Source of the DNA: Trichoplax adhaerens
Lineage: Eukaryota > Animalia > Placozoa
Direction: 5' to 3'
Length of the DNA stretch: 64,000 bases
Assembly (NCBI RefSeq): GCF_000150275.1
Contig: NW_002060977.1
Span: 253,235-317,234, forward strand
A program made the translations under genes and the position numbers. The first letter of the stretch is position 1, and every line of letters starts with the position of its first letter. Positions 1 to 64,000 of the stretch are shown piece after piece. The notes under the pieces were generated by a model. The model had not been told where the DNA came from. It ran no database searches and saw only the letters and a program-made list of their open reading frames with translations.

Positions 1-3000
1 AGCCGGGAACATTTCAAGATTTGTCCAGCTTAGTATTTCTGTAAGGCTATTACAAATATGTTTATTATCATCTTGAATATAAACTGTGTCACAAAATTAT
101 CCTATGCAAGCTTTTAACACTCAAAGATTTCATTTTTAGGCTATTTCAAATGCAATTATAGTGAATATGCAATAATTTAAATTTTATATAATAAAATGTT
201 GATAATATTAAAGTTTATGAAATCTTAACTAACGCTGTAATTTTGTTATTTAATATTATACTTAATTTTGTAGTGGACTTAAGCAAAATTTTATAGCGGA
301 AGTGACTGATCAAAGCATAACAGGATTAAGCAATTTGCAACATTTGTTAGTAAAATGCGTTTAGGTTTTATATGCTATATCTAGTAGAAAATAAATATTT
401 TGATTGCATGAAGCGAGTACTGTTATAAAATAATGTTAAAATGCTGCACGAATATGTGCAACTAGATAGACACAAATACTTTACGGTATCCTGGAATTTT
501 ATTATTACACTAATGTTTCAGTTCGAACTATTATGAAAGTAAACTATTTTTAATGTATCAGATAACAGGAATACTGATTTATTTAAAGAAAAAGTTAACA
601 ATAGGGTTCAATATTTGTCAAAATTTCTTAATCTGATAATAGTAATAACAGTTAGCGGTTTTGGCTCTTAGCTTAATTTATCTCAATTTTTGTAGACTAA
701 TTATAAAATATAGAATATAATTGACGTATTACAAATATGATTTAGAGATTTAGCCTCTAATTCAGTATCATACGTGGCTTTGACCAGCTATAATGGCCCG
801 GCGAAATTACAAACTTTGTATGTCATACAATATGAAATGTTAAATAATGATTTGTTTAAATCTGGCTTAAAGAATCTATGACTGAACAAATTTGGAAATT
901 CTAGTTTCTTACGCCTTAATGTTTTAGAAATAATGACATAATTCCTATATTATTCCTCAAGTTTATGTTGCAATAACTATGGTTTTAAAACGTTGATATC
1001 GGACTTTATTATGTTACAAAGGAAGCGTACAATTTTACAATGATTATATTTAATATTATTGAGAAATTCAGCGGCTGATATCATCATTTATTAATTCAGA
1101 AACTTGCGAAGTATGAACTTGTACAGCTTGGAAAATTTGAATGTTGATACTCTTTCCCAAGTAAAGGAAATGTAAGCATTCTGGTAGAAAAAATCATATA
1201 ATCCATGATTCCTCATAAAGTTTACATTTACAAAAAAGAATTAAGGAATTAGAAATGTTGAAGATTTAACTCGGTTTATTCAGTGATTTATATAGGAATA
1301 AAATAAGGAGACTGGAATGGTCATCTACTTTTGAATATATTGATATCGAAAAACTGTATGCAGCTCTAGCATAATTCCACTAATTTTAAGCAAACAAAAC
1401 ATTCCATCTTAATTAAATTAACCTTCTTTCTTAATATTTTAATACCATTTTTAATAATGTATTCTGTGATTTTAAACAACAATTTAGAAATTTTTTGTGG
1501 TTGTTATCACAAACTTATGTTGCGAACTACTACACTAAATTATTAGATTACTTATGCTTTGCTCCACTACACCTGGAGTTCTACTGTACGGTAGCTCTAT
1601 ACTACTTACGGTCTATCACAAACCAGCTTCGCGACAAGGATAAAGTAAAACAAATCTCTAAATTACTATAGTCTCCGGGATTCAGTATCCCTTAACTACC
1701 TCACAACAATTTAGACGCCTTTGATTCTACGTTAAACTCAACTGGACAATTGAGAACTACTTTATTCAATTATCTGACGGCATTACAGCACTGCATTTAA
1801 TTTACTGTAACACATTTATAATTAGAGTAATTCGTATTGTAAGTAACTAGTTGTAATATATTATCACTATATTATATTAACCAAATTTAGATAGCTATTT
1901 CTTCACGGTAGTTCGTACCGTGAAGACGGTCACACAGGGATAAGACTGTTCTACAAGATTAGTATAGTTTTTATTAATAGAGCAGCCGAGTACCTTCTCG
2001 TATTTGATCTAATAAAGAACTCAGGAACTGAGCATTCGCTCGTCCTTTTATACCCTTCCACTAAATTTGTGGTGTACACATAGTAACTTGACAATATAAG
2101 ATTTACATGATTTGTATGGGAGGACAAGCCTCAATAAACTATATAGTTTACTATATATATACAAGTACGTAAACAACTTTAATTAGCAATAACTAATTAA
2201 TAGCCAATTAGACCCTTAAGGCTCAGCACGATAATCGCACGTTCGCAGCGGGTGCTAACGTGCCGTCATTATTAATATCTATATAGGCTCTACTAATTAA
2301 TTGCAAAATGCATTTATGCCTTTGTTGTCTAGCAATCTAGACATTATTAATATTCTTAACTTCAATTATCAATTACCAATATGATCCATTAGCTAAATAC
2401 TAACAAAATCTATTTAATTAGCAAGTACGGTGCTTTGCTCCGTAACAGCTGTTTAATTACGACTGTACCTAGTAGTTTTTAATGTTGTCTTGATTTTAAT
2501 TGAATGTCATTAAAAGGAATTTGGAGTTTAATGGTCTAATTGAAATCAAAAGTATAAACAGAATCAGTTCTCTTCAATTCCTGTGAGTGTTCAGTACTGT
2601 ACTGCGTAAAAAATTAATACGTGTCATTGGATCGTTTTCATAGAAATGAATTTCTTTCTGTATTAAATAAAACATTCAAGTGTGACCGTTTTGGATAATT
2701 TTGATTTTACATAGCTTTATTTTATAATAATTAGCAATTTATCCTATAATCAAATACGCTCATTCTCAGCAGTTTCCCTTATGAATTTAACCTCTCTTTC
2801 GGTGTTGTAAGTATCATTAAACAGATCAAATTCGATTTTTCCACGATGTTCTAGCATATGTTATAGTTTAAACATTTTTGTGATTATAATGGCATGCATG
2901 TATGGCAATACTTTAAAAAGAAATTTTAATTACCAAAACAAGGTCTTTAAGACATAATCTTATAAAGAAAGTTATGAAGACAGATGTGAAAAACACCATA

Positions 3001-6000
3001 AATCTTAATAAGATTAAGAAACTGTAAGTGTTTTGATATTGTTTTATAATGTGATGGATATTGGAAATAGATGCAATTTTATGGAAGTTGATAGTCGTCC
3101 TCTGATTATATCATTATATGACATACCAATTATCGCGACTGCTTTCAATTATAACAACATACTACGACTACTCTTGCGACACAGGAAATATTACAATACT
3201 GATAGTAAATATCGCTTTAATCGACAAATTACTTCCCTAGCCTGCGATACAGTTGCTGTAGTCTTTACGAAGTACGCATGCTTACGTGCGATATAATATA
3301 GCGTAACTCTGTTCGCATTTTATTGATTCTATTTATATACTCTATTAGTCGTTTTATGCATGTTTTTTGGGCTATCAGCATATTTTCAATAACAATAATG
3401 TTATTACGATTAAGTAATCGTATACGGATATTTAAAGTAATAAACAATTTCATATATAATTTTATCACGATTACGAGTTCTATCTAGTTTTTATATTCCA
3501 AATACCTTCTGGAAACATTTATTGTTCCGTCATAATATCATAAGGGTTTACTTTATCACCAGCAACAACAATTCCTGAAGTAGTGCTGTATATTTCTAAG
3601 AAGTTTAAAACAAAATATTGTCGTAAACTATATATCTATATAACGCTAAGTTATTTTCATGACTGTGACAAAACGGTATCGTCAGCATAAGTTAGTGCGA
3701 AGAGTCCATTAGAGTATTGGTTTTATTAACATTAGTCGTATTTCGTTAGCAATTTTCCCTTAGTGAAGTATTAGCTTTAAGTTACCTTCATTAATTGAAA
3801 TCGTTTTCAAAAATGAGGAATAAACATAAGATTTGCCTTTTATACATTAAATTTTAAATTTTCGTTGATAGACCGTATTTAAAGTACAATTCTGAAAAGC
3901 AGTCAGCTTGTTATGCATAGATTTTCTTTATATGTTTTATGCCATGGCTCTCTTTAACTACTTTGAAATTTCATAATTAATAATCATAGAAGACTAAATA
4001 TTCTACGTTTTGCAATTTTAGTGATATTTCGAGTAATCGTTTACATCAAATTGAAGATGGGTCATTTATAAATGCTAAGAATTTAAAAACCCTGTAAGAA
4101 ATAATTTTGACAGCGGAAGGCCTTTTAAAAATTAGTAGCAATTATTTTAATACTTTACGACCATCGGTTGTTCAAATATAAACCTTTAAAATGCAAGCCT
4201 TCTAATTGAAATTATTGCGAGTCCTATCTTTCTTTTTATTTTCTATAGCTATATAAATGATAATGATATAAGAAATATAGCATTTACAAAAGATATTTGG
4301 AGTTTAGAAAATCTGTAAGTATTCTTAAATGGACACCTTTCGAGGAGTGTAAGAAACTTGCAATTTGGATAGTTAGCTAATTGCTTATCTAATCCTAGTA
4401 TAATTCAAAGCAAAAGGGATTTTCGATATTTTAAGTAGAAATCCTTGAATTTCAATTATTATGAGCTAAATTTAAACACTTTTAGGTTTACTAGTACTTC
4501 TGATTTTGGAAGCGCACTAGTATACGCTACTTCCGTATTAATCATTCGCAGAAATTGTACGTAAGACTGCAGATTATTTGACTGGGTAATTTAGCCTTTA
4601 TTCTAATATATCATTTAGATATGCATCCAGCAATAAATTAGAAGAATTATCAGGAGTGGTATTTTCAAGTCTCGTACATTTGAAAGTTCTGTAAGTTTTC
4701 AATTGCAGCCGATGCTGTATTACCACATAATGATGTTATATTTATGATCCAACCAATATCAATTAATACCATCGTAAATTCGTAATCATTCGTCAATATT
4801 CTTTCGCTAATACATGTGTAATATGCAAATCGGAGGATATAATATATTTTAAATGCGATCTTTTAATGATAACTAATAGCAACTCTAAATCTTCAGTTAT
4901 AGTATCATCGCGTTCCCATAAATAAAGGGTTGATGCAAGATCTTTAGCAAATTTGATAAATGTATTAAATGGCTCACATGTTAGTCAAGAGGATATTAGT
5001 GAGATGATATTTTGCTAATGTAACAATTAATAGCTGATACGGTATAATTAGATATGCTAAATAATTTAATTGACCAATAATATAATGCTTAAGAAAGAGT
5101 TAATAACTATAAAACATTTTCTGTTATCTTGCAATAGTGATCTATCCACTAACAACTTCAAAACAATTGATTCTGAAGCCTTAACTTCTCTAAAAAGCCT
5201 AGAAGAATTGTAAGACAAAACTCTTTAATTCATTTTCTTTCCGTTTTGTCACTATACGTATAAATTTTATGATATGGTATTGTAATTATGTGATGTAACT
5301 GATCACGAATATCCAAAATTTGTAGAAGATTAGACTTTATAAGATCTTACACAAATACAATGTACATACAGATCTACTGTAGCCGAATATATCTATTAAA
5401 TACTTCTAGAAAGAACTACTAGAACAATCTTAGTTGCCAGCTTATATGCTTTTTGTAGCATTCGCAGCTACAATCAGCCGAGCAACATCCTACCTTATTT
5501 TATACATAATCAAATTATTATTAGTAATAACATTTTACAGTGGACCATCACTAATCCAATTCTAATCCAATATTCTATTACAATATTTACTACATATTAT
5601 TTCTACCAGTTAGAGTAAGATAATTTAATCCTATTCTAATATATGAATTACAATCTATGTTTACTTCTAACCTTAATAGTAACTAGACATTCTACCGTAT
5701 TTAGTCATCTACACTCTAGCATAGAATCTTCCACTACAGTCCATGGTCATTAGCTATTAAATAAATCTTAAGATAAATATATGAAGTCAAGCTTCTGTAA
5801 ATCATACTTAACGTGAATAATAGTCTACAATCCTATGTCACAAACCAGCTTCGTGACAAGGATAACGTTAAACAAACCTCTAAAATTACTATAGTCTCCG
5901 GGATTCAGTATCCCTTAACCACCTCACAAGAATTTAGACGCCTTTGATTCTACATTAAACTCAACTAGACAATTCAGAACTGCTTTATTCAACTATCTGA

Positions 6001-9000
6001 CGGGCTTATATACCCTTCTACAGCAGCTAACATTTACGAGTCATCTTATAAAAATACTTACGTGAGAACATCTACTAAATAATTTTTCACAGTCGGACTA
6101 CAATATGTCCATTCACAGAATCATTTCAGAGCACATTGCAGCATAGCATTAAATTTACTGTAACACATTTATAATTAGAGTAATTCCTACTGTAAGTAAC
6201 TAGTTGTAATATATTATCACTATATTATATTAACCAAATTTAGATGGCTATTTCTTCACGGTAGTTCGTACCGTGACATCCTAATACTATGTTACGTCAC
6301 AAATTGTTATACTAAACTAAATGACAATCAAGTTATTAAGTTTATTAATTTAATTGCCAATGGCAAGACTACTACCACAGTATTGTATAGATAATTACAC
6401 AACAAAGATATTCTGCGTACAACCATTGAACTAGATTCAAGAATCGGCTTCCTTGGACAATATATATAAATAAATGTCTAAAAGCTTTATTAGCCAAAAG
6501 AATTATTTTTACACTATTTATAGCTTCAATGATACACACATTATCTCTACCCTTAAAAAATCGAAATTAATTCCAAATATCTTAATGTCAATATAAAAAC
6601 TTAATTTTGCTAGTGACTGAGCATCTTGACATCAAAACCACTTCTAGGACTCTTCTTAAATATAAATAAGTAGTCTATATGTAAAATTTCAGGAAATAAA
6701 TAGCTGAGAAAAATAGAAATTTTTAAATCGATCTGATTATGAGAATCTTACAACTGAGTAATGGTTTAATTTTTTTATTATTTCCCTAATCAGATATTTG
6801 GAAGATATAGGATTGAAGAGTCTATCTAGAATTAATTTTGCGGAACTTAATCTATTGAAAAAGCTGTAAGTTATGAATGCATAGAATCTGTAAGATAAAT
6901 TTACAGCTGATAAATAATTTTAGTAAAAAAACTAAAGGGTATTTTGTTTTGCACATCATAGTATAGTACCGTGATGCGTTGTGCAAACAGTATGATACTC
7001 AAAATCTTAAGAATCAATTTTTCGTTTTTCATCAATTATTATGTTAGCTTGTAATAGGTTAATTTTGGCCTCTCATGGTACATTATATTTACTTAAATTA
7101 ACACGACCAACTTTCACGCAAATAGATCTGTATCTAATTAATTAATTGATTACAATATTTTGTTTTAGTTATTATTTTGACATAATAGCAGCGGCTGCAT
7201 ATATCGCAAAGAGTTTTAAAGCCATTACCCTAAGCTTCGTATTTTCTTAAATCATGTTTCCACAACTACCCTTGCAGCACAAGAAATATTACAATACTGA
7301 TAGTAAATATGCAGTAATCGACAAAATTATTTCCCTAGCCTGCGATACAGTTACTGTAGTCTTTATGAAGTATGCACGCTTACGTGCGATACAATATAGC
7401 GTAACTCTCTTTGCATTTTCTGGACTCTACTTATATACTCTATTAGTCGTATTAAACATGTTTTGGGGGCTATCAGCATATTTTCAATAACAATAATGTT
7501 ATTACGATTAAGTAATCTTATACGGACATTTGAAGTAATAAACAATTTCCTACATAATTTTATCACGATTACGAGTTCTATCTAGTTTTTATATTCCAAA
7601 TACCTTCTGGAAACATTTATTATTCATTCATAATAAACTAGATAACGCAATGTACGATCTATACGTCAATTCCTAGAACCACCTATCAAGGAACGATATC
7701 TGCACTATCAGAAACGCTTTTGCTCTACTAGCGGACTACGCAAAGATTTAGACGCCTCGTATTTTACGTTAAATACTAAGTTAAAGAATTAATTTTATTA
7801 CACGATATATTACGTTTATATACTCTTCCTCAATAGTTCGTGAGTCATAGTTAGTAAGATCAATTTTGGAAACATTCACTGAATTAGAAATTAATTTTAG
7901 CTACTGCTCCCTAATACAGACAACAGTGATCACGAATATAAACATCTGATGACTAATACAGAATATTCAGATTACGATATGTCCTAGCACGAGATATTTC
8001 CACGATAATTTACAATCTACTATGAATAAGTTGCAATCGCAATGATTCGAACTGTAATAGAAGTCGACTAAAAAGGGTAGGCTAACAAATTTATCCTAAC
8101 ATAGATATTTCTACTCTAATACAGTATATAACACTGTCACAGACCGTAAAATATTTACTATATACGTCAGATGTAGAAAACTTTGGCTACATTTAACAAC
8201 AGTATTCCATCGTAGTGAAACTCGTACCTCTTATTGTGCTCAAAGAATGGGTAAAAGCTAGAATGGAACGGACTTTTTAGGTGTTGTACATTCAATTTAA
8301 TTGTCAGTAATATAGCAAGCACCAGCTAACAAATATTTCTGTAATAGCAAATCAACAGTTCTAGGATAACAAAGCTTGCTCTATATCTAGATATACTGAT
8401 TTTATTACTTGGAGATTATAAACAGCAGTTTTAAAATTGTTCGGTATTGCTTAGATTATGAGGTTTGCTGCCGGCGTATTATTGAAAAAAATTTAAGGTT
8501 ACATATTTTTGTATGAGACAAAAATATTGTGTCACCATAATAAAGATGCGACTTTTACGTATATAATTATTTTTTATGAATTAAAAATAATTTTTTCTAA
8601 GTCTGTTTCTTGAGAATGTGTTAACAGCAATAATTAAAACTATATGTTTATCTTATCTAGCCAATGTGCCTTGACTACATTTTTAAAAATCAATACTCAC
8701 CTATCTAAAGTAAGACTAACCTTGTTCATCATAATAATAGTATTCTTGGAAATAATGATATCGAAGCCATTTTTCAACATCAGTTTAGCGGCTTAAATGA
8801 TCTTCAAGTTCTGTAAGTAATCGATATCAAAGAACAATTTTAATTCTGTTGCTTATATTTTATAACTAATTTAAATGATGTTCTTGCTTAAAATTTTTGT
8901 CTATGGTATTACGACTATAAATTTTAGCTTGCTTTAATTTATCCTGAACTCATCCTTGTTTGTAGCGATTTGTCCAAAAATTTAATAATTAAGGTGCCTG

Positions 9001-12000
9001 ATGACACTTTGCAAAACATGATAAGTCTACAGACACTGTAAGTAATGTTAATTTAAATTAATATTTTATTGTATTTAAAATTAAAATTGATGAGATTGTA
9101 GATTTCGGTTAACAATACAAAAGTCGTTAAACTAGATTATTTTATAAAATTCTCTAAACTTTAAAACCAATTTTTTCAGTTATTTGAATGAAAACAAGTT
9201 ATCTGAATTTGACGCTCACATCATCTGCTCAAATCGTGATATATATCACTTGTAGGTCGTATATCATAGCCAAATTTTTTTGGGTTGATTTTATTCTTAT
9301 ATGTTTGTTTTTGACACACGTATCATGTACCTGAATTATCTTTTAAAAATGCCACTAGATTACAATATCATAATCTTAATCAGTTAAATTTCTCGACCTA
9401 TGAAGAATTGAATATTATGATATATTTTCTTGAATCATTTGTTTTATTCATTAAAGTAACGAAGGGATTACTTCCAAAGGCAGTTGTGCCTGTTTATAAG
9501 TATGAGCCTTCTAGCAGTTTGAACTCCTTCATTTTAGTTTTCTTTGCAAGTAACTTCATTAAATAACATTAATTAATAAATTAATAATTGAGGATCCTCA
9601 AATCTAATTCCGTGAAGCTGCGATAACGGCGATTAAAACACAAACGAATAAGGAATATTACAGTATTAATCTTGTTCCATCAATCCAGTCGACATAAAAA
9701 TTTGTTTGACGTACATAAATCACTATGCCACATTTTTGGTATATAAAAAATTAGTCGGGAAAATCGTATAGAGTCACTGCTAGACATATTTTAAGTCTCA
9801 TAAAGGCTGTTAGCGGCCTGAGTAGTAGTAAAAATTTATTTGTATGAGTTAATAACAGTCCAAAATAGCAGCAAAATGGAGTGTCATTTCGGAATCTAAT
9901 ACATTTAATTTGTAATTAAGTTCAAGTTACTTAAGATAAACTAATAGGTTTCGGTGAGTTTCTCAATCATAACGTGATAACTTATCTGAAACGTTCAAAC
10001 AAGACTTTTCTTAGACTCGGTCAAAACTAACTAATTACTAAACAGTACAAAAATTATTACGTAATGAGAATACAGATCTTCACTACACAACTTTCACGAT
10101 AAGATCGAGAAGAATATCATTCAGCAAATATATGGCAAAGACATAACCGTTAAGAATAATAACACTGCGCTGCTATCTAAGCAGAATAGAATATGCTCTT
10201 AAAATGCTACTAATATTAGAAAGAATCTAGCTATCGATCTTCTTATTATACAAGTGCCTAGATGTTTTAAGTACTTTACTCGAAAATAAACAGAATTTCA
10301 ATTTTAACTTCGTGACTAACCACTAGGCTATAGTTACATATTATCGCAAGATTACGTAATACACCACCCAAACGCCCTTTCTACTTATTAGGTATCACAC
10401 AGTACTGAATAGAAAGCGTTAAATACTAAGACTTATGAATAACTAGAAGGAATAATTACTGCATATGAGTAAATCCAAATGCAGATTGAAGATCCTAAAT
10501 TAAGATTTTTATTTATTAATTCATGTCTTGCCTAAATGCTATATTAAGATGTCAGATTGTTTCAAACTAAGCAAATTTTTTATAACAATCAACAATTCAG
10601 GAGTTTACAATCAAATCAAATTAGAAAGGTTATAGACAGACGATGTCTCGGAGGCTACACTAATTTACGAAAGTTGTAAGTTCCACAATTAAACAGCTCA
10701 AATAAATTCTTGTTTTACTCGGCCGTGAAAAATTTTAATTTTAAAATTCAAAATATTATGCGTAATTTCTAATTTTATACTGTGATTTACTGTATGGCAC
10801 GTTTACATAGTTGGATATAAGAAGTAGCTTTTTCTTCTGTTCGAATAGAAATATGAATAACAATCTACTTGACGACACTTTTGATCAAAGCTTGAAAAGT
10901 GCTGACCTATTTCAATATCTAGACGATCTGTAAGGAAGAATCTTACAAATTTTGACGTACTATCTTAAATATTAGCAATTTAGTATTGAAAGGTACATTA
11001 TCTGTAAGTTAAGTGCTGTATCCGAATTTATCCTCCGCTGTTTAGAACTAAACTACTAGTATGTAGAACTAAATCCGCAACTTCATTTATGTAGTACGGA
11101 CAGTTAATCAGAAATATTGTAAATTTTTAGCTCTTGATCAGAAATGGGTGTTAGTAGAAATAGTGTACAGGTATAAATTTTTAATATTTATTGTTGCTTA
11201 ATATTGTTAGAAGACTTAACATGGCCTAGAAATTTCATTATTTGTAATAGATTAACCTTTAAGCTGCATTTGCCAAATAGGATAAGAAATGATTTACGGT
11301 TTTACATAATACTGTGTTACCTTTTTTCTGAAGTTGGTTACTAAGTTTATGATTTTTACATTGTTTAGAAATTTAGGCCGTAACAAAATTACTCACTTTC
11401 CAAAACATTTGATATCAATTTCCAGAAAAAATTTGCGGACATTGTAAGAAAATTCTTTTTATCTTAATATTATTTTTGATAATCGTAGAAAATTATTGGC
11501 CGCAATAGAGGGAAATAAAACTTAACAAATGAGATATCGCAACTTATGTCGTAGGAATATCGGGTACAACAAAATAGCAAGTAGAATTGTTGTGAAAATT
11601 TTACAGAGCTTTCAACCATTTAATGACAAATTATGTGGAGAAACGAGTTCAATAGGTTGCAGACCATATTCCATGTAAGTTTTAAATCGTGTAACATACC
11701 TAATGAAGGTAACTTTTAATTTCATTTTAGTTTCAGCTTTTAACCAAATATTTAGCTTGTGAAGCATTCAGAATATATGATAAAATCTCAGTAAGACGTA
11801 GCTAATAAATCATTGGATAAATGTTGATGCTGTCGAAGTCTACTTAAGGAGCTTTTCTGTAGGAAACTGTGATATATACCAACCATGAATTTCCAAATTT
11901 TAGAAAAATAAGGGCTTTATTGAATCTTATACAAAGATTAACTACACACAGCTTTACTCTAGCCGAATACTACTACTAAAGACTTCTAGAACGAACTAAC

Positions 12001-15000
12001 TGAATAATCTAAAGTTGTATGCTGTATACTTTCCGTAACATTCGCAGCTACAATCCGCATGGCAACCTTTTACCTTATTTTACACATAGTTAAATTATTA
12101 TTAGTAAGATTATTCTACTGCGGACCATCATTAATCCAATATGGATACGACTACAGTACTTATGTAGACATCATTCACAACAGCCAAAGTACAATGAATT
12201 AACCATATCCTAATATATGATTTACAGTTTCTATTTTTACCTATAGCCTCATTAGTAACTCAACACCTTACTATATATAGTCATCTGTACTCTAGCATAG
12301 AGTCTTCTATACCACTACAGTCTATAGTTATAGCTACCAATTATCTCTTAGGATGAATATCTACCGTACATTATACTAAACATGGCTGATAGTCTACAAT
12401 CACAATACTAGTTACATTGCAGAAACGCTGCTCAATTAAATTTAGGGTCTTAAATTCAGTGTTTAGTCCAAATCGTAACATCAGGGTAGACTAGTAATGT
12501 GTAAGCTAGATAAGTATGACATAAGTACGCATTCACTGCAACATTAAGTATGCTTAGAGTATGGTATTGAGGAGTTTGGTTAGGCTTGTCTATAATAATC
12601 AACTCTTAGTAGTCTCCCATTAAGTGAGACATTTTAAATGTGCAGCGTATAGCAATAAATAATTCAGTTCTCAATTCTTATTGCTGACTTAGAAAGATGA
12701 TAATCAAAAAAAGTCATTAGCTATTTCTTATTTATTTTATCGACTATCCGGAATACGTGAGAGCGAATTTTTGAAAATCATCTCGAATGATCATAAGAAA
12801 TATGTTCACAAGATAGATTTTCAAACTCTTAATTAGCTTTACAAGATATTATCTTGAATATTTCAACTTGTCAGACATTTCTACCACCATAAAATCTTCT
12901 CACTAATTTTCGAGAGTAAAATCTTCAAGTATGCGAATGAAATTTAATTGCTAAAAGTTATAGATGCTAAAATTTTCTTCATACGCTTTTGTAGTGATAT
13001 TTCAGGAAGCAATTTAAAGATTCTATCCAGAGGAAGCTTTGCACATATTCAGAATAATTTGGTTGCATTGTAAATATAAACTAATATGTAACATACTACA
13101 CTCTTAAAAATTTAATTATTATAACTGATTTAAATAGAGTATACGATGTGTCAGAAAGAGATTGTTAAAATATTCTTTTATTTAAGCTGAAATCAGATAA
13201 ATATCAAAAGATTTTTCCTGATATAATTCTGTAACTATGGCGCTCTAGGTATTTAAACGACAATAACTTAACAAGAATAGATGTTTATGATTTGTTTAAT
13301 GTTACCAATGATAAGCTGCAGGAATTGTAAGTTAAAAGATGATAATACTTAAATTTCCTTTCTTAACTTTTATAGCAAAATTTATTTTTATAGCTTAATT
13401 ACCTATATCGTGAATATGCAATATTCGGACCTATTAGAGTTGCTAAAAATCAATTTTAAAGTAATCATTAAAACTATACTGCAGGCATTTAGCAAATAAT
13501 GAACTAACAACAATTTCAACGAAAAGGAAATATAAGTTACAAGCCCTGATAGTCTTGTAAGTTTAGAAACTATTGATTTTAAATTAATTGAGATGTTGAA
13601 ATCACTTTCTCTATACAGTTGCTATTTTAAGAGATATTAATTGAAATTCAATTAAAAATAGTTTTAGAATTTTATTGTAAATATTGAAAACTGTATAGTA
13701 AAAAATTTGTAACTTGTAATTTAATTTCCTAGAAATCTAAGAGGAAACAAAATCACCACCGTTTGTGGAAATCGTACTACATTGGATCTTTCTACTCCTA
13801 ATGTTGAAGTGCTGTAAGTTCATAGTCGATAATCCAAGTGAATCACTTCTTATTTTCATCATATTTGCTTTTAAATAGAATTCTAGTAGCATATCGGTTT
13901 GACTCGGTATGGAATATGATTACGCCACTTGCTGTATCATTATGAGAATATTATTTCGAATAGCTACTTACACTTCTACTGGATCTGTTGTGATTTCTAA
14001 TACTTAATTCATTTTTAAATTTTATCAAGAAGGATTGAATATGGTAGTTGATCAATGTATTTTTTAACATAGAAGTATAGTATATGGCAGGTATCTTTTA
14101 ATGATTTATTAAGGAAAATGATGATTCCTTTAATGATATTGCAGGCAATTAGATAACAATTTTATAAGAAATTTGGAAAAGGGTTGCCTTTACAATTTTT
14201 TGAAACTGAAAGTTTTGTAAGTGATCTAAGATCGTAAGTTTTAATTAGATGATTGCTATAGCGCCTATAACTGTAAAACAATTAAGATAATTCCTTGATT
14301 CATCTCTTGTTTTACTAAAATCCAAAATCGGCACCTGTTACTCAATAAATGTGGAATTAATATAGTTTACACAAAATTTAAGAAAATTGCAAAAAGGGCA
14401 GCTTAGACTGCCTGAAATAATCAAACTAACAAAAGGATTTATAGGAATTACTAGCAACGCAAGCATTTCTACTTTTGTTCTAGCTTCTTCTATCACTAGA
14501 CTTCTTAAATTCCACTAACTTCTCAACTACTTTACTGTCGATCTATTATAAGAATCGAATTTTACTTGCTATGCAGAGCAGTTGGTAGTATCAAATTAAA
14601 GAATTGTCACTTTTAAGTATTCCGAAATAACTGATAATTAAATAATCTGTAAAGAAAGATCTTACCTTAGATTATTAATCACTGGTAAATTAATAATTTA
14701 AGTGAAGTTTAAAATTGCACTATACGTAGATGATAAGGTTTCGTAACTATTACTGCAAGTAATAATCAAAATCAGTAATCAGCTAAGCATTTTCTATATG
14801 AACTAAATATCTTAGATAAATTACACTTTACATTACTGTTACAGTGTTAAATACTGTATTACAGTAGAAATAACTATGTTAGGATAATTCTGTTAGACTA
14901 TCCTTATTTAGTTAACTTCTAATTTGGATATACTGTATTTTAATATAGCACTGACTTTTTATGACAGTGACACTTATACACATACTGAAACTAATAGTTA

Positions 15001-17766
15001 TAATAGGGAATGCAAATCATCTGCTTACAGTTCGAATCATTGTGATTGCAATTTACTTATGGTAGACTGTAAATTATCATGGAAATGTTCCGTGATAGGA
15101 CATATCGTAATCTGACTATTCTGTATTAGTCATTACATGTCTATGTTCGTAAATACTGTTGTCTGCATTAAGGGAGCAGTAGCTAAAATTAATATCTAAT
15201 TCAGTAAATGATTCTAATGTTAATTGTATTAACTATGACTTATGAACTATTGAGGAGTAGTATATAAATGCAGTATATCGTGAAATAAAGAATTTCTCCA
15301 ACTTAGTGTTTAAAGTAAAATACGAGGCGTTTAAGTCTTTCTGTAGTCTGCTAGTAGAGCAAAAGTGTTTGTGATAGTGCAGATATCGTTCCTTGATACG
15401 TGGTTCAAGGAATTGACTTATTGATCGTATACTGCGTTATCTTGTTGCAAAGCTGTTTTGTGACAATTACACATTATTACTACAAATAGTTATAGCTATT
15501 TTCTATCGATAAATTATAGACCAGATAAAGCAGTTGTATTTGCAGCATACTCATTTACTATGAAAAATTTTCTGTAAAAATCAAGCTAAATTAGGGGTGC
15601 TACAATTTATACACTGCGATAAGGAAACGTGAAGAAAAAGTCTATAAGTAACTAATGACTTAAACGCTCTTTTACTAAACGTTAAATGCACACAGCAAAG
15701 TACTGTAAAAATCGAACTTTCATTAGCATAGATACATCTACAACTTTTCGTACTCACTGCTCAGTCCAAAATGTTTCCGTTTATATAAGGACCTTCTAAC
15801 TTGTAAACAACAACAGTATTATTGTTATATTTTACTGGGAAAGACATCTCGAACCGAGATGGTCTTTACATAGTTATTCTATTAGCAACAATTTTTAATC
15901 TATTACAAATACTTAATCTTGATTTAAGTATGTTTGTTGTCTAGTTCTAATATCATAAGCTAGAACTTGAATCATCTTACTAATATCTACACACAATAAC
16001 AAACAATATCAAATATGCAATAAACTATCACAAATAAAGTGCACTTTAAAGCATTACTTATCTTACCTAGTACTACAAATACGGATATTTTCCATATTAA
16101 CTGCTACTGTACTATTAAACTATCCCAACGATAAGGTAATACCGTAATAAGGGGTTGCACTACAATACTTGCAAGCTATGATAAATATTACTGAAATAAT
16201 AATTAAAAAATTAACCTAGATTACGTATAGCAGTGAATTTTATGCTAATGTCGGTCTTATCGCTTCACACTCTAGATCAATAACTGGCAATCCATTAGTT
16301 AATATACAAAAAGAATCCTTTTATTCTCTTCCTAATCTCAAACAAATGTAAGATTTTAAGTTTTTACATAGCAAATTTTCAAATTTACTGCGGCAACGTA
16401 GGGATTCCAATTTACATATACTAAGTCGGTTTAGCTTACTTAGAGCTAATAAATCGAGAAATTTCATACGACAATTTTAAAGCAATCTCTAAATTAGTAA
16501 GTCGAACAGTTATCAATGGTCTGAAATCTTGATTTAATCCGTTCATAATTTAGATTTTCATCAAGGGAATATTTATGCTGCATAGCTCCTGCAAGTATTA
16601 CTCTTTGCACTCCATATATTGCACAAGATGCTTTTACAACGTGCTCTAATATATTATCACACTTATCGCTCAAGTTGTTTGTTTGGATAATAGGGATTTT
16701 AGCCCTATTCGGTAATTTAACAGTTCTCTACATCAATTTATATAAGATAAAACAAAGAACGGAACCAGTTCCAATGTTACTTATTACAAATTTAGCGGTA
16801 TCTGATTTAATGATGGCTGGTTATATGCTAATTATTGGAAGTGCAGATCTGACGTATCACGATATATACGCTTTTAATGCAGAAGTCTGGTTAAGAAGTT
16901 TTACTTGCGTACTTGCTTGTTTTCTTTGCTGTACTGCAAGTTTAATGTCAGTTCTGATGATGATCACCATTAGTTTTGATCGCTATATTTATATCGCATT
17001 TCCATATTCCGCTAAAAGATTATCACCACAACATGCTAAGGTTATTATTTTGATACAGTGGATGATATGCTTCGTCTTCGTGGGCTTACCGGTTGCGTAC
17101 AGTTACAAAGCTGATGGTGATTTAAGAATTTATGAATATACAAGTATCTGCATGGCTAGTAATTTTAGAAACTTTCATTTTCGTGTATGGATTATTGGAT
17201 ACCTTACTATCACATTAATTTGTTGGCTAACTACATGTCTAATGTACTCCCATATGTTTATAGCGATTCATAATACGTCGAGGGCCGCTACATCTCGAGC
17301 ACACGATGGTGGTAAACGAATTGCTATGAGACTATTTGCTATCGTTATAACGGACTTGATTTCTTGGGTGCCTTATTATGCGTATATGATCCAAGTAATG
17401 ATCGATCCTACCGATAGTGGTAGCGTAGTTTTACAATTTGCGATTATAGTAGCCCTACCGATTAATTCAGCTATCAATCCATACTTGTATACAATGAGTA
17501 GTCCAACATTTCTGCAGTCAGTTAGACATCACGTCAGATCCTGTAGCTGTAAGAGCAAAATGACTGTGGGTCAAGGTAATTCTTCACCGTTAAAAAATGA
17601 CAATGTAATCAATTTGGATAGAAGAAGTACTTCTTGGGTTGATAGTAGGGTCGTTGGTACCGCATCACCATCTGTGGTGCATATAGTGCAAAGTGATTTA
17701 AGTAAGAAATTATATGCTTCGACATCTCAAACTAACACAAGAAGCGAGACAGAAGATGTGATGTAA
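1..17766 (+). CDS. LRR-containing GPCR (LGR, RXFP/GRL101 type-C-like), paralog 1; 5'-partial multi-exon CDS
   Basis: AG/GT-bounded in-frame exons read by eye: <1-40, 274-345, 746-817, 1100-1171, 1284-1355, 2517-2582, 2735-2806, 2943-3023, 4022-4093, 4249-4314, 4619-4690, 5138-5209, 6794-6865, 8741-8812, 8966-9037, 9180-9251, 10601-10675, 10849-10929, 11369-11443, 11555-11674, 12995-13069, 13249-13326, 13485-13556, 13733-13813, 14145-14216, 16276-16347, 16554-17766. Each internal exon encodes one LRR (e.g. DISSNRLHQIEDGSFINAKNLKTL, DLSTNNFKTIDSEALTSLKSLEEL). The last exon encodes hinge + 7TM. Confidence 0.92.
1518..2447 (-). mobile_element. Diverged solo-LTR-like element (family D-related) hosting a family C copy
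   Basis: Right end GCTCCGTAACA is the reverse complement of the family D start TGTTACGGAGC. The minus-strand TATAAAAGGACGAGCG resembles the D TATA region. Left boundary uncertain. Confidence 0.5.
1614..1926 (-). mobile_element. Family C solo-LTR-like element, internally deleted
   Basis: Matches 5836-6278 with about 130 bp missing; flanked by CGGTC/CGGTC. Confidence 0.8.
3160..3533. repeat. Dispersed intronic repeat, family G, copy 1
   Basis: About 370 bp direct repeat with 7255-7632; it generates the paired similar small ORFs in the track. Confidence 0.85.
5289..6301 (-). mobile_element. Old family A solo-LTR-like element with nested family C
   Basis: TGTGATG...GTCACA, diverged match to family A; flanks AATTA/AATTG. 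Confidence 0.75.
5836..6278 (-). mobile_element. Family C solo-LTR-like element
   Basis: TGTCAC...GTGACA termini, perfect 5-bp TSD TCCTA; reverse complement of 34532-34974. Confidence 0.9.
7255..7632. repeat. Dispersed intronic repeat, family G, copy 2
   Basis: Direct repeat of about 3160-3533. Confidence 0.85.
7640..8141 (-). mobile_element. Family B element, diverged and partly deleted
   Basis: Matches 35914-36542 (GATAACG...ACACTGTCACA) with an internal deletion. Confidence 0.8.
11868..12421 (-). mobile_element. Family A solo-LTR-like element
   Basis: TGTGATATA...CATTGCA, TSD GAAAC/GAAAC. Confidence 0.9.
14837..15465 (+). mobile_element. Family B solo-LTR-like element
   Basis: TGTTAC...GTGACA, TSD ATTAC/ATTAC; TATATAAAT near 15261 followed by AATAAA near 15285. 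Confidence 0.9.
15598..16149 (-). mobile_element. Family E solo-LTR-like element
   Basis: Homologous to 53838-54897 and 60212-60760; TSD AGGGG/AGGGG. Confidence 0.85.
16554..17766 (+). CDS. Terminal exon of LGR paralog 1: Cys-rich hinge + rhodopsin-family 7TM + C-tail
   Basis: Acceptor TTTAG at 16553. Reads FSSREYLCCIAPASITLCTPYIAQDAFTTCSNILSH, then GN (TM1), NLAVSD (TM2), FDRY (TM3), TDLISWVPY (TM6), LPINSAINPYLY (TM7). The ORF-track start at 16675 is an internal TTG. Confidence 0.95.
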
Positions 17767-17804
17767 CTGATTACGTAAATGATAGTATATCTATAAGGTG
17801 TATA

Positions 17805-17810
17805 AATAAA
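17805..17810 (+). promoter_or_regulatory. Candidate polyadenylation signal of LGR paralog 1
   Basis: AATAAA about 40 nt after the stop codon; weak evidence in AT-rich DNA. Confidence 0.4.
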
Positions 17811-19904
17811 TTGAGAAATTAATTATATATAAAATACTAAAGATAACGACAAGCTACGAGGTACCCTAAATTTGCTAATCTGATCAAATTACGGTACTGA
17901 ATTTGAATTATTCTAAACTGTCAGTACAACCTTGGTCTGATCGAAAGTATCCTTTTAATTAATGCAAATTTAAAAATTCGCAGACTGCCAGACTATATTT
18001 GGTTTAGTTTATGAATATTGCACGCAACTTTGCATCAATAAGGAAAAGTTATATGTCGTTTGTGGTAGGCACGAAGAAACATACGTAGTAATAGTACCTT
18101 CTATTCAGCCTATGTGCCAGGCGTTCCGTAGTGAAAGATGTAACTGATAGTTGTATAAGGTGTTGTGTTCAAGTAAAGCTGTTAATGTAATCTGCAATAT
18201 TAAATAGTTATTTATTTACGAATTTAAATCTTTAATATTATGAAGTAGTGTTATGTTTTACATGAATGCAGTAACATGCCTCATATTTTATTATGGCGTT
18301 GATGGCTAAATTTGATGTAGTTTGGTTAATAAAAAGAGATCTTATCGCATCACTAATATTAGAAAAATATTTATAATTAATATTATTCACTGTTGATTAT
18401 CAATAGCAGCTAATTATCTAAGAACGGTACCCAATTAGGCAAATTGATACATTATAATGCAGGATTCCGAATATGTCACTATCTTCGATATTAGCAGCAG
18501 GGTAATCATATGGTCAACGGACAGATTCATAGAATCTATTGTTTTATTTTCTATTATATGATGCTAGCCTGCTTGTAGGAGACTTCGTTGACGTAAATTG
18601 AACGAGCTTAATGTATTTAACAACCACCAGTAGAATCTGGTAATTTACTTCCAGCTCAGGATGTCCAATATTAGATTTTCGACACTTGTTAATTATTGCT
18701 CAGTTATTCTTAATTTCTGCAATAATAGTACGTATTTTTAAATTCTATCTTCACCAAGACTATTAATTTATGAAAATTAGTTCCCAGATTGGATGTAATA
18801 GCTTAGATAAATTTTTTGCAGTCTAATAACTCTTAAACAAGGTTTTCGTAAAGAAGTGATTTATATGAATATCTATATTATATAATAAGTTTGTGTTCGT
18901 ACAATTTATATAAGTTTGTATCAAAGTGTTGCCCTAGAAAATCTAGAGATAAGTCCATCATTCGGCTTACCATAGTCTTTTTATACATTTGTAAAGGGGA
19001 AAATAGAAGAACAAACCTCTGATGGTCGGATGTATATTTAAACATTACTTTTAAAGCTACTTTTCAGTTTTGCTCACAATTTTACCGCCTTAGATATCTA
19101 GCCTATGTTATCAAGTCAGATTTTGAATTGGATAATACTAAATTTTAGTAAAACTACTCTCACGCAGCATGGCCGTAATTTCATTAAATATTCATACAGT
19201 TTGCTTTAGGTATTAGTGATTTCGTAAATAACTATAATAATCTGTAATGAGTAATCCTACTGCAATCATTTTAGAAAATGGATAGAGGGCCTTATAGATT
19301 TGTAAATTTATTAATCCTTTTACAATGCCACATTTATTTATACTGATGCGTTTCCATTAGTTTATAAAAATTCGAATTTCGAAGATTTCCAGTAACTCCG
19401 ATGAATTAATGCATATTAAGGTGTAATACTGTCTTAGACTACTGTAGGGCAAGCTCACAGAAAGAATAGATTAATAGCTTTATTTGAATGTATTAAATAG
19501 CCTCACGTAAGTTACGATAAGTCAATTTTGCAATAATATGACTACAAAAATTAGGTAATAAACAAATCATGGAAGAAGAAATGAAATGATCGAGCTGTAA
19601 ATAAGACTTTGATATAAATTGTAATATATGTAGGTTTACACTAGGTAAGAAGACTAAAGTAAGAGTTTATCGAGAAGAAAGTCAGAATTGCATTGAAAGG
19701 TTTATAGTAAAAGCAATGGATTATGACCGATTCTGATGTGAAATTCAATTCCTATTTTAAATATAATAAATAGATAACGAATAGTATAAAAAAATACCAA
19801 TCATTTACTAGGAGTCTCTCGTATTTAGAAACAAGATTACGAAAGTACCAGTATACAAGGTTAGAATTTTATTATTGACACAATTTAGCAATATTCTTCT
19901 GTAT

Positions 19905-21057
19905 TGTAATGTAACTTAGTATTGTGATTGTAGACTGTTAGCCATGTTTAGTATAATGTACGGTAGCGTAACTTCTATATTTATCTTAAGAGATATTTGG
20001 TAGCCATAACTATAGACTGTAGCGGTATGGACTCTATACTAGAGTACAGATGACTATATACAGTAAGGTGTTGAGTTATCAATAAGGTTATAGGTAAAAA
20101 TAGAACCGTATGTCATCTATTAGGATTTGGTTAATTCACTATACTTTGGCTGATGTGAATAATGTCTACTTAAGCACTGTAGTCGTATCCGTATCGGGTT
20201 AATGATGGTCCGCAGTAGCATAGTTTTATTAATAAAATTGATTTAACCATGTGTAAAATAAGGTAAAAGGTTGCCATGTGGATTGTAGCTGCGAATGCTA
20301 CGAAAGTATAAAAGCATGCCTTTTAGATTATTCTATTAATTCGTTCTAAAAGTCTTTAGTAGTAGTATTCGGCTAGAATAGAGCTATGTTACGGAGCCAT
20401 GCTCCGAAATATTAATTGCTAAGTTAATTAAAATATCTCATTTAAATTATTGTTTGCTCCAGTAGCTTATTAGATATTAATGTTTATTCATAAGTACTTG
20501 TTCAATATTGTTGACATGTCGGAGCTAACACGCTTAGTCTGTAAACGTTAATTAATAACACCTTAAGTGTAAGATCAATTACTTTGCAGAGCCTTGAGGC
20601 TCTAGTTGCTATACTAGGATATGTATACTGTACAGTGTAAGCCGCTATTTCAAGAATATTCACAAGTGTACCATCGGCGAGACTATAAAAAGCGGAGCGC
20701 TAGCTTAGCTTCTCAGTTCTAGTTAGTCATTTGCAGGATCTTGTGACTATTATTGCTAAGAATATTCTTACGTTTTTCTTTAGTACATTTTACGACTATG
20801 GCTAACGAAAATAAAGTAAAGTATTTAAACCTATTACTCAATAGTAGTTTTTTTGTGTAGCTGAGAGTTAGTTCAACTACGATAGGTCCCTAAGTTAGTT
20901 GGGAACACAAGTACTAGTGAAGATAGTGTTTAAGACCCGGTTTCTTGTTACAAAGAAGAAGATTTGTAACAAGCTGTGTGTAGTTAATCTTTGTATAAGA
21001 ATCAATAAAGCCCTTATTTTTCTAAAATTTGGAATTTCGTGATCGGTATACATCACA
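19905..21057 (+). mobile_element. Family A element with nested family D
   Basis: TGTAATG...CATCACA; flanks TGTAT/TGCAT; interrupted at 20387-20971. Confidence 0.88.
20387..20971 (+). mobile_element. Family D solo-LTR-like element
   Basis: TGTTAC...GTAACA perfect 6-bp inverted termini, flanks AGCTA/AGCTG, TATAAAAA near 20684, AATAAA near 20809. Confidence 0.85.
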
Positions 21058-22475
21058 TGCATAAATCGCGAACAATATAGCTTTATATTAATTTAAAATT
21101 ATGTAAATAAAGCAGGTTAGAATATATCGTCAAATCAGAAGGTAACAATGCATGTAAGTGCCATAAATAGAACTTCCCTTAACACTATTGTATTTTATAG
21201 ATTTCTTAATTTACGTTTACTTAAATCTTCTAATAAATAGCAGTGCGAGGGATTTACTGCAATTTATAAATCACTTAGCAAAATCGGTACTTTAACTAGA
21301 TTAGTATTTGCTATTATTAGACTATTGGCAGATGCATATAAATGCTCATATTATTAAAATACTACCGCATTTATTCAAGAATCCGTCATTTTACAAAATC
21401 ACTAGGCATTTTGTAAAATAACCAGATTAATTATTACTAGCCTAACACACTGCTCGTAATAGGTACTTCACATACGAGTTAACTGGGTATAGTAAAGTGT
21501 TCAAGTATATTCAATAATGCCGTACTTTATTTATGTTATAATCCTCACCAGTACTGAACATTGTTGTATGTAGCAAGAAAGAAGACGATTAAATCTTAAT
21601 TCGAAATGATTGAATTAGATATGAATCCAACTTAAATTAAGATTAAATAAACTTTAAAAAGAAAATTTTAACATACATCACTTATAAAAACTGTCACGTA
21701 ATCTAATTTTTAGTCGCGCATATTTTGCATGAAACATTTATTTGTTAGGAAATAATTCTTAATAAAAGATTAAATGTTCGAATTCAAATTTCAATATAAA
21801 ATATCTGGTGCTTTTTATAAAGTTAATTGTTAAGTGAAAGTAATTGTTGTCGAGATTCAATGATAATAATTTATTTCTCATGTAAGACTAAGTACCTTTT
21901 TCTGTAATATCGTATTTATTATTTAATCAGCACCTGCCATTAGATATTTTAAGGCCATTGTAAATACTTTGAAAAATTTAATGTACTTCCTATTTTGAAC
22001 AATCTAACATGAAAAAAAATTAAAATTTTCGGTCGTTACTCAGATATATGGCAGCTGTGACAGTTTGAAAACGTAATGATAATGGAACTGTTGGGAATCA
22101 ATAGCAACTTTTTTAAATTGTGATAATAAATGATATTTCCTTTTTATATCGCTATATAATAAAAATATTGTGTTTATATTTCTAATAGAAATTTGCTATT
22201 GATCGAATATTGATGTTATTACGGCTTAGAGCCACTATCACTAGGTTGCTTTAGATATTGTTATTTGAATATTTCTCAAAGGTTCTGAAATTAAATTTTT
22301 TTTTAATTTTTTGGATTAAGTTTAGATAGGAAACTTTTTAATGCAATATCATTAGCTATGATAAAAAATTACGTGATGTTACAAAAATTGTAACTGTGAT
22401 TAATCTCTGTCTTTCAAATAAAAACTCCTTCCTATAGTGCAAAAGATTTCATAACCCTTATTTTTTCATTTGCTG

Positions 22476-23659
22476 TGTCACAAAAGAGTTTTGGAACAAG
22501 ATAACGTAACGTTCGATCAATAAGTCAATTCCTTGAACCACCTATCAAGGAACGATATCTCCACTATCAGAAACAGTTTTGCTCTACTAGCAGACTAAAA
22601 AAGACTTAGACGCCTGGTATTTTGCGTTGAATACTAAGTTTAAGAATCCACTTTATTACGCGATATACTGCATTTATATACTCTTCCTCAATAGCTCATA
22701 AGTCATAGTTAGTAAGCTTAACTTTGGATTCATTAACTGAATTAGACATTAATTTTAGCTACTGCTCCCTAATGTAGATAACAATATATATGAACGTAAA
22801 CATCTGATGACTAATACAGAATATTCAGATTACGATATGTCCTATCACGAGACATTTCCACGATAATTGCAATCTTCTATAAGTAAATTAAAATCACAAT
22901 GATTCGAGCTGTAAGTAGATGATTGACATTCCCTATTATAACTATTAATTTCAGTATAGGTATATATGAGTGATATATACCAATCACGAAATTCCAAATT
23001 TTAGAAAAATAAGGGCTTTATTGAATCTTATACAAAGATTAACTACACACAGCTTTACTCTAGCCGAATACTACTACTAAAGACTTCTATAACGAACTAA
23101 CTGAATAATCTAAAGTTGTATGCTTTTATACTTTCCGTAGCATTCGCAGCTACAATCTGCATAGCAACCTTTTACCTTATTTTACACACAGTTAACTTAT
23201 TCTTAGTAAGACTATTCTACTGCGGACCATCATTAATCCAATTTGGATATGACTACTGTACTTATGTAGACATCATTCACACCAGCCAAAGTACAATGAA
23301 TTAAGCATATCCTAATATATGATTTACAGTTCTATTTTTACCTATAACCTTATTAGTAACTCAACAGCTTACTGTAGATAGTCATCTGTACTCTAGCATA
23401 GAGTCTATATCACTACAGTCTACAGTTATAGCTACCAGATATCTCTTAGGATAAATATCTACCGTACATTATACTAAACATGGCTAACAGTCTACAATCA
23501 CAATACTAAGTTACATTACAATATGTCACTGTCGTAAAAGGTCAGTGCTATATTAGAACACATTATATCCAAATCAGAAGTTAAGTAAATAAGGATAGGC
23601 TAAAAAATTTATCCTAACATATATATTTCTACTCTAATACAATATGTATCACTGTCACA
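22476..23659 (-). mobile_element. Family B element with nested family A
   Basis: TGTCACAAAA...ACTGTCACA matches the other B copies; split by A at 22969-23520. Confidence 0.88.
22969..23520 (-). mobile_element. Family A solo-LTR-like element nested in B
   Basis: High identity to 44523-45072; TSD ATATG/ATATG. Confidence 0.9.
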
Positions 23660-25444
23660 ACAGGCAAAATAATATCACTGTAAAAATACAGAATACAGTA
23701 ATACTGTCATGCTGATGTTATTTATAGACATTTCTGGTGGAATAACTTAATTTAGCATTAATTATCAAAATTTAGATATGGTTCTGTATATAAAGTATTT
23801 GTCATAAAATACTGATTTGCGCTTGAATATGCCTACCAAACAGGCGGTATTTAAGGCTGGGTACCCTAAGTTTGAAGAAGCGAGCGAGTTCGAATGATCG
23901 CATATTTTTAATTATAATTTACTTATATTTGATGTTGTTATTCCTTCGTAAAATATCGCTTTTGATATAGTTATACATTCAGAAAGTCATTGATAAATTC
24001 TAACTTTTTCTAAAAATAATTAGATATACTAATAAATCTACAAATCTAGTCATTTTTAATTAATATATCTCTATAAAAAATTCGAACTAAGTCACGATAC
24101 CAGATTGCTATCAATATGGTTCGATAAATAATACCGGCAATTCGTATGCTCTATAGATAAGGTAATACTAAAATTTTATCCAGTAAGAATAAAGATGCTT
24201 GTAATTAATTAAAGCATGTTTCTCCGGATGATAAATGTCGAAAGCAAAATAATCAATTATAGACTATCAGTATATGATGATTTTTATAATTACGGAACAT
24301 TATCACACGATACTCTATTCATTATTGCAACATTGAAATATAAATTGTAATATAATTAAAATTAGCTACTTTATTGGACAATCATACATTTGTATAGTAA
24401 TTGTATCCTCAAGATTTTAGAAGATTGTCTTTCGTGCTTCTTGAAATTTCACTGCTTATTTAATCTTTATGAAAAAATTTACCTTAAAGATAAACGTCAA
24501 CATACGTATATTCCTGCGTCATTAATTCAATTATTTTCGAACTTCATTATTAGACATTCGTGATGAACAATTGCAATAGAAAGCTAAACATATCTGATGA
24601 ATTATAATTATTTGTACTTTTGTACTCCGACTCTGTTAAAAAGTAAATTTCATTACTAGCAGTGTTGGTTTTGGAAATGAAATATCAGGTTTCTGGATCT
24701 CTTCCTCACTATTGTTCATTTACCATCGACAATAGTGGCACGAAATAAATAGACCAACAAATAATGAATTTCTTGTATGAAACTAATTTGCCTTCATCAG
24801 TATACTATCATCAGATACATAATTGTTGTTGTTAAATCTTAGGAGTTTGCTAACTTACCATAGATCCTGTTAAATGTGCATATCTGATTTAATAAAGTAC
24901 CAAGTAAATAATGTTCGTATAGGCTAAGAAAAGAATTGCGTTAGCTGTTTATTAGACTCTATTGTACTTACAGTATAAAACAATGCAACACTAATTTTAT
25001 TCTAAGAAGTTCAGTCTTCGTATTTTGATCAGGGTTAAAATTTTATAATCAATGACATAAAAAGTTATTTCTTAATGGCATACTTTAGTTTTTATTTCTT
25101 ATGCGCCTGAAAGGGCATGTTTACGTTTAAATAATTTGCAACTAAAAGTATAATTCAGTCTACCGTATAAGTTTCTTTGTTTTATTGTGATAAAATTATT
25201 TGTGGTGATTACAGTGAAAGCCATTCTATAAACCAATTAAGCGGAACATCAATCACCGCAGATTCAGAGTTTGGTGTAAATATATTAACTATAATAATGC
25301 AGATATTGAACATTAAGGATTTCATTTTGATCTTGCTTCAAGCGCGGTAGGCATTCAAGAATTATTATCATAGGAAGGGTAAGATTTTCTTAACTGACGA
25401 TGCTAAAGTTCCATTTCCAGAAATTTCTAATTAATCTGGGGAAC

Positions 25445-25470
25445 TATATATATATATATATATATATATA
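25445..25470. repeat. (TA)n microsatellite
   Basis: About 12 TA units; a shorter tract lies at about 26424-26442. Confidence 0.9.
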
Positions 25471-25955
25471 CATAATGGCTCTTGAACGTACAGATATCAT
25501 CAATTAGTATCTTTATTTCTTACACATTCCAATTTAAGGTTAATAGCAAATAATTTTACTTAATAGATTGGTCATTGTTTTATAATCTACTGTGCAATAT
25601 CGTGTACTAGCCATTGGTGTATAAATTATTGATCTTCCAGTTCAGGTTATTGCGAAGCAATCTGTAACAGATTCTGTTTGAGTTTTAGCTTAAATATTAT
25701 TTTCCTCTTGCAACAGTTCCATTTAGTGAATATTTGAAATAAATGCCATATTGTAATTCGTATCTAAAATAATGATTTAATTTAAATTTGAATTGAATTA
25801 AAGTAATACTCTCTACGTTGTATATCCACAAATTTAATAGAGAAAAGGAATTATAGAAACTTTCAAACATTATTAATATATCCGAAGAAAATAGTCAAGA
25901 TTACCGAGTTATAACAATCTTTATCTCATTCTCAAGATTTTTACAACTGTCGACT

Positions 25956-26016
25956 ATGCGCTCGATTTGCTTTGTAACTGGCGTCTTGACTTTCGCAATT
26001 ACAATTAGAATAGCAG
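25956..26016 (+). CDS. Candidate signal-peptide first exon of LGR paralog 2
   Basis: ATG...MRSICFVTGVLTFAITIRIA then CAG|GTAAAT, a phase-1 donor compatible with the phase-1 exon at 28751. Alternatives exist. Confidence 0.4.
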
Positions 26017-27477
26017 GTAAATATGATTCAAAATTAGCGTTCTCGTCAAACGCTAAATTTGATATTACTTAAGCTTTTATACACCATGTGTTCCCATATT
26101 TATAAATGAACTTCCTCTTCAAATAAAAATTCGTTATTAAAGGGTAACATGTCAAGTCAAAATTTATATTACAAATACAACACGGAGTTTTAAGTGATGT
26201 AAGCTTCGTTTTACATCTTACCGAAAAATTATATGCTACGGAAGTTTTATTTCCCAAAATTAGGATGTTCCGTCTATTATAATAGCGTACTGACTGCTTA
26301 TAACAATAGCTTTAATTAAAGATACACAAAAGTTTTCTCTAGAAGTAAAAGCCGGACCTTTTTAATCATAAAAGCTAGCCCAATTTACATATCTTCTAGT
26401 CTAGTTCGCAAGCAGCTATAAGTGTATATATATATATATATACATGAAACTTAACATTATTCGATAAATTAACAGTCATAAACTCTTAACCTTAAATTAG
26501 ACTAGTTTTGAGTTACTCTTTATACATGATCGAGCACGAGCATAATCAGAATTTAATAATAATAAGATTACAATCTAATTTTTTAATTCTCTTTTAAATC
26601 AGATATTTAACTAATTTACTTGCTCTTGCACGAATTGGATAGTCATTCAATTCTAAATTTTAATGATGATCTAATTTACAGTAAATATCGTATTTGTACT
26701 CACACTTAAGAATTTAAGTTTTAGATTAATAGTTTGCGATTAAATTCGAATTTTAATTAGGGTTAGGGTCAGGATTTTCTAGGTTTTAATTTGCTAAATT
26801 ACTCATTTTGATTTTTATTGGTTAATCAAAACGGAAATTAAATTATGAAATTGAGATACACGATTTATCGACTCAAGTTAGTAGAATACATCAAGTTCGT
26901 AATTCTGTAAGAACATAATTCTTCTAGGGTATTAAACTGATTTAACTCACTTATATTGTAATGAAATAAGTGATGAATGCGCCTGTGCTATAATTTTAGT
27001 AAAGAAAACTTAGAATATTGACAGTTTTTCATTCGTAGGAAATAATCTTGTTTTAAATCGATTACAGTTTAGTTGTTTAAATGGAGAAGACGTATTTTAT
27101 GTGAAATTATAAATTTAAATTTCATGACATCTTAATGAGTACAAGCTAGAAAATATGCAATTGATACTAGTGATCGTGACTGTATGTATCTATAGCAACT
27201 AGAAATTTACTGCAATAATCCTATTGAAAAACTACAAGTACAATGATAGTCTATCGGTTATATAAGCATACATTTATTTTCATAGATATATATTTATTCT
27301 TTATTATTTTAGAAAACTCGAAAGTCTTACTTTATTCGTATAATGCGTGAACAAGGACAGTAGATTATGATATGTTCCTGAAGCATTGGTCGCAGAAAAT
27401 CTGTTTATGACCTAAATTAGACAATAAATGAATGTTTTAACGACTAAATCTTTCGCATTTAAAAACTATTATGACCT

Positions 27478-28081
27478 TGTCGCAAAACAGCTTTACAACA
27501 AGATAACTTAATATACGATCAATAAACCAATTCCTTGAGCCACGTATCAAGGAACGATATCTACACTATCACAAACACTTTTGCTCTACTAGCAGACTAC
27601 ACAAAGACTTAAACGCCTCGTATTTTACGTTAAACACTAAGTTTAAAAATCCACTTCATTACACGATATACTGCATTTACATACTCTTACTCAATAGTTC
27701 ATGAATCATAGTTAGTACGATTAACTTTGGAATCATGTACTGAATTAGATATTAATTTTAGCAACTGCTCCCTTAATGCTAACAACAGTATTTACGAACA
27801 TAGACATCTGATGACTAATACAGAATAGTCAGATTACGATATGTTCTATTACGGAACATTTCCACGATAATTTGCAATCTACCATAAGTAAGTTACAATC
27901 ACAATGATTCGAACTGTAAGTAGATGATTTGCATTCCCTATTATAACTATTAATTTCAGTATGTCAGAGCTACATTAAAACACAGTATATCCAAATTAGA
28001 AGTTAACTAAATAAGGATAGGCTAACAGAATCATCTTAACATAGATATTTCTAATCTAATACAGTATATAACACTATCATA
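27478..28081 (-). mobile_element. Family B solo-LTR-like element
   Basis: High similarity to 35914-36542 with a short deletion near 27962; TSD not clear. Confidence 0.88.
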
Positions 28082-28750
28082 TCCATATGAAGTAAATCTT
28101 TGTATTTCAGCTTATTCTTATCGCGTAGGCATAGTTTTGTTTGACAATCGCGGTGAATAATTTTTCTTGACCATTATAGAAAGTTTTACCCTTTAAATAT
28201 TTACTACGGCTAATTCTCCACAGGAGCTTCGGATCTGCCTAGTTTATTTATATTTCACGTCTTCTAACGATCGGTTAAGCATGTAATCAGTTTTAATTTT
28301 AAATAAACATTGTACATATTTATTGAAAGGGTATGGTTATTACCATTGCTATTTTCCAAATGTTTCTTTGTATTTTTTACGCAATGTTGGTATAATACTA
28401 GCTTTATTATGATATTTTTCATTTAGCATAATATATTCGAACTAGTAAATCTAAATTCTCGTACAGCAGGAATGGAAAAACGATGGCATAACATACATAA
28501 TTCAATATAATAACAGTTTAAGGACGCTAGCATAATTTGATTTAAAATCATATATCCGTAATAATGTCGCACAGAAATACAAAACTACACTGCACTTTTG
28601 TTACTGTTACCATGTGTGACAAATGGTATTAAAGCTATATTGTCAAAACAATATGCGTTAATTTCTGCCTAGGTATAAAACCAGAAGAAATACTTTTATT
28701 TAATTTTTTTGTCTTAATTAATCATGGTTTGTATTATTTTAATATAACAG

Positions 28751-31700
28751 CGACTCTGGAAAATGTACCAAAAAGAATCAGTTGCAGCCCATACTATAGT
28801 TGGAGGATCTGTAATGGATATTCTGCTAACAGTAGCGGAAACCTTCAAATATCATCGCTACCATATCGCTACATGTAAGAACGCTAAAATCTGTGATGAT
28901 AGCTAATCTATAAAATGAATAGTGCAGTTAATGATACTATAAGTCTTTGAATCGCTATATAATCATATATGTTCATTAGATGCGACTGAAAATCGATCTC
29001 AAGCTTTAACTATTTGAACGTTACGTTATGAACTATTCAATTGTAAATTCACTCAATATTATTTATTAATCCTTTACTTTGGATTCTGTTAAATGATACT
29101 CACAAGTTCTCCTTACTCTATCTGATAACGGTAGGCTGATAAATATGACCAAATTTAAATTAACAAGTGAGCTTAATATGCTGTTGTAGTACCCTCATCG
29201 CTGCTACGTTAGCTTCGTAGTTTAATGGTCTTACGTACACACTTTGTATAAGAGCGAATGCTGTACCTCACCATTTCATCATCATCCACGGCCCACCAAC
29301 GTACTTTAATCTATGCAAACTATTACAGCTGTATTATGGGCAACCGTTGTATCATTAAGCGTATCACAAGGTACAACCTTTTATCTATGACTGTAAAATT
29401 ATTTTTAAATCGTGAATCGATGGCTTATCTGACTTCTTCCTATAGGTTTGATTGCAGCGAAATAAAGTTGCATTAGCTACAGAGATTATAATTTTTTACT
29501 TAGCTACTATTGTACTAATTTAACATACATAACTGTAATAAGGCAGGAATTTTCGCGACTTTCAATAAAGGCTAAGAGCTTATTTTCTCGAGCCTGTGCT
29601 ACTATAAATTGTAAAATCAGCCAGCTGATATTTAACTCTTAATATAATTAAGAATAAGCGCAATGAAGTTTTCAATCTCTCTAGAAAATCACAATACTGA
29701 CGTACGTTATTGTTGGTGAGACCGTATCTAATACATGTATTTTTTCACGGTCAAGCTTTGACCGTGACAACACGAAATTTATTTTTATGACTATAATATT
29801 CATCATATACTAAAAAATATGTATCATGCTCAGTGAACAAGTACGCGAAGAATTATGAGCAGAATGTATGGATGGGATTCAATAAAGAATACAGATGAAA
29901 TAGATTCAGCTGCAACTTAGTAATTTATAAGCATTGCAATTAATTTCGCTTTATTATCTTTCATCAAGAAACTAAATTTTAATTAGTAAAATCTTATTAT
30001 GTAATGGATTTATTTTGATTCAGTCATAAAGTTATTATCAATTCTGCGTAGGAGCTGACATTTCGATTATAACTGATGTTGTCAATAAGTAGCAATTTTA
30101 ACTTTAATCTGATGTCGTCTATTAAAATGATTTCTTTGAAAGTGATGATTTTGAATATAACTGATCAATATTTTGAATTTAGAGTGTTTGAAGACGTAAC
30201 GGCAAAAACATTAGAAAAAGTAACTAATTGTAAAGAAAATATTCGAATGTAAGCTTACATGGTAGCGCGCATCAACATTACTAATCTTTAATTAATTTCG
30301 TAACTTGAACTATATATTACAACTGATCTAAACTCAAGCCCGTATCAAGTGTGATATGGTATTAATACGTCCGTTATAAGAATCTTAAATATTAAAGCAT
30401 GAATATCGTATCTTTAAATATTTTAGGATGTTTCGCTTTGCTAGATTTGACATTATAAAGCCAAATGTGGTCGCAGATTGTTCCCAATTGCAGCTAATGT
30501 AAGATACAAAATTTAAAATCTCAGAACAGAAATAAGCTTGATATCGGCAAGGTCGATAATAAATGCGAGCTGTTAGTTCCAACAGAATATTAGCGATTAC
30601 GTCACCAATTACATATGCTGATAATGCAAAATACTTAACTTTCACTTTAAATTAGTATTTACGATGGGCTGAAAGTGGCCCTAAATTTATATATCTATTT
30701 TTACTTATCACGAATCAGTATACAACTCTTAGGGTGCCGTAAGTGTAGATGGCTTAGCAGCTAATGTTAAGATATGATTTTATTAGGAAACATTTAGACT
30801 AATTGCAGTAGGTTAAATTGATTAGCTTTCTTAAAATTGTCGTGTAAAGTATACATTCTGCTTTATTCATATTGGATATCTCAACTGAAATACTCGTATA
30901 AGATTATTTTATGTTATTTTGCTTTAATGCAACCAATTTACTCTTTCTTTCTTTTTTAATGATATTTTTTGCCCTAATTCCCAAACTTGGTTTTCGGACC
31001 ATAAGAATTTTTTGCATTAATTCTGCAAATATTGCAGCATTACGATTAACATGACGCTAGTGGTGCCTATCTGAATTTAGTTTTCATTTGCAGACGACTA
31101 GCTGACGTGGTGATTGAGTCTGGATTGGATTACTATTTGGCTAATGCTACAAGCGTAACCTATGTGTAAGAAAGTAATAAAATTAGTGAAGATATCGCAG
31201 GCATCAGTGACTCTCCTAGTATGCCGGTGTTAATTTAGCCCATTCAATAAGACTAAGTCCAAAGTTATGACTGACGATCAATGTAAATACGTAACAACTA
31301 AGCTTACTACGGCTCAAGAGGTATTCCGATTGGTGTACGGTATCGTGTATTTAATCATATACTAGTACACTACCCTTATCTCAATGCAAAGTCCGAGATG
31401 GTATGAACTGACGTTTATTTCTTAAGGTTTAGTGAATTAGCATTTTTCGAATCACTTAAAAATCCCTTTTAGATGTTATTAAGTTATCAGGAAAAAAATC
31501 ATTTAAGGAAATTCTATTGGGTTTTAAATTGTAGTCATTTTACATTAATCATGCAGGACATCAAACCAGCCTGAAAGGCATCATTTAGTGTTGTATAGTA
31601 CTAATTTTTGCTACATATATGTTTATTACAAGTGTGGTGTCATAGTATTAAGAGAAAAATAGAGAGCAGAGCCGTGAGGTAGCTATACTGACAGAATTTA

Positions 31701-34700
31701 TACTGCATATTAATTTTGCTTATATTAGCTTGCAGCTAGTACTCGCTTTAAATCTACGTAAACTTCAAACGGATTACGCAAATTCAACTTTCATTATCTT
31801 CTATTAGGATGACGTAATTTCTTCTATACGCCGGTAATAAAAACTAGAATCAATCTAGAGTAAAGTCAACAGGCAATCTGCTTTAAAGGAACTACGTTTT
31901 CTTTGGTGATTCTTAGCTAACTGTTGTAGTCAGTGTAACACGAAGAACTCAGGGTAATCACCAAAAAGAGTTTTATTCATTATTTGCGTGGTGTTAAATA
32001 CATTTTTAATATTATGATAACTTCACCCATATACTGAGTCATAATTTTAGTAAGTTTTCTAATAATGGATGGCAACGCATCCAAAATGTATCATTGTCAC
32101 AAGTCCCCATTTGCGATTTGGTTCTGTCAAGTGCTATGGTAATTATGTAAGGCTTCCACAGACTTGGAAGCCTTCTTCTAAGGGAAAACTAACTCTTTCC
32201 ACACAGTCACACAACTACTCAGGTTTCTTTCAAACCACTAGTACTTTTTATTCGGCCATCCAATTTCTAGTCTCTACAAGATTGTCCTAGCCCGGAGCAA
32301 CTACTAATGGCAAATGGTAATTCGCTCGGTCTTTTATACCGTCCCCACTCATTCGTGGGGCATACTAGTAAATTGCTCCTTCAACAAATTGTATTTGTTA
32401 CTATAGAGAGTTACTCCCAGACAATTAACATAACTAAGTATGGGCTCCGGTAGTAAACAACACTAATGAAAAGCAACCAATTATCGAGCTAATCAACGAG
32501 CCTGAGCTCAGCACCAATATGAGTAATTAATTGTTGGAGCAGAGTGCTCCTATAAGCTAGTCCTATATTAAACAATATTATATCTAGCTAAATATAATTA
32601 AATCTTTGTTATAAATATAAGTAGAGCTCAATTTACTACAATCTTTACTGTAGATTTCCTATTTAGTCAAATATGAACTAATGTTTCTAAAAATTAACCC
32701 TTGATTCGCTTTCACGCTACTTTACTACCGTGACAGTTCAAAATAATTATCATTGAAATTGATTAACTAAATCATTATAATTATTGCTTAGGGAGTTAAT
32801 TCACTAATATTCAGACTAACTAGGTGCCTGTGATAATATTGCTGTATCACTTACGTGTAAGGAATAACAAAATTCACATTTATTATTCTGCTACAGAGAA
32901 ATTACTCGTAGCAAATTAGCAACAACAAATATAGCAAAGGGTATCAGCAATCTTCCTGCTATATTAAACTTGTAAGTAAACATATAAAACTATTCGCGTA
33001 TTCTCTACCTTCTATGTAAATTTTAGTAATCCTTTCGAGCTGAAAATGAAATCATATTTTAGTTTCAAATTTGATTTTACCCGAAATGCATAGGCGAATA
33101 ACATACAACGATTTTGGTCACGACAAACCTGACGTTAAGCTATTATTTGATCGACGAATTACCTCGCTATTGTATATGTAAGTCACTAGAGTTGATTGCA
33201 TGTAACCAATGATAAATTTTATATTGTTCCTAAAATTTATTTAATCGATTGAATAAAGCTCGTAATAATACTGTAGTCACACGGAATCATAGACTAAATC
33301 GATCTTAATTTATATCGACAAATTATCGACTGTATAAAAGGGATATATCAGGTAATAGATTATCAAGTTTGAGTGAGAGAGCGTTCATAAATTGTGGCTG
33401 GTTGCGTAAACTGTAAGTAATATAACTAGAAACGTTGATAAACTGCATAATCGGCTTCCTCTATATTTTTATTTTGAGGAGTATAATAGCATTCACTTAA
33501 TTTTCGCTCAACAATTGAATGATTTTGATAAAATTTAACGATTTCGACAAATGTATCTTCAAAATAAGATAAGAACTAGTATTTCTTTACAAAATTTCAC
33601 TTCATTATACAAATTGGTTCATCTAACAATACCAAGGACGATCTATTTTCAGTCTACTACTATCTAATTTATTAAAGCAAAATCTACTATTTATAAACAA
33701 TTTGTTAAACGATTGCTCTCAGCAATACAACCATATCGTACCAATTAAGTCAAGATATTAAGCTAAATTTAATATTGTACGATTTATTTTGAGTCTTGCT
33801 TGTAATAAATGCGTTAAAATGCACTCTTCATAATAATGATATCTTATGTAGCACAATTTGTTAATATCTAAAAGCCATGATTTACTCATGGCCCCTAAAA
33901 ATGCTACCAGACGAACTTGTAATATCATCTAACATTAGGTACTAGTAAAATCGTACGGTCAAACGTTGAATTTCAGATATTACTGTTCAATCTTATCATT
34001 TTTTTCTGATAATAATTTAGCTCTGTACTACAATGATATATATCAATTTTTGTGTTATTACAATCTTACTATTACGATCGATATTATCATAATTCTGTTA
34101 ATTAATTGACTATAGAGTTGCAAATAATAATCAGATCTACAGATTTTCTTCTCAAACATTTCTTGGTTTATCGATGCTCGAATTACTGTAAGTGAAAATA
34201 ATGTAAGCAGATGACATTAAATTAAATACCATGCTAACACTTACTATCCTCCTTCCACTCAGAAATATCACTGGCAACCGAATTGCAAACATTGATGCCG
34301 ACGCTTTCCATCCTTTACAAAAGTTGAAGATATTGTAAGTTGTCCAAGTTTAGCTTATTATGCATCAAATTATGATTTAAATCATTACTTTAGAAGAAGT
34401 TAGACAACATAAAATTACATTCAAAGAATTTTGTATATAATTACAATGTTGTATCAAAAATTTTAAATTAGAGAATGAAACAATTATAGTATTTCGCCAC
34501 ATTTGGCTAAGGATCATATTTTTTTACTATATGTCACGGTACGAACTACCGTGAAGAAATAGCTATCTAAATTTGGTTAATATAATATAGTGATATTATA
34601 TTACAACTAGTTACTTACAATAGGAATTACTCTAATTATAAATGTGTTACAGTAAATTTAATGCTGTGCTGTAATGTGCACTGAAATGATTCTGTGAATG

Positions 34701-37700
34701 GACATATTGTTGTCCGACTGTGAAAAATTAGTTAGTAGATGTTCTCACCTAAGTAATTTTATAAGATAACTCGTGAATGTTAGCTGCTGTAGAAGGGTAT
34801 ATAAGCTCGTCAGATAGTTGAATAAAGTAGTTCACAATTTGTCTAGTTGAGTTTAACGTAGAATCAAAGGCGTCTAAATTGTTGTGAGGTGGTTAAGGGA
34901 TACTGAATTCCGGAGACTATAGTAATTTAGAGATTTGTTTTACGTTGTCCTTGTCACGAAGCTGATTTGTGACACTATAATCGTCATAAATGAGTATAAA
35001 TCTGATCTTACATCCAAACTGGACCTGCTTTTTCATTAAAATATCATTAGTGACTGTCGTATAATCTAATTTTACTTTAAATAAGATATATGAGCGACAT
35101 AAATTAGATTATAGAGCAGGTTGAATACTGAGCTCCTATTATCACTCGTAAATGTCGGATTACTTTGGATATACTTGATCAAAAGTCGAAAGTTTATGCT
35201 TCTTACCTAGATCAGTATCATGTTGTTAAGATTATGCTCTGGCATTTGATATATTCTTCAATATTCATTATAGAATTTAATCAAATTCACTCCTCGTTAG
35301 AATAACACACTAATGACATATGTATACTCCATGGGTTTAAGTCCGATAAAAATACTGATAACCCTCTTAGTACAGAGTATTCCAAATGCAGATTTATTTA
35401 CATCTAAGATAAGTAATAGTCGTCGTAAATTAAACTCACATATCTTACCAGCTTGAAGTTATGGCATGGCTAGCGGTTTCTCCGTTCTAAAGTTATGTTA
35501 TAATAGCGCATTTAGTTATATGTTTCAGCACTACTTATTAAGTTAGCAATAAATCTTTATCCAATACTGCATTTTAGACTTACGATCTTCTTTTTTGTAA
35601 GATTTTCTTGTAGCAAGATTAAAAAAGTTCACCAGAGCTTGAATACTGAACTTAATTATTATAAATATTAGTACCGCAATATGTACGGTATAAAGTTACT
35701 GAACCTCTGACAGGTCTACGACAAATGGTAATACTATCTATTAAATGAGCACATTATCGTAAACCGTCTGCGAAGTGACGGGAGTTTACACTAGTTTATT
35801 ACGAAAAGAACAGGATAAAGCGTATTATGTTTACAGTGCTATCCAAGCCCTAATCTCAAAATAAACATGTGTCTGCATTTTAGTTATCATACAAGCTTAT
35901 AGACGTTACGAATTGTCACAAAACAGCTTTGCAACAAGATAACGTAATATACTATCAATAAGCCAATTCCTTGAGCCACGTATCAAGGAACGATATCTAC
36001 ACTATCACAAACACTTTTACTCTACTAGCAGACTACACAAAGACTTAAACGCCTCGTATTTTACGTTAAACACTAAGTTTAAAAATCCACTTCATTACAC
36101 GATATACTGCAGTTTTATACTATTCCTCAATAGTTCAAGAGTCATAGTTAGTACGATTAACTTTGGAATCATTCACTGAATTAGATATTAATTATAACTA
36201 CTGCTCCCTTAATGCAGATAACAGTATTTACAAACATAGACATCTGATGCCTAATACAGAATAGTCAGATTACGATATGTCCTATTACGGAACATTTCCA
36301 TGATAATTTACAATCTACCTTAAGTAAGTTACGATCATAATGTTTCGAACTGTAAGTAGATAATTGCATTCCCTATTATAACTATTAATTTCAGTATGTG
36401 TATATGTGTTACTGTCATAAAAAGTCAGAGCTACATTAAAATACAGTATATCCAAATTAGAAGTTAACTAAATAAGAATAGGCTAACAGAATTATCCTAA
36501 CATAGATATTTCTACTCTAATACAGTATATATCACTGTCACACGAATCATAACGATGATTCTAACATAGTAAATCAATTACGAAATTTCTGCTTCATACC
36601 AATTAGATAATATAATTTTACGAAATATTGCTTAATTAACATAGCAATAGTTATATGTAAGAAGTTTTTTTGAATAATTTAACTTTATTCTTGATCTAGA
36701 AATTTAGAGAGTAATTTGTTAATATCAATCTCAACGGAAACTATAATGGAACTCTCCTCTTTAAATTACCTGTAAGACTGCTTCAAATAAGGCAATGTAT
36801 ATTCCTTATTATTACTTAATTTAAATTAATTACGAACGCAATTGGTACGAGAAGAACAATTAATTCTTTTTATTTTTGTTCAAGAATTCTTGGATCTAAT
36901 CGGATCTTTAATTACAGTTATGGTGCCCTAAGGCCTCTTCATAAATTACAGATCTTGTAAATAAAATATAAACGTTTAAATAATCATAAATAAGTCAAAA
37001 TTTAGTGATTACTTGATGAATTCTGTAATTGAACTTAATTATGCTTAAAAATAACGGCTAAAGGAAATAATTAGTACGATCTACTTTTCTTGGCTGCAAT
37101 GATACAGTCGTATTTTTGTATTACAATCTAGGAAATTGCCTTACAATCAGTTGACAGTTATCGGAAATGAATTTTTAAAGAGTGCCAGTTCTCTAACTGA
37201 AATGTAAGCATATGCTAATTAATATACAGGATTATAATTATAGTAGCGGCTTACAAGTGAAGATACTAGATTAATTATAAATTTTATTTTCTTCAGAATT
37301 AGAAGTTTACCCGCATATAACGTAACTTAGTATTAAATTACGAATTATAATTCATATTTATTATGATATATCGTAGCATATCTTTCTATATTTATTATAA
37401 TCCTTACTCATTTAGTAGCTCATAGCTATGTACTGTAATTGAACGTCACAAGTTAGAATACAGATGACCGAGTAGAGCTGGGCATCAGGTCACTATTAAT
37501 GCTTACGGTAAAACAGATATGTAACCCATGATTAGCATATGGTTAGTTTATCGTGTTGTGCCTGGTAGAAACATTATGCTTACATACCGTAAATACTGCT
37601 GGTGCTACCGTATTGGATTATAGATCGCCCGATGTGAAATATTGTTACTAATAACAATCTGAATGATAGTAAAATAAGCTAGAATGTTGCTATGCTGATT

Positions 37701-40700
37701 TTAGCTACATATATTATAAAATTTATATAAGCAGGCAAACTTCAGATTATTCAGCAGTTCTATCCAGAAGTCTTTCTAGTAGCTACATTCGGTTAGAGTA
37801 GAACTGCACAGGTTATCTTCGTATTAAAATGTTATAAAGTTCTAATTTTGTACGGGTTTTGAGATTTTATGATCTGTTATATCACACTGGAGCTTACAAA
37901 AGCCCAATAGATAAAGTAGCCTTTTAATGCCTTTAATTACAGAGACTTAGAAAATAATAATATCGAGAAAATTATGCCCATTGAACTTAATAATTTAACG
38001 AATGCTAGAATAATGTATGTATGAATAGTAATACTACTTGCTTTTCTTTCACAAATATTTGTCTGTCAATATTAATTTCGATCGTAGCTGATAAATTTAA
38101 TGCGTCTAGATCTTTGGCGAACAACAAGATTAAAATATTGCGGGAAATAACTTTCTTTAACCTCTCTAATTTAGAGAAAATGTAAGTAGAATTAACAAAT
38201 ATTTCATAAGACTATTTTAGAGGTGCTTCATAAGCAATTATGGTAATATTCAGATTATACCATAGAATTAATTCTAGATTATTATTTATATGTAATATTA
38301 TATATAATATATTATCTTACATAGTAACTTAGAAAACAACAGAATCGGTCAAATTGAAGACAATGCATTTTCTAATCTATCAAATCTATTAACACTGTAA
38401 GTGTTATTACAACAGCTGCCAATTTTCATTTAACCAAACTAAATTATATTTCTGAAAGGCTTTTTTATACGAGATCATAAATCGTTTGTGTGTGTTCGAA
38501 ACAGTGTTAAGATATAGCTTATGCCAATCTAATATAGCTAAGTGAACATTTAACCTAATATATTTTATTTAATAGATTTGAGTTAACATAAAAGTACGCC
38601 ACGCTGGTAGATAATATGTTAGTAAATAGACTCATAAAATCAAGACTTAAGTTATTAGAATGAAAATAGCTACTGTAGTACTTGTATTGACATAAAGCGA
38701 CAGCAATTTTTAAATATAAAAGCCTTTATCTTCTTTATGGACAGGAACTAGACACATTAAGCACTTACAATAACTTTCAATGCTATTTTTCATTTCATTT
38801 CGGTGTGGGATAATATAATTTCGTGTTTTCTCGTATTGATATTTTCTAATTTAAATTTTCCGCAGGAAACTCAGTTTGAATAAAATTAAAAGCTTGGGAC
38901 AACCCTTTTCGGCTGTATCTAATTTAAAACAATTGTATGTTAACATCAATTTTGTTAGTTCTTTTTTAATTTTGGCCTTTTATTTCAGAAATATAATATA
39001 CTTTAGATTCAAAAATAAATCTTACTTAATTTCTTTTATAGATATTTAGATTTAAATTTCCTTAGCAATCCTACAGATGGAAGCATGTATACGTTTCAAA
39101 ATCTTACCAAACTAGAAATACTGTAAGGCTAAATTTTCTTATTGTCCAAAATACCGTCTTATTGTTCGGAAATAATAAGGAAATATAATATTTTCCGTTC
39201 TATTTAAAATCTGTTGATGGTTTCATGACTTTACTTGTGGCAGTCTTTCTACTGCCTAATTCGTAACTTCTGCATAAAAACATTAGAAAGCTCTTATTTC
39301 AATATTTTCAGAGATTTATCAGGAAATCGCCTCACTAAAATTGATAAAAAACTATTCTATGGATTAAATAGTCTAAAATATTTGTAAGTCTTTGTTACAG
39401 AACAGCTTTACAACAAGATAGTTTAATATGCGATATATAAGTTTAGTCTCTGATCCACATGTTAGTGGAAAATATCTAGGCTTTAAAATGCTTAATGAGT
39501 TAGAGTATAAATTTGATAGTGTGAATAAACTATGCTCCTTTAAATAAAATTCAGCAGACAAATTATTTAAAATACGGGTGTATTGAAGCTGTTAGATAGG
39601 CTATTGTTGTTAAAATATTAAGTAGAATTAAATCAAATATACTTAAAAGATAATACAAAAATTTAGGGCTGTTGACAATAATAGGTATATAACAGTGATG
39701 TTTTTGATAATTCAAATATGCTGATTTCAGCTTCGTAGAATATAATATTAATCATAGAATTTTATTTTCAGACTAAGTTCTGTAAAAGTTAATTGATGTT
39801 GGTCGTAATCGTTATGCTATAAACAATTTAGCTAGCGTAATTAAGCAGCTACACTTTTCTCTTATTATTGTTCTTAGTCCTTCATTTCTAAGATTTGCTA
39901 TTGTAAGAAGCTTTCCTGGTCCGTTAGAACTTGTTGATTATGTAGTACCTCAATCGGCAGAGAATTAGTAATAATACCTGTTGTTATAAAATTACTAGTG
40001 TGATGTACACGCTAATTATAGTTGGTAGAACAAATTTTGTTGTAATAGGTAGATGCTACGCTAAAATAACCGTAATTAATTATTATGAAGCTATGTAGTT
40101 GCTGAGGTAGTTAAAATAGTTTAAGCATAACGAAAGAAAGTCATAGTTATGTTATATTATATTATATTATATTAAGAAAATTATAAAAGTAAGAAATGTG
40201 AAATATTTTCTTTCTTTGTTATATAACGTTAAATTTACTTTACACTTTATTTAATACTTCATTCCACACTAATACTAGATACTTGGCCAACAATCATATA
40301 TCTTACATTGAATTCGGAACATTTCAAAATCTGGAGAAATTAGTTCATTTGTAAGTCCTTTAAAAAGACGAAATTCCATTTAAGAGGAATGTAAGCTAGG
40401 TTATTATTACGCCTCTTGAAAGCAGCTCTTTATCTTTAGGAGTACCGAACAAAACCAATTGGTTACTATTAATGGCAATCAATTCCGAGGCTTAAGAAAT
40501 GTTCATCAATTGTTAGTAGCTGGAGTAACTTTATTAATACTACATTTTATGTAGCTATGATTGTATCGTAAAGTTCTTATAATGCGAAAAATATTTAAAT
40601 GTCAAAGTATTAATATTATCCAATCATATATTACAGTTACTCGATATGATTAAAGTATGGAAATAGATAATAAAATTATTGTTTGCAAGCTGAAAAATCT

Positions 40701-43700
40701 TTCATTAATTATCTATTGTCGGTTAATAGAAATTTTGCTGGGAATCCTATTCGTTCAATTGCGTTAAATGGTTCTAACGGCTATTCTCAGTTACGATCCC
40801 TGTAAGAGATCAATATCTGTTAGAAAGTAAATCTACTAATTAACCGCAACAAATATTGCCTCATTATGAAATAATAGTTAATGTTCTAAGTTATTTTATT
40901 TTATCTTAGCAAAGCTTCATTCTTTTCATTAGATAGATACAATTTCATTTTGCTTTATTTCTTTAATATGGAATCAATTACCATTAGCTAAATTGTGTCG
41001 AATTATTTGCTTAATTTGTAATCGAAAGAATTATAACGCAACATAGGTAGTTTAGATATATCCTTGGTAGACATTCTGTAAATTATTAAAGGTTTTTACA
41101 ATTTAATTAATTTTCAGTTTTCGTATGAAATTATCATTAGAATTCATACTATTAATTGTAAATGAAAATTGAATAATGTTTATTTTCTAAATTTTTTGAG
41201 GAAGGAATCTGCGTGGTACATTTTTACATAGTATGGATAAGCTTAGCTTAAATAATCTGCCAAAATTAGAAATAATGTAAGTAGCTAGTTATGTAATAAA
41301 ATAAACCACTATTTGCCTTAGGAATCGATAATAGGTTGCATTTTCTTTCAGAAATTTGATTAAGTTTTTATTATTACTATTAGAGATTTATATCGAAACA
41401 AAATTAAGGTCGTACGTTGGTCTCCTGGTTTCGTTGATGCCAACCTCGCTACTATGTAAATAGATATTTAATTCACGGTCCAACACTAATGAAACATACA
41501 TGAAATATCTTGCTTTAATTGTACTGACAGCTAATGTCCGAAATATCTTCACTATTTGCAATATTTATATCCAAAATTCCTAAAATAGAGATCTTTCTTC
41601 GAATGGTGTTTCCTCTGTTGCAAGCATTAACCAACTATGCTCAGTACGAACGCTGTAAGAAACTAAAAATTAAGATTCGCTATTGTAACGTAACTTATTA
41701 TGGAGATTATAGACCATTGACCTTGTTTAGTATGATGTGCGGTAGGGTAACTTTCTATAGATATCTTAATACATATTTAATAGCTTATGACAATAGAGTT
41801 TAATGAAAGATTCTTTGCCAGAATACATATGACTATATGCAGTTGGGTTTCGAGTTACTATTAAGGATGGAGTTAAAAATAGAACCGTAAAACATATATT
41901 AGGATATGATTAATTCATTATGATGTAATTCTGTAGTGTAACTTCAGAGGACTTGCTCTGTCAGGTACTCCAGTCAGTCAATACATTGAACGATAAGTGT
42001 TAACGATTCTTCTTTAACAATGAAATCCTTTACTTTGTAAACAAATACGCATAAACCTACATAATTAGAATTTAGAACTACACGCTATACGTTACAATCT
42101 TATAGCTGGTCTGGCAGCCGTAAGATTGCACACTATACATAGAGTACCAATCCAATGATTACCAATCTGATGAATAGCTACAGATAAGTTCAATCACATA
42201 TCTCGGCACAGCTATCTCACGATACCAAATGTCTTTACTGTTGATACCAAGCTATGATAGGTATCGCACCCATTTATAATACCTATCTTTAATGTAGAAT
42301 AACAGCTCATCGTACTCTGACTGGTAAAAATAATATCTACGAAAATACTGTAATAGTTTCCATGTTAGATTAATAATGGCTGGCAGTAAAATTTTTACTA
42401 ATAGTAATCTGAATACGAGTAAAATAAGGAAGATATTGCTAGCCTGATTGTAGCCGCAAATGCTACGAAAGTATATGAGCTACAACTTAGAATATTTTAG
42501 TAATTCTTTCTATAAGTGTTTAGTAGTTGTATTAGGCTAGATAAAGCTGTACATACATTATCTTTGTATAAGATCTAATAAACTTCTAATTTTTTACAAA
42601 TATTGGATTTTCTTAATCGGTTATATCACAGTAATATCCTTCGATTATTACTAAGTTTTGTTTATAGAATTTTGTATCAGTTTTTCATTCATCAAGATAG
42701 AGCAACGGTGTTTCATTACCTCAGATACTTGTTCCTATGATCTTATTACCAGGAATTTATCTTTCAATCAAGTATTATCAATAGCGAAATTACAGTTAAA
42801 AAATTTAACTTGTCTTACAACCATGTAAGTATGTTATTTCTATGGTAATAATGAATTAATGAAAAATAAAGTTAACACTGTTTACTACAGTAAATATTTG
42901 TGAAGTATTAACATTATTGCATAGTAACATAATCATCTTCATTTTTCAGTCACTTAAGCTTCAATCTGGTGCATAAGATTGAAGAGAATGATGTTTCAAA
43001 CGCTATGGTAGCGAATAAAATTAGGTCACTGTAAGTTTTTCTTGATTATTTAAAAATATTTAACTTTAGATAATAGCCTTAACACGTGCGTTATATTTCA
43101 AAGCAATAATAGAAATCTGATCAATCACTTTGAGGGCTTTAGCTAATGATTCCATTAACATTAGCAGCTCTAAAGGAGCTTATTACCTTGTTTCTATTTC
43201 ATGTGTTATGAGCCAAATCGCGCTATGCTATTATGATCTATATTTACATTCGATACCCCAACAGATTGCGCTTGCATAAAAACTTTTGTGACATTAAATG
43301 CCTTTTATCGTACTTTAGATATATTTTAACTTCGTTTCACACAAGATCCTCAAATTTTATCGTATTTAGGATTACTAAAGAGATAGGTGATGTAGAAGTA
43401 GAATAGACCGCAAATTTATTACTTATAATCTTAGCCAACTACAATTAAGTCTTTGGTACCGAGTAGCACAACACAAGAGTTACTAAGCATTACCAGACTA
43501 GAGCTCAGGTTCAGTTACATCTGCAGTAGATAAAAATTTGTTTTAAGGCTGTACAGACTGATTTATTTTCACGCTAAAGTTCATTCTTTACTCTAAGCAA
43601 ATCAAAATAAACTATGCTGGTTCAGTCATGTTGTAATCAATATTCAATACCTATTGTATCTATCTTGCATAGTAGTCCATAATATAAAGATAACAATAAT

Positions 43701-46700
43701 TACTCTGATGATTTCATTGCCATAGTTACCGCTATTCTAAAGCTACTGTCGAATATTAAAAGTTGAGTAGCAACAATTTCAGTAATTTTAAATTTCTTCA
43801 CAACCGTCATAATTTGCTAAGTTGATTTAATTTTCAAATCCTTCCTTGCAAACAAATTTTGTCACAAGAATAACGCACTTGCAATAAAAACATAGACAAT
43901 GCGAAGATAATGATGAGTGAACTAAATTTAAAGAAATATGGCATTTAACCCTTTAACTAACAAGTCTACTGAGATATAAGTACATTTCATTTTACTGTAA
44001 CTAAATTTATATAACTTATTATGAGATTTGTCCAGCATTAGAAAGCATTAGTAGCAGCTGCGAATGATAATATCTTTAGTTTGTGCATGAATTTAGAAGA
44101 CAAATTTGTACTTAATTCCTAGTCAGTACAGTAGTATTTATAGACATAAGCATTAGGTGACTTATTCTAGATAATCATTTTGCTGTGTACATAATTGGGA
44201 TCGTACACCTAATAACATGCTATCAACTATCGTTTTGGATTATGATCGCATGGGACCCGTCCTGCAGCTGATTAATTATTCTCAACTATCAGATACGAAA
44301 ACTAGCTGTTATACAATATGGCAATGTACAATTTACTTAAGCAGAATATTAGCGATAATGATTCTTAGTCTAAGTACTTATTCTTAATCTCAAAGAATTA
44401 GAATGTCCCCTGAACGAAATTTAGAAATTTATCCTACACGATAGTTTATACTGTGAGGCTTCGATACCGGCACTTTTCAAGACAGTAATTAGAGATCTAT
44501 GTTTATAATCTTTAAAAGTGCCTGTGATATATACCAATCACGAAATTCCAAATTTTAGAAAATTAAGGGCTTTATTGAATCTTATACATAGATTAACTAC
44601 ACAGCTCTACTCTAGCCGAATACTACTTCTAAAGACTTCTACAACGAACTAACAGAATAATCTAAAGTTGCATGCTTTTATACTTTCCGTAGCATTCGCA
44701 GCTACAATCCGCATGGCAACCTTTTACCTTATTTTACACATAGTTAAATTATTCTTAGTAAGACTATTCTACTGCGGACCATCATTAATCCAATATGGAT
44801 ACGACTACAGTACTTACGTAGACATTATTCACACCAGCCAAAGTACAATGAATTAACCATATCCTAATATATGATTTACAGTTCTATTCTTACCTATAGC
44901 CATATTAGTAACTCAACAGCTTACTGTATATAGTCATCTGTACTCTAGCATAGCGTCTCTACCACTACAGTCTATAGTTACAGCTACCAAATATCTCTTA
45001 GGATAAATATCTACCGTACATTATACTACACATGGCTAACAGTCTACAATCACAATACTAAGTTACATTACATGCCCTATGCTTATCAAGTAAATCTGCA
45101 ATTGTACCAAACATTTGAGTCATGAGTGTTTTTTGCTTCTATGTTCAAATTAAAATAACGAAGAGAAATTTATTAATTAAACCATTGATGTTCCTAATGA
45201 CAAACAATTTGTGATTATTAAACTGGAGAATTACTGCATCTTAACTACTGTAGCGACATCTCTAACAATCGCCTCCAATATATGCATCCATTATCGTTTA
45301 AGAGCTGCAAAATGTTAAAGACCATGTAAGTACAGTCCGTAGTAATAGATACTTACCTAACTGTTATGCGAAAAAGTATATTAATAATCATCAATATATT
45401 TTAGCCGTTTCAAGTGTTAGCAGAGGATTTATACCAATATCTTTTTTTCGCTAGCAAAATCTCTGATTAATTATTAAGTCATTTTTGTTGATACTGTTTA
45501 AAATTTTAATTGCTTTGCTCATTCATTATTGATAATTTTTATGTAAGGATTATTCATAAAATAGAAATTTTTTGTTTGGTGTTGAAATTAGCAGGGATTA
45601 CAGCTCTAGCTAAATAAACAAAAGTTTATGTGCTGATTAAATATATATCTGTGTTACGAGCTTGGAATAGCCCTAACTTGCAACAAGGATTGAGAGAGTG
45701 ATTCTACCCTTTACTACTGTTACTTGGAATACCAGATAATTGATATTCCAAGGCAGATAGGGTTTAACGTAGGGAAACCTTCAAGACTTACTAGAAAATC
45801 ACAATCTAATTTACTGTCGGCGAACTCGCCGTTTATGTAGGTTTCATACCTAAAACCGCTATAGCTACACAAGTCACCTCGTCTATCAGAAATTAACCGA
45901 ATTAATACCCTAAAGAGATTCTATCTGTACGTATTAGACACAGTCTAATGCTATTAAATTTACGGTAACAAGATTAGAAAAATGCTTATAAACAGTTTAA
46001 CAGATACATATAAAGCTATTCTACTTGGATATTTCCTCTAAACTTGGGAATTGTACTATGAACCTTAACAACTTGGAGGTGATAGATATAATCCAGTTTA
46101 GCTGGTTGGCAATTACTATAATAGACTATGTAATCCTAGATTAAGGATATCAACTGTTAACCACTAAATTTACAACTAAGAAGACCGTAAAACATTTCTG
46201 AGATCTAAACATATATAGAAGGTAACATAGGAATAAAGTATACGTCACTGTATTGGAACTAGTATTGTGATTATAGACTGTTAGCCATGTTTAGTACAAT
46301 GTACGGTAGATATTTATCCTAAGAGATATTTGGTAGCTGTAACTATAGACTGTAGTGGTAGAGACTCTATGCTAGAGTACAGATGATTATATACAGTAAG
46401 GTGTTGAGTTACTAATAAGACTATAGGTAAAAATAGAAACGTAAATCATATATTAGGATATGGTTAATTCATTGTACTTTGGCTGGTGTGAATAATGTCT
46501 ACGTAAGTACTGTAGTCGTATCCATATTGGATTAATGATGGTCCGCAGTAGAATAGTCTTACTAAGAATAATTTAACTATGTATAAAATAAGTCAAAAGG
46601 CTGCCATGCGGATTGTAGCTGCGAATGCTACGGAAAGTATAAAAGCATGCAACTTTAGATTATTTTGCTAGTTCTTTCTAGAAGTCTTTAGAAGTAGTAT

Positions 46701-49700
46701 TCAGCTAGAATAGAGCTGTGTGTAGTTAATCTTTGTATAAGATTCAATAAAGCCCTTATTTTTCTAAAATTTGGAATTTCGTGATTGGTATATATCGCAG
46801 TCACGAACATTACTTTCGTGACAGTCTGTAAGATAAAGGTCAGTGAATGACAATATTACTGCAAAATAAGCGACAGAAGAATATGTAAGTAGCCAGCATT
46901 GCGATAAGATAACACCGAGATCAAAAATCTACAAATTCACAATAATTTGTACACTTATGGCTTTACGTTAAGTAAAAATAAAGAACTGATGTTGTTTAGC
47001 CTGTCACGGTACGAGCTACCGTGAAGAATTAAATAACTAAATTTGGTGAAATTTAATATTTATGTACCGTCGTTATAATTAAATACTTACAGCATAAATC
47101 ACTAAAGTTATATTATGCCAGAGTAAATTATATGTTGCGCTATAGCAATATCTCTTATATCGTCTCCGACATCAGTACAAGCTGTTGTGGTTGTAATTTT
47201 GACTTACAACAGGTCTTAGTTGTACTAAATGATTCTATGAATGGAAATACAGCAGTCTAATCATCCAGAATTAGTTCAAATCGATTAGATATCCAAGACA
47301 AGAAATACTTCTGTATTAATTTGGCTATTACGTTTAATGTTAGCTACTGCTGAAGGGTATAACAGCTCAGTAGGTACATATTTCAAATTAATAGCAAGCT
47401 ATAAAGTAGATATTGGATCGAAAAAAGAAAAGAATAATTACTTCACATTGTTTATTTGCATCAGCACAGCGGTCATAATTGCAAGCAGCTGCAACTTAGT
47501 TGCTATCAAACTTTAGGCTTTTTACTGATCTAATTTGCTTATATGAATCCTCTATCAACTGCAGCAATAACCACTCGATCAGTAATTCTACGGTTTAGAC
47601 GTATCATTGCTATCGTTCAGTACATTTGGCGTATTGTATGAGAACTAATTCATCCGTGGATGCGGTAAATTCTTAAGGTACTCCGACTAATGTACTAATT
47701 GGACTTCTTCTACACAAATAATCAATACCTGACCGATATCTGTTAGTCTTAGGTTACTCATTATTTGAGACCAAGTAATGATTCAAAATGACGTTAAATA
47801 TTGTTTGATCTTGCGGTCTAACTGAGACAATATAGATCACAACAGATCTCACTACTGAACGTAACTAAATCAAACGGCGCACACGATTGGGCTTAGATTT
47901 CTCAAACAATTACAATTACTTGTAATTAAAGATAGCTGGCAACTACTACCTCCAACCCTGATGAGTTGACTGACTAGAGTCGAATTAGTAGAATCACTAA
48001 AACCAAAACCAACAGCTGTAATGTCGTATAAATCTTTAAATATTATGAGTAAAGACGTACAGTACTACTACGCGTTAGTGCGGTAAAACTAATTATCACA
48101 AAGCGATCCGAACTGTATTCGGTCAAAATTGTAATAAACATGAATAGCTATTACTACAGCTTAACTGAAGAATTATTTTTTTGGTTATTACGTAGGCCAA
48201 TTTGCTATCAGTTTTATTGATATTTTTGCTCGTTAAATCTGATGGTTGACTTTATAATTACTCTTCCTGGTTTTAATAGTAATTTCACGCACTGACTCTA
48301 CGTAATCATTGCATGTACTTACTTAAGGAAATTTATTATTCTTCAACTAGGTATATAAATAATAATGGAATTAAAAATCTTGATTTTTTGAAATTTGTAC
48401 CAAGCCTGGAAAAATTGTAAGTTTGCAATAAGATCTTAGATATAACTTTATTCTACACAAGCTCAGAATGATAAGATTAAATGTCTAGATAATACAAGTC
48501 AAAGAACCGTACTTTTGATTCATAATCTCACATTGATTGTAACGTTATGAAAATAATATTACCTATATGCACTGTAGTATATTACTAATTATTTGCTATA
48601 ATTAACAAAGCAATTTATTACTAACAGTAAATCGAAAATAATAGAGGTCGAGATTACTAGACAAGAACGCCTTCTTTTTACGTTTCTAAAATTAGGTTAG
48701 CAAGATCGAACAAAATTAATACGCTTAGTCACAAAATTTTTAATCCGCTAAAGAATTTGAAGACTTTGTAAGTCTAAAATCAATCCTAATTTCAGACAAA
48801 TTTTACTTTTGTTCTTAAAATTCAGTAGAGTAAGCGCTTAGATGTGCCAATGAATTATGTAAAAGTAAATGGTAATAGGATAGATAAGATATTTTAGACT
48901 AAATACACCAATAAATTGAGTTAAACTCCGTTCGTAGAATGATTGTTCTACCAATTATAGATGCTTATATTTCAATAACTAAATAATGAGCCTCTACTCT
49001 ATTATTTGATAGTATTTTGATATTAACTTATTCGTGCTAGTTAATTTCTTAACACCTATAGTTCAGAAATAGATTAAAAAGTTTAATTTAATTATTTTAC
49101 TCGTATAGCTATATTTATTTGCCAATCTCTAACAATTTCTACGATAATTTAAGCTAAAATCAAGCTATTTAAATTTATCATAGGGATGTCTCTTCAAATC
49201 CTATCCATCATTTAAGTTACGAAGCCTTTTCTAAACTATCAAATTTATACAATCTGTAAGGTTTTCATGTCTTAATTGAATATACCGTATGTTAGTTTTC
49301 CTAATTATTATCATCCGGATCTACGTAGTCCATCATTCTCATACAAATTTAATTGAACTAACTTTTATGTTTATTTTAGTTATTTAGAAAATATTAGACT
49401 ACGAAGATTAGATCAAATCAATTTAACTAACTCAAGCAACTTACAGTCACTGTAGGTCGTATTTTCGTAGTAGTTATGATATTTGTTCATTATGATTAAT
49501 TAATTAATGAATATTCGGTTACCTTGAAGATCTATAGCATCTACGAATTTGTACATGTGGTAAAATACAAATATATTAATTATTACGCCGTTAACTTTTT
49601 ATTCGGTAAGGATATTAAGAAACAACGAAATAACTGATCTGCAGCGTAGAAATTTTGAAGGTTTACGGGAATTAAGACTGCTGTAAGTCCGCATAAATTC

Positions 49701-52700
49701 GTAAAAACGCTAATACCTGAGGTATTAATTTATGTGCTCGGCACTGATGAAATTAGCTAAAATAAGCAAGAGATAAATATCTAACTTTTCAGTACGGTAT
49801 TAAAGAGTACTAAAAAATGGCACCATAATCATAGTTTATAAATACCCGCTTGAAATACTCTAATAAAATCTAATTAGGGATTTATCGAAAAATGGAATAT
49901 CATACATACCTAATGACACCTTCGTACCTCTTAAGAACTTAACCACGCTGTAAGCATTAAGCTGCTATAAAGTACTAACATTAATTAGGGAATATAAAAT
50001 AATTTCACATTTATCATAATTATTATTAATAACTACAGCAAGGTGCTAAGATAGAAACTTCATGAACTTGTAATTTTATTATTTATAAACAATTTGGGAG
50101 CTTAAAGTAATTTATATCTGCGTAGGCTGTTCGACGATAACCGTTTAACAGAATTTGATGCCAGTATCATCTGTGAAAATACTAACATAAAAGAATTGTA
50201 AGCAAATCATTATGTTTAGGCTTATAGGTTCTACGAATATTATCGCTTGCTAAACCATTTTCCACCAGCAATAATATAGTAACTACTAGCATTAATGTGC
50301 TTCAATGCAGAAAACTTTTGGGTTATTAGTTTAACTGTTATTGAAAGATGCTTATGGTAGATTGAATGTGAACGATATTAAATTCTATATTGATCGAGCA
50401 CTGACAACTCTTTTAAAATGAATATTAATTCAATCACTAAAAATAATTGTTAAGAGCAAGAAACAATCCTAACTTGCAACAAAGATTGAGAGTGTTTTGA
50501 ATCTTTATGACTATAAATTAGAATACCAATCAGTCGATATTTCATTTAGATATAATTAAAATTTAGCTCAGAGACCTTAGATCTATGATGTCATACATTC
50601 ATTTATAGATAAATACTAAGTTTTACAATGTTCTGTTAGTACTATTAACAAATGTTTACGTAAATCAACTATGAATCAACTGATTTTTTGATAACGCTCA
50701 GGTTCAGTTTTACCTTAACAATTGCTAGTGGTTACTATTCCTCCTGACTATAGGAAATCGTTAGCATTTAGATTCATATTGTGGGTAGATATTAGTGAGA
50801 AAAACCTTACACTAGGCTCGTAGTGGTAGTTTTCTGTGATAATAAAACTTTTCGCCATTACAAATTTTTAACAACCACATATCTTTATTATTCAAATGCA
50901 TATTGAATTCATGATAAAACGCTATATGGTAATCATTATCGCGTATTTTAATAATTTTTTAAGCGGAAAGCAAAATAAAGCTTTCTAATTTTCATGTCAG
51001 ATATGTTTGTTTAACATCAATTTTTTGTCTAAATTGTAACACATCTGACTCATTAATACATTTTATATTTTAGAAGTTTTCAATCAAATCAGATTCATAC
51101 TATGGTAGATAAAAGTTGCATTGGCGGATATAAAAGATTAAATATTATGTTAGTACTACCAATCAACCTATAAATGCAATAAATCAATCAATTAATTTAT
51201 TTTATTTGGGCAATTATTTCAGCTATAAACTTGAAAATTAATCAAGTTTGTATCTTATACGCCTAGCAATGATGGCAGTCATAGCTCATTTGCATACTGC
51301 AAGATTTTTGTTAGATTACTAACTGATCTAAAACAATTTCTAAATTCTTGTAAATAGAAATTTCAACAATAATTCACTGGATGATCGATTCAGTAGAGCA
51401 CTAAATGCCATTAAAAGTGAAGTTTTGATAAATTTATATGACCTGTAAGATATCTCTCATACTCAGGCCTACTATTACGTTACCCATTTTAAGCAACATA
51501 CACTCGAAGAATTATTGTGTATTTGCACTAGAAATATCGGTCGAAACAAGATTGCTCATTTCCCGGAAGTACTTCTTCGCGCTACTAAATCAAATTTACG
51601 TTTCATGTAAGCTTAAAGTGTAATCAGTAGTTAAAGAAATACAAGAAAGTGTGGCAACTTGAAATCTAAATAATATTTGATTTGAGATTAACTTTGGAAG
51701 TTTATTATTTGTTTCGTTTAACGTTATTTTTAGAAATATTGGCTTTAATAAGATTGGCAGAATAGATGTTACGAAAATTATTAGTGGCTTTCAATATTTT
51801 AACTATATTGAGTGTAAGACTAATAAAAGGCGTATCTGTCGCTATTACTCCCTGTAAGTATTAGTAACTTCACAATAATTGCATTTGCTAAATTGTAATA
51901 GCGGTCTAATATACCTTTCTAGATACTTTCTGAAACATAAATCATTAAAAATAACTTACAGTACAGTAGTCATCACTAACAGAGTAGTTAGGGTCAGAAT
52001 GAGTATATAAGAACTAAGTACATTTAACTACTACATTTCAGCAACATTGCAGGAAGTAATTTAAGTTATCTAGAGTCAGGAACTTTTGCTCATATTCAAG
52101 ATAGTATGGGAGCATTGTAAGTTTAATTTCCATCTGAGGTTCAATCCTGTATTTATAAGCTAATAAAGCGATACTTTGTAACGTCTACTAGGACATTGTA
52201 TCTTAAATATGCGTATGTAATGTAACTTAGTATTGTGATTGTAGACTGTTAGCCATGTGTAGTATAATGTACGGTAGATATTTATCCTAAGAGATATTTG
52301 GTAGCTGTAACTATAGACTGTAGTGGTAGAGACGCTATGCTAGAGTACAGATGACTATATACAGTAAGCTGTTGAGTTACTAATATGGCTATAGGTAAGA
52401 ATAGAACTGTAAATCATATATTAGGATATGGTTAATTCATTGTACTTTGGCTGGTGTGAATAATGTCTACGTAAGTACTGTAGTCGTATCCATATTGGAT
52501 TAATGATGGTCCGCAGTAGAATAGTCTTACTAAGAATAATTTAACTATGTGTAAAATAAGGTAAAAGGTTGCCATGCGGATTGTAGCTGCGAATGCTACG
52601 GAAAGTATAAAAGCATGCAACTTTAGATTATTCTGTTAGTTCGTTGTAGAAGTCTTTAGAAGTAGTATTCGGCTAGAGTAGAGCTGTGTAGTTAATCTAT

Positions 52701-55700
52701 GTATAAGATTCAATAAAGCCCTTATTTTTCTAAAATTTGGAATTTCGTGATTGGTATATATCACAGCGTATAAATATATATCAGCAGATTCTTAAAGAGA
52801 GCTACAATGACTAATGTTTTAAAATTTTTAAAATTGAATTAATGAAATATAGGAATCTGAATGATAATAAGCTAAAAAGGCTAGATATCTCGGATTTAGT
52901 GAATATTACGAACGATATATTAAAGCATCTGTTAGTATGGATTCGAAGTTTATGTCATTACCGATACAGTAGTAACGTCGGTGAGAATAGATAAATCGGA
53001 GAATTTCTAATACTAAATTTTGATTTTAGGCACTTAGCAAATAATTATCTAACAACAATAACTACCAAGAATAATATACAATTGAAAGCTCTATCACATC
53101 TGTAAGAATTTTATTAATGTCTTTTAATGTCTGTGTAGATGTTCTAATTTTAAAAGTATACAAACTTGTATCCATTTTAATTGTATCAGAACCATTTTAA
53201 TAACGATATTTTGCTTAAAATTTCGGTAAATTTCACATTCAAAATCCCTAGAAACTTAATAAATAACAAGATAATAGATATTTGCTGGGGCAGCTCGTTG
53301 TCTACTGGTGCACCAAACGTTCAGAATTTGTAAGCTTGATTATGTACCGGTATTTAATAGCATACTTATGGCAAATATCAGACTCGTATACCATAAGAGA
53401 AATTTAAGCAGTTGATTGCAATTTATACAACTACATGAAAGAATAGTATTACCGTTTTATAAACGAATTTATAGAATACTACTAGTTGCTGAGTTCATTA
53501 AAGTCATTAAAATTTCGTTGCTAGAGGTAAAAAAAACTCGTTAGACTTAATGAAATAAATAACTGATGCTCTATTAAACTATAGGCAAGTGGACAACAAT
53601 GGTATAAAAATATTGCGATCGAACTGCTTTTTTGGCTATACTAAATTGTACAGTGTGTAAGTATCTAATTTTACCTCATGCATCCGAAACAGTGCAATTT
53701 ATTGATTATACTATATCACGAATGTAAAGAATTCTACTATACAATCAATATCATTATAATTTACGAAAGAAACCTAGTATCTTAGCAACAGATATTATTT
53801 GCAGATAATCATATTTGCTTCGATGATTGAAACGGCTTGTCACAACTTAAACTCTAAAGCAAGGAAACATGCTGTAAAACTCTATAAGTAAATACTGACT
53901 TAAATACTCTTTCACTAAACTTAAAATATACACAGCAAATACAATAAAGATAGAACATTTTATAACTATAAGACATATATACAACTTTTCATAGCACAAT
54001 TCAACTCAAAATATTCCCATTTATATCGGAACCGCGTAACTTGTAAACAACAACAGTGTTATTATTATGCCTTACCAGAAAAACATCTCGAATTGAGAAG
54101 TTTCTTATGTAGTTTCTCCATCAGTAAATATTTTTAATCTACTATTCATACTTAATTTTAATCTGAGCATGTATGCTGTCCAAATTCAACTATCATTAGC
54201 TAGAACTTTAATCATCTTACTTCTATCTACACAAAATAGCAATCAATATCAAATTTGTAATAAACTATCATAAATATTATTCACTGTAACTTAACTAAAG
54301 CATTATTTATCTTATCTAGTGTAGTGTTCACATCTAAATACGGTATAGTCTATTTTTAGTAAAAGTATTAGTTTTCACTAGACTGCAGCATAATTCTAAG
54401 ACTATAACATAATACTAAATATCTATGATCTATATTTAACAATTTACTCCGTGGAAATATCTTGTACTCTAGCTAACTTATACCTTAGCTTTAGCTTAAC
54501 ACAACAGTAACCTATTTTCATGAATCATTCGCGCCTATAAATAATTTCTTTTTGCTGTACTCCAGACATTATAAAAGCTATCTTCTTTCGTCTATTTCGT
54601 TAGTTAGTTAGTTCTGGTAGTTGCACGGTAAGCTTGCACACTTTACCTATTCTTCACTACTATAGTTGTTCAACTAGTAACGTCGTTACTTGCACGATAA
54701 TCTTATACGATTATTCTCTTACACTAGCTCAATAAAGGTTACTCTCCCGTTAACTATTCTGTTGTACTTTACTGCGACTAATGTCGAACTCTCAACCTTC
54801 CGAAACATCACATCTAACACTACAAATATATGTATTTTTTAATATTTGCGAATATTATACTATTAAGCTATCCTAACAATAATTTAACACTGTAATACAG
54901 TTTTTAAATCTTATTCCTTCTAGATCGTTAATTAAGAATCCCTTAGTTCAAGTCAGTACAGCTTCGTTCCTTATTACACCGAAATTGAAACAAGTGTAAG
55001 TATATAAGTAGCGTCTTAAGATTAATAATGCATACTTCTTGTACAAAAATAAGGTATGCCCGTAAATTGAGACAACTGAAATTTTGCATCGTTACATTTC
55101 ATGCGAAATGCTAACAGTAATCCTGAAAAATATTTATGAGCTGCTTTAAGGTCCTATTACTGAATAGCTAAGTTAATCATTTTTATATAGTTTATTCAAA
55201 TCCATGTTATTCCTGTTTCTAATACAGATAGACAGGGTCCCTATCCTAATACTAAATTATAGTTTGTAATATTGAAAAACTTTATCATTGATTCTGAATT
55301 CTATCTTTCGTAATAAATTCAAAATTGTAATGTAACTTATTATTAGCTATGTAGACTGTGAGCTATGTTTAGTATAATCTACTATAGTGCGACTCTTGCT
55401 ATATACAATTTAATATATAATTAATAGCTTATTGCTATAGACTGTAGCGGAAGATGCTTTGCTAGAGTGTAGATCTTTATATACAATAGGGTGTCGAGTT
55501 ACTATTAAGGTTAGAGGTAAAATAGAATTATAACTCAAATATTAGGATACGGTTAGTTCATCGTGCTGACTGGTAAAAACAATGCCTATGTAAATGCTGT
55601 AGTAATTTTCATATTGGATTAGTGATGGTCTACTGCAAAATTTAGTTAGTTATACTAATCATAACGTGTGTAAAATATAATAAAACGTTGCTGTAATGAA

Positions 55701-57105
55701 TATAGATGCAAATACTACTTAAAGTATATAAGCTGGCAACCAGAGTTATTCTAGAAGTTTTTTCTACTAGCTTTTACTAGTTGTATTCAGCTAGATTAGA
55801 ACTGCACAGACATTATATTTGTATAAGATCTAATAAAGTTCTAATTTTCTACAATTTTTGGATATTTTCGATCGGTTGTATCATAATAAATTACTCACAT
55901 CAACAAGTAAAATAATCAGAATAATTAATTATAGAAGTCGATACTTAATTCTATTAATTTATTTTCATAGATTTTCTACAAGAGAATATTTATGCTGTAT
56001 TGTACCTCCTACAGTTTCATACTGTACCCCTTACATTGAACAAGATGCTTTTACGACTTGTTCAGATATCTTATCCCATCAATCTCTTCAGTTGTTTGTG
56101 TGGGTAGTTGGATCATTAGCATTAGTTGGCAACGCAATAGTTATCTATTTTCAAATGTTTAAAGTCAAGAAGAGTTCTGAACCTGTTCCAGCGATGCTTA
56201 TTACCAATCTAGCATTTTCTGATCTAATGATGGCCGGCTATATTTTAATTATTGGCAGCGTAGATTTATTTTACCGCAATTATTACGCCGTTAACGCTGA
56301 AATCTGGTTACGCAGTTTCACATGTATCCTTGCTTGTTTTCTGTGCTGTACAGCAAGTTTAATGTCAGTATTTATGATGATTACAATCAGCATTGATAGA
56401 TATATTTACATCGCATTCCCATATTCAAACAAGAATCTTTCGCCAAGCCTAACCAAATGGATCATTACTATACTCTGGATATTTAGCATCGTATTTGTCA
56501 GTATACCAGTTGGTTATAGTATTAATGCAAATGGCGATATGAGACTATACGAATATACGAGTATCTGCATGGCAAGCAACTATAACAATTACTATTATCG
56601 TATATGGCTCATTTCCTACGTGGTAATCACGTTAATTTGCTGGTTAATCACCTGCTTTCTTTATGTGCACATGTTTATCGCAATTTATAAAACCTCTAAA
56701 GCTGTTTCAGCAGTTTCTCATAATAATAGTAAACGAATTGCAATTAGATTATTCGCTATTGTTATCACTGATTTAATATCGTGGTTACCATATTACGTTT
56801 ATATGGCTCAGATTATGGTTAAGCCAACCATTGCTGGCAGTGTTGTCTTGCAATTTGCGATTGTATTAGCATTGCCTATTAATTCTGCAATTAATCCATA
56901 TTTATACACCGTCAGCAGCCCAACATTTATAAGATCGGCTAAACATCGCATCATAAAATGGGGTTGTGTAACAAGAATAGTTCCAAATAATACTAAAGAA
57001 ATAGAAATTGGAATTAATAAAGACGAAAATATTGGATTGCGAACATTTAGCAGCAAGTCTAACGACAATATTACAGCTTCCACTAAAGATTGTTTAAGCA
57101 AGTAG
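28751..57105 (+). CDS. LRR-containing GPCR (LGR, RXFP/GRL101 type-C-like), paralog 2; about 42 LRR exons + 7TM, about 1,480 aa
   Basis: Exons by eye: 28751-28874, 30183-30248, 31094-31165, 32897-32971, 33094-33177, 33341-33412, 34116-34187, 34263-34334, 36700-36771, 36885-36956, 37132-37203, 37943-38014, 38110-38181, 38325-38396, 38866-38934, 39042-39122, 39312-39383, 40279-40350, 40440-40511, 40730-40801, 41205-41276, 41384-41455, 41589-41654, 42753-42824, 42950-43030, 45254-45325, 48351-48416, 48696-48767, 49184-49255, 49380-49451, 49611-49682, 49878-49949, 50126-50197, 51074-51148, 51358-51444, 51532-51606, 51734-51853, 52042-52116, 52853-52930, 53030-53101, 53252-53329, 53585-53656, 54924-54995, 55971-57105. 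All are open in frame (e.g. NITGNRIANIDADAFHPLQKLKIL, DLSGNRLTKIDKKLFYGLNSLKYL). The first 3-5 exons are less certain. Confidence 0.9.
32095..32735 (-). mobile_element. Probable solo-LTR-like element (D-related)
   Basis: TGTCAC...GTGACA termini and a minus-strand TATAAAAGACCGAGCG similar to the element at 1518-2447; no clear TSD. Confidence 0.55.
34532..34974 (+). mobile_element. Family C solo-LTR-like element
   Basis: TGTCAC...GTGACA, TSD CTATA/CTATA; TATATAAG then AATAAA. Confidence 0.9.
35914..36542 (-). mobile_element. Family B solo-LTR-like element
   Basis: TGTCACA...TGTCACA, TSD CGAAT/CGAAT. Confidence 0.92.
37316..37886 (+). mobile_element. Old family A element
   Basis: Diverged match (GTAACTTAGTATT...TATATCACA). 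Confidence 0.7.
41684..42630 (+). mobile_element. Old family A element with an insertion of about 390 bp (about 41918-42304)
   Basis: TGTAACGTAACTTA...TATATCACA; homology to family A breaks and resumes around the insert. Confidence 0.72.
44523..45072 (-). mobile_element. Family A solo-LTR-like element (young)
   Basis: TGTGATATA...CATTACA; 4-bp duplication TGCC/TGCC; nearly identical to 52216-52765. Confidence 0.92.
45652..46823. mobile_element. Family H element with nested family A
   Basis: TGTTACG...CGTGACA, flanks ATCTG/GTCTG; a related 5' end occurs at about 50448. Confidence 0.75.
46249..46799 (+). mobile_element. Family A solo-LTR-like element nested in H
   Basis: TSD GTCAC/GTCAC; TATAAAAG near 46638, AATAAA near 46746. 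Confidence 0.9.
47002..47375 (+). mobile_element. Family C-related element, 5' part; right end undefined
   Basis: Starts TGTCACGGTACGAGCTACCGTGAAGA like family C; homology continues to GAAGGGTATAACAGCTC, then is lost. Confidence 0.65.
50448..50860. mobile_element. Diverged family H-related element
   Basis: TGTTAAGAGC...CCTAACTTGCAACAAAGATTGAGAG matches the start of 45652; right end uncertain. Confidence 0.45.
52216..52765 (+). mobile_element. Family A solo-LTR-like element (young)
   Basis: TGTAATG...TATCACA, TSD GCGTA/GCGTA; TATAAAAG near 52606 and AATAAA near 52712. Confidence 0.93.
53838..54897 (-). mobile_element. Family E element with nested family F
   Basis: Homologous to 15598-16149; flanks CGGCT/CAGTT (degenerate). 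Confidence 0.8.
54320..54812 (+). mobile_element. Family F solo-LTR-like element nested in E
   Basis: TGTAGTG...CATCACA, flanks TCTAG/TCTAA, TATAAATA near 54536, AATAAA at 54731. Confidence 0.75.
55326..55885 (+). mobile_element. Old family A element
   Basis: TGTAATGTAACTTATT...GTATCATA; diverged. Confidence 0.75.
55971..57105 (+). CDS. Terminal exon of LGR paralog 2: hinge + 7TM + C-tail
   Basis: Acceptor CATAG at 55970. Reads FSTREYLCCIVPPTVSYCTPYIEQDAFTTCSDILSH, with IDRY, TDLISWLPY and LPINSAINPYLY. The ORF-track N-terminus (55858-55970) is intronic. Confidence 0.95.
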
Positions 57106-57223
57106 AATCTTCATACACATGCATATTTATCACCTTCTGTAAAATGGTCTATAATATGCATAAAATGCAAAGTAATGATGGTTACCATGTAAGCTGTACG
57201 AAATAGCCGTAATATGCAAGAAA

Positions 57224-57229
57224 AATAAA
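57224..57229 (+). promoter_or_regulatory. Candidate polyadenylation signal of LGR paralog 2
   Basis: AATAAA about 120 nt after the stop codon. Confidence 0.35.
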
Positions 57230-57594
57230 TAGTTAGATTTAGAAAGTAACTAACAATAATTCAATTAGTTTTGATTTATTGACTCACTGCATGCACGCGT
57301 ACGGTTTTCACTATCACCTTGTAAAACAAGCATTAATTTTAGAAGTTTTGAGTTAAAGCATCATGGTATGATATTAAGTAACCTGTAATAGGCTGAGCTC
57401 ACCCACAACAGGCGTAATTTTAAATCATTTTATTGCGAAGTTTAGTCTTAACATCGGTAGTGCAGCTAATAAGCTAAAGACTAAGATTATGGGATTGTAC
57501 GGAAATAGATAAAACGTACGCTAGATTGTAAGATTGTGTAAGTGTCTAACAGTTCGTATAGAAGTAATTCTGTTAAGACGCTGACATTAGTATA

Positions 57595-58132
57595 TGTCAC
57601 AAATTCAACTTTGTGAGCGGTCCTTAAGACTAATACGACAGTTGTTTATCTCCAACTAACTTAGGTGATCTACTGATGGTAGACTAACTACTTCCACAGT
57701 AATACAACCTTTAGATCAGCTTAGGGTTTACTTATTTTATTATAAGTAATTTAGAATAGTAAGGGATATTCAACTTATTACCGCGTAACTAGTGAAACTT
57801 CTCTACTCTTCCAACTCTTCCTACTGCTGAACTCGAGCTACACTCTCGCTTATATAATGCTCGATTGTAATCGAACGTAACAATAACAAAAAAAACTTCG
57901 ATACCACATTACACATGATTACGACTAAGCGATTTGTATGAGATTATTCTAGTAAGTCATAGTAATCAATATTAAATATTACCGAAAATGTTAAGTCATA
58001 CAATACAATACTGTTATCACAACAAGTTCATATACCAACAATAATTTATAAACAACAATATCTTAATAAAAGGTGAGAGCCCTACTTCTAATAAATAACA
58101 AATATATGAGGACGAAATATTACTTCGTCACA
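57595..58132 (-). mobile_element. Family D-related solo-LTR-like element
   Basis: TGTCACA...GTCACA, TSD GTATA/GTATA; left part resembles the reverse complement of 20870-20971. Confidence 0.8.
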
Positions 58133-59493
58133 GTATACTATAATACTGAAACTCTGTCAGCAACAATACTTTCTTAAACTTTATAATTTTGACAATGTAG
58201 TACTGTAACAAGTTCTTAAAGGCATCTAAACAAACCATTCAATAACCTATTACCTTCAGATTAATTTAAATAATCTGCTCTGCCTATTTATCAAAATAAT
58301 TAACATGTGCCACAAACTTGTCTTTGTGATCGACTAAACTATTTTACTAGCTACTTAAAGAACTCCTACTAACTAAGGAGATAAAGTAATACTATGAATT
58401 AGACCATCTACTGTCTCACAAGTACTATAAGCGGCTAGAAGTTTGTTTAGCTTTTTAAGAGTCTTTTGTAATGAAATGAAAGCTGTAGAGATCAAGCAAC
58501 AAAACTTTAACAAACTTTGATTCTACTTTCGTTGCACTCCGGTCGACTTAACGAAACTTTGACACCAAATAAAATTTTGGGAAATAATCGAACAACAATT
58601 TATTTCTAAACAAAAATGGAGAGATGTATAAACCGAACAACATTACAAATACTTAACTTTAAGTATTAATAAAATGAGTGACAGACTTAAAAACTGTTAA
58701 CGACCAAACAGCCTTTCAAAAAGAAGAACGTTTTAACTTACGACAATTCGACCCCGAAGCCATTCAAATTCAACAAGTTCTTCAAAAGAATCTTCTTCTA
58801 CTCTCTCTCTAAATTTTCTAATTGCACTATCATTTATAGGCTTCGTAGAGCCGTCAGAGGTTTTTAAAACTAAACATTTGCTAATCAATCGCTCTTAAGA
58901 TCCGTTTTAGAAAACTACTTTTCTGACATTAGTATCGCTGAGTATTGACAGTTGATGTTTTAGCATCAGGTTGTACGGTAACTGTACGATTATAGACAAC
59001 ATTACATTACTTTACCGTCATGTTATAAATCCCCTTTCTCTAAGGATAAGGTTTTGTTACTAAGTCAAATTCCTTTACAATTTGAATAGACGATCAAACG
59101 CCCTTTCTTTAGATTAGGCAATTGCTTTCGGGCTACTTCTATAGTAATCTATATAATACTTTGTAAAATAATGAAGAAGAAAAGATGGCGACATTATGAT
59201 TTGACAGGGTAAAACTTAAAGAGACTATCACTTTCTAGGTATTTTCTATAGTAAAATAATACTAGTTACATACTAAAAGCTACAAATAGCTCATATACAT
59301 TTACCTTAAAGTAATGGGGCATTGTTGAAATATGCCGTTTGTACAATTTTACTTACATTAGTATTAGAATTAGAGATAAGTTTATAATATAATACGCTAT
59401 AGAATCTAACATTAAACAACCTTAATTAATATAAATCAATTAACGATCAATTAAGACCTAGAGAATTAGCACCACAAAATCATCTAAGAGACC

Positions 59494-60062
59494 TGTCACG
59501 GTACGAACCACCGTGAAGAGTAAATGACTAAATTTAGTGTTTAACATTTATAAATGGAGATAAATAATAATGACTTACAGTAAGAACCATAGTAGTTTTT
59601 ATTTTGTTACAGTAAATTATGCTTTATTGTAGTAAAACTTCTCATAAGGTAACTAATATTAATTGATGATAGTGTTATGTCTTGTGACGCTTGTGATGAA
59701 TATCCTGAAGATATTCAATTATAGATGATACTATAATTAGTTATGTGTGTGGACACACTGTAGTCTAATTATCTAGAATCGTTCAGTAAAAGTTCAAATT
59801 TATGAATAATGTCTGTATTAATTTTGCTATCCAATATGAGCTAAATTTCGTGAACTGTTATGACTCATACATGATAACTGCTGCCGAAGGGTATTCAAGC
59901 TCGGCAGATAGTTGAATGAAATAAGAGTTTCATAGTTGTTTTAACGTAGAAGCAAAGACATCTAAATTCTTGTGAGGTAGTTAAGGGATACTGAATCCCG
60001 GAGACTACAGTAATTTAGAGATTTGTTTTACGTTATCTTTGTCACGAAGTTGGTTTGTGACA
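59494..60062 (+). mobile_element. Family C element, long variant
   Basis: TGTCAC...GTGACA, TSD AGACC/AGACC; ends match family C, the middle is longer. Confidence 0.88.
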
Positions 60063-60211
60063 AGACCCAAATTAATAATTACTCAATAATAAGTAAGGTT
60101 GGTGCTAAATCAAATAGCATAAACATAATCATGTCATATTCCATAATCACTCCCAACTAGAAATTAATTTACACTTAACAAGAATTAACATCGTGACAAC
60201 ATATATAACAT

Positions 60212-60760
60212 TGTCACAATTTCACTTCTACGATAAGGTAACGTACAGTAAATGTCTATAAGTAGCTACTGACTTAAACGCCGTTTTACTTAACGTTAAA
60301 CTCATACAGCAAAAACTGTAAAGATGAAGCTATTAGCAAAGATACATCTACAACTTTTTACCACACCACTCAACTCAAACGTTCCCGTTTTATATAGGAA
60401 CCGTCTAATTTGTAAACAACAACAGTATTATTATTATACCTTACTAGGAGAATCATCTCGAACTGAGATATTCCTTACAAAGCTCTTCTATCAGTAAATA
60501 TTTTGAATCTCTTACTCATACTTAATTTTAATCTAAGCTCGTAGGTTGTCTAATTCAACTATCATCCACTAGAACTTCAATCACCTTACTGCTATCTATC
60601 ACACAATAACAATCATTATCAAATATGTAATGAACTATTACAAACAACATCCAAGTTAAGGCATTACTTAACTTACCTAGCACTACAAATATGGATATTC
60701 TCTATACTATCTACTACTATAATTACTATATTATCCTAACGACAAGACAACACCGTAACA
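60212..60760 (-). mobile_element. Family E solo-LTR-like element
   Basis: TGTCACA...CGTAACA, flanks AACAT/AACAA. Confidence 0.85.
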
Positions 60761-60906
60761 AACAAGTATGTAATTAATCGCAAAAAGTTTAAACGTAAAT
60801 CACGTACATTAAAATTTCTATACAAGATGTGTTATAAAACTAACAAAAATTATAAAATACGTCGCAGTTTGCTATACCTTATTACATGAACCATCCTTTA
60901 GGAGGC

Positions 60907-61310
60907 TGTGACAGTATTAGATACTGTATTAGAGTAGAAATATCTGTGTTAAGATAATTTGGTTAGCCTATCCTTATTTAGTTAACTTCTAATTTGAATA
61001 TACTGTGTTTTAATATAGCACTGGCTTTTTATGACGATGACATACATACATATACTGGAATTAGTAGTTATATTAACTATTACTCATAAAGTATTGAGGA
61101 GGAGTATATAAATGCAGTAAATCGTGTAATAAAATAAATTCTTAAACTTAGTGTTTAGCGTAAATAGCGAGGCGTCTAAGTCTTCGTGTAGTCTGCTAGT
61201 AGAGCAAAAGTGTTCCTGATAGTGCAGATATCGTTCCTTGATGCATAGTTCAAGGAATTAATTCATTGATCGTACGTTACGTTATCTTGTTGCAAAGCTT
61301 TTTTTTGCTA
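60907..61310 (+). mobile_element. Family B element, internally deleted
   Basis: Matches 14837-15465 minus about 220 bp; TSD GAGGC/GAGGC. Confidence 0.85.
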
Positions 61311-63814
61311 GAGGCCAAAAGATGAACGTTTTTAACATATTCGCGTAACGACCGAGTAATAATAGTCTCTTGCTGTTATTGTTCGTTTGCATACGTTATT
61401 CAAAATTTTAGTTTACAGAAATTGAGTGATTCTCTAAAATGCGACACACGAAGGTCAACACCGAAAAAATGGCCTTGAATAATAAGGTTTATTGATACGG
61501 CAGTGTATCGAAGAAGATTCCAAATTCTTCTCCTCATAAGAACAGTCGAAACGACTACGATAAATATAATACCACTTGAACAAATTTACAATCAAATTAC
61601 TTCTATACAAACTAATAAATGCTTCCATTCTATAGCAGACACAAAAATTCGCGAATGTAAAAGCTCGGTTTAACACCTGGCAGAAATAAACAGGATGATT
61701 ATACTGTAACTCTTATATTGAAGAAAGTCTGTATAATCCTATATTTGGCTATCAGATACGACCTTAATAGGAGAATCACAGTCTAGTCGGCGGAAATTAA
61801 CGATTTGCAAATGATATGCAAACGACGCATCGCGCGACGCTCGTCGCCGGTCGCTGGGTTTTCATCGCTCGTGTGAAAGTTTATACTAGAAACAGTGCAA
61901 GTGCGCCATCTCATCTTATTAGCCACCCTACTGTACTGCTACAACTAGCTGAAATCATTTTAATTAGTTATCATGGTAAAATCTTAATTTACGTAATTTC
62001 ATTAATTGCTATAGCCGAGGATAGGTGCTTGCTTTCATCAGCATCTAAATTTACCAAACCTACTTCTATTTATCATCTTACATGAAGTAATAATGACAAA
62101 GTGTATACTATATAAGAAACAAGCAATCACTTTAAAAAACTCCCCATAGACCAAGGGGAAAACCCTACTTTATTTAAACTTTAGCAAATATCTTATAAAA
62201 TCAATTAAAAAATATAACAAGGGCAGAATTGCTGCTTCAGCCAATCATACTATCAAGAAAATTTTTCACGGTATCTTGAGCTCCTTAATACTTCCTAACT
62301 GGAACAAAAACTTAAACTGCTTTTCTATAGAACCATGCCACCTTTTATATGCTACACAGAGCAGTTAGCGATCGTAGGCTATCATATCACCATTATAAAG
62401 CATTCCAAATAAAAATAGCAATTAAACAAATACGATCAGATAAATTGTACCATAGATTTCCGATATTAACAAATCTAAAAATTGTACTTTCAAGTGTATA
62501 TGTTTTGCATATATAATACATAACCACAAATTAGACGAAGACAGAACAGTCTTAACTTAGAACCCACATCAAAACGTTTGGGTTTACACTGCATTCAATA
62601 AAATAGTAATATGACTTTTACTTCATTTCGTTATCAAATTAGTCATAACGTTTCATCATCACTAAAGTATGAGTATTATACTGACTAAATATATCAAATA
62701 AATTACAATCTAAAATCGTGTAATTCTTATCAAAAATTATGCCACCTACTATTCTCAAGTTCTAAACCGAATAAAGAAGTCAAGTTTACAATATGTTATG
62801 ATTCTAAATTAAATTTACTGCAATTTAGCCAAACTAAGTTATTTTTAAATCTACAATATTTATTAAAATAATATACTGTAAAGCTTGAAGAAGAATGCTA
62901 AAATTAATCTTCGTTACGTTAATGATAGGTTTTCGTCATCAATTAAAAATCTTAGTCTTAGGTTAAATTGACCAATTGTCCGCATTTTCCTACTCACCCA
63001 CAAATTGGTACATAAAATTTATGCATTATGATACAATTGCTTGAACATTATAGAAAGACAAAGCATCCTAACACACAATCTTACGGTGCTTTTTAATAGA
63101 AAAAAAACAACATAGCGATGTGAAAAAATGAAAAAGTAAATGGCAAAGAACGCAACAAGATAATTAAAAGAGAAAATATAACTTTATTTACGTAAAGGTA
63201 CACATGATGGACTTGGCTTCAATCCGTTGTAACAATTATATTATCAAATTATAATCAAAGTATAAAATTCTAATGTAATTTTTAATCATATGAATGCTTA
63301 ATAAAAATATTCTCCTTTTCATATTAGTAATTTTACAACAACTAGAATAGTTCATAAGACATTTTTATAATTAATTACAGTAATTAATTTTTTCAGTTCC
63401 GTATCAATTATTCCGCCAGGGAGTAAATTACAGAAACGTGAGTATTATAGATTACTTTCTTAATAAATTTAATGTATGCTTACGTATTAGTGATATTTTC
63501 GATCTTATTAACTGAAGCTTCAGTGAATGATGTAAATTGTTGTATAAACAATTCTAAACTTAGGAATCAGTAGCCTGAAATATTAGTTTTGAATTATTTT
63601 AATTATGGTCTATCAATCGGCTCGATGATCTTAGAAAGTGAAAATATCCAACTTCCAATTTTAGATAATGGTTATGAATTTGTGATACTTGTTATGCACT
63701 GAAACTGATATACCAGCTTGTATATTTCTGATGACTAATAAAAATTCTTTCAACATTTCCACGTTTCTCACGCACAATATCTTGTCCTTCCGTTGTATTT
63801 TTCTTACGTACATT

Positions 63815-64000
63815 TGTTACGGTGTTAAATACTATATTACAGTAGAAATAACTATGTTAGGATAATTCTGTTAGACTATCCTTGTTTAGTTAACTTCTAA
63901 TTTGGATATACTGTGTTTTAATATAGCACTGACTTTTTATGACAGTGACACTTATACACATACTGAAATTAATAGTTATAATAGGGAATGCAAATCATCT
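63815..64000 (+). mobile_element. Family B element, truncated by the window end
   Basis: Nearly identical to 14837-15022. Confidence 0.9.

Follow-up and report, generated by a model that had tools for sequence, protein, structure and literature searches.

A probable single gene for a giant LRR-GPCR in Trichoplax adhaerens, extending the truncated model TRIADDRAFT_62192

The locus and its gene model

The question raised by this locus is whether a long run of LRR exons and a downstream 7TM exon form one very large receptor gene in Trichoplax adhaerens, and to which group of LGRs such a receptor would belong. The JGI model TRIADDRAFT_62192 (P0001, XP_002118148.1), a protein of 726 aa, matches the 3'-most third of the locus with 100% identity. 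The DNA is from T. adhaerens H1 and not from human. Positions given below refer to the window, i.e., the whole 64-kb stretch of DNA analysed, and all listed exons of the receptor gene lie on the + strand.

The gene, here called gene B, spans 28751–57105 and consists of an N-cap exon, 6 weak and 38 strong exons encoding one LRR each, and a terminal exon that carries a short Cys hinge, the 7TM region and the tail. Introns share a common phase throughout, splice sites are AG/GT, and the joined frame is stop-free. The predicted protein measures ~1,545 aa counted from 28751, and would reach ~1,565 aa with a putative signal-peptide exon at 25956–26016. The initial annotation had described a giant LRR-GPCR locus, which is borne out by the exon array and by the full 7tm_1 terminal exon. 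The long array of 42 LRR exons that it reported is real, but the number is not exact, as 45 exons (44 if 30093–30248 is left out) precede the terminal exon. Similarly, its estimate of ~1,480 aa is reproduced (1,478 aa) if 30093–30248 is dropped and exon 39 is taken in its short form; otherwise, the length is ~1,545 aa.

Gene B is likely to be one intact, full-length gene of which TRIADDRAFT_62192 is a truncated model, and to belong to a placozoan-specific LGR expansion. The organism, the exon structure and the open frame are direct observations, and so are domain identities, paralogy and clade. The novelty lies in a gene model much longer than the public one; the oversized receptor family itself has been known since 2022.

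The LRR exon array

Candidate LRR exons had to begin after AG, comprise 1 nt, about 23 codons and a further 2 nt, and end before GT. At a fixed-register LRR score ≥7, 75 candidate exons were found on the + strand vs 8 on the − strand, and an HMM derived from the exons yielded 45 and 4 matches, respectively, at ≥8 bits. The 38 strong exons extend from 33341 to 54995. The LRR consensus of gene B is xLxNNxIxxIxxxxFxxLxNLxx, with the Asn present in 24 of 26 exons. Junction codons specify L, I, V or M in 44 of 45 cases, and the remaining one becomes L when exon 39 is extended to a gtaagt donor. The last 25 LRR exons of gene B (40440 to 54995) each have a collinear counterpart in a tandem paralog (gene A, 274–17766).

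LRR exons 1 to 9 were scored by the HMM: exon 1, 33341–33412 (20.4 bits; Pfam LRR_8 E 0.074 for the exon alone); exon 2, 34116–34187 (22.8 bits); exon 3, 34263–34334 (21.0 bits; LRR_8 E 0.01); exon 4, 36700–36771 (20.3 bits); exon 5, 36885–36956 (18.1 bits); exon 6, 37132–37203 (14.5 bits); exon 7, 37943–38014 (21.8 bits); exon 8, 38110–38181 (23.7 bits; LRR_8 E 0.007); and exon 9, 38325–38396 (26.3 bits; LRR_8 E 3e-4). Exons 10 (69 nt, 38866–38934) and 11 (81 nt, 39042–39122) were assigned by the fixed-register score and the joined frame, and exons 12 (39312–39383; 24.6 bits) and 13 (40279–40350; 23.5 bits) by the HMM. Exon 14 (40440–40511), also detected by the HMM, is the first with a collinear gene A partner (274–345). 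Both the HMM and a gene A partner identify exons 15 (40730–40801), 16 (41205–41276), 17 (41384–41455), 18 (66 nt, 41589–41654) and 19 (42753–42824), and a gene A partner identifies exon 20 (81 nt, 42950–43030). Exon 21 (45254–45325; 24.5 bits) stands alone between two repeat-inflated introns; it is 52% identical to its gene A partner (4022–4093) and unchanged in Trichoplax sp. H2.

Public models begin at exon 22 (66 nt, 48351–48416), to which both the JGI model and the H2 model P0153 map at 100%, and each exon from 48351 on appears in at least one of them. Exons 23 (48696–48767) and 24 (49184–49255) are present in the H2 model and omitted by the JGI model; exon 25 (49380–49451; 19.2 bits) is found in the H2 sequence. 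Exons 26 (49611–49682), 27 (49878–49949) and 28 (50126–50197) are supported by both models and the HMM. Both models and the comparison with gene A support exons 29 (75 nt, irregular, 51074–51148), 30 (87 nt, irregular, 51358–51444), 31 (75 nt, 51532–51606), 33 (75 nt, 52042–52116), 34 (78 nt, 52853–52930) and 35 (53030–53101). Exon 32 (120 nt, 51734–51853; donor gtaagt), in both models, encodes a C-x8-C insertion loop (ECKTNKRRIC) that gene A shares (LCGETSSIGC, near 11560–11676). Exon 36 (78 nt, 53252–53329) is included in the H2 model and omitted by the JGI model, and the reverse holds for exons 37 (53585–53656) and 38 (54924–54995), the latter being the final repeat before the hinge.

Judged from the sequence, all exons, including the 28 upstream of 48351, would be spliced into one mRNA. 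Since all LRR exons are in one phase, and phase symmetry holds for 44 of 44 internal exons, the frame would survive the omission of any subset, and the two public predictions indeed omit different exons while leaving the frame intact. The locus may accordingly be read as one gene whose mRNAs skip many LRR exons, producing a variety of isoforms and a 44-LRR protein rarely or never. We regard this as unlikely: consensus splice sites flank every exon, including those omitted in one model, exons that have a counterpart in gene A show conservation (22–61% protein identity), and the omissions in the public models appear to be artefacts of prediction, because the models also contradict each other.

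Hinge, 7TM domain and relationship to known LGRs

The terminal exon (55971–57105), identified by Pfam, PDB and JGI model matches, encodes the Cys hinge, a 7TM domain with DRY and NPxxY motifs, the C-tail and the stop, and is 100% identical to residues 350–726 of the JGI model. The sequence FSTREYLCC-x8-CTPY-x3-DAFTTCSDIL, a short hinge with four Cys, precedes a complete 7tm_1 domain (Pfam E 7.8e-24, profile 1–260/260). The framework CC-x8-C-x-P-x3-5-D-x-F-[ST][ST]-C-x-D-[IL][LM] is common to gene B and LDLa-bearing GRL101-like receptors of echinoderms, a hemichordate and molluscs, in agreement with the GRL101-type hinge initially annotated. The earlier claim that LDLa is absent also held, as a scan of all frames of both strands across the whole 64-kb window revealed no LDLa-like Cys/DxSDE motif. 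The 7TM domain, in contrast, had been called relaxin-receptor-type, and this assignment was not sustained: the best solved-structure matches, LHCGR (type A; 8e-30) and RXFP1 (type C; 1e-29), score alike, and phylogeny places the domain in a separate, all-Trichoplax placozoan clade (SH-like 100). Named relatives above ~37% identity are Trichoplax proteins without exception.

Forty-six LGRs have been described in T. adhaerens, 41 of which are Trichoplax-specific, fall outside types A, B and C, have their own Cys-rich hinge and feature "an unusually high number" of LRRs, up to 34, as in Tadh-LGR-15 (Hauser, Koch and Grimmelikhuijzen 2022, PMC9545775). Gene B resembles these proteins in organism, many-LRR ectodomain, short Cys-rich hinge, absence of LDLa and position outside types A, B and C. 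Genes of this group are often adjacent, as indicated by consecutive TriadITZ numbers, and the gene A/gene B locus holds a tandem pair. The suggestion of an undescribed LGR architecture therefore has to be abandoned, since many-LRR LGRs of Trichoplax were in substance already reported (PMC9545775). Differences concern the number of LRRs, ~44 (38 strong) in gene B vs 34 drawn in PMC9545775, and the description of the gene, as the text of that report does not cover structure at exon level, the N-cap or a signal-peptide exon.

Outside placozoans, the best 7TM matches (~30–34% identity, 140–170 bits) are GRL101-type (type C2) LGRs of molluscs, echinoderms and hemichordates, the hinge framework of which, FCC-x7-10-C-x-P-x2-5-D-x-F-S-S-C-x-D-L-M directly before TM1, corresponds to that of gene B. 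However, these receptors have LDLa, often CUB or C-type lectin domains and ~10 LRRs, whereas gene B lacks such modules, has ~44 LRRs and belongs to a separate 7TM clade. RXFP1 (type C1) and the type A receptors LHCGR, FSHR and TSHR share with gene B an LGR-type rhodopsin-class 7TM domain (E ~1e-29 to both) and an alignable hinge end, but contain 9–11 LRRs; the hinge of type A receptors is long, and RXFP1 carries LDLa, with neither the CC nor the last hinge Cys present. As initially proposed, this one very large gene has more than twice as many LRRs as LGRs of type A, B or C. Vertebrate LGR genes feature one LRR per roughly 72-nt exon and a single large terminal exon, a layout found also in gene B. 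Long arrays of 24-residue LRRs with occasional irregular repeats are also known from Toll-like receptors (19–25 LRRs) and Drosophila chaoptin (~41 LRRs); these are single-pass or GPI-anchored proteins, whereas gene B encodes a GPCR, and the comparison covers the repeat motif.

Gene B might alternatively be a type C (GRL101/relaxin-type) receptor, derived by loss of LDLa and still serving an insulin/relaxin-like peptide, as its hinge Cys framework and best non-placozoan matches both point to LDLa-bearing GRL101-like receptors, and NCBI labels the H2 copies "GRL101-like". We find this improbable. The LDLa module, missing from the window, is required for activation of type C receptors, as established for RXFP1/2, and ~44 LRRs contrast with ~10. 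PDB scores tie between type A and type C, and the 7TM domain forms a separate clade, outside type C also in the published tree (PMC9545775). A placozoan-specific LGR is the reading retained here.

One gene or two

Both public models begin near 46.8–48.4 kb and omit different exons. This shared start, the 2–3 kb of intron between exon blocks, and the H2 annotation, which breaks the upstream LRR exons of paralog loci into small separate genes, would fit a 7TM gene with ~15–17 LRRs starting near 46.8–48.4 kb, 28.7–45.3 kb being a separate LRR-only gene or unused. Such a split is quite improbable. In gene A, the exons corresponding to those around the 2–3 kb introns are contiguous, only 0.15–1 kb apart, and the large introns of gene B contain interspersed repeats, the insertion of which accounts for their size. 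The JGI start codon sits in intronic sequence beside a repeat, and the H2 model is flagged partial, its contig stopping inside a repeat at window position 44592. A search between the blocks revealed neither another signal peptide or cap nor a TM segment or a terminal exon with a stop; the signal-peptide-like exon and the N-cap are confined to the 5' end of gene B. The 10 kb preceding the JGI model carry no further annotated gene.

The 5' end of gene B

The N-cap exon (28751–28874; acceptor aacag, donor gtaaga), the start of which is exactly that of the initial annotation, encodes a degenerate LRRNT (..ISCSPYYSWRIC..LQISSLP..). It is the analogue, in position and phase, of the canonical LRRNT exon CPSECVCETSVIKC of an H2 paralog locus (L003), and has 2 Cys vs 4 in the paralog. 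It is followed by six weaker exons. The 156-nt exon at 30093–30248, the least certain, is open and has the same phase and a GTAAG donor; those at 30427–30498 (72 nt), 31094–31165 (72 nt), 32051–32146 (96 nt) and 32897–32971 (75 nt) were assigned by LRR score, phase and donor; and the irregular LRR exon at 33094–33177 (84 nt) is weakly similar to an irregular LRR of paralogs P0014 and P0016. Pfam and homology searches gave no support for the seven 5'-most exons (cap and weak LRRs). The weak exons (30093–33177) exceed chance expectation: the 28.7–33.3 kb interval has 1.72 GTAAG donors per kb that come with a compatible open exon, compared with 0.09 per kb for intergenic DNA, 0 for the downstream part and 0.06 per kb for the minus strand. 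Exon density remains high as far upstream as 28.7 kb and is at background level beyond.

That 28.7–33.2 kb is degenerating noncoding DNA, the protein starting at another first exon nearer 33 kb, is very improbable, since the two Cys in the cap, the six exons with poor LRR consensus and no Pfam match, and the scatter of exons across 4.5 kb are set against exons that are without exception open and in the correct phase, have GTAAG donors as well as junction codons for hydrophobic residues, and occur at ~20 times background density, and N-terminal LRRs are often irregular.

The putative first coding exon (25956–26016) would encode the signal peptide MRSICFVTGVLTFAITIRIA plus 1 nt, followed by a modest donor, gtaaat. 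Among ATG exons of suitable donor phase in the 17.8–28.7 kb scanned, it is the one that best resembles a signal-peptide exon, and its layout and phase match the signal-peptide exon of one paralog (L003:385–448), the analogy on which we infer it; a Pfam search gave no support for this exon.

Gene B would thus encode, in order, a probable signal peptide, a degenerate LRR N-cap, ~44 typical 24-residue LRRs, one per exon, a four-Cys hinge and a rhodopsin-class 7TM domain with intact DRY and NPxxY motifs, without LDLa. The long LRR solenoid may bind an extracellular ligand, which would most probably be a protein or a peptide, and the signal may be transmitted to the 7TM domain via the end of the hinge (DAFTTCSDIL), a segment that can be aligned with FNPCEDIMGY at the hinge end of glycoprotein-hormone receptors; the 7TM domain would then activate a heterotrimeric G protein.

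Family and strain comparisons

The H2 ortholog locus of gene B is 99.46% identical over 14.7 kb. H1 and H2 differ, with no frameshifts, at 6 of 2,467 exon nt and 57 of 10,047 intron nt, which points to constraint. High LRR number is a family trait, as three H2 paralog loci carry at least 42 same-phase LRR exons (L003, at least 42; L004, at least 44; L005, at least 42), and L003 has both a signal-peptide exon and a canonical LRRNT exon. Gene B arose by tandem duplication and adjoins gene A. The two genes are 43% identical in the LRR exons and 63–67% identical in the hinge and 7TM regions; the LRR part of gene B has diverged faster than the 7TM part, which is consistent with ligand diversification in the family.

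Exon array and terminal domain of the LRR-GPCR gene

The window is AT-rich (GC about 0.30) and contains only two ORFs of at least 90 aa, both of which are 7TM reading frames on the + strand. The terminal exon of the gene under study (gene B), located at 55971-57105 (+), encodes the hinge sequence FSTREYLCC-x8-CTPY-x3-DAFTTCSDIL, a complete 7TM domain featuring both the DRY and NPxxY motifs, and a tail. The exon covers Pfam 7tm_1 over its full length (E 7.8e-24). The top PDB matches of the 7TM domain are LGRs without exception, namely LHCGR (8e-30) and RXFP1 (1e-29), followed by FSHR and TSHR; no LGR4-6 chain is found among the 60 best matches listed. The hinge fits the LGR pattern C-x-P...D-x-F-x-x-C-x-D-[IL][LM] directly before TM1, and only ~40 residues separate the last LRR from TM1. 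The hinge ends of LHCGR and RXFP1 align with that of gene B in HMMER alignments, and the last hinge residues of gene B also align with the LHCGR sequence DAFNPCEDIMGY.

Exons at 53.0-56.1 kb share the same layout, in which 1 nt, 23 codons and 2 nt (about 72 nt) are flanked by AG and GT sites, and each encodes one LRR. A fixed-phase, fixed-register scan (score >=7) revealed 75 LRR candidates on the + strand and 8 on the - strand, and an HMM derived from the 72-nt exons gave 45 and 4 matches of at least 8 bits, respectively. The two strands could not be separated in this AT-rich DNA by plain counts of the LxxLxLxxNxL motif or by an any-phase exon scan. The core model of gene B includes 38 strong LRR exons (33341-54995), which feature AG/GT sites throughout and, in 33 of the 38, gtaag donors. 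No stop codon interrupts the joined frame of these exons and the terminal exon. One exon, at 51734-51853, ends at 51853 in both public models (120 nt, donor gtaagt); with this end, all 45 of 45 junction codons specify L, I, V or M, and the junction codon corresponds to the conserved first Leu of the following repeat. The consensus derived from 26 regular exons, xLxNNxIxxIxxxxFxxLxNLxx, with Asn in 24 of the 26, is that of typical 24-residue LRRs.

Database and profile searches were made exon by exon, and exons were joined only locally, for the frame check and the repeat count. LRR_8 is present in the two public models, which span exons 48351 to 54995, and LRR_8 matches were obtained from single exons further upstream. 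The exons are too short for tblastn with long paralogs, which gave no match upstream of 34.5 kb. No two exons of gene B share more than 60% nucleotide identity; the array is old rather than recently amplified.

The exon at 51734-51853, which encodes a membrane-proximal LRR, carries a C-x8-C insertion loop (ECKTNKRRIC). An equivalent loop (LCGETSSIGC) is found at about 11560-11676 in gene A, the upstream tandem paralog; the loop is conserved between the two genes. Within the ectodomain, conservation is highest in the irregular repeats close to the membrane (50-61% identity between gene A and gene B).

Gene B as a probable single gene

Gene A, a second giant LRR-GPCR gene at 274-17766 (+), lies upstream of gene B and is cut by the window start. 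It features 25 one-LRR exons (274-16347), and its terminal exon (16554-17766; 403 aa) encodes the same hinge as gene B (EYLCC..CTPY..DAFTTC). The two genes are 43% identical in the LRR exons and 63-67% identical in the hinge and 7TM regions, and none of the proteins compared with gene A matches it above 67%.

The public JGI model of gene B (XP_002118148.1, TRIADDRAFT_62192; 726 aa) was retrieved at 98% identity when a set of 1.8 billion representative proteins was searched with the terminal exon. Exon by exon, the model is 100% identical to the window, which is therefore eukaryotic DNA of T. adhaerens H1 (scaffold DS985275.1) and not human. Its start codon, at 46847, falls inside a large, repeat-bearing intron of gene B; the model skips exons 48696, 49184, 49380 and 53252, and the 10 kb preceding it carry no other annotation. 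The model of the Trichoplax sp. H2 ortholog, flagged as partial, begins within exon 48351 and skips exons 53585 and 54924. Jointly, the two models use all exons from 48351 on.

On the basis of structure and paralogy rather than transcripts, we conclude that the array and the 7TM exon probably belong to one gene. Gene A is collinear, exon for exon, with the stretch of gene B from exon 40440 to exon 54995, and its exons equivalent to those around gene B introns 43030-45254-48351 are spaced by only 1 kb and 0.15 kb. The large introns of gene B are, in turn, occupied by copies of interspersed repeats. These observations, together with exon usage in the public models, argue for a single gene. The public proteins (726 aa in T. 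adhaerens, 759 aa in the partial H2 model) would represent under half of the likely receptor.

The longest introns are accounted for by two families of noncoding interspersed repeats, the copies of which are 84-95% identical and reside both in introns and in intergenic DNA. Copies are found at 27477-27964, 35911-36561, 14832-15468, 7616-7915, 60888-61307 and 63815-64000, as well as at 5971-6279 and 34531-34839. Separately, two introns of gene B carry the arms of a 552-nt inverted repeat pair (44522-45073 and 52215-52766) that are 100% complementary; further copies of this repeat's family map to 46260-46796, 22972-23520, 19927-20235 and 11866-12244. The H2 ortholog contig breaks within the 552-nt repeat. 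The inverted pair was either inserted very recently or produced by the assembly.

The H2 contig ends inside the repeat at window position 44592, and the comparison of H1 with H2 covers only the sequence beyond this point. Exons show 6 differences in 2,467 nt (3 synonymous, 3 conservative), introns show 57 differences in 10,047 nt, and frameshifts are absent. The pattern is weakly consistent with constraint, H1 and H2 being only 0.5% apart.

The 5' end of the gene

Six weak LRR exons in the phase of the array (30093, 30427, 31094, 32051, 32897 and 33094; +) occupy part of the 28.7-33.2 kb interval. They are preceded by a cap exon at 28751-28874 (+), which encodes ..ISCSPYYSWRIC..LQISSLP.., a degenerate LRR N-cap with two Cys; its start coincides exactly with the position at which the initial annotation had placed the start of the gene. 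GTAAG donors with a compatible open exon directly before them occur at 1.72/kb at 28.7-33.2 kb and at 1.37/kb in the strong array. The same signal occurs at 0.09/kb at 17.8-28.7 kb, at 0.06/kb on the minus strand and not at all at 57.2-64 kb. At a density far above the flanking and minus-strand rates, the weak exons and the cap are not chance occurrences. Blastp-short searches with these exons against the retrieved protein set gave nothing significant.

No first exon emerged from a strict scan for signal peptides; when the scan was relaxed and made phase-aware, it yielded one good candidate. This exon, at 25956-26016 (+), encodes MRSICFVTGVLTFAITIRIA plus 1 nt, has a gtaaat donor and is located 2.7 kb before the cap exon; it may be the first coding exon and supply the signal peptide. 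Searches of Pfam with the cap, the weak exons and the candidate exon gave no relevant match. A comparable arrangement is observed in L003, an H2 paralog locus, the array of which starts with a signal-peptide exon (MKIRLLSSFQSLIIICIALFC plus 1 nt) followed, 2.3 kb on, by a canonical LRRNT exon (CPSECVCETSVIKC). The phases of these exons match those of the gene B pair, and it is by analogy with L003 that a signal peptide and a Cys-capped LRR N-terminus are proposed for gene B.

Gene B would thus comprise 38 strong and 6 weak LRR exons, or ~44 LRRs. The predicted protein measures 1,318 aa when only the strong LRR exons and the terminal exon are counted, about 1,544 aa when it is extended to 28751, and about 1,565 aa with the candidate signal peptide. 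The initial annotation, which had described a giant LRR-GPCR of 42 LRR exons and roughly 1,480 aa, agrees with these figures within a few exons, and the architecture of exon array, hinge and 7TM that it reported is real. Likewise, it had seen no LDLa module, and no LDLa-like motif was found in the six frames of the whole window. A six-Cys ORF at 17974-18144 was ruled out as an LDLa module, as it lacks the DxSDE motif.

Paralog loci in Trichoplax sp. H2

Three paralog arrays of Trichoplax sp. H2 were analysed. Same-phase LRR exons number at least 42 in L003 (L003:385-20738), at least 44 in L004 (L004:809-14147) and at least 42 in L005 (L005:391-24647). In view of these counts, a complement of about 42-46 LRRs looks like a family trait. 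The corresponding public models (1,270, 1,209 and 1,062 aa, respectively) are 9-16 LRR exons short or in pieces, and the upstream LRR exons are either unannotated or split off as small LRR genes of 96-191 aa. L005 also carries a pair of LRR exons (L005:391-462 and L005:1893-1964), 1.5 kb apart, that are identical along with their flanks; the pair either arose by very recent local duplication or was duplicated in the assembly.

Relationship to known LGRs

Gene B combines the features of LGRs, i.e., an LGR-like 7TM domain of the rhodopsin family, an LRR ectodomain and a Cys-rich hinge before TM1. Type A LGRs have 9-11 LRRs and a long hinge, type B LGRs (LGR4-6, rickets) about 17 LRRs, and type C LGRs (RXFP1/2, GRL101) about 10 LRRs plus LDLa module(s). 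In contrast, gene B features about 44 LRRs (38 strong and 6 weak exons), ~40 residues between the last LRR and TM1, and no LDLa in the window. PDB scores of the 7TM domain do not favour either type A (LHCGR) or type C (RXFP1), which are tied. The Cys framework of the hinge is that of LDLa-bearing invertebrate GRL101-like receptors. RXFP1 is less alike; for instance, the bird RXFP1 hinge has a single C where gene B has CC, and lacks the last Cys.

Named proteins exceeding ~37% identity in the 7TM domain are all from T. adhaerens or Trichoplax sp. H2, and the H2 relatives are called 'GRL101-like' at NCBI. In an unrooted FastTree phylogeny of 81 7TM domains, a thinned set including neither type A nor type B sequences, gene A and gene B are sisters within an all-Trichoplax clade (SH-like 100). 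The groups outside this clade are LDLa-bearing GRL101-like receptors, bird RXFP1 and an environmental group. A regular-expression search found no LDLa in the proteins of the placozoan clade. Gene B displays the hallmarks of the placozoan-specific LGRs: membership of an all-Trichoplax 7TM group, unusually many LRRs, a Cys hinge of the family type and no LDLa.

The initial annotation had suggested that this might be an undescribed LGR architecture. Receptors of this kind are, however, already published: Hauser, Koch and Grimmelikhuijzen (2022; PMC9545775) reported 46 T. adhaerens LGRs, 41 of which are Trichoplax-specific and fall outside types A, B and C in the published tree. These 41 receptors feature a Cys-rich hinge of their own, called family-specific by the authors, and an unusually high number of LRRs, Tadh-LGR-15 being drawn with 34. 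The Tadh-LGRs are listed there under CoGe TriadITZ numbers, which are consecutive in many cases (Supplementary Table 2, PMC9545775). Only a few placozoan LGRs had been found by Roch and Sherwood (2014; PMC4079206). Kamm et al. (2019; PMC6321704) discussed placozoan immune receptors and the absence of true TLRs, but not LRR-GPCRs.

What is new is the longer model predicted for gene B and, apparently, for its paralogs; the long models do not establish a new receptor class. Should transcripts confirm them, the LRR number in the placozoan LGR expansion would be about 42-46 rather than 34 or fewer, and domain counts, trees, cloning and deorphanisation of placozoan LGRs would all be affected. The gene B-type ectodomain would then be, to our knowledge, the longest LRR ectodomain on a GPCR.

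By extension from what is known of the family, the LRR solenoid would capture the ligand, the hinge would relay the signal and the 7TM domain would activate a G protein. Each of the four loci examined has 42 or more LRR exons, which is the ground for a broader but improbable reading, in which an ectodomain of ~42-46 LRRs is the standard build of a whole subclade of placozoan LGRs and serves the recognition of environmental or microbial patterns, or chemosensation, rather than a hormone. The setting envisaged is one of tandemly duplicated, fast-diverging LRR-GPCRs in an animal devoid of true Toll-like receptors, where in-frame skipping of phase-symmetric LRR exons might add to receptor variety.

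Long LRR ectodomains were also observed in single-exon LRR-GPCRs of 1,000-1,300 aa encoded by ENA metagenome contigs (P0127, P0117, P0090, P0098, P0139, P0138 and others). Their ectodomains span 700-900 aa and include roughly 30 LRRs or more, whereas LDLa is absent. In the FastTree phylogeny, these proteins nest within the LDLa-type GRL101-like clade, and they may represent another, independent instance of long-LRR GPCRs.
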